NCBI GenBank assembly: GCA_021739985.1
Contig: JAIPAR010000003.1
Location: 1-51,700 of the forward strand
DNA length: 51,700 nt
Direction: 5' to 3'
DNA from: Bacteroidales bacterium
GTDB taxonomy: Bacteria > Bacteroidota > Bacteroidia > Bacteroidales > M50B96
Shown: positions 1 to 51,700 of the stretch, in pieces
Position numbering within the stretch: the first letter of the stretch is position 1
Layout of the letters: each line of letters opens with the position of its first letter
The notes under the pieces: generated by a model
Seen by the model: the letters and a program-made list of their open reading frames with translations, nothing else
What the model was told of the DNA's origin: nothing
The model's database searches: none
Position numbers and translations under genes: made by a program

Positions 1-483
1 ATTGTTACCTTGGTTGACCTTCCGGGTTATCTACCTGGTATCGATCAGGAACATGCAGGTGTTATCCGTCATGGGGCTAAATTGCTCTATGCCTATTCAG
101 AAGCCACCGTTCCTAAAATTACCGTTATTATTCGGAAAGCCTATGGTGGTGGATACATCGCTATGAATTCCCGCCATTTACGGGCTGATTTTGTTTTCGC
201 TTGGCCAAGTGCTGAAATCGCTGTAATGGGTCCTGAAGGTGCTGCTAATATTATCTTCCGAAAAGAAATTACAACCGCCGAAGATCCGGAGAAAATGCGT
301 CAGTTGAAAATTAAGGAATACAAAGAAAAATTTGCTAATCCTTATGTTGCTGCCTCGAAAGGATATGTTGATTCCGTAATTGAACCAACTGAAACCCGAA
401 ACGTCATTCTTCATGCTATTGAGATTTCTGCCAATAAAGTGGCCGATCGCCCATATAAAAAACACGGAATTCCTCCATTCTAG
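1..483 (+). CDS. acyl-CoA carboxylase carboxyltransferase subunit (propionyl-CoA carboxylase beta / methylmalonyl-CoA decarboxylase alpha family), C-terminal fragment; 5' end lies outside the window
   Basis: Reading frame is open from base 1. The translation (VDLPGYLPGIDQEHAGVIRHGAKLLYAYSEATVPKITVIIRKAYGGGYIAMN...) matches the conserved C-terminal carboxyltransferase region of PccB/MmdA-type enzymes. It is followed by a biotin-carrier gene. Confidence 0.8.
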   Translation: MVTLVDLPGYLPGIDQEHAGVIRHGAKLLYAYSEATVPKITVIIRKAYGGGYIAMNSRHLRADFVFAWPSAEIAVMGPEGAANIIFRKEITTAEDPEKMRQLKIKEYKEKFANPYVAASKGYVDSVIEPTETRNVILHAIEISANKVADRPYKKHGIPPF

Positions 484-526
484 TCAGTTGAAGGATTCAC
501 AGACATTGTATTAATCATCAAAAAAA

Positions 527-868
527 ATGGGTATGGAAAATTCCGCAGATAATGTCAAAAAACATCGATATAAAACGTTGATTATTGATGGTACAAAGTA
601 CAAAACTGATTTGACGGTTAAGTTTGAAAAGAGAATTCGTTTCGAACCGGTGAATGAAAAGCATATTATTGCTTTTATTCCCGGCACCGTTGGGAAAATT
701 CTTGTTAAAGAGGGTCAAAACGTAAAAAAAGGTCATCGTTTGATGATTCTTGAAGCTATGAAAATGAAGAATCGTCTGGAAGCTCCATTTAATTGTACGG
801 TCAAGAAAATTAACGTTAAAGAGGGTGAAAATGTCCCTAAGAATTTTATCATGATTGAATTAGGATAA
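527..868 (+). CDS. biotin/lipoyl-attachment protein (biotin carboxyl carrier subunit of a decarboxylase/carboxylase complex)
   Basis: 113-aa ORF with the canonical biotinyl-lysine motif EAMKM (ILEAMKMKNRLEAP). It lies immediately downstream of the carboxyltransferase gene. Confidence 0.8.
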   Translation: MGMENSADNVKKHRYKTLIIDGTKYKTDLTVKFEKRIRFEPVNEKHIIAFIPGTVGKILVKEGQNVKKGHRLMILEAMKMKNRLEAPFNCTVKKINVKEGENVPKNFIMIELG

Positions 869-880
869 AAAAAATAAAAA

Positions 881-905
881 GTCCGGCAAGCGCCGGACTT
901 TTTTT
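881..905. terminator. bidirectional rho-independent terminator between convergent genes
   Basis: Hairpin gtccggc-aagc-gccggac followed by TTTTTTT on the plus strand and preceded by an A-run, which gives the T-run on the minus strand. It sits between the stop of the biotin carrier and the stop of ispE. Confidence 0.6.
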
Positions 906-1725
906 ATAAATATCCTTTCCAGTGAGGAGTCTTGAATGTCTTGGCCGGAGGTGTTTTGAAAATTCCATAAACGACTGAACCGGAGCCACTTAGTGAGGCA
1001 TACAAGGCGCCGGCTTCATACAAACTTTGCTTCTTTGCAAGCAATTCAGGCATCTGCCGGAATGCATACGCTTCAAAATCATTGAAAATCTGATCCCTCC
1101 AACTTTCTATAGGTTCTTGTAGCAAGTCTGCCAATTTGGGAGAGTACGGTTGTATTTGCACTGATTCGAAAGCTTCCCGGGTGCTGATTCCTTTTTCATC
1201 AAACAAAAGGACTAGAAATAACTTATTTAGAATAGGAGTGAAAGCCTCTAACTTTTCGCCCCGCCCCGTAACTATAGCTGGCTGGCTTTGTAAAAAGAAT
1301 GGGCAATCGCTGCCGTTTTGCAAGGCTAAATCAAAAAGCTGTCCTTCTTTTAGCTTAAGCTTAAATTGAGAAATCATCGCCTTTAAAAAAGTGCTTGCAT
1401 CTCCTGAACCTCCTCCTAACCCGCTCTTCGCCGGAATCTGTTTATGAAGATATACGCGAACGGCCGGCAACGAAAATAATTGAGCTAATTGGAAATAGGC
1501 TTTGTTAATGCTGTTGGGCTGGCTTTGCTCAATCGGGCAGCCGCTTAGCCTGAGATCAATTCGATTGGTTTCGCTTTCAATAGCTTGAATCTCTATCAAA
1601 TCGTGAAGGGGAACCGGATACAACAGGCTTTCAATGGAATGATAACCATCAGGTCGCCTGGCAAGAACGCTGAGCCCAATATTAATTTTGGCCGGTGAAA
1701 AATATATCATTTCATTGGAAATCAA
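904..1725 (-). CDS. ispE: 4-(cytidine 5'-diphospho)-2-C-methyl-D-erythritol kinase
   Basis: 273 aa. N-terminal SPAKINIGLSV...RPDGYH and the glycine-rich GHMP kinase motif PAKSGLGGGSGDAS match IspE. Confidence 0.85.
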   Translation of the reverse strand: MISNEMIYFSPAKINIGLSVLARRPDGYHSIESLLYPVPLHDLIEIQAIESETNRIDLRLSGCPIEQSQPNSINKAYFQLAQLFSLPAVRVYLHKQIPAKSGLGGGSGDASTFLKAMISQFKLKLKEGQLFDLALQNGSDCPFFLQSQPAIVTGRGEKLEAFTPILNKLFLVLLFDEKGISTREAFESVQIQPYSPKLADLLQEPIESWRDQIFNDFEAYAFRQMPELLAKKQSLYEAGALYASLSGSGSVVYGIFKTPPAKTFKTPHWKGYL

Positions 1726-1727
1726 TA

Positions 1728-1870
1728 CTATACTTGATCTCCTTCCTTTTTGTAAAAGAACTTGCGCAGGAATTCATTCATTTTTCCGGCCCAAAGTGAA
1801 TTGGCAGTGAGTACGGCAACCAGCATTAACACAGCAAATAGTATTCCTACAATCATTACAAGTGTTTTCA
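1728..1870 (-). CDS. small hydrophobic membrane protein (47 aa), hypothetical
   Basis: Not on the ORF track because it is under 60 aa. Minus-strand ATG at 1870 reads MKTLVMIVGILFAVLMLVAVLTANSLWAGKMNEFLRKFFYKKEGDQV* and contains one clear TM helix. It lies in the gap between ispE and recR. Confidence 0.3.
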
Positions 1871-2021
1871 TCTTTTGATAATTTTAGTGCTATTATTTCA
1901 GGCTTAACTCACAATCGTCGAAATTAGGATTCTTCTTGTTAAAACTAAGCTTTCATAAAAGTACGGATTTCTACCCGAATAGAAAAAGATAAATCCTATT
2001 TTTGACAAGCAATTTAAGTAT

Positions 2022-2651
2022 ATGGAGGTAGATCGATTTTCATCTGTTTTATTGGAAAACGCCGTCAGGGAATTATCCAGCCTGCCGGGTATCGGAAAGA
2101 AGACAGCCCTGAGGCTGGCTCTTCATCTGCTGAAAAGAGGTGAATTGGAAGTGGAGCAATTCGGAACAGCTTTGATTCAACTGAAGAAAGAAATTAAGTA
2201 CTGCCGGGTCTGTAATAATGTGTCGGATGAGGAATTGTGCCAAATTTGCGGTGATTCCCGTAGGGATTCCAGTCTTATTTGCATCGTGGAAGATATTCGG
2301 GATGTGATGGCCATCGAAGCAACCCGGCAATTTAACGGATTATATCACGTTTTGGGAGGAAAAATATCACCGATGGATGGAATTGGTCCGGGCGATCTGG
2401 CAATTCAATTGTTGCTCGACCGCGTGCAGGCAGGCGGGATTCGTGAACTTATCCTGGCTCTCAGCACAACTGTCGAAGGGGATACTACCAATTTTTATCT
2501 TTATCGGAGACTTTCAGGATTCCCGATTGAAATAAGCACCATTGCCCGCGGTATCGGAATTGGTGATGAACTGGAATATGCCGACGAAGTTACATTAGGT
2601 CGCTCCATTCTTAACCGTACCCCGTTTTATACTTCTGCCCAATCTTTCTAA
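2022..2651 (+). CDS. recR: recombination protein RecR
   Basis: 209 aa. HhH motif [18 protein letters not shown]4 zinc finger [16 protein letters not shown] and a Toprim region all match RecR. Confidence 0.9.
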
Positions 2652-2653
2652 GC

Positions 2654-4597
2654 ATGGATTTATCGGTTGTAATCGTTAACTACAATGTGCGCTACTTTCT
2701 GGAGCAATGCCTTCATTCAGTTGAAAAAGCTGTAAAAGGTCTTGATGCAGAAGTCTTTGTAGTCGATAATCAATCGGTTGACGGCTCTTGTGCTATGGTT
2801 CATGAATTATTTCCCTGGGTGAAGTTGATTAGCAATCAGGAGAATGTGGGTTTTTCCAAGGCTAATAATCAGGCTATCAGGCTGGCTACTGGTCGCTATA
2901 TCCTTTTATTGAATCCTGATACGGTGGTTGAGGAAGATAGTTTTCGAAAATTGATTGCTTTTGCTGATGAAAATTCGGATGCAGGTGGTATTGGTGTAAA
3001 AATGATAGATGGGAAAGGCCGGTTTCTGCCGGAATCAAAACGTGCCATGCCAACTCCGTCGGTTTCTTTTTATAAGATATTTGGACTGACTGCACTTTTC
3101 CCTCATTCAAAGACTTTTGCCCGCTATTATTTAGGACATCTCGACAAAAATAAATCTCATAAGGTCGAAATTCTGGCTGGAGCTTTTATGTTTTTGAGAA
3201 AATCGGTACTTGATAAGATTGGTTTGCTGGATGAGCAATTTTTCATGTATGGTGAAGATATTGATTTGAGCTACAGGATTTTAGAGGCTGGTTATTCGAA
3301 CTATTATCTCTCTGATATCACAATTATTCATTATAAAGGAGAGAGTACCAAAAAGGGGAGCATCAACTATGTCAAGATTTTTTATCAGGCAATGATTTTA
3401 TTTGCCCGTAAACATTTCTCAGCAAAGAATGCCGGCATTTATATCTTCATTATACAATTGGCTATTTATCTTCGGGCAGGTATGGCTGTAATAAGTCGAT
3501 ATATGCGCAAAGTATTTCCTCCGCTAATAGATGCCGGGTTAATTTATGCCGGATTCTATCTGCTTTTACCCTGGTGGGAAACTTACCAGTTTCATCCGGG
3601 CTATTATCCTGATTTCCTGCTGCAAATAATGGTTCCGGCCTATTCAGCCATTTGGGTAGGTTCTATGTTTATGCTTCGTGCATATCAACATCCGGTAAGT
3701 TTTGGGAAAGTAATGCGAGGATTAGCTCTCGGGACTATTCTTATTCTATTGCTTTATAGCTTGTTACGGGAAGATTTGCGCTTTTCTCGCGCCATTATTC
3801 TGCTAGGGTTTGGATGGGCTTTAAGTAGTACGATGCTGTTTCGATGGCTAGCCGGGAAAATCAACCTACCGGGATATCAACCTTCTGGAAATGGTTCAAA
3901 GCGAATTTTGATAGTAGCCACTATTGATGAGGCAACCCGAATCCAATCCTTGATTAATCAAACAAATTTGAAAGCGGAAGTTATTGGAATGGTTAGTCCG
4001 TCTTCCTCCTTCCCGCAGGACGATTTTCTTGGCTCAATACAGCAATTACATGAAATTGTGCAAATTAATGCAGTTGATGAAATTATTTTTTCTGGAAAAG
4101 ATATTGAGTCCAGGGAGATTATTCAGCAAATGCACCAATTATCAGATATTCAGGTTGATTTTAAGATTGCTCCGCAAGGAAGTATTTCAGTTATTGGAAG
4201 CAATTCAATTGATACAGCCGGTGAATTGTATGTAATCAGCCATAATTCTATTGCCAGAATCGAAAATGTTCGCACCAAACGTTTCTTCGATATTGGGGCG
4301 TCTTTATTGATGATACCTGCATTTCCAGTCTTATGGCTTTCGTATCCTGCTTCAATTGGGAAGTTACAACAGTTGTTTCAAGTGCTAAGAGGGAAAAAAT
4401 CCTGGGTAGGATATTATATCGGGAATGAAGTTTCAATAAAACATCTGCCTCAGATCAAGGAAGGAGTCTTTTCTCCGGTCTCTCAATTTGATTCATTGCA
4501 TTTGACAACTGAATTAATTGAAAAAGCCAATTTACTTTACTCGAAAGAGTATAGTATTAAAAATGATTTCCGTATCTTGCTTAATAGTTTAAAATAA
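2654..4597 (+). CDS. family-2 glycosyltransferase fused to a polytopic membrane region and a degenerate polyprenyl-phosphate sugar phosphotransferase (WbaP/WcaJ-like) scaffold
   Basis: 647 aa. The N-terminus (VVIVNYNVRYFLEQCL...VVDNQSVDGS) has a GT2 (GT-A) fold. Central hydrophobic helices follow. Residues about 415-515 resemble the CoA-binding-like Rossmann domain of WcaJ/WbaP (RILIVATIDEA...VDEIIFSG). The C-terminus has PGT-like pieces (RTKRFFDIGASLLMIPAFPVLWL, LQQLFQVLRGKKSWVGYY, LLYSKEYSIKNDFRILLNSLK), but the catalytic core is missing. Confidence 0.8.
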   Translation: MDLSVVIVNYNVRYFLEQCLHSVEKAVKGLDAEVFVVDNQSVDGSCAMVHELFPWVKLISNQENVGFSKANNQAIRLATGRYILLLNPDTVVEEDSFRKLIAFADENSDAGGIGVKMIDGKGRFLPESKRAMPTPSVSFYKIFGLTALFPHSKTFARYYLGHLDKNKSHKVEILAGAFMFLRKSVLDKIGLLDEQFFMYGEDIDLSYRILEAGYSNYYLSDITIIHYKGESTKKGSINYVKIFYQAMILFARKHFSAKNAGIYIFIIQLAIYLRAGMAVISRYMRKVFPPLIDAGLIYAGFYLLLPWWETYQFHPGYYPDFLLQIMVPAYSAIWVGSMFMLRAYQHPVSFGKVMRGLALGTILILLLYSLLREDLRFSRAIILLGFGWALSSTMLFRWLAGKINLPGYQPSGNGSKRILIVATIDEATRIQSLINQTNLKAEVIGMVSPSSSFPQDDFLGSIQQLHEIVQINAVDEIIFSGKDIESREIIQQMHQLSDIQVDFKIAPQGSISVIGSNSIDTAGELYVISHNSIARIENVRTKRFFDIGASLLMIPAFPVLWLSYPASIGKLQQLFQVLRGKKSWVGYYIGNEVSIKHLPQIKEGVFSPVSQFDSLHLTTELIEKANLLYSKEYSIKNDFRILLNSLK

Positions 4598-4710
4598 GCT
4601 CGAATGTTAAAAGTCTGCCCCCCAATTCGTGCAGATGTCTCTGTTATAGAAAAAAGTTGTACATTTCCATTCGGACTTTTTAAGTTTCAGAATATGGTCT
4701 AAAATTACTA

Positions 4711-6135
4711 ATGATGAAAACTTTTTGTTTTACGCTACTTATTCTTGGTCTGATAGGGCATTACCAGGTAAGAGCTCAATCGGCTGCTGAGATTGCTAAT
4801 AGTGCTTCATCTTTCTTTGAAAATCCAACCGGATTGAACTTAAATTTGGGCATGGTTAGTATTGATGGAGAATTCCATCTGGGAATTCGGTTTCAACCAG
4901 AACTGGCAATTGGAAAGTTCGGAATGGGCCTGAATGTTCCACTGATGTATAATATTGAAAGAAATGAAATCCGTACGGAAGAATTTAAAGATGGCGTTGC
5001 CTGGTTAAGACTGATTGATTATTTGCGCTGGGGGAAAAAGAAGAAAGACCATGTGTATGTACGTGTTGGAAGGCTTACAGGAGCCTATTTGGGATTTGGG
5101 ATTTTGATGAATAATTATACTAATTCAATTAGTTTCGAAAAACGAACTATTGGTGTGGAGTTTGATGTTCAGTTTAAAAAGATTTATGGCATCGAAGGGA
5201 TATATAGCAATTTTGACCCTGCTTCCTTTAATCTCTTTGCCATTCGTCCTTATATTAAACCTCTCGGAAACACAGACATTCCAATTTTGAAAACCTTAGA
5301 AGTTGGTATTGGCCTGGTTACCGATTACGATCAAACCAAATCGCTTTTTATGGATGATAATAGCCAGGATGTTGCTACAAATTCTTATCTGAAGGATGGA
5401 ATGACAGGCCTCTCAGCTGATTTGGGATTATTCCTTTTTAATAATGACGTTTTTTCCATTACCACGTATGCTCAGTATGGCCGCTTGATGAAGAATGATC
5501 TGGCAGCCGGCTATATTCAAACCCTGAATGTTAAATCGACTAATTTTGCAGTCGATTCATTATTAGGATCTTATGGAGACGGTCAAGGTTTTTCTGTAGG
5601 GATTGCCACACGTGTTAATTTACTTTTTAAAGCTATTCAACTGAATGCCAGGGTTGAGCGCCTATGGTACACGAATTATTTCATGCCTCAATTCTTTGAT
5701 TATCAATATGAAGTCAATAAAAATGAAAAAATCCTGGCACTAGCTTCCGCCGAAGCAACTAAAGGTATTTACGGCTCGCTCGTGTTTAATATGATAGAAA
5801 AGATTTTTGTGGGAGGTGGAGTCATGATTCCGGATGTTGTGGATGCTACTCATCCGGCGGCCGTATTTGCCAACGTGCATATCCCGGATTTGATTCCTAA
5901 ATTTTATTTAAGTGCCAAATATTATCGTCCTGGTATTGTGAAGCTGGAAGATGTTGTAAAATTGGATGAATATTCGAATGCCAATGCAATAATTGCTTAC
6001 AAAATCATGAATTACCTGCTTCTTGGAGTTGACTATAAATGGACTTTTGTCCCAACTAGTGATAAAGGACTCCAAATACATCACCAAGTAATGCCCTATA
6101 TAGGATTTAATTATCCGCTTAGTTTTAATCAATAA
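4711..6135 (+). CDS. secreted hypothetical protein, probably an outer-membrane beta-barrel
   Basis: 474 aa. Signal peptide MMKTFCFTLLILGLIGHYQVRAQ. Alternating hydrophobic/aromatic beta-strand-like pattern and a C-terminal aromatic residue. No recognisable catalytic motif. Confidence 0.55.
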   Translation: MMKTFCFTLLILGLIGHYQVRAQSAAEIANSASSFFENPTGLNLNLGMVSIDGEFHLGIRFQPELAIGKFGMGLNVPLMYNIERNEIRTEEFKDGVAWLRLIDYLRWGKKKKDHVYVRVGRLTGAYLGFGILMNNYTNSISFEKRTIGVEFDVQFKKIYGIEGIYSNFDPASFNLFAIRPYIKPLGNTDIPILKTLEVGIGLVTDYDQTKSLFMDDNSQDVATNSYLKDGMTGLSADLGLFLFNNDVFSITTYAQYGRLMKNDLAAGYIQTLNVKSTNFAVDSLLGSYGDGQGFSVGIATRVNLLFKAIQLNARVERLWYTNYFMPQFFDYQYEVNKNEKILALASAEATKGIYGSLVFNMIEKIFVGGGVMIPDVVDATHPAAVFANVHIPDLIPKFYLSAKYYRPGIVKLEDVVKLDEYSNANAIIAYKIMNYLLLGVDYKWTFVPTSDKGLQIHHQVMPYIGFNYPLSFNQ

Positions 6136-6172
6136 TGTATTTTATTCAAGTTACTTTAAAATCCTTTAAGAT

Positions 6173-9100
6173 ATGAGATTAGTTAGATGGCTATTAAAAC
6201 TGGTTCTGGTAATGCTTGTTCCTTTATTAATGAGCACCTCGTTACAAAGTCAAACGATTGAGTTTTTTGATGATTTTGAAAATGGATCAGGTAATTGGAC
6301 TTTTACGGGTAATTGGGGACTGTCATCCAATGCTTTTACAGGCTTGTACGGCATGACAGAGAGTCCTATGGGGAATTATCTAAATATGGAAACTTCCTAT
6401 GCAACCATGGATACATCAGTGGATTTGAGCTTAGCAACAGATGCCTATGTAGAGTTTGCAGCTACCTATAATATCGAATACTCATTTGATTATTTATATG
6501 TGGATGCTTCAATTGATAATGGAGCAAGTTGGATTAATGTTACTTCCTTTACAGGAGATAGCGCCTGGTGGAGATATTCCTTTTCAATAGGAGGATTTGT
6601 TGGTTATTCGCAAGTAAAAGTACGATTTCGTTTTAGTAGTGACCAAGCCCTAAATTATGAAGGCTTTTCGGCTGACAATTTCCAGATTGTAAGCTATACG
6701 GAAGATGTAACCCCTCCCATGATTTTGCATCAAGGACCAGCATTCTTTGAAGGAGAATTAGATACTTTTTTTGTTCAAGCTGAAATTATAGATATTTCCG
6801 GTGTTGCCTCTGCCAATCTTCATTATTGGGTCGATTCGGTATTTCAGGGAGTTTTACCAGGGTATTATTATAATTCGAATGATTGGATGTTTTCCATTCC
6901 TCCGCAAAGTCCTGGGTCTTGGGTGAGTTATTATATCGTGGCATCTGATTTGGCAACTACTCCTAATACGGATACCTCAAAGGTATATGAATACATTGCC
7001 GGAAATCATATTTTATATGATAACGGAAGTGTCGATTTTGTACAAAATGTTGGGCAAATAGCAGTGTATCAGGCTGCTGCAGTTAAAATTGATTTAAACG
7101 GTTTAACTACTGTGGTAGCGGCATTAATACGAACTTACACAGATCCATTCATCGTAAATGGACCCATTCAGTTCCATATTTGGTCGGATAATAATGGGGT
7201 GCCGGGTTCCGATTTGGTTGTTCCTTTTTACTTTACTCCTGAAGCTAATCCGGATAGCCCACACAAAATGACACGATTGGATTTACGACCCTATGTTGAT
7301 TCCCTGGCAGGCTTGTCTGGTTCTGTATTTGTTGGTTATACCAGCCCAACTTCTCAACATTATACTCCTGTTTCCAGTCCGGGAAATGGAAATCATTCCT
7401 ATTTTTATAATGGAATTACCTGGTCGCTTAGTTTTTATGATTTGCATTTCCGACTGGTAACAACGCCAATTTCTGGAGCTCCGAATGCTTTATTTAGTCT
7501 CGATTTATCTGCTGATCCCCAGATTAGCTTCACTGATTTGTCAACCGGGAATCCTATTAATTGGGAATGGGATTTTGATGACGGAACCATTCTTCCTCTG
7601 ACACAAAATCCTGTCTATGTTTTTAATCAAAATGGAATTTATCATGTCTGTCTTACCGTGAATAATGGAATTAGTACTGATACATATTGTGAATTCGTTG
7701 AGATTAGTAATTGTACTTCTCCTGTTGCCGGTTATACCTTTATAACAGATTATTCTCCGGAGATTTTGTTTCAGGATACATCCACCGGTTACCCCACAAA
7801 TTGGTTTTGGGATTTTGATGATAATGGCAATACCTGGTCTTACTTAAATCCAATGTACACCTTTACTCATAATGACACCTTCACTGTTTGTCTGGTTGTT
7901 GGCAATAATTATGGGTTTGATACTATTTGCCAGACGATCATAATTGATGATTATACAGCTCCTCAAACCATGTTTGGTTATAGTTTGGCTACTTCACCTT
8001 ACATTCAGTTTTATGATATGACTAGTAGCGGGATTACAAATTCACCGGATTCATGGAGCTGGAACTTTGGAGATGGGTCTCCCCTAAGCCCTTTGCAGGA
8101 ACCGTATCACTTATTCCCGGATAATGGGGTTTATAATGTATGTTTAACTACAGCCAACACCTATGGGAGTACAACATATTGTAATTTGGTCTATATTAAT
8201 ACTTTCACTGCTCCTGAAGCATTTTTTACCTATAGTATCAACACAACGGCCACAGTGTCTTTTCATGATCAAAGTTCCGATTCTATTCAGAATCAACCTA
8301 CTTATTGGAATTGGAGCTTTGGAGATGGTGCAACCAGCACCTTACAAAACCCTTCTCATAGTTATGCACAGAATGGTTATTACGAAGTGTGTCTGATTGT
8401 TGGAAATGCTTATGGAGCCGATACAATTTGTCAGACTATTTCATTCCAGAATTATATGATTCCTGTTGCTTCTTTCACGATTTCAAGTTCTTTGTCTCCA
8501 CTTATTTTATTTATCGATAATAGTAATGGCCTTCCTACTCAGTGGAAATGGAACTTTGGTGATGGAAGTAATTTGAATTTGAATGAAAACCCGGCTCATA
8601 CCTATAGCACAAATGGAATATTTTCAGTATGCCTCGAAGTAAGCAATTACTTAGGAAGTGATACACTTTGTCAGAATATTAACATCAATTATTATACGGC
8701 TCCGGTTTCAAATTTCTCATGGCTCCAAACGGGTGATGGAGAAATTACTTTCACCGATATATCAACGATGTATCCAACTGATTGGACTTGGTCTTTTGGA
8801 GATGGGGTCGGTTTTTCATTTGATCAGCATCCGGTGTATAGCTTTGCAACTGGAGGTGAATATGAAGTTTGCCTGGAAGCATCCAATACAATTGGTGTCG
8901 GCTCCATGATTTGCAAAATGGTCACTGTGCAGCATTCGGCTATTCCGGATGCTCCCGGGGAATCAGTCTTTACTCTTTTTCCAAATCCAACCTCAGGAAA
9001 TTGCAGTTTACAGGCAAATGAGAATCAACTATCAGATTGTCAGATTGTTGTTCGTGATATGCAGGGCCGCGTGCTTAATCTTCGCATGGAGCGATGCAAT

Positions 9101-9208
9101 GAGCAATTGGAGATTGAAACAGGGGGCTTGCCGGCTGGGATTTACCAAATACAATTACAATCGGGCGATATTTATGATTCTTTTAAATTGATTAAAATAC
9201 ATGAGTAA
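6173..9208 (+). CDS. T9SS-secreted cell-surface protein with N-terminal MAM/lectin-like domain, seven tandem PKD domains and a C-terminal T9SS sorting domain
   Basis: 1011 aa with a signal peptide. A repeated module of about 80 aa (F.D.STG.PTNW.WDFDDG..S...NP.H.Y..NG.Y.VCL.V.N..G.DT.CQ.I) recurs seven times. The C-terminus (FTLFPNPTSGNCSLQ...FKLIKIHE) is a type-A T9SS CTD. Confidence 0.85.
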   Translation: MRLVRWLLKLVLVMLVPLLMSTSLQSQTIEFFDDFENGSGNWTFTGNWGLSSNAFTGLYGMTESPMGNYLNMETSYATMDTSVDLSLATDAYVEFAATYNIEYSFDYLYVDASIDNGASWINVTSFTGDSAWWRYSFSIGGFVGYSQVKVRFRFSSDQALNYEGFSADNFQIVSYTEDVTPPMILHQGPAFFEGELDTFFVQAEIIDISGVASANLHYWVDSVFQGVLPGYYYNSNDWMFSIPPQSPGSWVSYYIVASDLATTPNTDTSKVYEYIAGNHILYDNGSVDFVQNVGQIAVYQAAAVKIDLNGLTTVVAALIRTYTDPFIVNGPIQFHIWSDNNGVPGSDLVVPFYFTPEANPDSPHKMTRLDLRPYVDSLAGLSGSVFVGYTSPTSQHYTPVSSPGNGNHSYFYNGITWSLSFYDLHFRLVTTPISGAPNALFSLDLSADPQISFTDLSTGNPINWEWDFDDGTILPLTQNPVYVFNQNGIYHVCLTVNNGISTDTYCEFVEISNCTSPVAGYTFITDYSPEILFQDTSTGYPTNWFWDFDDNGNTWSYLNPMYTFTHNDTFTVCLVVGNNYGFDTICQTIIIDDYTAPQTMFGYSLATSPYIQFYDMTSSGITNSPDSWSWNFGDGSPLSPLQEPYHLFPDNGVYNVCLTTANTYGSTTYCNLVYINTFTAPEAFFTYSINTTATVSFHDQSSDSIQNQPTYWNWSFGDGATSTLQNPSHSYAQNGYYEVCLIVGNAYGADTICQTISFQNYMIPVASFTISSSLSPLILFIDNSNGLPTQWKWNFGDGSNLNLNENPAHTYSTNGIFSVCLEVSNYLGSDTLCQNININYYTAPVSNFSWLQTGDGEITFTDISTMYPTDWTWSFGDGVGFSFDQHPVYSFATGGEYEVCLEASNTIGVGSMICKMVTVQHSAIPDAPGESVFTLFPNPTSGNCSLQANENQLSDCQIVVRDMQGRVLNLRMERCNEQLEIETGGLPAGIYQIQLQSGDIYDSFKLIKIHE

Positions 9209-10565
9209 TCAGCGCATTTTTCTGTCAATTCTAATCCTCCTGATTAGCTTTACTGCTAACTCTCAGTATCAATTAAAACTTGATATTCAATCTCCTACCA
9301 AAACAAGCTTGCTTTTATACCGCATGTATGGCGATAAATTCATGCTGGAAGATACCCTGAAGCTTTCGAAAGAGGGCTCTTTTGTGCATTACTTTTCACC
9401 CCAGGCGCATGTAGGTATGTATCGCATTAGTTTTGGACCGAAATCTTTTGCTGATATTATTTTTAATCAGGAAGATATTTGGGTGCGAACAGATGCTCAG
9501 TTTCCAATGGATTCTATGTATGTAGTTCAATCAATTGAAAATCAGGTGTATTATGATTATCTTCATGAACGAAAATCATATTTATTAAAGAAAGAATTGC
9601 TTAATCCGGTGCTTTTATATTATCCGGAGGCTGATGATTTTTTCCAGACTGCTTCTGCTACATTTGAATCCCTGCAACGGAATTTTGAAGCCTGGATTAA
9701 AGATAAACAAGAACGATTTTCAGGTACCTGGGTTGTTGATTATATTTCATTTATGCAACCTGCTTATGTTCCGGCCGGTATGACTGAGGAAGAGCAATTT
9801 GAATATATGCAGGTGCATTTTTTTGATTATACCAGTTTTGATAAACCTGCCTTGTTATACAGTGATGCCTACCCTGCTCGCTTAATTGAATTTTTATCTC
9901 TTTTTGCGGATCCGGAGTATTCCCGGGAGCAAATGGGCGATGCTTTTAAAAGGGCTGTGGATATCGTTTTCTCAAGACCTGTTCAAGACCCAATTTTAAA
10001 AGATTATATGATTGAATATCTGACCGATGGCTTTCAACAATATGGGTTTGATGAAGTGATTGTTCATCTGGCTGAGAACTATCAGCAAACGCAGGATTGT
10101 GAGAATTTGAAGTTGAAGTCGGATCTTCAAGCCCGTCTGGAGAATTTTCAGCGATTAGCCATTGGCAAGCCGGCGCCAGTCCTCGAGTTTGTTGATTACC
10201 AACAGAGAAAGCATACCCTGGCTAAATTAAATGTCGATAAACTGGTGTTTTTCTTTTGGTCATCTTCCTGTCCACACTGCAGAGAAATATATCCAGAGCT
10301 GATGAATCTGTATGAAAATCAACAAGATAAAATAGTTGAGGTTGTATCGGTTTCTCTCGATACTGACCTGGAATCCTGGAAGGAATTCACGAAAGCTTAT
10401 CAAGCCGAATGGATTCAGGTTTTTGATGGCTTATCCTGGGAAAGTCCGCTGGTTAAAGCGTTTAACATCTACGCAACTCCTTCATTCTTTGTGGTGGATA
10501 AAGCCGGAATTATTATCGAAAAACCTTTATTATCTGTAGAGTTAGAGGCAGTATTTAAACGCTAG
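9201..10565 (+). CDS. TlpA-like thiol-disulfide oxidoreductase lipoprotein (DUF4369-type N-domain plus thioredoxin-fold C-domain)
   Basis: 454 aa with a signal peptide. C-terminal thioredoxin motif FFFWSSSCPHCREIYPEL and ATPSFFVVDKAGII. Overlaps the upstream gene by 8 bp (ATGAGTAA). Confidence 0.8.
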   Translation: MSNQRIFLSILILLISFTANSQYQLKLDIQSPTKTSLLLYRMYGDKFMLEDTLKLSKEGSFVHYFSPQAHVGMYRISFGPKSFADIIFNQEDIWVRTDAQFPMDSMYVVQSIENQVYYDYLHERKSYLLKKELLNPVLLYYPEADDFFQTASATFESLQRNFEAWIKDKQERFSGTWVVDYISFMQPAYVPAGMTEEEQFEYMQVHFFDYTSFDKPALLYSDAYPARLIEFLSLFADPEYSREQMGDAFKRAVDIVFSRPVQDPILKDYMIEYLTDGFQQYGFDEVIVHLAENYQQTQDCENLKLKSDLQARLENFQRLAIGKPAPVLEFVDYQQRKHTLAKLNVDKLVFFFWSSSCPHCREIYPELMNLYENQQDKIVEVVSVSLDTDLESWKEFTKAYQAEWIQVFDGLSWESPLVKAFNIYATPSFFVVDKAGIIIEKPLLSVELEAVFKR

Positions 10566-11984
10566 CTAAAGTTTCTGTTTTTCGCTGAAACTCATGGCAT
10601 TGATGCTTTCGTAGCGCGACTTTTTGCTTTCCGGCACATAAATAACTAATCGTTGTCCTGCTTTGATGAAGTTTTTTCGTCCGATATTATTCCATGCTTT
10701 TAATTCGGATACGCTGATATCATACCAATCAGCAATATAAGTCACATTATCGCCTTGCTTCACTTTGTAATAGAGGCGGGTAGTACCGGAAGGCTGAGCT
10801 CCATGGGAAGCAACCTCTGTTGGCTTTAAATTGCGTTTGGAAGGGTCGAAATACTCGACACGTTTATGATTGAAGATGCTGTCTTCATAATTGATAAAGG
10901 GAACAACATACTCAACAGGAAGGACTACGGCATAGCTTTTGGTTTTAGCCGGAATCAAATCTCTTTTATACTGTGGATTTAAAACTTCAATTATTTCCAC
11001 AGGTATTTGCAGTACTTCAGCTATCTGCTTGAAATGAATTTCCCGATTGACGTGAACCGTATCAACAGCCAGTGTCATATCAATTTTCATCGGATATATA
11101 CCGTGGTCTTTGTAATAATGCATGGCATAAGTAGCTCCGATAAAAGCGGGAACATAGCCTCGGGTTTCTTTAGGTAAACGATAATAAATATCCCAGAAAC
11201 TTGTTTTTCCACCTGTTCGGGCAATCGCTTTCTTTACATTGCCAGGTCCACAGTTGTATGCGGCAATCGCTAATGTCCAATCACCAAACATAGCGTATAA
11301 ATCTTTAAGATAGCTTGCAGCAGCATAGGTCGATTGAATAGGGTCGCGACGTTGGTCAATATCCGTATTGATTTCGAGCTTGTAATTTTTACCAGTTTGA
11401 TACATAAACTGCCATAAACCGGCAGCGCCCATGCGTGAAGTAGCATCCGGGTTTAAAGCTGATTCTATGACAGCTAAATACTTAAGCTCAGTAGGAAGGC
11501 CGTATTCCAGGAAAATTTGTTCAAATATGGGAAAGTAATAATCGGCCATACCCAGTAAAACGGATAGTTTTTCGCGTTTTTTCTGGGTATATACATGAAT
11601 GTAGGCTTTTACTTGTTCGTTGTATGTGAGGTCAAAAATTGATTCAATTCGTTCGAGACGAGCTGAATAAATGGAATCTGAGAATTCGGGACCAGGAGTT
11701 TTCCAGGCCGAGTCAGCCGGATTCCATGTTTGGTCATTGGTGTAGCGAAGAGCTTCAGCTCGTTTAACAAACCAGTTATTTGCCAGGCTATCCAGATTTT
11801 TGAAGTAATCGCTGGATGTGTAAAAACTTTCAATGATAGTTGAATCCATAGGAACCTCTGTTGAAGTCAGGTTTTCGGTTACTAAATCCGAATGACCTGA
11901 ATTCATGGCTTGCTCTGACTGAGCAATTGAAAAATGAGCAAAAGTCAGGAGCAGGGCGGGAATCAGGATTAGCTTATATTTCAT
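10566..11984 (-). CDS. membrane-bound lytic murein transglycosylase (SLT domain) with C-terminal LysM domain, MltD-like
   Basis: 472 aa. SLT catalytic region ESALNPDATSRMGAAGLWQFM...AYNCGPGNV. C-terminal LysM YYKVKQGDNVTYIADWYDISVSELKAWNNI. Has a signal peptide. Confidence 0.85.
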   Translation of the reverse strand: MKYKLILIPALLLTFAHFSIAQSEQAMNSGHSDLVTENLTSTEVPMDSTIIESFYTSSDYFKNLDSLANNWFVKRAEALRYTNDQTWNPADSAWKTPGPEFSDSIYSARLERIESIFDLTYNEQVKAYIHVYTQKKREKLSVLLGMADYYFPIFEQIFLEYGLPTELKYLAVIESALNPDATSRMGAAGLWQFMYQTGKNYKLEINTDIDQRRDPIQSTYAAASYLKDLYAMFGDWTLAIAAYNCGPGNVKKAIARTGGKTSFWDIYYRLPKETRGYVPAFIGATYAMHYYKDHGIYPMKIDMTLAVDTVHVNREIHFKQIAEVLQIPVEIIEVLNPQYKRDLIPAKTKSYAVVLPVEYVVPFINYEDSIFNHKRVEYFDPSKRNLKPTEVASHGAQPSGTTRLYYKVKQGDNVTYIADWYDISVSELKAWNNIGRKNFIKAGQRLVIYVPESKKSRYESINAMSFSEKQKL

Positions 11985-12092
11985 TGGTTGTGATTTTTGT
12001 TCTTAATAATTCTGTTTTCTTGGCAGAAATGTCCGGGTTTTTATCATCAGTTGAGGTATGGTTAAACGTCAGGACTTTTCATTTGAACAAGT

Positions 12093-12644
12093 TTAAAAAT
12101 TCATACTAAAGCTTAGATGCGGAATTAACTGGCCGGTACTCGTTAACTGGTACACCGGGTTAATATTCATACTTAAGTCAGGACTAATATCAAAATGCAT
12201 AAAGTGGGCATCCACATTTGCATCAATCACATTCAATCCCCAAAAAGCTAACAGACCGATAATTGACAAATCTCTGTTTCGCCGATAATATAATGCTTCC
12301 GCCTGATAACGGGACATTGATATTGCATTGGGAGTATCAAGCTCTGACTCTGCAATATACAAGTTTTTACTGGATTTATATGAATCATTATTGAATTTGA
12401 TGAGATATCCAATACCAGCAACGCCTGCATAAATGATAGGGATTTTCCAGTATTTTTTATTGTAAGCCTGACCAAGCCCAGGGAGAATGGCAGACATCAC
12501 AGTGGCTCTTGCCGGACTATGAATTACTACCGAAGAGGAATCCTTTGAATCGGGCGTAGAATCTTGACTATAGGCTTGTTGTGGAACCAGCCCAAGCAGG
12601 AGAAAAGTTAGTGTTAAAACGATATGTTTTTGAGTTTCATTCAA
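12093..12644 (-). CDS. DUF5683-like membrane protein conserved downstream of parB in Bacteroidota
   Basis: 183 aa with a signal peptide. Motif SAILPGLGQAYNKKYWKIPIIYAGVAGIGY. The synteny parA-parB-this gene-LysM transglycosylase is the conserved Bacteroidota arrangement. Confidence 0.55.
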   Translation of the reverse strand: MNETQKHIVLTLTFLLLGLVPQQAYSQDSTPDSKDSSSVVIHSPARATVMSAILPGLGQAYNKKYWKIPIIYAGVAGIGYLIKFNNDSYKSSKNLYIAESELDTPNAISMSRYQAEALYYRRNRDLSIIGLLAFWGLNVIDANVDAHFMHFDISPDLSMNINPVYQLTSTGQLIPHLSFSMNF

Positions 12645-12650
12645 AACGAA

Positions 12651-13529
12651 TCAGGCTTTAAGTCGGTCAAATGCAGCAATGATTTTTTCCAGTTCTGCAT
12701 CTGATTTGAAAGGAATAACTATTTTTCCTTTCCCTTTATTGTTTCGGGTGAAATCGATTTGATTGCCAAAGAAGGTTTCAAGTTGGGTATGAAGAGCGGC
12801 ATAAGCTTCCGGGTTAGAAGATTTGGCCGGTTTTGTTTTTTTAGGTTGAGGGTTTAAAAATTTTCGAACTATCTCTTCCGTTTGACGAACAGATAGTTCT
12901 TTTTCAATCACATCGGCTGTAATCTTAAGTTGCATGGCCTCCTGCTCAATGGCGACAATAGCACGTGCATGTCCCATGGAGATTTTTTTATTCTGAAGTC
13001 CTTTTTGAATTTCCGGAGGAAGTTTAAGTAATCGAAGGTAATTAGTGACTGTACTTCTTTTTTTTCCAACTCGCTCAGAGAGAATTTCCTGAGTGAGAGA
13101 GAATTCTTCAATCAAACGGTTATAGGAAAAAGCGATTTCGATGGGATTTAAATCTTCACGCTGGATATTTTCTACCAGAGCCATTTCCAGCATTTCAGTA
13201 TCGTTTGCTTTGCGGACATAGGCAGGAATACTGGTCAAACCAATCATCTTTGCGGCCCGGGTTCGGCGCTCGCCGGAAATAATCTGAAATTGGTCAGGGG
13301 CAATTTCCCGAACAGTAATGGGTTGAATAACGCCCAATTCTTTGATGGAAGCTGCCAGTTCGAGTAAAGCGTTCTCATCAAATTTCTCACGGGGTTGGTG
13401 TGGATTGATGATGATTTTACTTAGTTCAATATCGTTGCTGATACCGGAAACGGGATGCTGTTGCTTTTCTGCATCATCAATTAATGCTCCCAGTCCTCTG
13501 CCTAAAGCGGTCTTTTTTGTAGCTACCAT
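12651..13529 (-). CDS. parB: chromosome partitioning protein ParB/Spo0J
   Basis: 292 aa. ParB box (GERRTRAAKMIGLTSIPAYV) and HTH region (TQEILSERVGKKRSTVTNYLRLLKLP). Confidence 0.9.
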   Translation of the reverse strand: MVATKKTALGRGLGALIDDAEKQQHPVSGISNDIELSKIIINPHQPREKFDENALLELAASIKELGVIQPITVREIAPDQFQIISGERRTRAAKMIGLTSIPAYVRKANDTEMLEMALVENIQREDLNPIEIAFSYNRLIEEFSLTQEILSERVGKKRSTVTNYLRLLKLPPEIQKGLQNKKISMGHARAIVAIEQEAMQLKITADVIEKELSVRQTEEIVRKFLNPQPKKTKPAKSSNPEAYAALHTQLETFFGNQIDFTRNNKGKGKIVIPFKSDAELEKIIAAFDRLKA

Positions 13530-13530
13530 C

Positions 13531-14331
13531 TTAGTTAACAGATTTTTGATTTGCGTTCATCTTGGTGAGACTGTTCTTTTGCAGCAGCTCTCTGGCAAGA
13601 TTAAGGTAGGATTTCGATCCTGAAGAATTTGCATCGTATAGCAAGGCAGGTTTTCCGTAACTTGGAGCTTCTCCCAGTGTCACATTTCGATTGATGATGG
13701 TTTCAAAAACCATATCCCGGAAATGTTTATTTACCTCTTCAACAACCTGATTTGAAAGGCGTAAGCGTGAATCAAACATCGTCAGCAAAAATCCTTCGAT
13801 TTGTAAATCAGGATTGAGGCGACTCTGAATAATTTTGATTGTATTGAGTAGTTTTCCAAGTCCTTCAAGTGCAAAGTACTCACATTGAACCGGAATAATG
13901 ACAGAATCGGCAGCTGACAAGGCATTTACAGTAATCAAACCTAAAGAAGGAGAACAATCGATTAAGGTGAAATCATAATCCCGGCTTATTTCTTCCAGGG
14001 CTAATTTCATGACTTTTTCGCGATTGGTCATTGAAAGCATTTCAATTTCTGCTCCCACTAAATCAATGTTGGATGGAATTAAATCAAGACCTTCTACCTC
14101 GGTATGTAAGATAGCATCCTTTGCATTTACTCCGTCAACCAGGCATTCGTAGATGCCGGTTTTTACATTTCGAACATCAAATCCTAGTCCTGAAGTTGCA
14201 TTTCCCTGGGGGTCAGCATCTACCACCAGCACCCTTTTTTCAAGGGCTGCCAGACTTGCGGCCAGATTAATCGCGGTTGTTGTTTTCCCAACTCCCCCTT
14301 TCTGATTTGCTAATGCAATTATTTTAGACAT
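13531..14331 (-). CDS. parA: chromosome partitioning ATPase ParA/Soj
   Basis: 266 aa. Deviant Walker A IALANQKGGVGKTTTAINLAASLA. Its stop is separated from the parB start by a single base. Confidence 0.9.
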   Translation of the reverse strand: MSKIIALANQKGGVGKTTTAINLAASLAALEKRVLVVDADPQGNATSGLGFDVRNVKTGIYECLVDGVNAKDAILHTEVEGLDLIPSNIDLVGAEIEMLSMTNREKVMKLALEEISRDYDFTLIDCSPSLGLITVNALSAADSVIIPVQCEYFALEGLGKLLNTIKIIQSRLNPDLQIEGFLLTMFDSRLRLSNQVVEEVNKHFRDMVFETIINRNVTLGEAPSYGKPALLYDANSSGSKSYLNLARELLQKNSLTKMNANQKSVN

Positions 14332-14444
14332 ATAGATTTAAATATTTGAGACGCAAAAATCTATTAAATAAAGCAATTTTGCAATTTATTATATTTGAAC
14401 TTTTTCACAAGTGATGATTTCAACCTATAAAAATTCATAAAATA

Positions 14445-15368
14445 TTGGAACGCATAGGACTGGTAGTAAACGAGAATGCCGGGAATAGCCTTGGCAAGAA
14501 AGACCTCCATCGGATTGAGGCAGAATTACAAAAGCATGGTTTGGAATATACCGTCCTTAAAACGGATTATCAGGGTCATGCGATGAATCTGGCAGAAGAC
14601 CTGATTCGTCAGGGGTTTCGTAGGATTGTCGGTGTTGGCGGTGATGGTACGCTGAACGAAGTTCTTAATGGTGCTATGCGTCAGGACCATGTTTCTGTGA
14701 GCGAGTTGGTTATCGGAAATATTCCGGTGGGTTCAGGGAATGACTGGGGCCGAACAATGCTGGTTCCAAACGATTATCCGGAGGCTGTGCGACTCATTGC
14801 TGAAGGTAAAATCGTGAAACAGGACGTTGGTCTGGTTACTTCGCTCAATCATCCCGAGAATAAGCGATACTTTATAAATGTAGCCGGCGGTGGATTTGAT
14901 GCTTTTGTTGCTCGAAAAACGAATCAATTGAAGCAAAATGGCAAGGGAAGTGCTTTTACATATTTGCTGGCTCTTTTTACCAGCATGTTTAAATTTAAAT
15001 CAAGTAAGGTAAAATTGATGATTGATGATACTCCATTTGAAGATACGCTCCTAAGCTTCTCGATTGGGATTGGTCAATATAATGGCGGTGGAATGAAACA
15101 ATTGCCTAATGCTATTTATAATGATGGTTTATTGGATATTACAACTATTCGTCATATTACACATTTCAAGATGGTGCGAAGTGTTCCGAAACTCTACGAT
15201 GGCAGCCATTTGGCTTTAAAGGAAGTGAAGACTTTCACCGCCAGGCGAGTTGTGGTTCAATCATCACCCAATGTACTAATCGAAACTGATGGGGAAAATT
15301 GTGGGGAAACTCCTGTTGAAGTTACAATCTTTCCACTAGCGATTCAGGTTTTTAGTGGATTAGCATAG
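14445..15368 (+). CDS. diacylglycerol-kinase-catalytic-domain lipid kinase (YegS/BmrU family)
   Basis: 307 aa. DAGK_cat signature VGVGGDGTLNEVLNG. Confidence 0.8.
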   Translation: MERIGLVVNENAGNSLGKKDLHRIEAELQKHGLEYTVLKTDYQGHAMNLAEDLIRQGFRRIVGVGGDGTLNEVLNGAMRQDHVSVSELVIGNIPVGSGNDWGRTMLVPNDYPEAVRLIAEGKIVKQDVGLVTSLNHPENKRYFINVAGGGFDAFVARKTNQLKQNGKGSAFTYLLALFTSMFKFKSSKVKLMIDDTPFEDTLLSFSIGIGQYNGGGMKQLPNAIYNDGLLDITTIRHITHFKMVRSVPKLYDGSHLALKEVKTFTARRVVVQSSPNVLIETDGENCGETPVEVTIFPLAIQVFSGLA

Positions 15369-15369
15369 A

Positions 15370-16416
15370 ATGTCAGTTCAAAGCTCATCATATCGTATTT
15401 GGATGTTATTAGCCGGCTTAAGCGTCTTGCTTTTGCTGGTTGCTGCCTGGAGTCTTACCACCGGAAGTGTTGATATTCCTGTATCTGATATTTTGGGAAT
15501 GCTGAGCGGATCCGATACACAGGTTGCCAGTTGGCAAACAATTCTATTCGAATTTAGGTTACCCAAACTGCTTACAGCTATTATTGCCGGTATGGCACTG
15601 TCTGTCAGTGGATTACAGATGCAGAGCTTGTTTCGAAATCCTTTGGCAGGTCCTTATGTGCTTGGAATCAGCTCCGGCGCAAGTTTGGGTGTTGCCATTC
15701 TGATGCTGGGATTTTCTTTCCTTTCCGATTCAATGGTTCCCCTAACACCCGGCTCCTCATCCATTATTTTCGCGGCCTGGCTGGGTTCCGGGCTAGTGCT
15801 TCTCCTGGTCTTCCTGACATCTTTACGAGTTAAGAATAATATTACTTTGCTGATTTTAGGCGTTTTAATTGGCAGCGCAGTTTCTTCACTGGTAACCATC
15901 CTTCAGTATTTCAGCCATGAATCTTCGTTGAAGAGCTTTGTTATTTGGACGATGGGAAGCCTTGGCAATGTAAGCCGTGAGCAGCTTAGCTGGTTAATCC
16001 CGGTTACCGGGGTTGGACTTGTTCTGGCATTCCTTAATCTGAAGGCAATGGATGCCTGGAATTTGGGCGAAAGTCACGCGAAAAGCCTGGGAGTGAATTT
16101 AAAACGTTCCCGTATTATGATTTTGCTTAGCACCAGTATTTTAGCCGGAAGTGTGACTGCCTTTTGCGGTCCAATTGGTTTTATCGGAATTGCGGTACCT
16201 CATATTACCCGAATCAGTTTCCAAACTGCAAGCCATCGCGTATTATTTGCAGGTAATTTATTGATAGGCAGTTTATTAATGATTATAAGCGATTTGCTTG
16301 CTCAAGCTCCGGGCGGAGATATTATTCTGCCAATCAATTCTATCACAGCCTTAATTGGCATTCCGGTGGTCATTTATTTGATTTTTGTGAATCAAGGAAT
16401 TAAGGTATGGAAGTAA
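15370..16416 (+). CDS. iron-siderophore/cobalamin-type ABC transporter permease (FecCD family)
   Basis: 348 aa with about 9 TM helices. FecCD-like EAA region. The start codon is one base after the stop of the lipid kinase. Confidence 0.85.
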   Translation: MSVQSSSYRIWMLLAGLSVLLLLVAAWSLTTGSVDIPVSDILGMLSGSDTQVASWQTILFEFRLPKLLTAIIAGMALSVSGLQMQSLFRNPLAGPYVLGISSGASLGVAILMLGFSFLSDSMVPLTPGSSSIIFAAWLGSGLVLLLVFLTSLRVKNNITLLILGVLIGSAVSSLVTILQYFSHESSLKSFVIWTMGSLGNVSREQLSWLIPVTGVGLVLAFLNLKAMDAWNLGESHAKSLGVNLKRSRIMILLSTSILAGSVTAFCGPIGFIGIAVPHITRISFQTASHRVLFAGNLLIGSLLMIISDLLAQAPGGDIILPINSITALIGIPVVIYLIFVNQGIKVWK

Positions 16417-17429
16417 ATCGCACCAAAATAGTACTTGAAACGCGGAATTTATCCATAGGATATAAAACCCGGAAGCTTAGTTTGCCGATTTTGCAAGACT
16501 TGAGTCTGGAATTGCATGCCGGTGATTTTATCGCCCTGGCCGGAAAAAATGGCTCCGGAAAAAGCACCTTCATTCGGACACTTGGAGGTTTACAAGAGGC
16601 TTTGGGAGGTCAGGTTTTTTTGCATGGGAAAGATTTACATACGATTCCTTCTTCTGAAATTGCCAAAGAAATTGCCTATGTTTCAACGGACTGGATTCAA
16701 GTAAATAATTTGAAGCTGGTTGATTTGGTGAGTCTGGGGCGCTTCCCTTATACAGGTATTTTAGGCCGTTTGTCGAAAGATGACAGAAGATATTGTGAGG
16801 AAGCGCTCGAAATTACGGGGCTTAATTCGCTTCGCACAAAACTTTTTGATGAATTGAGTGATGGGGAAAAGCAGAGAGGAATGATAGCCAGGGCTTTAGC
16901 CCAGCAAACCAGCATCATTTTATTAGACGAACCCATCGCTTTTCTGGATATAAGCCATAAATTTGAAATTGTGAGGATGCTCTCAGAACTCAGCCGGCTT
17001 CATGACAAATGTATTCTCTTTTCGATTCATGATTTGAGTATTGCCATGCGGGAAGCCGGGAAATTGTGGCTCATTCATGACCAGCAATTGCATGATGGTG
17101 CCCCGGAGGACTTTATGCTGAATGGGCGTCTTCAGGAAATCATGTCTGGTCAGGCACTGAATATTCAGGAAGATACCGGGGAGTTTTATCTTCCCCGAAA
17201 AAGAAACGGGCAAGTTTTTATCCTGGGAAATGGGCTTGCTTATCAATGGACAATCAAGGCATTGGAAAGAATGAACCTGGAAGTAGAACCTACCAATAAT
17301 CCGGAAAATCTTACCGGAGTGAAAGTAAATGAGGGCTTTTGGGAAATATATCAGCAAGGTAAAATGATTCAACGATGTAACACAATCCTTGAATTGACGT
17401 TATATGTTCATCTACTTAAAAAGGAATAA
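16407..17429 (+). CDS. ABC transporter ATP-binding protein (iron-siderophore/heme import family) with C-terminal extension
   Basis: 340 aa. Walker A GKNGSGKST, ABC signature LSDGEKQRGMIARAL, Walker B ILLLDEP. Overlaps the permease gene by 10 bp. Confidence 0.85.
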   Translation: MEVNRTKIVLETRNLSIGYKTRKLSLPILQDLSLELHAGDFIALAGKNGSGKSTFIRTLGGLQEALGGQVFLHGKDLHTIPSSEIAKEIAYVSTDWIQVNNLKLVDLVSLGRFPYTGILGRLSKDDRRYCEEALEITGLNSLRTKLFDELSDGEKQRGMIARALAQQTSIILLDEPIAFLDISHKFEIVRMLSELSRLHDKCILFSIHDLSIAMREAGKLWLIHDQQLHDGAPEDFMLNGRLQEIMSGQALNIQEDTGEFYLPRKRNGQVFILGNGLAYQWTIKALERMNLEVEPTNNPENLTGVKVNEGFWEIYQQGKMIQRCNTILELTLYVHLLKKE

Positions 17430-17649
17430 TATGGAAAGTGCTAAAAAGATAGTTTCGTATTTATTGATTTCCATCGTTTTGCTGGCCACCTTAATCTCGG
17501 TCCTTTCGGTGTGGGAAATTATTCAGATTGAAGATGTTATGTTCAAAATAGTTAAAACCCTGGTCATCCTTTTTGGGTCAACCCTGGTGATACTGTTTAT
17601 CTTCAATTTTTTTATTCGGCAAAACAACCGAAATAATGCAGAATTTTAG
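17404..17649 (+). CDS. small two-TM membrane protein, hypothetical
   Basis: 81 aa, two hydrophobic helices. Overlaps the preceding gene's 3' end. No recognisable motif. Confidence 0.35.
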   Translation: MFIYLKRNNMESAKKIVSYLLISIVLLATLISVLSVWEIIQIEDVMFKIVKTLVILFGSTLVILFIFNFFIRQNNRNNAEF

Positions 17650-18060
17650 TTAGAATTCTTCGATGGCCGGATAGGTAATATCAAATATTTTCTCCAGTGC
17701 TGAGATTTTTAAATTGTCTTTATTCAAGACTTCGCCGAAATAGACATAACTGATTTTCTCCTTGATAATCAATTTAATGCCATCGGGTAAAACTTCGATA
17801 TGGTCAAAGGTGAATTGCGTGCCGGCTTTTAGAATGCGTCGGGTTTCTTTGGAAGCAAATACAATATTACAAACTCCATAACTTGGATCTGTAGATTTAA
17901 CCGAAATCGTTCCTTCGTAGGGTTGGATGACATAGTCACTTTTTAAAGTTAATACAGAACCGATAGGCAAGGTTGCGATACGGTCAGTGCTCACTTGTGC
18001 AACGGCAGTGAAAGTGATAACTGTTAATAAAAGGGCTAAAATTCTCTTCATTTGTTTCAA
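17650..18060 (-). CDS. secreted hypothetical protein
   Basis: 136 aa. Signal peptide MKQMKRILALLLTVITFTAVAQ. No recognisable motif. Confidence 0.5.
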   Translation of the reverse strand: MKQMKRILALLLTVITFTAVAQVSTDRIATLPIGSVLTLKSDYVIQPYEGTISVKSTDPSYGVCNIVFASKETRRILKAGTQFTFDHIEVLPDGIKLIIKEKISYVYFGEVLNKDNLKISALEKIFDITYPAIEEF

Positions 18061-18252
18061 TTTTTATCTCAATTTTACAAATCCGGACAAATTTATAAAT
18101 CTTCCCGGTACAATGCGGTTGACCGGACGATTTTTTTATCTATTTTGTTGAATGATTTAGGGTCAAGTATAAAATGCGAAGGCCAAACGAATGAGCAGAT
18201 GCTCTGAAAAAGGCATCGCCATACACAATTTTTTTGAGATAAACCTCTGTAT

Positions 18253-21200
18253 ATGAAGATTTACCGAGCATCAGCCGGCTCCGGAAAAACCTTTCACCTA
18301 ACACGCGAATACTTGCGCCTGGTGATTAAAAATCCTGAAGATTTCAGGCATATTCTGGCAGTGACTTTTACGAATAAAGCTACCGAGGAGATGAAATCCA
18401 GGATCTTGACTGAGCTTCACAGCTTGTCAACCGGAAAAGCAGGTAATCATTTGGACTTTTTGTGTAAGGATTTGCAAATGGCTCCGGATGAGGTAGCAAA
18501 AAATGCCGGAAAGGCTTTAAATCTCATTCTGTTTAATTATTCTTCCTTTAGCGTTTCTACCATTGATAAGTTCTTTCAACAAATTTTGAGAGCTTTTGCC
18601 TGGGAGTCAGGTTTGTTTGACTCATTATCAATCGAGCTGGATCACAACTTAATTTTAGATGAAGCTATACAAAGGTTGTACACCAAATTGGAAAGTAGTA
18701 AGCGCTTGAAAAAATGGATGCTGGAGTTTTCCAATAATCAAATTACCAAAGGCTCATCCTGGGATATTCGCAAAGGAATCAGGGAATTAGGTCAGGAATT
18801 ATTTAAAGAAGATTTTCAACTTTTCGCCCCGGTGGTATATGCGCTCGCTGAAAACGAGACTGATCTTTCAAATTTCTTAGTCGAATTATATAAGCAGATT
18901 AATTCGTTTGAAAATGAATTAACTGATATTGGAAATAAGGGAATTCGGATGATTCAGGCAGCCGGCCTGAGTGTGAATGATTTTAGCGGAAAAGGAAAAG
19001 GCTTTATTCGATTGTTTCAGAATCTGGTGGATGAAAGGTATGATGTCACCGATACGATGCGTGAAACAGCTTCCAACCCTGAAAAATGGTATTCCAAGAC
19101 TGCTGCTCCTTCGATTAAAGCTGAAATTACCCGGGCTCAGGAAAACGGACTTCTTGATTTATTCAGCAAGGCCATTCAGTTTATTGATGAGGGTCTGCCG
19201 AATTATGTGACTTCTCATGTCATCTTAAGCAATTTCTATTCGCTGGCCATCCTGAATGAATTGGCTCTTTCAATTCGTGAGATTTTACGGGAGAAACAAA
19301 TCTTTTTGATTTCAGATACCAATCGTTTAATCAATGGTTTGATTGATTCCGGTGATAGTCCTTTCATCTTTGAAAAGACAGGCCAGCGGATTCGTCATAT
19401 GATGATTGATGAGTTTCAGGACACCAGCGTCCTGCAATGGAATAATTTTCTTCCCCTGGTGCAAAATTCTCTGAGTGAGCAGAATCAAGTGATGGTGGTG
19501 GGCGATGTGAAACAATCTATTTATCGCTGGAGAAATGGAGATTGGACGATTCTCGCCGACAAGGCGGGCAAGCAATTAGCTGCCTTTAATCCCAGTCTTG
19601 AGCATCTTACACAGAACTGGCGAAGTCGGAAGGAAATCATCGGGTTTAACTCAGCTCTTTTTACCTTCCTGCCGGGTTTAATCGAAGATTTTTATCTGTC
19701 TGAAACAAATGTGGAATTGCAAAAAGGGCTTTCCATTCGGGAAGCATACCAGGATGCTGCTCAGCACTTTCCATCTGTACGAAATTCGGCAGATAGCGGA
19801 TATGTCTCATTTAAACGGATGCCTAAAACAAAGAAAAAAGAGGACCATGCTGCGCTGCTTCCTTTGTTGGTAAAACAGGTTGAAACATTGCAGGATGCGG
19901 GCTACAAGGCGGGAGATATAAGCATACTGACTCGTACTACCGCTGAAGGGCGAGAAGTAGCTGCTTATTTTCTTGAGTATCGCCATGCACTTGCAGCAGA
20001 CAGTCGCTACGTTTTCGACATTCTTTCGGTGGACGCCCTCGAATTGCAAAGCTCCGGATTGATTAATTTCATCGTGGATACGCTAAAGTTCATTGTTAAT
20101 CCCGCTGACCTGATTGCCCGGGTTGCGATGCTGGAATACCTTTGTACCCTTAGGCAGCAAGATTTTCAGCAAGTGCTTGAATCCTATCGATTGGATGAGT
20201 TCCTACAGGCCTTCATACCTGAGTCGGTTGATGAATTTATCCAGTCCCTGCAATTCATGCCCATTGGCGAACTGGTGGCTGAAATTATTCGACTGTTTAA
20301 CTTGAAGCAAATGGAGAAAGAGTGGTTATTTGTAGAAAGTTTTACCGATTGGTTGAATGATGAAAACCAATTACAAGTGCTTTCGATTCAAGATTTGCTC
20401 GAGCGATGGGAATCTAAGGGGAAAAGTGTGAAGATTCAAATGCCGGCCGGCAGCGATGCTATTCGTATTATGACCATCCATAAAGCCAAGGGAATGGAAT
20501 TCGAAGCGGTTCTGATTCCATTCTGTGACTGGGGATTGGATCACTCCTCATCTCATAAGGAAGTTATGTGGTGCCATAGTTCTCAAAAGCCATTCGATGC
20601 TATTCCGGTTTATCCCGTGGTCTATTCCAAACAGTTATTGAATTCGCATTTCAGCTCCTTCTATCTGCAAGAGAAGCTGCAATCTTTTGTCGATAATTTA
20701 AATGTTTTATACGTGGCTTTCACCCGTGCCAAGTCAGCTTTAATCGTTTGGATGCCCGAAACGACTAAGGAATCAGCTTCTCAAATAGCCTCTTTTATTT
20801 GGCCGGCGCTTCAAAGTCCCGGATTTTTGGAAGAATTTGCTTCTGCTGGGTTGATTCCTTTGCAGATAAACGAAAACAGCTTCAGCTTAGGAGTTCTCAA
20901 AGCGCCGGTTGTTGCTCCTAAAGAAGAAGTTAATCATCTGAAAATCAACGATTATCAATTGGAAGCATATAAGCCGGAATTGCTTTTCCAACACTCGTAT
21001 AAAGAGCTGTTCTGGAATGAAGAAACCAATTCAGCACGTGACCTGGGTTTGGTTTATCATGCCGTTTTATCGGCGGTGAAATATGAAGAGGATTTTGAAA
21101 AGAGTGTGCAGCAGGCGCTTAGCGATGGAAGTATGCATGTATCCGAAGCAGCCGGCTTTCTGGAGTTAATGAAGAGTCGCATGGAAAATCCTCAGGCAAA

Positions 21201-21453
21201 GAATTGGTTCTCTCATGCCTGGTCGGTGCGCAATGAAACGGGAATACTGGCTGTCCCGGGGAAAGTTAAAATCCCCGACCGTCTTATGTTTTCTCCTACG
21301 GAAACCATCGTTGTGGATTATAAATTTGGAAGCCCACAGGCAAAGTACAACCGACAAATTGCTGAGTATAAGGAACTATTGAATGAAATGAAGTTTCCGA
21401 ATGTACAGGCATTTATTTGGTATGTAAATGATAATCAGATTATTGAAGTTTAG
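18253..21453 (+). CDS. UvrD/REP-family helicase fused to a C-terminal PD-(D/E)XK (RecB-type) nuclease domain; AddA/RecB-like, with no partner gene nearby
   Basis: 1066 aa. N-terminal Walker A ASAGSGKTFHLT. Helicase motifs include DEFQDTS and VGDVKQSIYRWR. The C-terminal nuclease motif (DRLMFSPTETIVVDYKFGSP...Y) is typical of RecB/AddA nuclease domains. Confidence 0.85.
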   Translation: MKIYRASAGSGKTFHLTREYLRLVIKNPEDFRHILAVTFTNKATEEMKSRILTELHSLSTGKAGNHLDFLCKDLQMAPDEVAKNAGKALNLILFNYSSFSVSTIDKFFQQILRAFAWESGLFDSLSIELDHNLILDEAIQRLYTKLESSKRLKKWMLEFSNNQITKGSSWDIRKGIRELGQELFKEDFQLFAPVVYALAENETDLSNFLVELYKQINSFENELTDIGNKGIRMIQAAGLSVNDFSGKGKGFIRLFQNLVDERYDVTDTMRETASNPEKWYSKTAAPSIKAEITRAQENGLLDLFSKAIQFIDEGLPNYVTSHVILSNFYSLAILNELALSIREILREKQIFLISDTNRLINGLIDSGDSPFIFEKTGQRIRHMMIDEFQDTSVLQWNNFLPLVQNSLSEQNQVMVVGDVKQSIYRWRNGDWTILADKAGKQLAAFNPSLEHLTQNWRSRKEIIGFNSALFTFLPGLIEDFYLSETNVELQKGLSIREAYQDAAQHFPSVRNSADSGYVSFKRMPKTKKKEDHAALLPLLVKQVETLQDAGYKAGDISILTRTTAEGREVAAYFLEYRHALAADSRYVFDILSVDALELQSSGLINFIVDTLKFIVNPADLIARVAMLEYLCTLRQQDFQQVLESYRLDEFLQAFIPESVDEFIQSLQFMPIGELVAEIIRLFNLKQMEKEWLFVESFTDWLNDENQLQVLSIQDLLERWESKGKSVKIQMPAGSDAIRIMTIHKAKGMEFEAVLIPFCDWGLDHSSSHKEVMWCHSSQKPFDAIPVYPVVYSKQLLNSHFSSFYLQEKLQSFVDNLNVLYVAFTRAKSALIVWMPETTKESASQIASFIWPALQSPGFLEEFASAGLIPLQINENSFSLGVLKAPVVAPKEEVNHLKINDYQLEAYKPELLFQHSYKELFWNEETNSARDLGLVYHAVLSAVKYEEDFEKSVQQALSDGSMHVSEAAGFLELMKSRMENPQAKNWFSHAWSVRNETGILAVPGKVKIPDRLMFSPTETIVVDYKFGSPQAKYNRQIAEYKELLNEMKFPNVQAFIWYVNDNQIIEV

Positions 21454-21528
21454 TGATAAGCTGTAAGATTTTTAATGAAGAGGATTTATCGTTCAAAAAT
21501 TTGTATTACATTTGCAACCGCAAAACAT

Positions 21529-21606
21529 GGTGAATGTAGTTCAGTAGGTTAGAACGTTGGATTGTGGTTCCAAAGGTCGCCGGTTCGAATCCGGTCTTTC
21601 ACCCCA
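21529..21606 (+). tRNA. tRNA-His (anticodon GTG) with genomically encoded G(-1) and 3' CCA
   Basis: Manual fold. Acceptor GTGAATG/CTTTCAC has one U-U mismatch. D-arm GTTC...GAAC. Anticodon stem TTGGA/TCCAA with loop TTGTGGT, giving anticodon GTG. T-arm GCCGG-TTCGAAT-CCGGT. An extra 5' G at 21529 pairs with discriminator C21603, which is the hallmark of tRNA-His. CCA is at 21604-21606. Confidence 0.9.
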
Positions 21607-21621
21607 AATAGAATGAAGAAA

Positions 21622-21650
21622 CTCCTCGCCTTAGGCGGGGTTTTTTTTTA
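21622..21650 (+). terminator. probable rho-independent terminator downstream of tRNA-His
   Basis: GC-rich imperfect hairpin ctcctcgcc-ttag-gcgggg followed by T9. Confidence 0.45.
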
Positions 21651-21673
21651 GGTTTTAATGCAAGAAAATAGCC

Positions 21674-22585
21674 ATGGAAAAGACTGCTACCGGACTAAAA
21701 GTATATGCTGCGCTGATAACAGCCGAATTGTTATGGGCTTTATCCTTTGTTTGGTACAAACAAGTACTGGTTTATCTTCCTCCCGTTACATTGGTTTTTT
21801 TCCGTTTGCTAATCGCGGTGACTATTTTAGCTGTTGTGGCTATTTTGATGGGCAAGCTGCAAAAGATGTTGAAAAAAGACCTGCCGGCTTTTATTGCTTT
21901 ATCCTTTTTTCAGCCGTTTGCCTATTTTATGGGTGAAAGCTTTGGAATGCAATATGTTAGCTCAACGGTGGGTGCTGTGGTGATATCAACCATTCCCATT
22001 TTTGCGGCTATTGCAGGATTCTCCATTCTGAAAGAAAGATTTGGAATTGTCAATATGTTGGGGATGATGCTTTCGTTTGCCGGTGTAGGCGTAATTGTTT
22101 TCGAAGGGGCTGCGGATCTTAATTTTAAACCCATAGGTATTTTGTTTTTGTTTGTAGCTGTCCTGGCGGCTGTGGGCTATGGGCTGGTTCTCCTTAAATA
22201 TATTCAGCGGTACAATACTTTTACAGTCATCGTGTATCAGCTTGGATTGGGTATATTCTGGTTCTTACCTTTCTTTCTTATCATGGATTTACCTACTTTA
22301 AGTAGTGCTATTTTTGTTAAAGGGATGTTTATTCCCCTGTTCGAACTCGCTATTTTGTGTTCAGCGGTGGCGTTTATCCTTTATATCTATAGTGTGAGAA
22401 ATGTGGGCATCAGTAGAGCTACCGTGTTTGCCAATCTAATCCCGGTTTTTACAGCAATTTCGGCCTATTTTATTCTGAATGAAATGATTACAATCCAGAA
22501 AATGTTGGGAATCCTGGTAGTTATTGGCGGATTATACCTGTCTCAGCGAAAAGTGCAGCTGCGTAACCAAAATCAATCTAATTAG
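21674..22585 (+). CDS. EamA-family (DMT superfamily) transporter
   Basis: 303 aa, about 10 TM helices with the duplicated EamA pattern. Confidence 0.8.
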   Translation: MEKTATGLKVYAALITAELLWALSFVWYKQVLVYLPPVTLVFFRLLIAVTILAVVAILMGKLQKMLKKDLPAFIALSFFQPFAYFMGESFGMQYVSSTVGAVVISTIPIFAAIAGFSILKERFGIVNMLGMMLSFAGVGVIVFEGAADLNFKPIGILFLFVAVLAAVGYGLVLLKYIQRYNTFTVIVYQLGLGIFWFLPFFLIMDLPTLSSAIFVKGMFIPLFELAILCSAVAFILYIYSVRNVGISRATVFANLIPVFTAISAYFILNEMITIQKMLGILVVIGGLYLSQRKVQLRNQNQSN

Positions 22586-22660
22586 ATTTATCTGAACTTA
22601 CCTTCGTAAGACCAGAATGTTAAAAGACTAAGAGTATCAATCGTAGAAAATTAATACCGT

Positions 22661-23167
22661 ATGAATACTTTTTGGTTTGATGCAGCCAGTCACAAAGCAG
22701 CTGCACTTCAACAGAAAAAGGAAAATCAAAAGCTGGTGCTCCAGCTAAAAAAAATGCCACCCGGTAAGCTGGACCAATTGATTCATGGCTTGCATGAGGA
22801 GGCTTTCAGCGAGATTGATTGCCTGACTTGTGCCAATTGTTGCCGCACACTGGGTCCCCGAATTACTGATCGGGATATTCAGCAACTTGCCAAATTTACA
22901 GGTATTAAAGCCTCTCGATTTATAGACATGTATCTTCGAATTGATGAAGATATGGATTATGTTTTTAAAACGATGCCATGTCCGTTTTTACAGAATGATA
23001 ATTACTGCAGCGTTTATGAAGCCCGCCCCAAAGCCTGCAGAGAATATCCACATACCGACCGGGTTAAATTTCATCAATTGTTGAATCTAAGCCTGAAGAA
23101 TGCAGAAACCTGCCCGGCTGTATTATCTATCTTTGAAAAAGCCAGAGACCCCAAAAAGAGCAAGTAA
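22661..23167 (+). CDS. YkgJ-family cysteine-cluster protein (UPF0153 zinc/iron-chelating domain)
   Basis: 168 aa. CLTCANCC...C...CPFL...C..Y.ARP.ACREYP cysteine pattern typical of the YkgJ/FliB-like family. Confidence 0.7.
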   Translation: MNTFWFDAASHKAAALQQKKENQKLVLQLKKMPPGKLDQLIHGLHEEAFSEIDCLTCANCCRTLGPRITDRDIQQLAKFTGIKASRFIDMYLRIDEDMDYVFKTMPCPFLQNDNYCSVYEARPKACREYPHTDRVKFHQLLNLSLKNAETCPAVLSIFEKARDPKKSK

Positions 23168-23207
23168 GTTGAAAAAAGTAAAACTTCGGAGAAAAATCGC
23201 AAAAAAA

Positions 23208-23240
23208 AACCTGTCACAGCGGACAGGTTTATAATTTTTA
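23208..23240. terminator. bidirectional rho-independent terminator between convergent genes
   Basis: Perfect 9-bp stem aaacctgtc/gacaggttt with loop acagcg. Flanked by an A8 run upstream and a T-rich tail downstream. Confidence 0.55.
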
Positions 23241-23254
23241 TCAGGAAAAGCTTC

Positions 23255-23818
23255 TTATTTGGCCAGGATACTTTCCAGGGTTACATGAAGATTCATCCCA
23301 CGAAGATTTTTATCAATGATAATTCCATCCCCATCAATCAGGAAATTGGAAGGAATGCTGTTGACCCGATAAATGGCGGCACCCTCGGATTGCCAATGTT
23401 TTAAATCGCTTACATGATAAGGCCATTCGAGTGCATCGGCTGTGATAGCTTGTTCCCAACGGGCTTTATCGCGATCGAGAGATACGGAGTAAACCGTGAA
23501 TCCTTTACCGTTTTTGAATTTTTTAGCATGATATTTTTTGTAGGCATCTACCACATTCGGGTTTTCACGCCGACAAGGTCCACACCAGCTTGCCCAAAAA
23601 TCAATCAAAACAACTTGCCCTTTTAAATCGGACAGTTTAATAATTTTTCCATCTGGACCGGGAAAGGCCAATTCGGGGGCTTTATCGCCTATATTAAGAC
23701 CTACCACAGCATCTGCATAGGGATTTGCTTCATGGGTTTCTGTTGAGCCTTTGGTGAAGAATCCGGCCACAATAAACATGGTGATAACCAGAATAGCCGT
23801 AATTTTAAGTATCTTCAT
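23255..23818 (-). CDS. TlpA-like periplasmic thiol-disulfide oxidoreductase (redoxin)
   Basis: 187 aa. N-terminal TM/signal sequence. Active site WASWCGPCRREN. Confidence 0.8.
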   Translation of the reverse strand: MKILKITAILVITMFIVAGFFTKGSTETHEANPYADAVVGLNIGDKAPELAFPGPDGKIIKLSDLKGQVVLIDFWASWCGPCRRENPNVVDAYKKYHAKKFKNGKGFTVYSVSLDRDKARWEQAITADALEWPYHVSDLKHWQSEGAAIYRVNSIPSNFLIDGDGIIIDKNLRGMNLHVTLESILAK

Positions 23819-23916
23819 ATCAGTCTGTTAATTATTTCTAGTATCTTACAATATCTTTAATGTGCAAGGATAAGTATTATTCCTGAACATTCATTTAAGC
23901 GAAATCTTAATTAAGT

Positions 23917-24786
23917 TTAATAATCACCAATCGTTTCTTCCAATTGAGCCAATGCGCGTGATAATTGCTCATCGTTTGGAGCTACTCCATGCCATTCATG
24001 GGTTCCCATCATAAAATCAACACCCATGCCCATTTCGGTGTGCATCAGGATAACGATTGGTTTGCTCTGGCCGCTAAGATTTTTGGCTTTCGTGAGACAG
24101 ATGAGTAATTTTTCCATATCGTTGCCATTGCATTCCAGCACAATCCAGCCGAAAGCTTCCCACTTGGCAGTCAGATTACCCAAGCTTAATACCGAGTCGG
24201 TTGGCCCGTCGATTTGTTTTTTATTGTAATCGACTGCTACAACTAGATTATCGATTTGTTGATGAACGGCAAACATAGCAGCTTCCCAGATTTGACCTTC
24301 CTGAAGCTCACCATCTCCGGTTAAACAATATACTATATGCGGGTCGTTATTCAGTTTTTTAGCTAAAGCTGCGCCGGCAGCAACTGAAACCCCCTGTCCG
24401 AGGGAACCACTGGCAACCCTAATGCCGGGAAGTCCTTCTTCATTGGTAGGATGCCCTTGTAAACGGGAATTAATGGTTCGGAAGGTAGCTAATTCGCTGA
24501 TAGGGAAAAAGCCTGAACGGGCTAACACACTGTACCAAACAGCCGATAAATGTCCGTTGCTTAAAAAGAACATATCTTCATCCTTGCCATCCATTGCGAA
24601 GTTCGCAGGATTAAATTGCATGTGTTGAAAATAAAGTGCCGTAAAAAAATCAGCAGTTCCCAGCGAACCTCCGGGATGCCCGGATGCTTGTGCATGAACC
24701 ATTCTGAGGATATCGCGGCGAACTTGTGTGGCTATTTTTTTTAAGCTTTCTAGTGATGTCATAACTCCCAGTTTTATGGCGGACAA
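23917..24786 (-). CDS. transketolase, N-terminal (TPP-binding) subunit of a split transketolase
   Basis: 289 aa. It covers only the N-terminal thiamine-diphosphate-binding half (GHPGGSLGTADFFTALY...GDGELQEGQIWEAAMFA). No C-terminal subunit is adjacent. Confidence 0.85.
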   Translation of the reverse strand: MSAIKLGVMTSLESLKKIATQVRRDILRMVHAQASGHPGGSLGTADFFTALYFQHMQFNPANFAMDGKDEDMFFLSNGHLSAVWYSVLARSGFFPISELATFRTINSRLQGHPTNEEGLPGIRVASGSLGQGVSVAAGAALAKKLNNDPHIVYCLTGDGELQEGQIWEAAMFAVHQQIDNLVVAVDYNKKQIDGPTDSVLSLGNLTAKWEAFGWIVLECNGNDMEKLLICLTKAKNLSGQSKPIVILMHTEMGMGVDFMMGTHEWHGVAPNDEQLSRALAQLEETIGDY

Positions 24787-24842
24787 AAGTAATCTGAAAA
24801 TTTGATTATTTTTGTCCTTTGTTAAATTTTATACCCTATTAC

Positions 24843-25940
24843 ATGGCTTTACAGTGCGGGATTATTGGGATAACCAATGTTGGAAAAACGACCTTATTCA
24901 ATTGTATATCAAATACAAAAGCGGAAGCAACAGCTTTTGCGTTTAGTACAAACAAATCAAATGTGGGAATGATTTCCGTTCCAGATCCCCGGCTTAGAGC
25001 GCTGGAGAAGTTTCAACCTACGGAAAAGCTGATACCTACATCAGTGGAAATCCTGGATATTCCGGGTCTTACCCGAGGCGCAAACAAAGGGGAAGGCGTT
25101 GGGAATTCCTTTTTGTCGGATATTCGAAATACGGATGCTTTGATTCATGTGGTGAGATGTTTTGATGATGAGAACCTTCCTCACGTGGATGGTTCAGTTA
25201 ATCCGGTACGGGATATTGAAACCATCGATTTGGAGTTGCAAATCAAGGATTTAGAATCGGTGGAACGCAAAATTATGCGTCAGGAGAAATTGGTCAGAGT
25301 AGGGGAAAAGGATGCTAAAAAAGTGCTGGACGTACTCCAGGTGTATAAAGCGCATCTTGAAGATTTCCAGAATGCACGTACAGCGCCTGTTTCGGAAGAA
25401 GATCAGAAGCATGTGGCAGATTTATTTTTGCTAACTATGAAACCGGTGATGTTTGTTTGTAATGTAGATGAAGCAAGTGCCATTACCGGGAACAAATATG
25501 TAGATCAAGTTAGAGCTGCGTATGCCGGAAGAGATGCTGAAATCCTTGTGATTGCAGGTGCATTGGAAGCTGATATTTCGAGTTTGGAAGATGAAGACGA
25601 CAGGCTGGTTTTTCTGCAGGATGCCGGCTTAAGCGAACCGGGTGTTAATAAACTGATTCGTTCAGCCTATTCCTTGCTAGACCTAGAAACTTTCTTCACC
25701 GTTGGACCCAAGGAGATACGTGCCTGGACGATTCATAAAGGGGCTACCGCTCCTCAGGCTGCCGGGGTTATTCATAGCGATTTGGAGCGCGGATTTATTC
25801 GTGCTGAGGTGATGTCGTACGAAGATTTTGTGCATTATGGAAGCGAGCATGCCGTAAAAACAGCCGGCAAGTTCAGAGTAGAGGGTAAAAGCTACCTCGT
25901 AAAAGATGGGGATATTCTGCACATTCGTTTTAATGTCTAG
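24843..25940 (+). CDS. ychF: redox-regulated ATPase YchF (Obg-family GTPase, TGS domain)
   Basis: G1 motif GIIGITNVGKTTLFN and a C-terminal TGS domain. The ORF track begins at a TTG at 24819. I placed the start at the ATG at 24843 (MALQCGIIG...). Confidence 0.85.
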   Translation: MALQCGIIGITNVGKTTLFNCISNTKAEATAFAFSTNKSNVGMISVPDPRLRALEKFQPTEKLIPTSVEILDIPGLTRGANKGEGVGNSFLSDIRNTDALIHVVRCFDDENLPHVDGSVNPVRDIETIDLELQIKDLESVERKIMRQEKLVRVGEKDAKKVLDVLQVYKAHLEDFQNARTAPVSEEDQKHVADLFLLTMKPVMFVCNVDEASAITGNKYVDQVRAAYAGRDAEILVIAGALEADISSLEDEDDRLVFLQDAGLSEPGVNKLIRSAYSLLDLETFFTVGPKEIRAWTIHKGATAPQAAGVIHSDLERGFIRAEVMSYEDFVHYGSEHAVKTAGKFRVEGKSYLVKDGDILHIRFNV

Positions 25941-25944
25941 GTTT

Positions 25945-27630
25945 ATGAAAAAGCGTTTTCTTTTTAGTTTGATAAGCTTGCTGCTTGCCTTTTCGGGAAT
26001 AAGCCAGCAAGGTTTGGAGGAGCGCTTTTCGGCCCGGCAAATCCTCCGGGAGCGCGGCGAAGTATATTTGTCTATTCCTCGCAATCAGGAGTTTTCGATT
26101 TCTGACCTGGCTAATTGTGTTGATATCGATAATGTTTTGAATGATAAGATATTAGCTTATGCAAATGCAGCCGGCTTTGAGCAATTTTTAGCTTTGAATC
26201 CACGCTTTGAAGTGCTGCCGGCACCATCGCTACTTATCAATCATCAAACTAAAAATGAAAATCTGCGAAATAGCTGGGATTATTATCCAAGCTGGCAAGT
26301 ATATCTGGAAATTATGCATGAATTTCCACAAAACTATCCTCAGTACTGTCGGATCGATACGATTGGGTATAGTGAAAGTGGGAAAGAGATTTTAGTGGTA
26401 AGCCTCGCTTCGGATTTAAATTCACAGGAACCAAAGCCTGCGGTATATCTCACCAGTACGATGCATGGCGATGAAACAACCGGCTATGTACTATTAATCC
26501 GGATGATAGATTATCTCTTGTCCTCTTATGGGACGGATGCGGTGGTAAGCGATTTATTGGATAATACTATCGTTTATATCAATCCCTTAGCTAACCCGGA
26601 CGGTGCGTATGCTGGCGGAGACCAATCGGTGAATGGCGCAACCCGGTACAATGCAAATTCTATTGATTTGAACCGAAATTTCCCGGACGCCCAGTTTGGC
26701 AATCATCCGGACAATCATCCCTGGCAGAGCGAAAATTTAGCTCAGATGGAATTTATACTTTCCCATCCTATTCATTTGGCAATGAATATTCACGGAGGCA
26801 CAGAGGTAGTGAATTATCCCTGGGACACCTGGGCACAGCGTCATGCGGATGATGCCTGGTATGAAGCTATTTCGCGCGCTTTTGCGGATACGGTGCATGC
26901 CTATGCCCCGGCTGGATGGGAGTCGTATCTTACGTCCTTTAATAATGGAATTACGCATGGCTATTCCTGGTATTCGCTAACCGGCGGCCGGCAGGATTTT
27001 ATGAATTACTATGCATATGGCCGGGAAGTGACCTACGAAATCAGCAATGTGAAAATGCCGGCCGGCTCATCCTTGCCTGCATTCTGGGAAGCCAACTATC
27101 GGTCCATCTTGCAGTATATGCAGCAGGTTCATAAGGGATTCTCCGGTTTGGTGACCGATGCCGTAACAACTGAGCCCATCCGTGCCAGGATTCAATTGCT
27201 GGATCATGATATAGACCATTCGGAGGTGTATAGTGCTGCTAGCCAAGGATTTTATTCCCGACAAGTTTATGCGGGAACCTATACGCTGGTTTGTTCGGCG
27301 CCCGGTTATTATTCTCAAACTGTGTATGCTCAGCCTATTCAGGCGGATGAACAGCGCATCCTAAACTTTCAATTGGAGCCAATTCCGAATGTGGTTAGTT
27401 CTCACTCTACCACTTTAATGCAGATATATCCAAATCCGGCCCGACATTTTTTCACGCTCCATTTAGCAACCCCAGTGTACGGGTTAAGCGGTCAAATAAT
27501 ATCCTTTGATGGTAAGCTGGTACAAGTGTTTGAGATAGCTGATGCAGAAACAACAGTGCCTGTCAATTTACCTGCCGGTTTGTATGTTGTCCGTGTAGGG
27601 GAATTTCTTGTCCGACTTGCCATTGACTAA
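25945..27630 (+). CDS. M14-family zinc carboxypeptidase with C-terminal T9SS sorting domain
   Basis: Signal peptide MKKRFLFSLISLLLAFSGISQ. The start is the ATG at 25945, 4 bp after the ychF stop. Zn-binding HGDE motif (STMHGDETTG) and NIHGG. C-terminal CTD IYPNPARHFFTLHL...VRLAID. Confidence 0.8.
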   Translation: MKKRFLFSLISLLLAFSGISQQGLEERFSARQILRERGEVYLSIPRNQEFSISDLANCVDIDNVLNDKILAYANAAGFEQFLALNPRFEVLPAPSLLINHQTKNENLRNSWDYYPSWQVYLEIMHEFPQNYPQYCRIDTIGYSESGKEILVVSLASDLNSQEPKPAVYLTSTMHGDETTGYVLLIRMIDYLLSSYGTDAVVSDLLDNTIVYINPLANPDGAYAGGDQSVNGATRYNANSIDLNRNFPDAQFGNHPDNHPWQSENLAQMEFILSHPIHLAMNIHGGTEVVNYPWDTWAQRHADDAWYEAISRAFADTVHAYAPAGWESYLTSFNNGITHGYSWYSLTGGRQDFMNYYAYGREVTYEISNVKMPAGSSLPAFWEANYRSILQYMQQVHKGFSGLVTDAVTTEPIRARIQLLDHDIDHSEVYSAASQGFYSRQVYAGTYTLVCSAPGYYSQTVYAQPIQADEQRILNFQLEPIPNVVSSHSTTLMQIYPNPARHFFTLHLATPVYGLSGQIISFDGKLVQVFEIADAETTVPVNLPAGLYVVRVGEFLVRLAID

Positions 27631-27683
27631 TTAATCCATACTTTAATTTTAATTCTGCGACCTACCTCTTTCCAACGATTGTT

Positions 27684-27872
27684 GATTTGTCCCGAGTCGC
27701 TTCGTTCTCGGGATTTCGCTGCGTTCAATTCAATTGTAGAGGTTTAGATTGTAAAGACGCAAGACTCACAATCATACCTGATTTGCGGGGAGGGAGTTAA
27801 ATAAAATTTCTAGTCTTTCCGAATGGAACGAAGTGTAGTGAGGAATCTCATCAACAAATCAACGAATCAACC
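27684..27872. other. intergenic structured element: imperfect inverted repeat of about 35 bp flanking a core of about 100 bp (candidate small ncRNA or MITE-like element)
   Basis: 27684-27715 (caacgattgttgatttgtcccgagtcgcttcgttctcggg) is largely complementary to 27815-27872 (…ccgaatggaacgaagtg…catcaacaaatcaacgaatcaacc). There is also an internal hairpin cccgag…ctcggg. The element lies between two convergent 3' ends. Confidence 0.3.
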
Positions 27873-27918
27873 ATCTTTGAGTGAGGAACTGCCTGCAAGT
27901 GTCTATTGAAATGCACTA

Positions 27919-29958
<2,040 letters not shown>

Positions 29959-29965
29959 TTAAAAA

Positions 29966-31834
29966 TTAGCTGTTTATCATTTCATCCAATTCGAGCCAAC
30001 GAATTTCTTTTTCATCCAAAAGAGTTAGCAATTTACCTAATTCTTCGGTTTTTTGAATCAATTCCTGTACAGGTAATTTCCCGGAATTGAGTGCTTCTTC
30101 TAGGTTTGCTTTTTGGGCAGCAAGTGTTTCTAATTCTATGATAAGTTGTTCATATTCATGCTTATCCTTAAAAGAGAATTTTTTAGTTGAAGTATTGTAT
30201 TTTTTCTTCTCCGGAGCTTCATCGCGAGCTGTTTTTATTTCTCCGGCCATCCTGCTGGCTTTGTATTCCCGATATAAACTGTAATCGCCCGGGTAATCTT
30301 TGATAATCCCATCACCTTCAAAGGCAAAAACATGATCAATCACTTTATCCAGAAAATAGCGGTCGTGGCTAACAATCAATACACAACCGGAATAATGTTG
30401 CAGATAATCCTCCAGGACACTTAAGGTCATGATATCGAGGTCGTTGGTTGGTTCGTCCAATATTAGAAAATTGGGATTTTGCATCAAGATAGTGAGGAGA
30501 TACAATCTTCGTTTTTCGCCGCCCGAAAGCTTGGTAACCGGTTGATTATGCATTTCATTCGGGAACAGGAAATAGCTCAGAAATTGGCTAACCGAAAGTT
30601 TTCTTCCATCTCCTAAAGTAACAATCTCAGCTTTTTCCTTTACAACGTCGATAACGCGGGTGTTTTCATTGAATTGAATTCCATCCTGACGATAATAGCC
30701 AAATTTGACAGTTTCGCCTAAATCGATGGTTCCGCTGTCGGCCCGTAGATCACCGGTAATGATATTGAGGAAGGTTGATTTTCCGCAGCCATTTTTCCCT
30801 ACAATTCCAATTTTTTCGCCACGTACAAATTTGTAGTTAAAGTCTTTGAAAAGGAGTTGTTGTTCGAAAGATTTTGAAAGGTAATGCAGTTCGAGTATCT
30901 TTTTTCCAAGGCGTTCAATTTTGATATTAAGATTGATTTGCTTGTCATGCATACGGCGACTGGCTTCTTCTTTAAGCTGATAAAAAGATTCAATACGGGA
31001 TTTTGATTTGGTAGTGCGCGCTTGAGGCATTCGGCGCATCCAGTCAAGCTCTTTGCGGTAGGTATTTTTAGCTCTATCAACAGAAGCATTAAAATTTTCG
31101 ATGCGTAATTCACGTTTTTCGAGAAAATACGAGTAATTGCCTCGATAGGTAAAGAGTTCTCTTCCATCGAGTTCGATAATTTCGTTACAAACCCGGTCGA
31201 GAAAATAGCGGTCGTGGGTGACCATGAACAAAGTTGAATTACTGTCTTTTAAGTAAGATTCGAGCCATTCAATCATTTCCAGATCCAGGTGGTTGGTAGG
31301 TTCATCAAGAATCAACAATTCGGGTTGATCAATCAAAAGTATTGCCAATGCGAGCCTTTTTTTTTGTCCACCGGAAAGCTGTTTGATTTTTTGCTGAAAT
31401 TGATTAAAACCGAGTTTACTGAGGATTTGTTTGATTTTGGCTTCGAAATCCCAGGCTTGTAAATCTTCCATGCGCTGTAAGGCTTTTTCCAACGCGGATT
31501 TATTTTCATTAACAAGCGCAATCTCGTAGTTGCGAACAGCAGTCGAAAATTCAGAATCAGATGAGAGGACTTGCTCCAGGATAGTTGATTCGGGGTCAAA
31601 ATCCGGGTCTTGTTGCAGGTAGCCGATTTGCAGATTGTTTCTTTTGGAGATAAGGCCGGAATCAGGCAAGTCGAGGCCGGCCAGGATATTCAGCATAGAA
31701 GTTTTCCCGGCGCCATTTTTGGCTATCAGTGCGATTTTTTGGTCTTTATCGATGCTGATATTGATGTTCTCGAAGAGGATTAGGTCTCCGTATGTTTTGG
31801 TAATACTCTCTGCCTGCAGAAAACTGATAGCCAC
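29966..31834 (-). CDS. ABC-F family ATPase (tandem ABC domains, Uup-like C-terminal coiled coil)
   Basis: 622 aa. Two Walker A sites (AKNGAGKTS, GKNGCGKST) and two signature motifs (LSGGQKKR, LSGGEKRR). No TM domain. Confidence 0.85.
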   Translation of the reverse strand: MAISFLQAESITKTYGDLILFENINISIDKDQKIALIAKNGAGKTSMLNILAGLDLPDSGLISKRNNLQIGYLQQDPDFDPESTILEQVLSSDSEFSTAVRNYEIALVNENKSALEKALQRMEDLQAWDFEAKIKQILSKLGFNQFQQKIKQLSGGQKKRLALAILLIDQPELLILDEPTNHLDLEMIEWLESYLKDSNSTLFMVTHDRYFLDRVCNEIIELDGRELFTYRGNYSYFLEKRELRIENFNASVDRAKNTYRKELDWMRRMPQARTTKSKSRIESFYQLKEEASRRMHDKQINLNIKIERLGKKILELHYLSKSFEQQLLFKDFNYKFVRGEKIGIVGKNGCGKSTFLNIITGDLRADSGTIDLGETVKFGYYRQDGIQFNENTRVIDVVKEKAEIVTLGDGRKLSVSQFLSYFLFPNEMHNQPVTKLSGGEKRRLYLLTILMQNPNFLILDEPTNDLDIMTLSVLEDYLQHYSGCVLIVSHDRYFLDKVIDHVFAFEGDGIIKDYPGDYSLYREYKASRMAGEIKTARDEAPEKKKYNTSTKKFSFKDKHEYEQLIIELETLAAQKANLEEALNSGKLPVQELIQKTEELGKLLTLLDEKEIRWLELDEMINS

Positions 31835-31947
31835 AATGATTGTTTTTGAAATTCGGTCAAAAGTATCAAAATTCCGGGAGATTGGTTGATAAGGCTTGAT
31901 AGGGAGTTGAATCAGCTACTGATCATCAGGTTTATGCATGCAGCTTT

Positions 31948-32020
31948 ATGGTTAATGATAAATGGTTAATGATTGATGGTTAATGATTGATGGTTAAAGA
32001 TTGATGGTGAATGATTATTG
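31948..32020. repeat. 14-bp tandem microsatellite (about 5 copies of ATGGTTAATGATTG)
   Basis: Units are ATGGTTAATGATAA / ATGGTTAATGATTG x2 / ATGGTTAAAGATTG / ATGGTGAATGATTATTG. It abuts the stop of the YqhA-like gene and lies upstream of the ABC-F gene. The same motif forms the leader of array 2 at 49198. Confidence 0.75.
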
Positions 32021-32023
32021 ATA

Positions 32024-32560
32024 TTATTCCTCTTCATCCGGTGAGTGATGCATGATTTTATCGGTGTAGGCCAGAAGTAGTGCAGATAAGATAAAGACCA
32101 GGTGAATGGCAACCTGCATAATGGCATCTTGTAGCGGAATATTGTGGATGTCGATAAAGGTTTTAAGCAGATGAACTCCGGAGATACTTACTAATGAAAC
32201 GATTAGCTTAATCTTTAATGTGCTGGAATTAATTTTACTTAACCAAACCGGTCGATCTTCGTGACCCTGAAAATCAATTTTACTTACAAAAGTGACATAA
32301 CCACCAATGAAGACTACGACTAATAAATTGATTACCATGGAAATGTCTATCAATCCCAGGACTGATAGCAAGATCATGTTTTCATTCATTACCTGGAATT
32401 CGAAGATTAGATGGTGCAGTTGGATAAAAAACTTGAAGGCATAAACCAGGGATGCGACGATTAGGCCGAGATAAATGGGGAGCTGCATCCACCTGCTGAA
32501 AAAGATAAATTGCTCCAGGATATTTTCGATTCTTTTCATAGGATTCGCTTGAGATTTCAA
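32024..32560 (-). CDS. UPF0114/YqhA-family inner-membrane protein
   Basis: N-terminus RIENILEQFIFFSRWMQLPIYLGLIVASLVYAFKFF matches the conserved YqhA N-terminal motif. Three to four TM helices. Confidence 0.65.
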   Translation of the reverse strand: MKSQANPMKRIENILEQFIFFSRWMQLPIYLGLIVASLVYAFKFFIQLHHLIFEFQVMNENMILLSVLGLIDISMVINLLVVVFIGGYVTFVSKIDFQGHEDRPVWLSKINSSTLKIKLIVSLVSISGVHLLKTFIDIHNIPLQDAIMQVAIHLVFILSALLLAYTDKIMHHSPDEEE

Positions 32561-32623
32561 ATATAAACCGGATTTTGATTCGGGGGTTCATTCTTTTAAA
32601 TTTTATTAACCACAGGAGAGCTG

Positions 32624-33004
32624 CTATAATACTATTCTTTTGGTTACCAGACTGTTTTCTCCAAAGTTGGCTAAAATTCCCAGTTTGTTTCCGGAGATTT
32701 TAAGGTAATTAATTGTTTGAGCGGTAAACAACGGGTTCATCATGGAGGTAGCTTTTACTTCCAGAATGATTTTCCCGAAGACTACAAAATCGGCTTTAAA
32801 AAGGTGAGGTAGAACAATATCTTTATATCTCACTTGATATTCCTTTTCCCTATCATAAAAGATATTAGCGGCAATAAACTCATATTCCAGTGCATCTTTG
32901 TACACTACTTCCAGAAAGCCGGATCCCAGATTTCGATGTATTTCCATGCAAATTCCATTGATCAAGTAACTCTCTTCTTTGTAAATAATTTCTGTTAAGC
33001 CCAT
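32624..33004 (-). CDS. GxxExxY-family protein (small PD-(D/E)XK-like fold)
   Basis: 126 aa. ESYLINGICMEIHRNLGSGFLEVVY (G-x-x-E-x-x-Y), then ADFVVFGKIILEVKAT and QTINYLKISGNKLGILANF. These match the family consensus. Confidence 0.8.
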   Translation of the reverse strand: MGLTEIIYKEESYLINGICMEIHRNLGSGFLEVVYKDALEYEFIAANIFYDREKEYQVRYKDIVLPHLFKADFVVFGKIILEVKATSMMNPLFTAQTINYLKISGNKLGILANFGENSLVTKRIVL

Positions 33005-33132
33005 TTTCGATAGATAATAAATATAGTTACTTGCTAATATACTGCAACTTGAATGGGGATTTGAAATTTTACGTCGAATGCAGGTTCTATTTTGTGGTTT
33101 AGTACTATTGATTCATAGCTGGGATATTTTTT

Positions 33133-33840
33133 AGCCACGGATTCACGAATTGAGTAGCCACGGATTCACGAATTGGTTAAGCCACGGATTCACGAATTGG
33201 TTAGCCACGGATTCGCGAATTGAGTAGCCACGGATTCACGAATTGGTTGAGCCACGGATTCACGAATTGAGTTAGCCACGGATTCACGAATTGGTTGAGC
33301 CACGGATTCACGAATTGGTTGAGCCACGGATTCACGAATTGGTTGAACCACGGATTCACGAATTGGTTAAGCCACGGATTCACGAATTGAGTTAGCAACG
33401 GATTCACGAATTGGGTAGCCACGGATTCACGAATTGGGTAGCCACGGATTCACGAATTGGTTGAGCCACGGATTCACGAATTGGTTAAGCCACGGATTCA
33501 CGAATTGAGAAAGCCACGGATTCACGAATTGAGAAAGCCACGGATTCACGAATTGAGAAAGCCACGGATTCACGAATTGAGAAAGCCACGGATTCACGAA
33601 TTGGTCGAGCCACGGATTCACGAATTGAGTTAGCCACGGATTCACGAATTGAGTAGCCACGGATTCACGAATTGATAAGCCACGGATTCACGAATTGATT
33701 TAGCCACGGATTCACGAATTGGTTGAGCCACGGATTCACGAATGTGTTTGCCACGGATTCACGAATTGATTTAGCCACGGATTCACGAATTGAGAAAGCC
33801 ACGGATTCACGAATTGGTTGAGCCACGGATTCACGAATTA
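33133..33840. repeat. tandem repeat array 1: about 30 copies of a 23-24-bp unit (core AGCCACGGATTCACGAATTG plus a 3-4-nt variable tail)
   Basis: Counted directly: 30 units. The 20-nt core is essentially invariant, with only 3 units carrying a single core substitution. Each unit is followed by one of about 10 different tails (AGT, GTTA, GTT, AGTT, GTTG, GGT, AGAA, GTCG, ATA, ATTT). One unit near the 3' end is broken (cacgaaTGTGTTTg). Non-coding. The last unit supplies the final codons and stop of the MFS gene. Confidence 0.9.
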
Positions 33841-35015
33841 CATGATTTGGGGTGGGGGATGTACAAAATAAAATAGCCGGCAACCAGGACAGCAACTATC
33901 CCTGAGCTAAGAAAGGCTGCCGTTGCTCCAAACTGATACCAAACAAAGCCGGTTAGCGAGCTGGCCAGCATAGTGCCGATGCTCTGAAAACCTGCAAAAG
34001 TCCCAATTGCTGTAGCTGTATCTTTTTTCTCCGATATATTTGAAATCCAGGCTTTCGAAATGCCTTCTGTAGCAGCGGCATAAATTCCATATAAGAAAAA
34101 CAAAATAGCTATCCATATCAAATCTTGGCTAAACGCCATGCCCACATACACAACTCCAAACATGATTAATCCACCTACAAAAATGCGCTTCAAACCGATT
34201 TTATCAGCTAAAATCCCCAATGGAAATGCAAAAAGTGCATAGATCAAATTATAAAAAATATACACCCCAATTACTGCTGTATCACTTAATCCGGCTTCCT
34301 TTGCTTTGAGCAACAGAAATACATCGGAACTATTAAAGAGCGTGAAAACTAAGAGACCAACCACCAATTGCTTATAAGCTGCCGGACTTGTTTTCCAATA
34401 GCTCAAGAATGAAAAAAAGCGAATCTTTTCGCTTGGTTTTGGTTGATAAGTGGGTTTATCTTTTATCAGAAAGGAGGATGCAATTGCCAACAAACCTGGA
34501 GCTAAGGCTAACAGGAAGAGTGTCTTATAATCCTCGGGATAAAAATACAGATATAGCAAAGCTAGTAAAGGGCCAATCACAGCTCCCAGGGTGTCCATTG
34601 ACCGATGAAATCCGAAAACTTTTCCTTTAGTGGCCGGTGTCGCTTCGTCAGATAATAAGGCATCTCTGGCTCCTGTTCGGATTCCTTTGCCAAATCGGTC
34701 CATCGTTCGGGCTAAGAAAATCCAGACCGGGAATACAAACAGAGCCATCATTGGCTTTGAGATGGCACTTAAAGCATAACCAAGCTGTATGAATGGAGCT
34801 CTTTTCCCACTAACATCTGAGCGCTTCCCAAAATAGCCTTTACTCAAACCGGCTGTTGCTTCCGCCAATCCCTCCAATATCCCAATAAGAACAATTGAAA
34901 ATCCAATGGTTTTCAGATAGATAGGCATGATTGGATATAGCATCTCACTGGCCATATCAGTAAATAGGCTTATCAACGATAATACCCAGATTGTCCGTGT
35001 AAGATACTTCCTCAT
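33831..35015 (-). CDS. MFS transporter
   Basis: 394 aa, 12 TM helices with the characteristic MFS loop motifs. The C-terminal ...NS* codons are read from the first unit of repeat array 1. Confidence 0.8.
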   Translation of the reverse strand: MRKYLTRTIWVLSLISLFTDMASEMLYPIMPIYLKTIGFSIVLIGILEGLAEATAGLSKGYFGKRSDVSGKRAPFIQLGYALSAISKPMMALFVFPVWIFLARTMDRFGKGIRTGARDALLSDEATPATKGKVFGFHRSMDTLGAVIGPLLALLYLYFYPEDYKTLFLLALAPGLLAIASSFLIKDKPTYQPKPSEKIRFFSFLSYWKTSPAAYKQLVVGLLVFTLFNSSDVFLLLKAKEAGLSDTAVIGVYIFYNLIYALFAFPLGILADKIGLKRIFVGGLIMFGVVYVGMAFSQDLIWIAILFFLYGIYAAATEGISKAWISNISEKKDTATAIGTFAGFQSIGTMLASSLTGFVWYQFGATAAFLSSGIVAVLVAGYFILYIPHPKSCNS

Positions 35016-35018
35016 GCT

Positions 35019-35489
35019 TTAATCGCCTTCCAACATTAGGGTTTCATTTTTAGCCTGGAGATACTGAATTAGTTCGTTCAGTACATCCCGCAGGTCAACC
35101 AACTTTGGCATTGAAATGTTTTCGTTTTCTAAATTCTTTAACAACTCTAAGGGTATTTGAGCAGCCTTCTCCTCCAACGCTTTGCCTTTTTCGGTGAGTT
35201 TGATAAGAACTTGGCGCTCATCGCTTTGTGAGCGTGAGCGATGAATAATGCCGTTCATCTCCATTCTTTTCAATAAGGGAGTAATCGTGTTAGTGTTTAG
35301 GAGAAGTTTTGTAGTTATTTCACTCACCGTAATGGAATCATTTTCCCATAAAACCATCATCACCAAATATTGTGGATAGGTGAGGTTTAACCTCGACAAA
35401 TAGGGTTGATATTCACGGGTAATCAGCCTTGATGCCGTGTAAACCGGAAAGCAAAGCTGATTACTGAGTTTGAGTTGTTCGTACGGCAT
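35019..35489 (-). CDS. MarR-family transcriptional regulator
   Basis: 156 aa. Winged-HTH region LTYPQYLVMMVLWENDSITVSEITTKLLLNTNTITPLLKRMEMNGIIHRSRSQSDERQVLIKLTEKG. Confidence 0.8.
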   Translation of the reverse strand: MPYEQLKLSNQLCFPVYTASRLITREYQPYLSRLNLTYPQYLVMMVLWENDSITVSEITTKLLLNTNTITPLLKRMEMNGIIHRSRSQSDERQVLIKLTEKGKALEEKAAQIPLELLKNLENENISMPKLVDLRDVLNELIQYLQAKNETLMLEGD

Positions 35490-35494
35490 GGGTA

Positions 35495-35977
35495 TTAGTC
35501 TAAATACTTAGCAAGAAATTTGTCAATCGTTTCCGGCTTGGTAAAAGGAGAAAATCGTTTAACAGGTTTCCCATTTGAATCAATTAAAAATTTAGTAAAA
35601 TTCCACTTAATTCGGCTCCCAAATGTACCATTTAATTTGCTTTTCAAATACTTGTAAATGGGATGTGCATTCTCCCCATTTACGTCAATTTTGGCAAACA
35701 TCGGGAACGTTACGCCGTAATTAATCAGACATTCTTCCTGAATAGTTTTGGCATCGCCGGGTTCCTGATTGGCAAATTGATTACAGGGAAAACCCAGGAT
35801 TACAAAATCTTTCGGGAGGTATTTTTGGTACAATTTTTCGAGTCCGTCGTATTGCGGAGTTAATCCACATTTGCTGGCTGTGTTAACTATCAGAATCGTT
35901 TTTCCCCGGTAGGACTCCATGCTAATTTCTTTACCTTGAAGACTTGTAGCAGAGAATGTATAGAAAGGTGTATTCAT
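35495..35977 (-). CDS. glutathione peroxidase
   Basis: 160 aa. GPx signatures: active-site Cys in NTASKCGLT, FPCNQFANQEPG, and WNFTKFLI. Confidence 0.9.
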   Translation of the reverse strand: MNTPFYTFSATSLQGKEISMESYRGKTILIVNTASKCGLTPQYDGLEKLYQKYLPKDFVILGFPCNQFANQEPGDAKTIQEECLINYGVTFPMFAKIDVNGENAHPIYKYLKSKLNGTFGSRIKWNFTKFLIDSNGKPVKRFSPFTKPETIDKFLAKYLD

Positions 35978-36423
35978 TTTTTATATCGTTTTAGATTATA
36001 TCGTTTACGATACAAAAATATATATCTTTTTCATCATGGAAGAATTTATGTTCTTAAAAAATGATAAAAAGCCAATATAAATAAAGGACACAAAATCCCT
36101 TTGGGATCGCATCATAAAACGATAACAAATTGCGATATACAAATAATCCCTTCGGGATAAGACCATTAAATTAAATCAGTAGCTCAGATAAAAAAATTAG
36201 ATAGAGAGTCGAAGTGCCATAAGGTTGGAAATCAAAGAATCAGCCTTTTGGCGCTTCTTTTGCGCGGGTTGCCAGCATTCTATTCCAGAGATAGCAGCGT
36301 GGAACCCGCGCCAGAAAAATAGGAAGCATCCGTTTTCTATTAATATTGCACCTCAACGACCTTAGGCTGAGCACGTCTTTGTCTAGACCCATAATCCTAA
36401 TAGTAATCGGGAGGATGGGCTCA

Positions 36424-36575
36424 TCGCCAAATCAATAAAACCTTGAAGGTCTAGAAAGAGGGGATAATTGACCATTCAACTACCGATAACATTGAAGGTA
36501 TCGTGGTGCGCCTTTCAATAAAAACCTTGAAGGCCTAGACAGAGGGAATAATTGAAGATCAAACTACCGAAAACT
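36424..36575. repeat. two tandem direct repeats of about 65 bp, about 85% identical, inside an 840-bp ORF-free block
   Basis: TCAATAAAACCTTGAAGGTCTAGAAAGAGGGGATAATTGACCATTCAACTACCGATAACATT versus TCAATAAAAACCTTGAAGGCCTAGACAGAGGGAATAATTGAAGATCAAACTACCGAAAACTT. Followed by a perfect 16-nt palindrome cccgaaagctttcggg (36585-36600). Confidence 0.5.
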
Positions 36576-36818
36576 TTTCCCGAAAGCTTTCGGGATTAAC
36601 CTTAGCGAGCGTTAGGGATTGGAGTGGAAAGCCCGGAGCGAGCCACTCCTACGAGACGGAGATAGGAGCGAGGAAAGAGGATTTCACGGATTTGAGCGGA
36701 TTACACGGGGGCGCGAGCGAGGACTTGAAACGGAAAGCCCGACCCGAAGGGGAACGCCCAAAACAATTTGAAATATCGGGAAGATTAGAAAAGAAGATGC
36801 AAAAGAAATCAAGCTTAT

Positions 36819-37208
36819 TTATTGCCGGAGCCATTGAATAGCAGCCGGCCTGGAGGAAAAAATACGTACTATAAAGCCAATATGCTTATTGGCCTCGCTT
36901 TCAAAAAGCAGGCAGAGAGCAGTATTCCTCGGCTCACTGACAATCATAGCCTGTTTTTTATCCTTTAAAACAGGTTCCAAGGTTGCTAAGAAATTGACTA
37001 TCAGATCACAATCGGAAACCGCCATATCAAAATAAGCTTCAGAATAATCAGTCAGTAAATTGTATTTCAATTGTGTAAATTCTTCCATCTTGAGCAGTTC
37101 AGTCCATGCCAATCCAATTTCTTCCTTATTAAGCACGCCGGTATGCGTGTAATGGATAGTCTTTTGTGGATGATTCACAATTAATGAGAAATTTGTTTCG
37201 GCAGCCAT
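36819..37208 (-). CDS. hypothetical protein (129 aa)
   Basis: Intact ORF, co-directional and 17 bp downstream of the pentapeptide-repeat gene. No recognisable motif. The size is compatible with a small alpha/beta STAS-like domain, but this is unsupported. Confidence 0.5.
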   Translation of the reverse strand: MAAETNFSLIVNHPQKTIHYTHTGVLNKEEIGLAWTELLKMEEFTQLKYNLLTDYSEAYFDMAVSDCDLIVNFLATLEPVLKDKKQAMIVSEPRNTALCLLFESEANKHIGFIVRIFSSRPAAIQWLRQ

Positions 37209-37225
37209 AGGAGAATCTTTTTAGA

Positions 37226-37798
37226 TTACATTTCAATGCGTAAATCGTATTTTTGGAGCAGGCCGCTGAGCCCGGAGTTTGAGAATCTGGCTTTCTTTAA
37301 TCGATTGTTCTCGGGATCAATGATAAAATTAAAGGCAGTTCGGAAATCCGCCTTCTCCAGATTAGTCCTGTCGAACTGAGCATTAAGCAAATCACAGGAA
37401 TCAAAGACTGCTTCGCTTAAATTACATTCTGTAAAATCAACTTCTTCCAGCCGGGAACCAGCAAACCGTATTTTCTTCAAATTCCGCTTATAGAAAGTAG
37501 AATGATTCAACTGACAGTTTTCAAACGTAAAAGACAGACCGAATTCATTGCAGGTATCGAAAGCTAATCCCAGCATTTTACAATTCTTAAAGTGAGTATC
37601 CCGAAAGGTGGTTAGGATTAGTTTGGTCATACTCAAATTGCAATCTTCAAATCGGCAATCGGTAAACACGCATTCTGATAAATCACAGCCCGATAAATCG
37701 CAGGATATGAACCGGCAATCTTCGTACTCTCCGGTGGGAAAGCTCTTTAGGGTATAATTGATGTTTTCGAAGACCAAGTCAGATTGATACGATTTCAT
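37226..37798 (-). CDS. pentapeptide-repeat protein (Qnr/McbG/MfpA-like right-handed quadrilateral beta-helix)
   Basis: 190 aa. Consecutive A(D/N)LxX pentapeptides: CDLSGCDLSECVFTDCRFEDCNLSMTKL...FTECNLSEAVFDSCDLLNAQFDRTNLEKADF. Confidence 0.8.
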   Translation of the reverse strand: MKSYQSDLVFENINYTLKSFPTGEYEDCRFISCDLSGCDLSECVFTDCRFEDCNLSMTKLILTTFRDTHFKNCKMLGLAFDTCNEFGLSFTFENCQLNHSTFYKRNLKKIRFAGSRLEEVDFTECNLSEAVFDSCDLLNAQFDRTNLEKADFRTAFNFIIDPENNRLKKARFSNSGLSGLLQKYDLRIEM

Positions 37799-37911
37799 CG
37801 GATAAAAAATTGTTTATCAGGCATATATTGATATGATTGACCAATTTGGTCACTCAATTATTTGTCCAATGAAGTTAAACAATTAAACTAGTCTGTAAAA
37901 AAAAATCTTGC

Positions 37912-39474
37912 TTATTCTATTCCCTCGTTGTAGCTCGATTCTTTAAATTGCTTGTCAAGTAAGTGGGCAATTTCGGCAGGATTTGTAATCGGCATTTTTT
38001 TATGGCTCATTTCGTAATCCAAGAGCTCGGCTTTTTTAACTTTTTCAAGACTGGGAAGGTTGGTTCGATTCGTTGTTCTGATATGTTTCCCTTCTTTATT
38101 TACCAGAATAAGTTTCGGAAGAAATACTCCTTTCCGTCCAATAAAAGCATCCATTATTTCAACACTTCGATCAAATTCGTCTTTAGTTGTTCTTCCAAGC
38201 GCTTCATACACAAAGATTGTACGGTTATCCCAGGTATGGACAGTGGCATGACTTTCGGAGATATTATCTTCAATGGTTCTTCCAGTATTTAAAGTATCGT
38301 GTCCCGAAGGGATTAACATCACTTTACCGCCGCCGCCTTCTATATTTGCGGCATACTTTGGTACCGTAATGCCGGAAAGCCAACCTTGTAGATGTTTCAT
38401 ATAAATCTTTCCTACCTGAATAGGAGTGATGAAGTGAACAATTCCTTTTTCTTTATGACATTGCAACAGGTAATAGGGATGAACACCAATCCAAAACATT
38501 CTGCGAAAAGTTTCCGATAAGGTTTTATAATAGTCATTCACGTGATTTAAAAGAACCGTCTGATTTTTAATTGTAAAACCATGATTTCTTATTTTTTTCA
38601 CAGCCTCATGAAGCTCTTTAGTAATTTCTTGATAATGATTGATATGCGTCATGAAATACACATATTTTTCAATTCCTTCATTGAATTTGTTAACTGATTG
38701 TTTGATAAGGTTTAGTAATTCATCGGTGATAGCCATGGGCATGACCACGGGGACTCTAGTAGCAATTCGGATAGCGCGGAGATGCGGAATTTTGCTTAAT
38801 TCCTCCAGGACGTATTGCAGGCGTCTTTTACTTATCATTAATGCGTCACCTCCTGTAACCAAGACTTCATCAATGTTTTGATTATAAGCGATGTAGAATA
38901 ATCCTTTATTAATTTCGGCAGAATTAACATCCACCGAAGAATCGAGTGATTTAGCGCGTTGGCAGTGAACACAATAAGAGGCGCAGCTGGTGTTTTCGGC
39001 CACAAAAAGTGCTACACGATTGGGATATCGTTGATAGCATGCGCCATACGATCTTGAACCTTCCTGCATGGCTCCTTCGATACCGGTATCGGGAAAAAAA
39101 AGATTAGCCGGAGTCGGTACACTCTGCCAAAAGATTGGGTCTAAGCGCCTTTCCGCTTTTTCGCCGGGGAGCATTTCCGGATGAAAGGGGTCTTCTTGTA
39201 TGAGTGAAGCATAATAAGGTGTAATTCGCAAAGGCTCTTTCCCCTCAGACCTTAACTGGTTGATAACTCTTTCGATTTCAGAAGCTTGAAATTCAGTTAA
39301 ACGAATTACTTTTTTTAACTGATGCACAGAGCGAATGGCATTCTTAAGTTGCCAGTTCGGATTATTCCATTCCTTTTCGGTTACATCTTTCCATAAATCA
39401 ATGGAAGTAAATTTTCGGCCTTCATACAAAAAAGATTGTTTTAAACTCATGTTTTTCATTTTAGTTTTATTCAT
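37912..39474 (-). CDS. KamA-family radical SAM aminomutase (lysine/glutamate 2,3-aminomutase-like) with an approximately 100-aa C-terminal extension
   Basis: 520 aa. Radical-SAM cluster motif CASYCVHCQR (compare CxxxCxxC of KamA). The N-terminus (NPNWQLKNAIRSVHQLKKVIRLTEFQASEIERV...ITPYYASLIQ) resembles the KamA N-terminal region. A Gly-rich PLP-region is present (IEGGGGKVMLIPSG). Confidence 0.8.
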   Translation of the reverse strand: MNKTKMKNMSLKQSFLYEGRKFTSIDLWKDVTEKEWNNPNWQLKNAIRSVHQLKKVIRLTEFQASEIERVINQLRSEGKEPLRITPYYASLIQEDPFHPEMLPGEKAERRLDPIFWQSVPTPANLFFPDTGIEGAMQEGSRSYGACYQRYPNRVALFVAENTSCASYCVHCQRAKSLDSSVDVNSAEINKGLFYIAYNQNIDEVLVTGGDALMISKRRLQYVLEELSKIPHLRAIRIATRVPVVMPMAITDELLNLIKQSVNKFNEGIEKYVYFMTHINHYQEITKELHEAVKKIRNHGFTIKNQTVLLNHVNDYYKTLSETFRRMFWIGVHPYYLLQCHKEKGIVHFITPIQVGKIYMKHLQGWLSGITVPKYAANIEGGGGKVMLIPSGHDTLNTGRTIEDNISESHATVHTWDNRTIFVYEALGRTTKDEFDRSVEIMDAFIGRKGVFLPKLILVNKEGKHIRTTNRTNLPSLEKVKKAELLDYEMSHKKMPITNPAEIAHLLDKQFKESSYNEGIE

Positions 39475-39792
39475 CAGGTTTTTAGCCTGATGCTACATTT
39501 TTACTCTATTTCGGTTGCGACCTTTCGGTGACTTCTGAATTAGAAAATGTATTTATTATACAATGAATGCATGAATCTCTTTCCATTCAAACGAATTGAA
39601 AGTCAACTTCCTAATTTAGTTGAATTCAATCTGATGCTTTCTTTTGCTACCGCTTTGTTGGCAGCATTCTAGTTCAGTCGTCCGACTTGTCTATTTTCCT
39701 CAACGTCATGATAGGACATTTTATTTTCTGATGCTTTCTCTGGTTTCCCGTGATATTGGGATGCCGGAGGCTTTCTACAGCCTTTAAATCAA

Positions 39793-42477
39793 TTAGTTAT
39801 CCAATTTGATTAACTTAAAGGTAAATTTGTCTTTCCCGGCATACAAGGTAAGAAAATATACTCCTTCCGGCAAATTAGAAACATCGAGATTTCTTGATTT
39901 CGGGTAATTGCTTTTCGTAATGATATGATTTCCAATGATATCTGTGATTACATAGAAGTCTGGGTTCGAATTTCCCTGAATGTTGATTATTCCGGTGGTT
40001 GGATTCGGAAGAATTCTAAATCCTTTTTGACCAGGCAAATCTAAAATTGATAAACCAAACACTCTGTGGCAGGAGGAAGTGTCAACGCATCCATTATGCT
40101 CAATTATAACCGCATAATTTCCGGTTACTTCAGCGGTATAGCTTTGGTTTGTTGCGGATGAGATAGCTTGATTCGTTGTACAATCATACCATTGCCAGGA
40201 TGATGCATTCGCCGAGGCTGTGAGCAAGGAACCTGAAATGATAACCGTAGTATCTAACTCAATAACTGTAATATAGATTTCCTCCGGCTGGGATTGCCCG
40301 GTTGAAGCAATTGCCACAACAGATACATAACCACTTGTATTTCCGGCTTGCAATACTATTGTATTCGAAGTAGATGATCCAGTCCATCCGGTTGGAATAG
40401 TCCACTCATAGGAAGTTGCGCCGAAGGTAACAGGGATACTGTATTCAATTGTTTCACCCTGACATATTTGGTATGACCCAATAACCTGTCCTGGAATAAC
40501 AGGAGGATTTCCTCCCAGGTTGATATCATAGCAGGAGGAAGTGTCAATACATCCATTTTGCTCAATGATAGCTGCATATGAACCTTCCTGTGTAGCAGTA
40601 AAGTTGGATGAATATGCTCCCGGAATTACAAGTCCGCTGATGCAATCTATCCATTGCCAGGAAGTGGCTAAATTGCTCGCAGTTAAGGTTTGTCCGGATA
40701 GTGAAAGGATATTGTCAACTTCGATGATGGTTACTATGAATGATTCAGGCGAGGATTGCCCGGTTGCCCCGACGGCAGTTACTGAAATGGTACCACTCAG
40801 ATTTCCGGTGTTGACAGTAATGGTGTTGCTATTGGAAGACCCAGACCAGCCGATTGGCAATGTCCAGCTATAGGAGGTAGCGCCAAAAGCAGCCGGCACC
40901 GTGTAAGTTACAGTTTCACCCGGGCATGCTACTGCCAAGCCTGTAATAGGACCAGGCAGGAGAAGCGTTTCATAACAGGATTGAATGCTGAATGCAGATG
41001 CCGTAAAGCTCGTGTCAACTCCATTTGTCGTTTGAATGATAAAACGTAAGTAAAGATTTGTAGAACTAATTACCGGAGTTGTCCATTGATAAGTACCTGA
41101 GTTTGGTATGTTTGTAGCAATATTTGTATAAGGTCCTGCCTGTCCGGTGGATGATATTGCAATAGAAACAAATGCAGAATCTCCTCCGGGAACAGCCGAT
41201 TTCCATTTAATAAACTGGACAGAATTCATGCAAAAGATTTCGTTTCCTTGGGGAAAGACGGGATTTATGCCCAAGGAGGGGGCCGTTCCGTTTCGAAGAT
41301 AAACCCGCATCATATTTGCGCCATTGTTTTTTCCCCAATAGGCAATATCCAGTGAGCCATTATGGTCAAAATCGGCTAGTTTCATATCACTGCAAGTAGT
41401 TTCAGCGATAGCAATCGAATCGCTCAACAGCCAGGTGCCGGCGCCATTGCCGGAGTATATTTTTATTTCTCCACTGGTGAAAGCCAGCAAATCGATATAC
41501 CCATCGTTATTCATATCTCCCAGGGCAGGATATAGCATCCCTATCGAAGTTCCGGGAAGTCCGGTGTTCATCGGTGTCCATGATGCTGTGCCTGGTTCGT
41601 AGTCAAATACCTGCGGGTAACCAGCATATGAAATTGCAATTTCTTTGGCTCCATCCTGATCAATATCTGCCAATGCAAATCGGGGATAATAGCCGTAGGT
41701 GGGTGGAACTGTCCATCCGGCATTCATGCTTTCGAATTGCCCTGTGCCGGAATTTCGCCAGATTTGTCCCTGCTGTCCATTGAACTGTGTATTATTGGCC
41801 ATAAAATCGACATATCCGTCATTATCAAAATCTCCAAAAATTAAATTATGTCCTGAATTACCAACTGTTGCACCACTGAATACTGACCAGGAGCCATTCC
41901 CATTGTTTCTATAAATCCATACCCCATCAGGCGATCCGAAGGAATTAGCACCTAAATCGAGGAGCCCATTATTATCTACATCTGCAAAATCGCAACCAAA
42001 CATTCCCCAAACCTGCCCTTGCATGGCCAGATTATCATCATATGGAGTCCAACTATATCCGGTGCCATCTCCTAAAACAACTTCCAGTTTTTGATCTCCA
42101 AAATCTGGAATCCCTGGATTTGATTCATAATGATGTATTCCATAAGCAACATCCATATCTCCATCATTATTAACATCACCGAGGGCAATCCCACCATATC
42201 CAAAACCTCCTGACATCGTTTTGGTCCATACTGTTCCATTCCCATTGTTTTTATAAACCATGAGTCCCTGTTCATTCGTATAACCCGGGTTCATATGATC
42301 ACCAACGGAAATTAAATCAATATCTCCGTCAGCATCGATATCTCCAGCTTCAAATTCAGTTGGTCCACTTTCAAAAATGTCTTCCAAACCGAGTGTAACT
42401 AAGGTATAGTTTGATTGGGAGAAAGAGTTAAAGCCCAATAATACGGTAAAAAATGCTGTGTATAGAATCTGTTTCAT
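39793..42477 (-). CDS. T9SS-secreted FG-GAP-repeat (integrin-alpha-like beta-propeller) protein with Ig/PKD-like domains and a C-terminal sorting domain
   Basis: 894 aa with a signal peptide. At least 7 FG-GAP Ca-binding loops (DIDADGDIDL, VNNDGDMDVAY, DVDNNGLLDL, DFDNDGYVDF, DIDQDGAKEIA, DMNNDGYIDL, DFDHNGSLDIAY). Two internal repeats of about 135 aa (…LPGPITGLAVACPGETVTYTV… / …IPGQVIGSYQICQGETIEYSI…). T9SS CTD FRILPNPTTGIINIQ...FKLIKLDN. Confidence 0.85.
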   Translation of the reverse strand: MKQILYTAFFTVLLGFNSFSQSNYTLVTLGLEDIFESGPTEFEAGDIDADGDIDLISVGDHMNPGYTNEQGLMVYKNNGNGTVWTKTMSGGFGYGGIALGDVNNDGDMDVAYGIHHYESNPGIPDFGDQKLEVVLGDGTGYSWTPYDDNLAMQGQVWGMFGCDFADVDNNGLLDLGANSFGSPDGVWIYRNNGNGSWSVFSGATVGNSGHNLIFGDFDNDGYVDFMANNTQFNGQQGQIWRNSGTGQFESMNAGWTVPPTYGYYPRFALADIDQDGAKEIAISYAGYPQVFDYEPGTASWTPMNTGLPGTSIGMLYPALGDMNNDGYIDLLAFTSGEIKIYSGNGAGTWLLSDSIAIAETTCSDMKLADFDHNGSLDIAYWGKNNGANMMRVYLRNGTAPSLGINPVFPQGNEIFCMNSVQFIKWKSAVPGGDSAFVSIAISSTGQAGPYTNIATNIPNSGTYQWTTPVISSTNLYLRFIIQTTNGVDTSFTASAFSIQSCYETLLLPGPITGLAVACPGETVTYTVPAAFGATSYSWTLPIGWSGSSNSNTITVNTGNLSGTISVTAVGATGQSSPESFIVTIIEVDNILSLSGQTLTASNLATSWQWIDCISGLVIPGAYSSNFTATQEGSYAAIIEQNGCIDTSSCYDINLGGNPPVIPGQVIGSYQICQGETIEYSIPVTFGATSYEWTIPTGWTGSSTSNTIVLQAGNTSGYVSVVAIASTGQSQPEEIYITVIELDTTVIISGSLLTASANASSWQWYDCTTNQAISSATNQSYTAEVTGNYAVIIEHNGCVDTSSCHRVFGLSILDLPGQKGFRILPNPTTGIINIQGNSNPDFYVITDIIGNHIITKSNYPKSRNLDVSNLPEGVYFLTLYAGKDKFTFKLIKLDN

Positions 42478-42980
42478 TTGGGGAGGAATTTATGTTTTGT
42501 TAAAAAAACAAAAAATTCTTCAAAAAATCAACAGAGAAAACATTTTTTTTAGAGATAATTCTCTGATAATAGGGACATAAATAGGAGAAGTACTTGGCAT
42601 ATGTTTAAAACATAAGAGCACTTTCCCACCTAACTCTCGGGGCTTTCGATTCGAGTGTTTTTGTGACAAAGCGAAGCATATTTTCATCAGCAATTTCGGG
42701 ATTTTTGCTGGTGGCGAATTCCATAGCTTCAATGCAGGTAGCTTTTGCAGGGTCTTTTTGCTTTTCAGCAAAGGCTAATAACTTGAAGAGGCTTATTGCT
42801 CTAAGAGATGCTCTTCCGGATTTATAGCTTGCTTAGACCCTTCCCATTCAAACAATTATTTGAATGATTGGGGAAATCTAATTTCAGCTCTTCGCTAAAC
42901 TCCTGCAACAAAATGCTTCATTCCTGATATTTTTGAATAACCTGAATGTACGAATAAGTTTGGGAGAGCGTGTAAATGAA

Positions 42981-44495
42981 TTATGGTTTTGGTTCCTCTG
43001 CCAAATCTTCGGTTTCAGGTTTTTGATCAGCTCCTTTCAAAAAACTGGGTAAGTTCAATCCGGCCATATTGAACAAATCATTTAGAGGTGGAACTGTTCT
43101 CATCATTCCGGAAACAAAGTTAGCGGTCGAAGAGTTGCCATTGTCATGGGAGCCATTTCCCGAATCCCAAACGGTGATTTTGTCAATTTTAATATTTTTG
43201 ACAGCCTCAACCTGTGTTTTAACTAATTCAGGAAGTTTCTCGATTAAAAGGAGTTGGAAGGCTTTATTGGGGTCTCCGCCTGAAGCTTCAACTACTTGTT
43301 TGTATCCTTCGGCTTGTTTAGTCAGAATTTCATAGAGCCCTTTAGCTTCAGCTTCCATTTTGGCAAATATGGCGTCTGCTTCACCTTTTGCATTAACCCG
43401 AATAGTTTCGGCGGCAGCTTGTGCTTCAATAATGGCTCTTTCTTTAGCGATTTGAGCCGGGACAACAATATTTGCAATTTGGGTTGAACGCTCCCTTTCC
43501 GAACGGGCTAACTCTGCTTTTTGCTCAGCCACATAAGATTCTTCGAGCGCTTTGGCTTCTTGTACTTTTTCTGATGCAAGAGCAATTCGTAAAGCTTCAG
43601 CTTCTTTTTCCCGACGGTTAGCTTCTGATTTTGCGATGGCGATTTTGGCCTCATTTTCACCTTGAATGGCGACTGCATTTGCTTCGGAGGTTTTTACACG
43701 GGTATCTCGCTGAGCCTCAGCTTTTCCAATGGTTTCATCCCTTACCGCAGTAGCAATACTCACTTCTTTGTCTTTAATTGTGTTAGCAATCTTAACATCT
43801 CTGTCACGATGTGTTTCGGCGATTTGCGTATCTTTTTCCCGGTCGGCCATTGCTTTTCCGGTTTCTCCAATTTTTTCCTGCTCAGCAACGCTGATTTTTG
43901 CTTCATTGATAGCTTTTGCAGCAGCTTCTTTCCCTAATGCTTCAATATACCCGGATTCGTCTTTAATATCCGTTACGTTGACGTTAATGAGTTTTAAACC
44001 AATCTTTTTAAGTTCACTATCAACATTCTTTGAGATATTATCCAGAAATTTATCCCGATCGGAGTTAATTTCTTCAATGGTCATGGTAGCAATTACTAAA
44101 CGTAACTGTCCAAAAAGGATATCTTTGGCCAGCTCTTGTATTTGCTCGGAGGTTAGTCCAAGTAAACGTTCAGCTGCCGTATTCATGGAATCAGATTCGG
44201 TTGATATGGCAATTGTGAATCGACAGGGAACATCAACACGGATATTCTGCCGACTCAGTGCATTGGTTAAATTGGCTTCAATCGACAAAGGTTTTAAATC
44301 CAGAAAAGCATAATCCTGAATAACCGGCCAAATGAAAACGCCTCCTCCATGGATACATTTGGCTGAAGTGCCGCCCGTACGTCCATAAACTACTAAAATC
44401 TTATCAGAAGGGCAACGTTTAAATCGTGAGACTAAAGCGGTGATTGTAACAAACAGGACTACTACAGCTACAACTATAATGGTTATCGGGGTCAT
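42981..44495 (-). CDS. flotillin / SPFH-domain (band 7) protein, YqiK/FloT-like
   Basis: N-terminal TM helix. SPFH domain and a long Ala/Glu-rich coiled-coil flotillin domain (…AEAQRDTRVKTSEANAVAIQGENEAKIAIAKSEANRREKEAEAL…). Start placed at MTPITIIVV… (44495), which removes the overlap with the NfeD-like gene. The ORF track's start at 44540 is an alternative. Confidence 0.85.
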   Translation of the reverse strand: MTPITIIVVAVVVLFVTITALVSRFKRCPSDKILVVYGRTGGTSAKCIHGGGVFIWPVIQDYAFLDLKPLSIEANLTNALSRQNIRVDVPCRFTIAISTESDSMNTAAERLLGLTSEQIQELAKDILFGQLRLVIATMTIEEINSDRDKFLDNISKNVDSELKKIGLKLINVNVTDIKDESGYIEALGKEAAAKAINEAKISVAEQEKIGETGKAMADREKDTQIAETHRDRDVKIANTIKDKEVSIATAVRDETIGKAEAQRDTRVKTSEANAVAIQGENEAKIAIAKSEANRREKEAEALRIALASEKVQEAKALEESYVAEQKAELARSERERSTQIANIVVPAQIAKERAIIEAQAAAETIRVNAKGEADAIFAKMEAEAKGLYEILTKQAEGYKQVVEASGGDPNKAFQLLLIEKLPELVKTQVEAVKNIKIDKITVWDSGNGSHDNGNSSTANFVSGMMRTVPPLNDLFNMAGLNLPSFLKGADQKPETEDLAEEPKP

Positions 44496-44505
44496 GGTTA
44501 TTTGA

Positions 44506-45069
44506 TTATATAGATTCGACAATAAGTACATCACTTTCAATTTTTACGATTTTAACTACTGCTCCGGAGCTGATTTTTTCGTGCTCAGTCATCGCTTCCA
44601 ATTCATGAACGGAGCCTTTTACACTGATGATGATTTTTCCTTTCCCGGACTTATTGGCCGGAATAGTTAAATAAACATCAGCAGTCTTATTCAAAGTATC
44701 TATAAGCCGAAAAGAATTATTCTCTGCCAGCTTTTGAAGTTGTTGGATGACCAGGAAAAATAAGAGAACAAATGCAATTCCGATTGTAAATGATAGTAAG
44801 ATGAGTAGGGTGGGGTTCGACACAGTCGTGTAGAAAGATATGCCGGTCCAGCTAAAACCTAAAAGGAAATTAATAAGGTTTCGTAACGAGAAGAGTTGAA
44901 ATGGAGCATCTGCACCTTCCAAATCACCTTCAAAATCAGCATCAACCCCATCGGATGCATCTGCACCAACAAAAGTCATGATAGTTTGAATAATAAAAAT
45001 CAGACTGGCCGGAATGGCAATGAACCAAAATGTCTGCAATAAAGGTTCTAACTCTTTAAATATTTCCAT
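44506..45069 (-). CDS. NfeD/YqiJ-like membrane protein (flotillin-associated, C-terminal OB-fold)
   Basis: 187 aa. Three to four TM helices and an acidic loop (DASDGVDADFEGDLEGADAP). C-terminal beta-rich region (GKIIISVKGSVHELEAM…VKIVKIESDVLIV). Sits immediately upstream of the flotillin gene, as in yqiJK operons. Confidence 0.6.
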   Translation of the reverse strand: MEIFKELEPLLQTFWFIAIPASLIFIIQTIMTFVGADASDGVDADFEGDLEGADAPFQLFSLRNLINFLLGFSWTGISFYTTVSNPTLLILLSFTIGIAFVLLFFLVIQQLQKLAENNSFRLIDTLNKTADVYLTIPANKSGKGKIIISVKGSVHELEAMTEHEKISSGAVVKIVKIESDVLIVESI

Positions 45070-45288
45070 GGTAGATTTAATTATTAATGCCTCTCAGGTT
45101 GTAAAACTCATTTCGTTTCAGAAACCGGCATTATAGTTGGTCAAATTTACTCTTTTTTAGGTCCAATTCTCAATGTAAGCACGGAAAATGAGTCGAATTC
45201 ATATTTTATGCAACATCTTTTTGGGAGATGATTGACCTTCTCATTTTAAGTTCCCTGTGAAGACTTTTGCGGAAGTGTGGGGGATCTC

Positions 45289-46077
45289 CTATTTCAGCAA
45301 TAAATTGAGAATGAATAAGATGATTACTACAATTAGGAACCATCGAATGAAGCCGGCGCCTTTGTGAACGGCCATTTTACTGGCGACAATACCACCGGCT
45401 AAATTCCCAATGGCAGATATCAATCCAATGTATAAATCCATTTGTCCTTCCAAACTGAAAACCAAAATAGCGAAGGGGGTATATAAAAACACTGTAAAGA
45501 CTTTAAGTCCGTTAGCTATTACTAAATCGTAGCCGGATACCAGCACCATCGCTGCGAGCATAAAAATGCCCACTCCGATGTGGATAAATCCCCCATAAAT
45601 ACCAATGATGAAGTAGATAAATAGTTGAAAATAAGTTGGTTTCTCTTTGACCTTGTCAGCTTGTCCCTGAATCCACTTTTCAGGCTTAAAAAAGAGAGTG
45701 CCTAATAACAGCACCATTACAACGGCAATGATTTTTTCAAAATATTTCTCATCGATTTCTGCGGCCAGCAAGGCACCCAGAATAGTCCCGGCAATGATAG
45801 GAACGCCCATGATTAAACCGGTTTTCACCGCAAGCTTTTTGTGTTTCAAAAAGTATAAACTGGAAGCAAGAGTTTGCATGACCACGCCAAGTCGCATGGT
45901 GCCATTGGCAACTCCCGCCGGAAGTCCCAGCATCGTAAATAAACTAAAATTGATAATCGAACCGCTGCCGGCAATGGTATTGATGATGCCCGTTAAAAAC
46001 CCGGCCAGAATGATAATGAGAATAATCCAGGGTGAATATAAGTCGATATGCTCGAGGTTAAAGAATAGCAAGGTCAT
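45289..46077 (-). CDS. TauE/SafE-family (DUF81) sulfite/anion exporter
   Basis: 262 aa, 7-8 TM helices with Gly-rich helices typical of TauE/SafE (…GFLTGIINTIAGSGS…, …IGIYGGFIHIGVGIF…). Confidence 0.8.
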   Translation of the reverse strand: MTLLFFNLEHIDLYSPWIILIIILAGFLTGIINTIAGSGSIINFSLFTMLGLPAGVANGTMRLGVVMQTLASSLYFLKHKKLAVKTGLIMGVPIIAGTILGALLAAEIDEKYFEKIIAVVMVLLLGTLFFKPEKWIQGQADKVKEKPTYFQLFIYFIIGIYGGFIHIGVGIFMLAAMVLVSGYDLVIANGLKVFTVFLYTPFAILVFSLEGQMDLYIGLISAIGNLAGGIVASKMAVHKGAGFIRWFLIVVIILFILNLLLK

Positions 46078-46082
46078 GGAAA

Positions 46083-46745
46083 TCAGATTTGAGAATGAAT
46101 CGATAATGCCGTATCATCGGCAAATTTTCGGCAAAGATGTTTGAGCCCACATTCCATGCAAGCTGGTTTTCGGGCCTGGCATACATATCTTCCATGTAAA
46201 ATCAGCCAATGATGTGCTTTGCTGATAAGCTCCTCCGGGATAAATTGAATCAATTGCTTTTCGGTTTCCAAGGGGGTTCGCGCATTTTCGGATAATCCGA
46301 TACGCGCCGATACTCTAAAAACGTGTGTATCGACTGCCATGGCTGGTAAATCAAACACTACAGAGGCTACTACATTGGCTGTTTTCCTGCCAACTCCAGG
46401 CAGTTTTACCAACTCTTCAATCTCAGATGGCACCACATCTTTAAAATCTTCATGAAGCATCTTGGCCATGCCGGACAAGTTCTTCGCTTTATTGTTTGGA
46501 TAGGAGCAGCTTTTGATAAATTCAAAAATCTCTTCAACCGATGAAGCAGCCAGGACTTCTGCTGTAGGAAAACGTTCAAAAAAAGCCAGCGTAATCAGAT
46601 TGACCCGCTTATCGGTGCATTGAGCTGATAGGATAACAGCAACCAGCAGTTCATACGGACTTTGATAGAGTAACTCGGTTTCAGCAACTGGCATTGCCTC
46701 CAGAAAATAGGCTACAACTTGTTGGGTCCGCTCTTCTCGTGTCAT
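46083..46745 (-). CDS. nth: endonuclease III (DNA-(apurinic/apyrimidinic site) lyase)
   Basis: HhH-GPD motif LVKLPGVGRKTANVVASVVFD. C-terminal [4Fe-4S] ligands CQARKPACMECGLKHLC. The start is placed at MTREERTQQ… by alignment to the Nth N-terminus. The upstream ATG at 46790 is the alternative. Confidence 0.85.
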   Translation of the reverse strand: MTREERTQQVVAYFLEAMPVAETELLYQSPYELLVAVILSAQCTDKRVNLITLAFFERFPTAEVLAASSVEEIFEFIKSCSYPNNKAKNLSGMAKMLHEDFKDVVPSEIEELVKLPGVGRKTANVVASVVFDLPAMAVDTHVFRVSARIGLSENARTPLETEKQLIQFIPEELISKAHHWLILHGRYVCQARKPACMECGLKHLCRKFADDTALSIHSQI

Positions 46746-46822
46746 GCTGCAAAACAAGTGATTTTTTACCGAATGGAATATAGCGTTCACCGGTTTATTT
46801 CCGGATTCTCTCGTAAAGCTAA

Positions 46823-49141
46823 CTAGTTAATGACAATTTTACTTTGATGAATGGTTTTTCCATTTTGCAGGAATCGAAGTGTAAACAATCCCTTCCAGGA
46901 TGGATGTAAAGGGATTTGACTTGTATATTTTCCTTCGGGAAGGAGCATGGATTCTACCATTCTGCCCTGAGAATCGAATACTTGCATTACGATTTCCTTA
47001 TTCGAATTTTTGTCAATGGTGATGCTGTCGCTGGCTGGATTTGGAAAGATTTTCAGTTTGTTGCTCAGTACATTTTCATCGATGTTTAAACTGCGATCTC
47101 TGAATGCCAGCGTATATTCACCTTTCTCTACTTCGGTGGTCGATAAATAACCTACACGGGTAAATCCCTGGCGAATAAAGCTGATTTCCTGCCAGTCGGT
47201 TTCAGGTCCCGTTCGGTAAAGTAGTACCAATGAATCTGCTGACATTGGATAGGTAAACCAGGTATAATCGAGCATTCCGCTTGAGGTCGTTTCGCTGGAA
47301 TAATGAAACTTGAACATCCCTGAAAAACCTGGTGGGATATATCCTTGTATCTTCCAATAGCGCGAATTACTTAAAATGTAATTGGGATGAGGAGTTTTGA
47401 AATTATCCGGCGCAATCCAGTTTTGTTCCACTCTTACATAGGCACTGTCGGAGTTTGCATCTATTTCATACTTGAAGTAGGTATCTGCCAGTGTGCCCGT
47501 TGTTCCGGCTTTCATCGTTACCCATTGGTCCGTTGTTGCATCCATATAGTCTTCTGCCGGGTCAAGAATGATGTCGATTGGATCGAAATCAAGTATATAA
47601 GATTGATTTCCAATCGTATCCATCATACTAAACCATTCGTATTGCATACTCAGGTCGGGTTTAAGAAAACCGATTTTTAAGCGTGTATGAATATGGTAGT
47701 TATCAGCATCTTTTTTTCGCTGTCTCACATAAACTGTGACAGCCGTTCCGTTCCCGGCCGGTATAAGTACGGTGGAATCGATGGAAAAATGCAGCCAGCC
47801 GGGTTGATAAATATGAGCATCGAAGAAGGGCTGTAAATCAATCCCGCTGCGGTCGCTGAGATAGGTATTTAAGTCGCTAACCGATACATCATTAAAAGCG
47901 GAATCCTGCATGAGCTGGGTCAGAGCTGCATAAAAAACGCTGTCGCCCAAATATCCACGCAAGCTATGAGCCATATCGGCCCCTTTTTTATAGATGGTCG
48001 ATGAGTAGGTATCTTCATTTCCGATTCCGTAGAGTGGGAGATGGCCTTCCTCATGATGAAGGGTGCGTAAATTCAGCGCATGCCGGCTGCGGGCATAGTC
48101 CTTAGCCGCTTCTTTACCATACACAGCCTCCATGAAATCTTCTTCGAGGAAACTCGCCCATCCTTCGTTAATCCACATGTCTTCAGCGGTTTCACAGGTG
48201 ATGAGATTGCCAAACCAGGCATGAGCAAGCTCATGAGCCATCGTTCGTTCACCCGATAATGTACCATCAATATAACCCGTTGGGAATGCAATATTACAAA
48301 CGTGCTCCATCGCGCCAACAGGTGTATTTACATATCCGATTCGAGGCCAGCGATATGGGCCATATTTACTTTCAAAAGCATGCAAAGCATCCGGAAGATG
48401 TACAAATGAATTCGTATTTCCGGCAATCGAGGGTTGTAGGTAATGGCTAACCGGAATCATTCTTTCAATACCCTGTATCGAATCAATAATAACCTGATAG
48501 TTTGAAACTGCTACAGACGCCAGATACGTGGGAATAGCTTCATCCAGCTTCCAATGATGGATAAATTTATTCACGGGGTAATCTTCCGGGTATGAGTTTA
48601 TATGGATGCCGCTGCAAGTAACTGTATGGAGAATGCCTGTTTTGATAAAGTATTCATAGCTAGCCCGATCGGTAAATGTGTCCACACAAGGGAACCAGGC
48701 TTTGCCCAAATTGTGGGGGTTGGCCCCAAAGCCGACTCCCAGATTAAAAGCAATTCCGGAGCTGAATAGGAATCCGCCCCAACCAGTCGGGTCAACCATC
48801 GGATGCCCATGGTAATAAACATGAACCTGATGATTTTCATTCAAGGATAAAATCGTATCGAAATTCACCGAAATAATCGAGCCATCGTAAGTATATGAAG
48901 TCAGATGGTTGGCTACCACAGAATCGACAGTCAGGTTCCACAATTCTAATTGGATGCTTTGCTGATTGGTTTGCAAAGCTTTAAAAGTCACCAGGCAGGA
49001 GCCTGAGATTTGCTGATTGGTAAAATCCGAAATATCCAGATTGATTTGATAATGAGTCACATCTGCCAGTTCACCGGGAGTTTGGGCGAAAAGCCGGAAT
49101 CCCAGCATTAGACCCATAAAAGTCAGCCAAAAGCCTTTCAT
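46823..49141 (-). CDS. M1-family zinc aminopeptidase with C-terminal T9SS sorting domain
   Basis: 772 aa with a signal peptide. Gluzincin motif HELAHAWFGNLITCETAEDMWINEGWASF (HExxH…E). C-terminal CTD KIFPNPASDSITID…KIVIN. Confidence 0.85.
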   Translation of the reverse strand: MKGFWLTFMGLMLGFRLFAQTPGELADVTHYQINLDISDFTNQQISGSCLVTFKALQTNQQSIQLELWNLTVDSVVANHLTSYTYDGSIISVNFDTILSLNENHQVHVYYHGHPMVDPTGWGGFLFSSGIAFNLGVGFGANPHNLGKAWFPCVDTFTDRASYEYFIKTGILHTVTCSGIHINSYPEDYPVNKFIHHWKLDEAIPTYLASVAVSNYQVIIDSIQGIERMIPVSHYLQPSIAGNTNSFVHLPDALHAFESKYGPYRWPRIGYVNTPVGAMEHVCNIAFPTGYIDGTLSGERTMAHELAHAWFGNLITCETAEDMWINEGWASFLEEDFMEAVYGKEAAKDYARSRHALNLRTLHHEEGHLPLYGIGNEDTYSSTIYKKGADMAHSLRGYLGDSVFYAALTQLMQDSAFNDVSVSDLNTYLSDRSGIDLQPFFDAHIYQPGWLHFSIDSTVLIPAGNGTAVTVYVRQRKKDADNYHIHTRLKIGFLKPDLSMQYEWFSMMDTIGNQSYILDFDPIDIILDPAEDYMDATTDQWVTMKAGTTGTLADTYFKYEIDANSDSAYVRVEQNWIAPDNFKTPHPNYILSNSRYWKIQGYIPPGFSGMFKFHYSSETTSSGMLDYTWFTYPMSADSLVLLYRTGPETDWQEISFIRQGFTRVGYLSTTEVEKGEYTLAFRDRSLNIDENVLSNKLKIFPNPASDSITIDKNSNKEIVMQVFDSQGRMVESMLLPEGKYTSQIPLHPSWKGLFTLRFLQNGKTIHQSKIVIN

Positions 49142-49197
49142 CTTGTATAAAATTTAATCTATTCAAACATACAAAAGATTTATCAAGCAGGTTATAA

Positions 49198-49686
49198 TGG
49201 TTAATGATTAATGGTGAATTCGTGAATTCGTGGCAAAATCAATTCGTGAATTCGTGGCTGATTAATTCGTGAATTCGTGGCTTATTAATTCGTGAATTCG
49301 TGGCTTAATCAATTCGTGAATTCGTGGCTGATTAATTCGTGAATTCGTGGCAGATTAATTCGTGAATTCGTGGCTGATTAATTCGTGAATTCGTGGCTGA
49401 TTAATTCGTGAATTCGTGGCAAAATTAATTCGTGAATTCGTGGCAGATTAATTCGTGAATCCGTGGCTACTCAATTCGTGAATCCGTGGCTGATTAATTC
49501 GTGAATTCGTGGCTTAATCAATTCGTGAATTCGTGGCTTAATCAATTCGTGAATTCGTGGCTGATTAATTCGTGAATTCGTGGCTGATTAATTCGTGAAT
49601 TCGTGGCAAAATCAATTCGTGAATTCGTGGCAAAATCAATTCGTGAATTCGTGGCTTAATCAATTCGTGAATTCGTGGCTTAATCA
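49198..49686. repeat. tandem repeat array 2: 14-bp leader units followed by about 20 copies of a 23-24-bp unit (core AATTCGTGAATTCGTGGC plus a 5-6-nt variable tail). It is the inverted counterpart of array 1
   Basis: Leader ATGGTTAATGATTA ATGGTGAATTCGTG, then 20 units. Tails: AAAATC, TGATT, TTATT, TTAATC, AGATT, AAAATT, TACTC. The reverse complement of the core (GCCACGAATTCACGAATT) differs from the array 1 core at one position. Two units (49456-49500) carry aatCcgtggc, which is identical to array 1. Each unit contains two GAATTC sites. Non-coding, with stops in all plus-strand frames. Confidence 0.9.
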
Positions 49687-49729
49687 ATGAAATAACTTGC
49701 CTGAAAACGATCCTCCTTTTTCTTTAGAA

Positions 49730-51700
49730 TTATCTTCCAAAATACTTTTGCACTAATAAAAGAAGCTCCTCTTTATTAATGGGTTTTGCAATATAGTCGT
49801 TGCATCCGGCTTCTATTGCCTTTTCCCTGTCGCCTGTAAATCCAAAGGCCGTTTGGGCAATGATTACTACATTGCTATTAAATTTCCGGATTTCTCGGGT
49901 GGCATCATATCCGCTCATGCCGGGCATTTTGATGTCCATAAGAATGAGATCAGTTTCAGGGTTCTCACGACATAAATCAATGGTCTCCTGACCATTTTTT
50001 GTATAGATAATTTGGCTAAAGGTATTTTTAAAGATAACACCAAAAAGCATTTTACTGGTTTCATCATCCTCGGCTATGATCACTGATAGATTACTTAAAG
50101 CTGTTTGTGGTTCCTTATTTATGTTTTCTGTATCATCGCATTCTTTTACAAATAGAGTCGAATATGGAATGCAAAAAGTGAAGGTTGATCCAGAACCTTC
50201 TTTTGAAGTTACACTAATATGTCCTCCAAGCATATCAACATACGATTTAGCAATGGCAAGCCCAAGGCCCGAGCCTTCATAAACTCTTGAATCTTCAATA
50301 TCGGCTTGTTCAAAACGGTTAAAAATAGCATCAATCCTATTTGCGGGTATTCCTATTCCAGTATCTTTTACATAAAACTCCAGGTATTCCGTATCCTGCG
50401 CTTTTTTTAGGGAGCAAGCAAAAGTAATTTCTCCCTTTTTGGTAAATTTTATAGCGTTCTTAATCAGGTTGGTTAGTATTCCTTCCAATTTGTGCTTGTC
50501 GGTAACAAAGCGTGTTTCTTTATCCGATAGGCATGGTTTATAAATCAGTTCCAGCTCTTTAGCTTTTGCCTGTTGGTAAAAAAAGTTATACTGTTCATCC
50601 AGAATTTTATTTACCGACACCTCCGTTTTAGAAACGTTAACCAAACCAGCTTCAATTCTCGAAATATCAATAATATCAGTAACCGTGGCAATTAATCTGT
50701 CGCTGCTTTTATTTATGATATCGAAATAATGTTGTTTCTGTTCATTATCAATATCAGAATCTTGCAGGAGTCCAATAAAGCCTGTAATCCCGTTTAGAGG
50801 GGTGCGTATTTCGTGGCTCATATTATTAAGAAAAGCTGTTTTCAGGCGATTACTTTCTTCTGCTTTTTCTTTAGCCAGTATCAAATCAGTATTAAGCTGT
50901 TTTAGTTCTGTAATATCCTGGTTAATTACCTGAAAATGTTTTTCTCTATTCCAGATTACTTCTTTACGCCACACTTTTATGTACCTGATTTCTCCGTTTT
51001 TTCTCCGGATGCTTATTTCATAATTAGAGGTATCCCCGCCGGCTTGTCGGATTTTTTTCCTTTCCTGATGCTCCTGATAGCTTTTCTCAGTGTACCTTTC
51101 TACGGCACTGGTGTAAAGAAATTCATCAAGAGACGAGAATTCATAAATATCCAATAGCTCTTTGTTGACATAGATAGTTTTCCCTTCCTGGTTTACAATT
51201 CGAATACCTAATGGCGATTCATCGATGGAATGTTTGAAATTGTTTTCCGCCTGTTTGCGTTCTGTAATATCTTCAGCAACTTTAATATAGTTGATGATTT
51301 TGCCTTGCTCATCAAAAATGGGCGAAACAGAAGCTAATTCCCAAAACAATTTACCGTTTTTCTTTTTATTTTGAAACTCTCCTCGCCAAACTTCTCCCGA
51401 TGTTATGGTTTCCCAAAGTTCTTTGTAAATTTCATCAGAATGTTCTCCGGATTTCAATATTCGGGGATTTTTCCCGATGGCTTCATCTAAGCTAAAACCA
51501 GTAATTTCAGTAAATTTCGGATTTGCATATTGCAGGTTTCCATCGGTATCAGTTATGGCTATAACAGAAGGACTTTGAGTAACGGCGGTAGAGAGTTTAA
51601 TTAGTTCGATCTCTGCATTCTTGCGCTTGGTGATGTCCGTAAAGGCCGCGAGGAGGCCAGTATAAACTCCTTTATTAAAATAGGGAACTCCACCAACTAA
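49730..51700 (-). CDS. hybrid sensor histidine kinase/response regulator with multiple PAS domains; N-terminal part lies outside the window
   Basis: Reading frame is open to the window edge. The ORF track's 51457 is only the first in-frame TTG. PAS segments, HisKA H-box (MSHEIRTPLNGITGF), HATPase_c (GSGLGLAIAKSYVDMLGGHISV) and a C-terminal REC domain (LILMDIKMPGMSGYDATREIRK). Confidence 0.85.
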   Translation of the reverse strand, partial: LVGGVPYFNKGVYTGLLAAFTDITKRKNAEIELIKLSTAVTQSPSVIAITDTDGNLQYANPKFTEITGFSLDEAIGKNPRILKSGEHSDEIYKELWETITSGEVWRGEFQNKKKNGKLFWELASVSPIFDEQGKIINYIKVAEDITERKQAENNFKHSIDESPLGIRIVNQEGKTIYVNKELLDIYEFSSLDEFLYTSAVERYTEKSYQEHQERKKIRQAGGDTSNYEISIRRKNGEIRYIKVWRKEVIWNREKHFQVINQDITELKQLNTDLILAKEKAEESNRLKTAFLNNMSHEIRTPLNGITGFIGLLQDSDIDNEQKQHYFDIINKSSDRLIATVTDIIDISRIEAGLVNVSKTEVSVNKILDEQYNFFYQQAKAKELELIYKPCLSDKETRFVTDKHKLEGILTNLIKNAIKFTKKGEITFACSLKKAQDTEYLEFYVKDTGIGIPANRIDAIFNRFEQADIEDSRVYEGSGLGLAIAKSYVDMLGGHISVTSKEGSGSTFTFCIPYSTLFVKECDDTENINKEPQTALSNLSVIIAEDDETSKMLFGVIFKNTFSQIIYTKNGQETIDLCRENPETDLILMDIKMPGMSGYDATREIRKFNSNVVIIAQTAFGFTGDREKAIEAGCNDYIAKPINKEELLLLVQKYFGR

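Follow-up and report, generated by a model that had tools for sequence, protein, structure and literature searches.

Two inverted arrays of an 18-nt intergenic word beside a GxxExxY gene in a Bacteroidales genome, and a possible REP-like element to which they belong

The window analysed here, i.e. the whole 51,700-nt stretch of a Bacteroidales contig, contained two large tandem-repeat arrays. Array 1 was located at 33133-33839 on the plus strand and array 2 at 49217-49688 on the minus strand, with 30 and 20 units, respectively, and a 23/24-nt period in both. Using Tandem Repeats Finder, array 1 was delimited at 33131-33839 (period 24, 29.9 copies, 90% matches, score 1026) and array 2 at 49217-49688 (period 23, 20.1 copies, 91%, score 667). 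The pattern CACGRATTCACGAATT matched 30 times in array 1 (plus strand) and 20 times in array 2 (minus strand), with 0 matches elsewhere in the window (chance expectation 0.12). Tandem Repeats Finder, the pattern search and an inverted-repeat comparison were thus in agreement with the sequence-only reading, which had described two inverted arrays of one family. That reading had placed the beginning of array 2 at 49198; the array was present, but its true start was 49217, and positions 49194-49216 are a separate 14-nt repeat. It had also listed 14 minus-strand genes between the arrays. All of them were on the minus strand, but the clear ORFs with a length of at least 80 aa numbered 13, and the 187-aa ORF labelled NfeD had no Pfam match at E<=1e-5.

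As had been proposed, both arrays lay in intergenic spacers upstream of minus-strand genes, namely the GxxExxY gene (array 1) and the M1 peptidase gene (array 2). Array 1 sat 3' of an MFS gene, the TGA stop codon of which (33831-33833) fell within the last unit, and was separated by 129 nt from the GxxExxY gene, on the upstream side of that gene. Array 2 was found 41 nt past a histidine-kinase stop codon, with 75 nt between it and the start of the downstream M1 peptidase gene. The orientations of the arrays relative to their respective downstream genes were opposite. Such 3'-UTR/upstream-spacer positions are as for REP/BIME clusters. Scans for promoters and terminators, based on a sigma-70-type model that is not appropriate for Bacteroidota, detected nothing inside the arrays, and promoter-like sites were fewer than in shuffled controls under this model.

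Since the arrays start 0-41 nt past upstream stop codons, they are probably co-transcribed, and neighbouring units can pair. A transcribed structured or repeat RNA, such as a CRISPR-like array, an sRNA sponge or a REP/BIME-style 3'-UTR stabiliser or terminator, would be compatible with both observations. We nevertheless give this explanation hardly any weight. Neither the window nor 18 Flavobacterium loci carrying the word gave an Rfam match at the gathering thresholds, and the arrays gave none even at E<=1, while the folding z-scores of array 1 were only -2.1 and -2.5 and, being alike on both strands, were not discriminating. CRISPR arrays have 24-48-nt repeats separated by unique spacers of similar length (26-72 nt), usually with cas genes. 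The arrays share with them, and with plasmid iterons, direct repeats of about 19 nt at regular intervals; however, the core here was 18-19 nt, the linkers were 5-6 nt long, too short for spacers, and of 7-11 recurring types, and no cas genes were present in the window.

The core of array 1 was GCCACGGATTCACGAATT, composed of GC followed by the octamers CACGGATT and CACGAATT, with a variable 5-6-nt linker after the core. The core of array 2 in minus-strand reading was GCCACGAATTCACGAATT. Both conform to an 18-nt word, GCCACG(G/A)ATTCACGAATT, which consists of two CACGRATT octamers and a GC clamp. The linker was considered as a third octamer and rejected by eye, GGTTGAGC being unlike CACGAATT. 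Core mismatches amounted to 4/540 nt in array 1 and 2/360 nt in array 2, against 11 linker types among 29 linkers and 7 among 19, respectively. Within the arrays, core diversity was about 24-fold below linker diversity (pi 0.015 vs 0.36), confirming the conserved core with a variable tail described before. Differences between strains, which had been anticipated, were also found. In strain L142, whose protein is 98% identical, the cores were identical and the linkers different, with about 96% identity in the unique flank. The linkers thus formed mutational series with fixed cores, both inside the arrays and between strains, which is unlike the expectation under uniform neutral decay. Identical linkers occurred in blocks (GAGAAAGC four times running), and these blocks, together with higher-order periods of about 214 nt in array 1 and 70 nt in array 2, indicated recent multi-unit duplication. 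Contigs of near-identical strains, retrieved by exact-protein look-ups, ended inside the arrays, where short-read assemblies break.

The two arrays were inverted with respect to each other, with similarity arms of up to 218 nt at 86% and a total inverted similarity of about 1.2 kb at 83-92%. The longest exact inverted match was 42 nt (33133-33174 vs 49450-49491), and most tracts were 18-19 nt. This patch in array 2 (49450-49491, minus strand) contained two array-1-type units, with a GGATT variant and a GAGTA linker, identical to 33133-33174. It is a putative inter-array gene-conversion tract, suggesting that the arrays exchange sequence. Both the patch and the amount of inverted similarity would suit the earlier proposal of RecA-mediated inversion of the 15.4-kb block between the arrays, with two genomic isomers. 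Positive evidence for it was, however, absent. The M1-nth-TauE order and orientation relative to ABC-F-LigA was as in relative L131, the genes inside and flanking the block were all co-oriented, exact identity tracts did not exceed 42 nt, and the GC skew was flat from 33 kb on with no return after array 2. Invertons and shufflons have inverted repeats and an adjacent site-specific recombinase, and both orientations are observed. Here the inverted repeats were present, no invertase or other recombinase was found in the window, and the single orientation seen, in short-read assemblies that are uninformative on isomers, matched that of the relatives. Inversion of the block is regarded as very improbable.

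Array 1 and the GxxExxY gene were part of a 13.4-kb segment (31880-45290, minus strand) that was absent between TauE and ABC-F in L131 and L132. It is considered lineage-specific because TauE/nth directly abuts ABC-F in these two nearest relatives. The first part of the segment comprised UPF0114, GxxExxY, array 1, MFS, MarR, GPx and an 840-nt non-coding gap, and the remainder a pentapeptide protein, a KamA-like radical SAM protein, a T9SS protein, flotillin and the 187-aa ORF. The view that the block is not an obvious mobile island thus calls for qualification as regards 31880-45290, array 1 and GxxExxY included. The homologous spacers of L131 carried other words, namely GGGTTGC heptamers in front of the M1 peptidase gene and ATTCGTG in front of ABC-F. 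The window ORFs scanned included neither a rep gene nor a recombinase or transposase.

The GxxExxY gene (32624-33004, minus strand) encodes a 126-aa protein belonging to PF13366 (PDDEXK_3; 108 bits, cut-off 22) and TIGR04256 (124 bits, cut-off 35). Residues G29, E32, Y35, D72 and E82 were invariant and K84 was present in at least 90%. The fold of the AF2 model (pLDDT 95) resembled Cas4, MGME1 and lambda exonuclease, and the top Foldseek PDB match was Cas4 SSO0001 (E 1e-4). The protein therefore models as an intact minimal Cas4/RecB-like nuclease and looks active. PADLOC, PHROGs and a PDB sequence search gave no match, and a related-locus search with the protein in viral contigs found none. The family (8,748 clusters at 50% identity) is scattered across bacteria by horizontal transfer and has stood as one of unknown function since 2012 (PMC3424549).

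The word was also found far outside this genome. In a 16-mer scan of species-representative genomes, at least 153 occurrences were recovered, dispersed and intergenic, both within and beyond Bacteroidota. The 5' end of the word is (T-rich)GCCACG and its 3' end AATT; among the matches listed, the GC prefix, which was not part of the 16-mer query, was present in 82-92%, a T-rich tract preceded the word, and 94% lay outside ORFs. Flavobacterium words were, among the matches listed, mostly REPIN-like inverted pairs with AT-rich spacers of 11-100 nt, and the word thus also exists as gene-less inverted pairs. Because T-tracts precede the stems instead of following them, these hairpins are not canonical terminators. 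MITEs have terminal inverted repeats, a family-specific internal sequence and a target-site duplication; the Flavobacterium pairs differed from these in that their internal spacers varied in length and sequence and no target-site duplication was evident. Mini-arrays of the array unit occurred at L123 (4-5 units), L128 (3), L048 (2+2) and L157 (3). In metagenome contigs, 8 stretches with the two-unit pattern were found, with at most 5 units or as pure octamer runs, a count that says little on rarity because short-read assemblies collapse such arrays. The two-unit pattern had no match in viral contigs, and a blastn search of plasmid and phage sequences with array 2 as the query gave none, possibly through low-complexity masking. 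The array unit is thus not private to this genome and not an isolated curiosity. The sequence-only reading had proposed to check whether the core is a dispersed family; the 18-mer was present in many genomes and tightly linked to GxxExxY genes. Its remark that no described Bacteroidota element with this unit was known held for the searchable literature, in which searches including GxxExxY, PF13366 and the word sequences found no description of the word or repeats.

The association with GxxExxY genes was evaluated in several ways. At the loci examined, the word or a subfamily-specific equivalent flanked the gene, as inverted words or a hairpin on each side. All five motif-selected loci with a GxxExxY gene had the word within 150 nt of it, a sample biased because it was found through the motif itself. 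Loci chosen by protein homology alone (L133, L139, L140 and L151-153, the close subfamily of the window protein) carried the word or its hairpin on both sides in 6/6 cases. A relaxed two-word pattern occurred at 8.18/kb within 200 nt of GxxExxY genes vs 0.091/kb elsewhere, a 90-fold enrichment, and inverted-repeat scores of GxxExxY flanks were higher than those of 400 control ORFs (p=4e-7). For the window gene itself the score was 9, which is the control level, and the canonical inverted flank was not seen. A sequence just past its stop codon, CTCCTGTGGTTAAT (32605-32620, minus strand), was read by eye against AATTCGTGGCTAATG downstream of the L025 gene, and may, as a weak call w/o statistical support, be a degenerate downstream word.

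CACGAAT(T/G) words accompanied proteins 60-70% identical to the window GxxExxY in Bacteroidota, Cloacimonadota, Calditrichota, Thermodesulfobacteriota and Chloroflexia, and C(A/G)CAGAGG words accompanied a second subfamily in Bacteroides, Bernardetia and Gemmatirosa. Other words were present at the GxxExxY loci of Treponema, Persicobacter, Prevotella and Fusobacteria. Judged from these comparisons, word type was shown to track protein subfamily, not host taxon; the word travels with the GxxExxY gene, co-varying with its subfamily, and is far more conserved than its surroundings. No GxxExxY gene was found within 8 kb of array 2 or of about 70 Flavobacterium hairpin loci, so a host factor or another enzyme could be the partner of the word. 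GxxExxY genes could also simply insert preferentially into existing hairpins; no empty/filled site pair was found.

The same data bear on whether the arrays are an inert, fast-evolving satellite, i.e. a common Bacteroidota intergenic word, similar in kind to the STRR heptamers of cyanobacteria, expanded by slippage, with GxxExxY proximity incidental or due to landing in repeat-rich spacers. Core uniformity would then reflect recent amplification and concerted evolution and not function. The identical-linker blocks and 214/70-nt periods, the different words at homologous spacers of L131, the pure CACGAATT octamer runs in metagenomes and the occurrence of array 2 w/o a nuclease gene are all in line with this explanation. 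We consider it unlikely, because the exact 18-mer was kept across orders and phyla although the associated proteins are only 60-70% identical, the word was enriched 90-fold at GxxExxY genes, and linkers varied in series while cores were fixed.

Each unit further contained a 12-nt quasi-palindrome, AATTCGTGAATT, which could be an operator. With the conserved core, the location of the arrays upstream of promoters and a MarR gene 1.2 kb away, this raises the question of whether the arrays are an iteron, decoy or UP-like series of sites bound by a replication protein or by a regulator encoded nearby, e.g. MarR. Such a role is improbable, since the arrays have opposite orientations relative to their downstream genes, array 1 lies downstream and not upstream of the MarR-MFS operon, and the word occurs in hundreds of unrelated contexts and phyla, with GxxExxY rather than MarR. 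Iteron origins consist of 17-22-bp direct repeats beside a rep gene and a region with AT-rich sequence and DnaA boxes. The present repeats are of suitable size, but the window had no rep gene, neither a DnaA box nor an AT-rich unwinding element was noted, and the arrays are flanked by chromosomal housekeeping genes in synteny with those of relatives.

On balance we find it probable, if by a narrow measure, that the arrays are tandemly amplified words of a REP/RAYT-like element that brackets GxxExxY nuclease genes across at least 6 phyla. In a REP/REPIN-like hairpin element, the word would form the stem or the terminal repeat, and it would be a recognition or binding site of the element's propagation machinery, most probably the GxxExxY nuclease. 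Minisatellite-like tandem amplification of the 18-nt word, by replication slippage or unequal exchange between copies, would have produced an array; cores may then be held uniform by selection for binding and/or gene conversion as the 5-6-nt linkers drift, and array 2 may be a 'solo' amplified copy.

REP/REPIN-RAYT systems and BIMEs are similar in having 16-20-nt extragenic words, inverted doublets and variable spacers (PMC3116915, PMC3337134, PMC3733652). Many extragenic copies with inverted doublets 11-100 nt apart were found here as well (at least 153 occurrences). Both sides of a single small enzyme gene are flanked and gene-less copies are dispersed in either case, and location after stop codons is likewise shared, as is the occasional formation of ordered tandem arrays, some of them paired in opposite orientations. 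REP clusters are reiterated in tandem (PMC3733652), and in P. fluorescens SBW25 tandem REP arrays include opposite-orientation pairs (PMC3116915); with 30 and 20 units at a 23-24-nt period, the present arrays exceed those described in density. The REP palindrome has a conserved GTAG or CGTC tetranucleotide at one end (PMC3733652), which the word does not, and in contrast to REP the word has an internal structure of tandem octamers. The partner enzyme also differs. A RAYT is a Y1 HUH transposase (IS200/IS605-like), mostly single-copy and vertically inherited, whereas the gene flanked at all loci examined was PF13366/TIGR04256, encoding a predicted PD-(D/E)XK Cas4/RecB-like nuclease of about 124-126 aa that occurs in many paralogues across phyla. 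The scan of window ORFs revealed no Y1 transposase.

Two other systems were compared. Integron gene cassettes (ORF plus attC hairpin) resemble the loci in their hairpin-gene-hairpin arrangement and in hairpins that are direct copies (L152, L147). Here, however, there was no integrase, attI, cassette array or attC R/L box consensus, and the hairpin stems are tandem octamers. Cyanobacterial STRR heptamer repeats and small dispersed repeats (SDR) were reportedly described by Elhai et al. in 2008. As here, intergenic DNA contains runs of 7-9-nt words that differ between homologous sites of related genomes, and 21-27-nt dispersed units are embedded in such repeats, but the sequences and the phylum are other than those of the array word. 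To our knowledge, association with a nuclease gene has never been reported for STRR or SDR.

A broader reading, offered tentatively and given less than an even chance, is that GxxExxY nucleases and subfamily-specific word hairpins constitute an unrecognised, phylum-spanning system analogous to REP-RAYT but with a minimal Cas4/RecB-like PD-(D/E)XK nuclease as its driving enzyme. The nuclease would read the word or hairpin, the Flavobacterium hairpins would be non-autonomous copies, and the arrays would be amplified sites, possibly landing pads or a sponge. If so, REP-type pairings of a repeat with a dedicated enzyme would gain a second enzyme class, one frequent source of broken assemblies in Bacteroidota metagenomes would be explained, and the Flavobacterium GCCACGAATTCACGAATT hairpins, of which we found no description, would be accounted for. 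The word bracketing PF13366 genes is a candidate substrate for the family, making its function testable with oligonucleotide binding and cleavage. Next to the lineage-specific 13.4-kb segment of this genome, the arrays provide hypervariable markers and may be hot spots of recombination.

A 14-nt repeat, which is a second word type, was also present. ATGGTTAATGATTG occurred in 4.9 copies at 31948-32016, between the UPF0114 stop codon and the ABC-F promoter. The sequence-only reading had related it to the arrays; its word-like architecture and its position abutting array 2 are in favour of this, but sequence homology to the 23-nt unit was not demonstrable. At array 2, two copies of the 14-nt (7+7) repeat (49194-49216) abutted the promoter-proximal end, where strain L130 carried at least one further copy.

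Tandem Repeats Finder resolved array 1 as 29.9 copies of a 24-nt period on the plus strand (33131-33839, 90% matches) and array 2 as 20.1 copies of a 23-nt period on the minus strand (49217-49688, 91%). Array 1 contains 30 plus-strand copies of the 16-mer CACGRATTCACGAATT and array 2 contains 20 minus-strand copies; the rest of the 51.7-kb window has none (0.12 matches expected by chance in the window). The arrays formed inverted arms of up to 218 nt (86%). Together these results confirmed the paired inverted arrays of one family proposed in the sequence-only reading. Each unit consists of GC, CACG(G/A)ATT, CACGAATT and a linker of 5-6 nt. The GGATT type was present throughout array 1 and the GAATT type in array 2, save for two neighbouring units at 49450-49491 which, including a GAGTA linker, match 33133-33174 exactly along 42 nt. 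The same reading had described an invariant core with a variable tail, and this agreed with the measured diversity per site, 0.015 (array 1) and 0.0105 (array 2) in the core versus 0.36 and about 0.22 in the linker. The linkers fall into a mutational series of single steps and cluster in runs, GAGAAAGC for example occurring four times consecutively, and the arrays also show higher-order periodicity at about 214 and 70 nt. Taken with the low core diversity, these patterns indicate that the arrays expand through duplication of several units at a time, with the core kept constant. A distinct 14-nt repeat, ATGGTTAATGATTG, is present in 4.9 copies at 31948-32016 and in two copies at 49194-49216, adjoining array 2.

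Array 1 lies between an MFS transporter gene and a GxxExxY gene (32624-33004, PF13366/TIGR04256) whose start is 129 nt from the array. Residues E32, D72 and E82 of the encoded protein are fully conserved and K84 almost so. Its AlphaFold model (pLDDT 95) gave Cas4 SSO0001 as the best PDB structure match (E 1e-4, TM 0.59), followed by MGME1, lambda exonuclease and RecE; no solved relative was detectable by sequence. On the strength of these residues and model matches, the protein is a minimal Cas4/RecB-like PD-(D/E)XK nuclease whose active site is apparently intact. At 50% identity the family forms 8,748 clusters, and neither PADLOC nor PHROG has a model for it. A 2012 superfamily survey listed its function as unknown and noted multiple transfers (PMC3424549), and our literature search found no paper connecting GxxExxY with repeats. 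Several homologs of 250-290 aa (P0245, P0248, P0249, P0270 and others) contain two stretches matching the 126-aa query and appear to be tandem-fused double domains.

Using tblastn with the window protein, a GxxExxY gene was found in five motif-selected loci, and in all five the word, the conserved 18-nt part of the unit, was located within 150 nt of the gene. The usual layout was a forward word upstream and a reverse-complemented word downstream; one of the five, from a GC-rich Chloroflexia genome, was a pseudogene with word hairpins on both sides. Since these loci had been picked via the motif, further loci were chosen by protein homology alone. Both flanks carried GCCACGAAT(G/T)CACGAAT words or hairpins in Cloacimonadota (L133), Caldithrix (L139) and Thermodesulfobacteriota (L140), and likewise in two long-contig metagenome loci (L151, L153); another such locus (L152) was flanked by two direct copies of a 55-nt hairpin. 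More divergent plasmid members were flanked by different yet analogous words: CCACAGAGGACGCAGAGGACACGGAGG upstream and CTCTGTGACCTCTGTGTCCTCTGTGGTG downstream in Bacteroides finegoldii (L145), CACAGAGA / TCTCTGTG in Bernardetia (L144), a three-word CGCAGAGG hairpin on each side in Gemmatirosa (L147), CACACGGATTCG / CGAATCCGTGT in Treponema (L143), GGGATT-type heptamers in Persicobacter (L146) and direct-repeat flanks in Prevotella and Fusobacteria (L149, L150). GxxExxY flanks had higher inverted-repeat scores than the 400 control ORFs (Mann-Whitney p = 4e-7), and a relaxed two-word pattern had a density of 8.18/kb at distances up to 200 nt from the gene, against 0.091/kb in the remainder of these loci (35 vs 4 matches). 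The word type tracked protein subfamily rather than host taxonomy. A nearly identical 17-18-mer accompanied proteins 60-70% identical to that of the window in five or more phyla, which indicates that the word is under constraint and co-transferred with the gene.

Several GxxExxY genes (L133-L138, L140, L153-L156) were found in defence-island-like or phage-like neighbourhoods, with neighbours such as KilA-N, SNF2 helicase and Eco57I-type methylase/endonuclease; Bro-N; or PLD-SNF2 helicase and SLFN/AlbA_2 ATPase; GxxExxY itself gave no match in PADLOC. One viral contig (L167, 2150-2290) has words of two subfamilies side by side, with a CACGAAT-type word, GCCACGAATTCACGAAT, no more than 80 nt from CGCAGAGG-type words. 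A large share of contigs with close homologs were under 2 kb, consistent with short-read assemblies breaking at these genes because of the flanking repeats.

The suggestion that the core might be a dispersed family was pursued by running the 16-mer against a single genome from each species, which gave at least 119 stretches. Among the matches listed, 153 occurrences had the GC prefix, absent from the query, in 82-92%, a T-rich tract ahead of the word, A at the R position in 150 of 153 and a location outside ORFs in 144 of 153, so the matches are not due to chance. About 70 of the loci among the matches listed were from Flavobacterium, where the 18-mer typically occurs as inverted pairs with 11-100 nt of AT-rich spacer between the copies (TTTTTCGCCACGAATTCACGAATT ... 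AATTCGTGAATTCGTGGCGAAAA). Canonical intrinsic terminators were rejected as an explanation of these pairs because the T-tract lies ahead of the stem whichever strand is read. Metagenome and viral contigs contained mini-arrays of the window-type unit (L123, 4-5 units; L128 and L157, 3 each) as well as pure CACGAATT octamer runs.

The arrays are tandem amplifications of the GxxExxY-associated word. The predicted nuclease would recognise the word, slippage or unequal exchange would have produced the arrays, and selection or gene conversion may maintain core uniformity. By analogy, the closest known system is REP/REPIN-RAYT, in which short words flank a dedicated enzyme gene, spread as inverted doublets and sometimes occur in ordered tandem arrays, including oppositely oriented pairs (PMC3116915; PMC3733652). 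All these features have counterparts here. However, the enzyme here would be a PD-(D/E)XK nuclease whereas RAYT is a Y1 transposase, and the window word lacks a GTAG or CGTC tag; since these two features are defining, the arrays would fall outside REP/REPIN-RAYT proper, as a variant of its kind.

Two relatives were recovered, with M1 peptidase identities of 71% (L131) and 63% (L132). RecA-mediated inversion of the block between the arrays, as proposed from the sequence, found its sole hint in the 42-nt conversion-like patch and was otherwise unsupported, since gene order and orientation equal those of the relatives and no recombinase was present among the window ORFs scanned. The orientation of M1-nth-TauE relative to ABC-F-LigA is common to the window and L131, indicating no fixed inversion of the block. 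GC skew ran from +0.07 to +0.11 over roughly the first 33 kb and stayed about 0 (-0.05 to +0.04) between array 1 and the window end, with a cumulative plateau at 37-42 kb; it did not return past array 2, a further point against inversion. The change could reflect foreign DNA, gene-strand bias or nearness to a skew turning point.

In both of these nearest relatives TauE/nth directly adjoins ABC-F-LigA, so window 31880-45290 (13.4 kb) is lineage-specific. Besides array 1, this segment carries genes for UPF0114, GxxExxY, MFS-MarR-GPx, a pentapeptide protein, a KamA-like radical SAM enzyme, an 894-aa T9SS protein and flotillin, together with a 187-aa ORF, and has no integrase or transposase. The view that the block is not an obvious mobile island therefore calls for qualification where this segment, missing from both relatives, is concerned. 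Of the 14 minus-strand genes counted earlier between the arrays, we found 13 clear ORFs, all on that strand. The scanned window ORFs included no transposase, recombinase, rep or cas gene; the remainder of the window encodes chromosomal housekeeping functions, among them ParAB, RecR, LigA and a UvrD-like helicase. The best relatives of the window proteins were from MAGs annotated Bacteroidales or Bacteroidia, and host proteins carry T9SS tails, the host being of an uncultured Bacteroidia lineage.

Exact-protein look-ups returned only short-read contigs, each ending inside the arrays, indicating that the arrays break assemblies and leaving array sizes of other strains unreadable from such contigs. 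Strain variation, raised as a question in the sequence-only reading, was visible. A close strain (L142, GxxExxY 98% identical) shares the array 1 boundary and has identical cores, while all four visible linkers differ and the unique flank is about 96% identical; another (L130) has an additional 14-nt unit where the window has the first array 2 unit. In L131, a GGGTTGC heptamer run occupies the homologous spacer upstream of the M1 peptidase (1-33, contig end), and ctATTCGTGtcATTCGCGtaATTCGTGGC with ATTCGTG/ATTCGCG/AATTCGTGGC words lies upstream of ABC-F (3990-4035); L132 has no short words upstream of the peptidase. Word turnover at fixed intergenic sites appears fast.

Array 2 is flanked by genes for a hybrid histidine kinase (stop 49730) and a T9SS M1 peptidase (start 49141). 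The two arrays are oppositely oriented relative to their downstream genes, which argues against a shared orientation-dependent promoter role. The MFS stop TGA (33831-33833) falls within the final array 1 unit, and the ORF end AAT TCG TGA corresponds to letters of that unit (33831-33839); with the ORF end read from the array, the array would either adjoin the gene's native 3' end or have replaced it.

No credible ORF occupies the 840 nt at 35978-36818. This gap holds a sub-threshold Flavo-1 RNA match on the plus strand (36600-36748; 27.9 bits against a gathering score of 42, E 0.0016), two copies of a 57-nt direct repeat (36437-36493 and 36521-36577, 84%) and, around 36680, a weakly word-like sequence, GGATTTCACGGATTTGAGCGGATTACACGG. 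In a Bacteroidota MAG (L105, 1157-1437), 3.5 copies of an 81-nt tandem repeat begin with AATTCGTGAATTCGTGGC followed by ATCAGCG/GTCAGTG heptamer runs, forming a compound array of two word types.

Follow-up and report, generated by a model that had tools for sequence, protein, structure and literature searches.

A one-armed tandem array of a probable REP-like hairpin repeat associated with GxxExxY nuclease genes in a Bacteroidales genome

The analysis of the window (the whole 51,700-nt stretch of DNA considered here, from contig JAIPAR010000003.1 of a Bacteroidales bacterium) revealed that a tandem array lying between an MFS transporter gene and a small nuclease gene, array 1, consists of copies of a single arm of a hairpin repeat, whose family also brackets genes of the nuclease family GxxExxY in several phyla. 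In the reading that we favour, with a probability of about 60%, array 1 is a non-coding minisatellite derived from a single amplified arm of this REP/REPIN-like family, and its core is read by a protein, likely the GxxExxY nuclease. In the literature searched, the link between the motif and GxxExxY genes appears undescribed, and a search with the motif sequence returned no match.

Each unit of array 1 is composed of an 18-bp core (GCCACGGATTCACGAATT) and a variable linker of 5-6 bp. A stretch of 17 nt (CCACGGATTCACGAATT) is exact in 27 of the 30 units and one base off in the other three, and the conserved G preceding it extends the core to 18 nt and leaves 5-6 nt for the linker. The linkers are of 11 types, with GGTTGA repeated three times consecutively in units 7-9 and GAGAAA four times in units 16-19. 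The core is itself an internal duplication, CACGgATT-CACGaATT, that becomes perfect (CACGAATT-CACGAATT) in array 2 and in other genomes. The first-pass annotation had described a conserved core with a variable tail, an elementary motif of perhaps about 8 bp, runs of identical units pointing to local expansion, and an array that is not CRISPR-like. The unit-by-unit parse agrees with this description within one base, the elementary motif is an 8-mer, its duplication and the runs are real, and the linkers are too short to be spacers. The check with a tandem-repeat finder that it had proposed gave, with Tandem Repeats Finder, a repeat at 33131-33839 with a period of 24, 29.9 copies, 90% matches and a score of 1026. 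Allowing up to three mismatches, the core was found 50 times in the window (0.31 matches expected from shuffles), always inside arrays 1 and 2 and never as a solitary copy. Viewed as a tandem repeat, array 1 is ordinary. The head-to-tail units of both arrays fall in the 10-100 bp range of a generic bacterial minisatellite or VNTR. Independent short-read assemblies support array 1 as real: two Logan contigs from SRR12088351, with 100% identity to the window, end within array 1 from either side, and a contig from SRR22388180 runs into it from the GxxExxY side. These contigs break inside the array and the copy number is not readable from them.

Table 1. Position of the arrays and adjoining features in the window.
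Feature	Position	Strand	Remarks
GxxExxY / PDDEXK_3 nuclease gene, 126 aa	32624..33004	-	PF13366, TIGR04256; D...ExK intact
Unique spacer, about 129 bp	33005..33133	-	From array 1 to the GxxExxY start codon; conserved in the 96% relative
Array 1, tandem repeat	33134..33839	+	30 head-to-tail units of 23/24 bp (unit parse)
Overlap of last unit and MFS gene	33831..33839	-	AAT TCG TGA, Asn-Ser-stop
MFS transporter gene, 394 aa	33831..35015	-	Pfam MFS_1, 4.8e-43; 3' end 9 nt into array 1
Heptamer tract TAATGRT x3	49196..49216	.	Abuts array 2
Array 2	49217..49688	-	20 units of 23/24 bp, core GCCACGAATTCACGAATT; inverted with respect to array 1

At the transporter side, the MFS open reading frame ends ...PHPKSCNS* (C-terminal stretch YILYIPHPKSCNS*), and its three last codons coincide with the first 9 nt of array 1 on the minus strand (33831-33839 in reverse complement). 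The final unit thus supplies the stop of the MFS gene, as had been noted previously. The accompanying claim that the array sets the C-terminus and remodels the 3' end is correct in that the stop and the Asn-Ser pair come from the repeat, but it is overstated: the protein has 394 residues, and its nearest non-self orthologues (78% identity, in Bacteroidales MAGs) have 388-397. Past the last transmembrane helix, their tails show no conservation (..IPKPENN, ..VFVSRK, ..IPKPKQ, ..ILKSAEKQL). None of these orthologues ends in KSCNS, so the overlap is real. A search for a syntenic repeat-free orthologue found none, the 78% orthologues being placed in a different gene context. Given a tail that varies among orthologues and a normal protein length, the C-terminal change is trivial: the repeat contributes two residues to a part of the protein that varies anyway, with no visible consequence, and the overlap is an incidental by-product of where array 1 ends. 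Besides adding these two codons to the transporter gene, array 1 breaks short-read assemblies and seeds spurious open reading frames.

A comparison of the units showed a marked difference in variability between the two parts of the repeat. In array 1, mismatches affect 4 of 522 core positions and 47 of 166 linker positions (Fisher p = 4e-27), the cores being about 35 times less variable than the linkers, and array 2 shows the same trend (2/342 in the core versus 15/103 in the linker, p = 1e-8). Single substitutions or indels connect the linker types to each other, and none of the few core variants is seen more than once, a pattern that would be expected if units with an intact core were preferentially kept or re-copied. 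The array core is under constraint, and its low variability with respect to the linkers suggests that something reads it. Further evidence comes from a related Logan contig of another sample, with 96.0% nucleotide identity over 4.5 kb, in which an array is found at the same position upstream of a GxxExxY gene 98% identical to that of the window. The four cores visible in this contig, the GGATTC variant among them, are identical to those of the window. Its four visible linkers, by contrast, are all different from the proximal four of the window, and two of them are of types absent from it. The linker lengths also differ between the two strains and no frame is conserved. As the relative shares the site of the array but not its linkers, the array must predate the divergence and its units turn over; it is conserved at an orthologous site while its linkers are replaced.

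Array 2 belongs to the same repeat family in opposite orientation. Tandem Repeats Finder delimits it exactly as in Table 1, with a period of 23, 20.1 copies and a score of 667, and its linkers are of 7 types. Two of its units (49450-49466 and 49473-49489) contain the GGATTC core typical of array 1, and the second of them also carries the array-1 linker GAGTA, which points to a common origin or to exchange between both arrays. Array 2 lies 76 nt before the ATG of a peptidase gene and no GxxExxY gene adjoins it. The heptamer family of the tract at its edge also forms a tandem repeat at 31948-32016. A coupling of the motif with neighbouring tandem repeats of 7-8 nt was discarded, as an apparent 3.4-fold enrichment disappeared in an intergenic-only comparison (34/183 versus 17.4% expected, p = 0.37); such repeats are common in Bacteroidota intergenic DNA (183 in 131 kb). 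The possibility that arrays 1 and 2 are the ends of a 15-kb mobile element was likewise rejected, given that the genes between them are housekeeping ones (endonuclease III, a flotillin-like protein, a KamA-family radical SAM protein, TauE and T9SS-tailed proteins) and that the array flanks share nothing beyond chance 8-9-mers. Scanning of the main window ORFs against Pfam and NCBIfam revealed nothing but housekeeping functions; cas, reverse transcriptase, transposase (Y1 transposases included) and integrase genes were absent among them.

Outside the window the core is found in a different arrangement. An exact scan for the 17-mer CCACGRATTCACGAATT, in which each species was represented by one genome, gave at least 119 loci. 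Those listed are mostly from Flavobacterium, together with Lentimicrobiaceae, Prolixibacteraceae, Salinivirgaceae, Chitinophagaceae, Saprospiraceae and Cytophagales, and a few are from Ignavibacteria, Chlorobiota, Chloroflexota and others. They comprise 72 inverted pairs, formed by a 5' arm (GCCACGAATTCACGAATT), a loop and a 3' arm (AATTCGTGAATTCGTGGC), and 80 single copies. Among the matches listed, the loops measure 0-139 nt with the exception of three at about 400 nt, and 146 of the 152 sites lie outside ORFs of at least 100 aa, that is, in intergenic DNA. The family unit is GC(CACGAATT)2, and the pairs would be able to fold as perfect hairpins of 18-30 bp, whose stems are often lengthened outward by a T-run at one flank and an A-run at the opposite one. 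Copies of the motif are spread over Flavobacterium chromosomes, with up to 5 loci in Flavobacterium aquidurense (among the matches listed, in 8-kb excerpts), whereas REP/REPIN systems reach tens to hundreds of copies per genome. No Rfam family matches the hairpins. The core of the arrays is one arm of this hairpin repeat family, which is spread across phyla. In being overwhelmingly extragenic and arranged mainly as inverted, hairpin-forming pairs, the family resembles REP/REPIN sequences; the window arrays themselves are direct repeats.

Tandem copies are almost absent from the listed loci. Small versions were seen in a Flavobacteriales MAG (three units) and in a Lentimicrobiaceae MAG (two units on each side of a gene), and a search for a 3-unit pattern in 241 million metagenome records gave one match, with three units. 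The motif was present in 11 viral contigs, none of them with tandem arrays or a GxxExxY gene. Public data thus seldom contain arrays of 20-30 units, a rarity that may be an artefact, as short-read assemblies break at them.

The neighbour gene of array 1, at a distance of 128 bp, encodes, according to sequence profiles and a structural model, a member of the GxxExxY / PDDEXK_3 family with a predicted PD-(D/E)XK fold. The protein matches PF13366 with an E-value of 3.5e-31 and 108 bits (cut-off 22) and TIGR04256 with 124 bits (cut-off 35), and residues D72, E82 and K84 are invariant. Its AlphaFold2 model (pLDDT 94.6) adopts a fold similar to those of Cas4 and lambda exonuclease, the best structural matches in the PDB being Cas4 SSO0001 (E = 2e-4), lambda exonuclease and RecE exonuclease; searched by sequence, the PDB gave no match. 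The literature lists the function of the family as unknown. The spacer that separates the gene from array 1 contains the sole sigma-70-like promoter match of the region (33065-33036).

The three loops of about 400 nt, among the matches listed, are all GxxExxY genes with 57-63% identity to that of the window. A fourth motif-flanked GxxExxY gene was found in an AT-rich insert of a GC-rich Chloroflexia MAG contig, which makes four loci in which a search starting from the motif leads to a bracketed GxxExxY gene, encoding a nuclease of about 124 aa. No other gene was found inside or between inverted pairs among the matches listed, and most of the Flavobacterium hairpins listed have no GxxExxY gene within the 8-kb locus. 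The association was also observed in the converse direction. GxxExxY homologues with 65-70% identity were retrieved together with their flanking DNA, giving 6 independent loci, and in 5 of them the gene is bracketed by the motif at about 100 nt or less on both sides, usually as a complete hairpin. These five belong to a Cloacimonadota MAG, Caldithrix (Calditrichota), a Thermodesulfobacteriota MAG and two further MAGs (L135 and L138); the Caldithrix locus also has a diverged syntenic counterpart. The expectation by chance in these flanks is about 0.001 matches, by our own estimate from the per-position probability of an 18-mer with up to 3 mismatches. The sixth locus, from a Chlorobi MAG, repeats this architecture with another duplicated 8-mer (GCAGCTAATGCGCTAATG) as its building block. 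In further homologues the over-called N-termini HEFTN, MHEYK or VA.. are the motif translated, and masking of the motif family in Bacteroidota is advisable for annotators, since it generates false N-terminal extensions and hypothetical proteins. The motif family brackets GxxExxY genes.

In the usual cassette the ATG is immediately preceded by a 5'-arm-type copy and the stop immediately followed by a 3'-arm-type one. The window, by contrast, has only 3'-arm-type copies upstream of the GxxExxY gene, at 129 nt or more, and none downstream; array 1 is therefore not a simple cassette boundary. At L135 a single 3'-arm-type copy is located 104 nt upstream of the gene. The earlier description of array 1 had passed over the nature of its unit, namely that it is the arm of a hairpin repeat, that this repeat brackets GxxExxY genes and that one such gene adjoins the array.

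In the scenario that we propose, one arm located upstream of the GxxExxY nuclease gene would have been amplified head-to-tail to about 30 copies, by slippage during replication or by unequal recombination, to which the runs of identical units point. A sequence-specific protein would read the 18-bp core, and only units with an intact core would be kept or re-copied, so that the 5-6-bp linkers would drift while the core stays constant. The most likely reader would be the GxxExxY nuclease, the sole gene consistently flanked by the motif, by analogy with the pairing of REP sequences and RAYT transposases. The mode of amplification, the protein that reads the core and any effect of the array on the host are points that we infer. 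The scenario has to contend with the atypical placement of the copies in the window, with an array 2 that no nuclease gene adjoins, with the many listed Flavobacterium hairpins that have no GxxExxY gene within 8 kb, and with the rarity of large arrays in public assemblies. A bolder version, which we put forward tentatively and consider clearly less probable than the scenario above, is that GxxExxY proteins (PF13366) are the partners of an undescribed REPIN-like hairpin family, GC(CACGAATT)2 and its variants, whose core they would recognise and mobilise or amplify, and that the arrays would arise from nuclease-driven re-copying, not slippage. The core links the very large PF13366 family, whose paralogues number in the thousands in different bacterial phyla, to a specific and conserved motif of DNA or RNA, and provides a concrete testable substrate for a family of unknown function; the association suggests a second, nuclease-based counterpart to the relationship between REP sequences and RAYTs.

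The same observations can be confronted with other explanations of array 1. A neutral minisatellite, born from a chance duplication of an 8-mer and expanded by slippage, with no reader and with a likeness to the hairpins that has no mechanistic meaning, would account for the GAGAAA and GGTTGA runs, which are classic slippage products. It also fits the abundance of 7-8-nt tandem repeats in Bacteroidota intergenic DNA and the lack of an assignable function for the array. However, drift cannot yield cores some 35 times less variable than their linkers, nor is it easily reconciled with a 17/18-mer whose exact sequence recurs in different phyla and which borders genes of one family in 5 of 6 gene-first loci, or with cores that remain unchanged in a relative diverged by 4% in which every visible linker is different; we regard this explanation as improbable. 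Somewhat less probable still is a host regulatory or architectural array of binding sites, of iteron or decoy type, in which a host protein bound to the 30 cores would modulate the flanking genes or the chromosome structure. The candidate targets would be the MFS/MarR operon, the GxxExxY gene and the M1 peptidase. The constraint on the core agrees with this proposal, and so does the near-dyad that it holds, AATTCnnGAATT, typical of sites for dimeric proteins. The arrays are also found just upstream of promoter regions (129 nt from the GxxExxY ATG, 76 nt from the peptidase ATG), and the BrickBuilt arrays of P. gingivalis show promoter activity (PMC4596501). Against it, the two arrays are oppositely oriented relative to their downstream genes, their 23/24-bp period is out of helical phase, and the only regulator linked to the motif is a generic MarR protein beside the MFS gene. 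Elsewhere, moreover, the hairpins of many taxa follow or separate genes unrelated to one another, and the motif travels with the GxxExxY gene into the GC-rich Chloroflexia genome; scattered hairpins and this joint transfer fit a mobile cassette better than a host regulon.

A third group of explanations is very unlikely. The first-pass annotation had pointed out that two of the three minus-strand frames are stop-free, which is true of a 24-nt unit and is the only feature in favour of a coding role, either as a QFVNPWL or IRESVA heptad-repeat protein or as a C-terminal extension of the MFS transporter. Its view of the resulting ORFs as spurious was right: the 23-nt units shift the frame and thereby limit the longest ORF of array 1 to 77 aa, the 96% relative does not preserve the frame, the MFS gene terminates within the first unit that it reaches, and the QFVNPWL peptide has no similar protein among 5.8 billion sequences. 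Array 1 is non-coding, and the probability left to a coding repeat is negligible. A functional RNA array or a CRISPR-like locus, with repeats that are transcribed and processed or form a structured RNA, has little to recommend it, although the MFS transcript probably reads into array 1, no terminator being predicted between them, and the UUCGUGAA strand is self-complementary if G-U pairs are allowed. Linkers of 5-6 nt cannot be spacers, the scanned window ORFs hold no cas, reverse transcriptase or transposase gene, and Rfam gave no match in or around array 1 even at E <= 5. The predicted folding of 3-unit segments was no better than that of shuffled controls (z = +0.6 to -1.7), and that of a 288-nt stretch was weakly better (z = -2.1 and -2.3). 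Equally slight is the chance that the array is a MITE of BrickBuilt type, a non-autonomous IS5-derived element with an internal 23-nt minisatellite, in spite of the same phylum and period, an intergenic position, a similar copy number, a conserved and a variable half, and several arrays per genome. The BrickBuilt unit, AGACCATAGTATCCTCTCATATG, taken from the supplement of PMC4596501, is unrelated to the array core and dissimilar to GCCACGGATTCACGAATT plus linker. The flanks of the arrays have no shared leader or tail, and neither array is adjoined by an IS5-like GAGACCTTTGCA terminal inverted repeat, a search for which (up to 2 mismatches) gave a single match, inside the MFS coding sequence. 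The assignment to BrickBuilt was thus rejected.

Compared with known repeat systems, array 1 recalls CRISPR loci in its direct repeats of about 23 bp and in the position of a conserved repeat beside a variable segment, but this segment measures 5-6 nt whereas spacers measure about 26-72 nt, no cas genes were found among the scanned window ORFs, and elsewhere the repeat family takes the form of single hairpins. With iterons and centromeres it shares direct repeats of about 22 bp and an invariant core presumed to bind a protein, but the arrays stand among chromosomal housekeeping genes with no rep gene. A centromere reading was considered in view of the parAB genes present in the window, 19 kb away. 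A ParB/parS-like array was rejected, because the similarity to parS does not go beyond a half-site of 5-6 nt, with no match better than chance found, and because the motif is dispersed along chromosomes. BIMEs alternate the orientation of their REP sequences, and BOX elements have boxA and boxC ends. Like them, the arrays are intergenic and reiterate one module in tandem a variable number of times; unlike them, they keep one orientation throughout and lack terminal modules.

Within the phylum, the element closest in structure is BrickBuilt of Porphyromonas gingivalis, an intergenic 23-nt tandem repeat with up to 22.8 copies (PMC4596501). Both are found in Bacteroidota, always in intergenic DNA, as 23-nt direct repeats without true spacers; the copies number about 20-30, each unit is partly conserved and partly variable, and a genome has several such loci. 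BrickBuilt is restricted to Porphyromonas, in contrast to the widespread core of the arrays.

The closest functional analogue, judged from these parallels, would be the system formed by REP/REPIN sequences and RAYT transposases in E. coli and Pseudomonas fluorescens SBW25 (PMC3116915, PMC3333891); tandem REP arrays and REPIN clusters beside RAYT genes have been documented in Pseudomonas (PMC3116915). In both cases short extragenic repeats occur mainly as inverted, hairpin-forming pairs, with solitary copies and ordered tandem arrays existing as well, one particular small gene is flanked by copies that are inverted with respect to each other, and a strongly conserved core is surrounded by sequence that is free to vary. 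The differences concern the flanked gene, which here encodes a PD-(D/E)XK GxxExxY nuclease and not an HUH Y1 transposase, and the unit, a duplicated 8-mer instead of a GC-rich imperfect palindrome. Furthermore, the core is common to several phyla, whereas REP sequences are genome-specific, and a single arm is here repeated about 30 times in one orientation. Array 1 is best described as a REP-like intergenic repeat, one-armed and highly amplified, that is associated with a different nuclease family.

The GxxExxY nuclease gene and flanking hairpins were also seen in other phyla. In a Chloroflexia MAG (L014, 3100–3650) the cassette is AT-rich and lies within GC-rich flanking DNA, with a hairpin on either side in which the 8/9-mer CACGAATT appears three times per arm; the gene and its repeats look horizontally acquired as one unit. 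A Chlorobi MAG (L150) carries a homologue of 66% identity, flanked by hairpins at 490–600 and 1010–1110. These are built on a different duplicated 8-mer, GCAGCTAATGCGCTAATG, so that the architecture is like that of the CACGAATT family but the sequence is not. Judging from the sequence of this variant, the repeat and the GxxExxY protein may co-vary.

The GxxExxY cassette of a Cloacimonadota MAG (L128–L133) has a KilA-N gene on one side and a gene for type IIG restriction-modification on the other, and a Bro-N gene adjoins that of a Thermodesulfobacteriota MAG (L136). Both surroundings are defence or phage-like.

Upstream of the nuclease gene of the window, about 75–100 nt from its start codon, the sequence ACCAC(A/G)AAATAGAACCTGCATTCGAC is placed on the minus strand, and it occupies the same place in L127, the 96.0%-identical relative. 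This element is possibly a decayed hairpin of the motif family, to which its similarity is weak.

Other features of the window are collected in the table. The tandem repeat ATGGTTAATGATTG has the UPF0114 gene on one side and the ABC-F gene on the other, and heptamers of the same AAYCATY type directly adjoin array 2. The intergenic DNA of Bacteroidota commonly contains tandem repeats of this kind, with units of 7–8 nt; no specific enrichment of them beside the motif was seen once coding DNA was left out. Despite the presence of parB and parA, no canonical parS (TGTTTCACGTGAAACA, ≤2 mismatches) was found in the whole 51.7-kb window; at 3 mismatches a single match appeared, which is the chance level.

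Features of the window and their coordinates
Feature	Position	Remarks
Chromosomal parB and parA genes	12651–14331	
14-bp tandem repeat ATGGTTAATGATTG	31948–32016	4.9 copies; heptamers AAYCATY on minus strand
ACCAC(A/G)AAATAGAACCTGCATTCGAC	33075–33105	
Stretch without genes	35978–36818	840 nt
Direct repeat within this stretch	36437–36493 / 36521–36577	84-nt spacing, 84% identical
Flavo-1 RNA motif match	36600–36748	below threshold: 27.9 bits (E = 0.0014) against a gathering score of 42
AAYCATY-type heptamers	49196–49216	

In Flavobacterium chilense (L118, 1530–1970) one complete motif hairpin together with its flanks forms a 158-bp unit present in three tandem copies, an arrangement that resembles the ordered REPIN clusters (inverted pairs of REP repeats) described in Pseudomonas.
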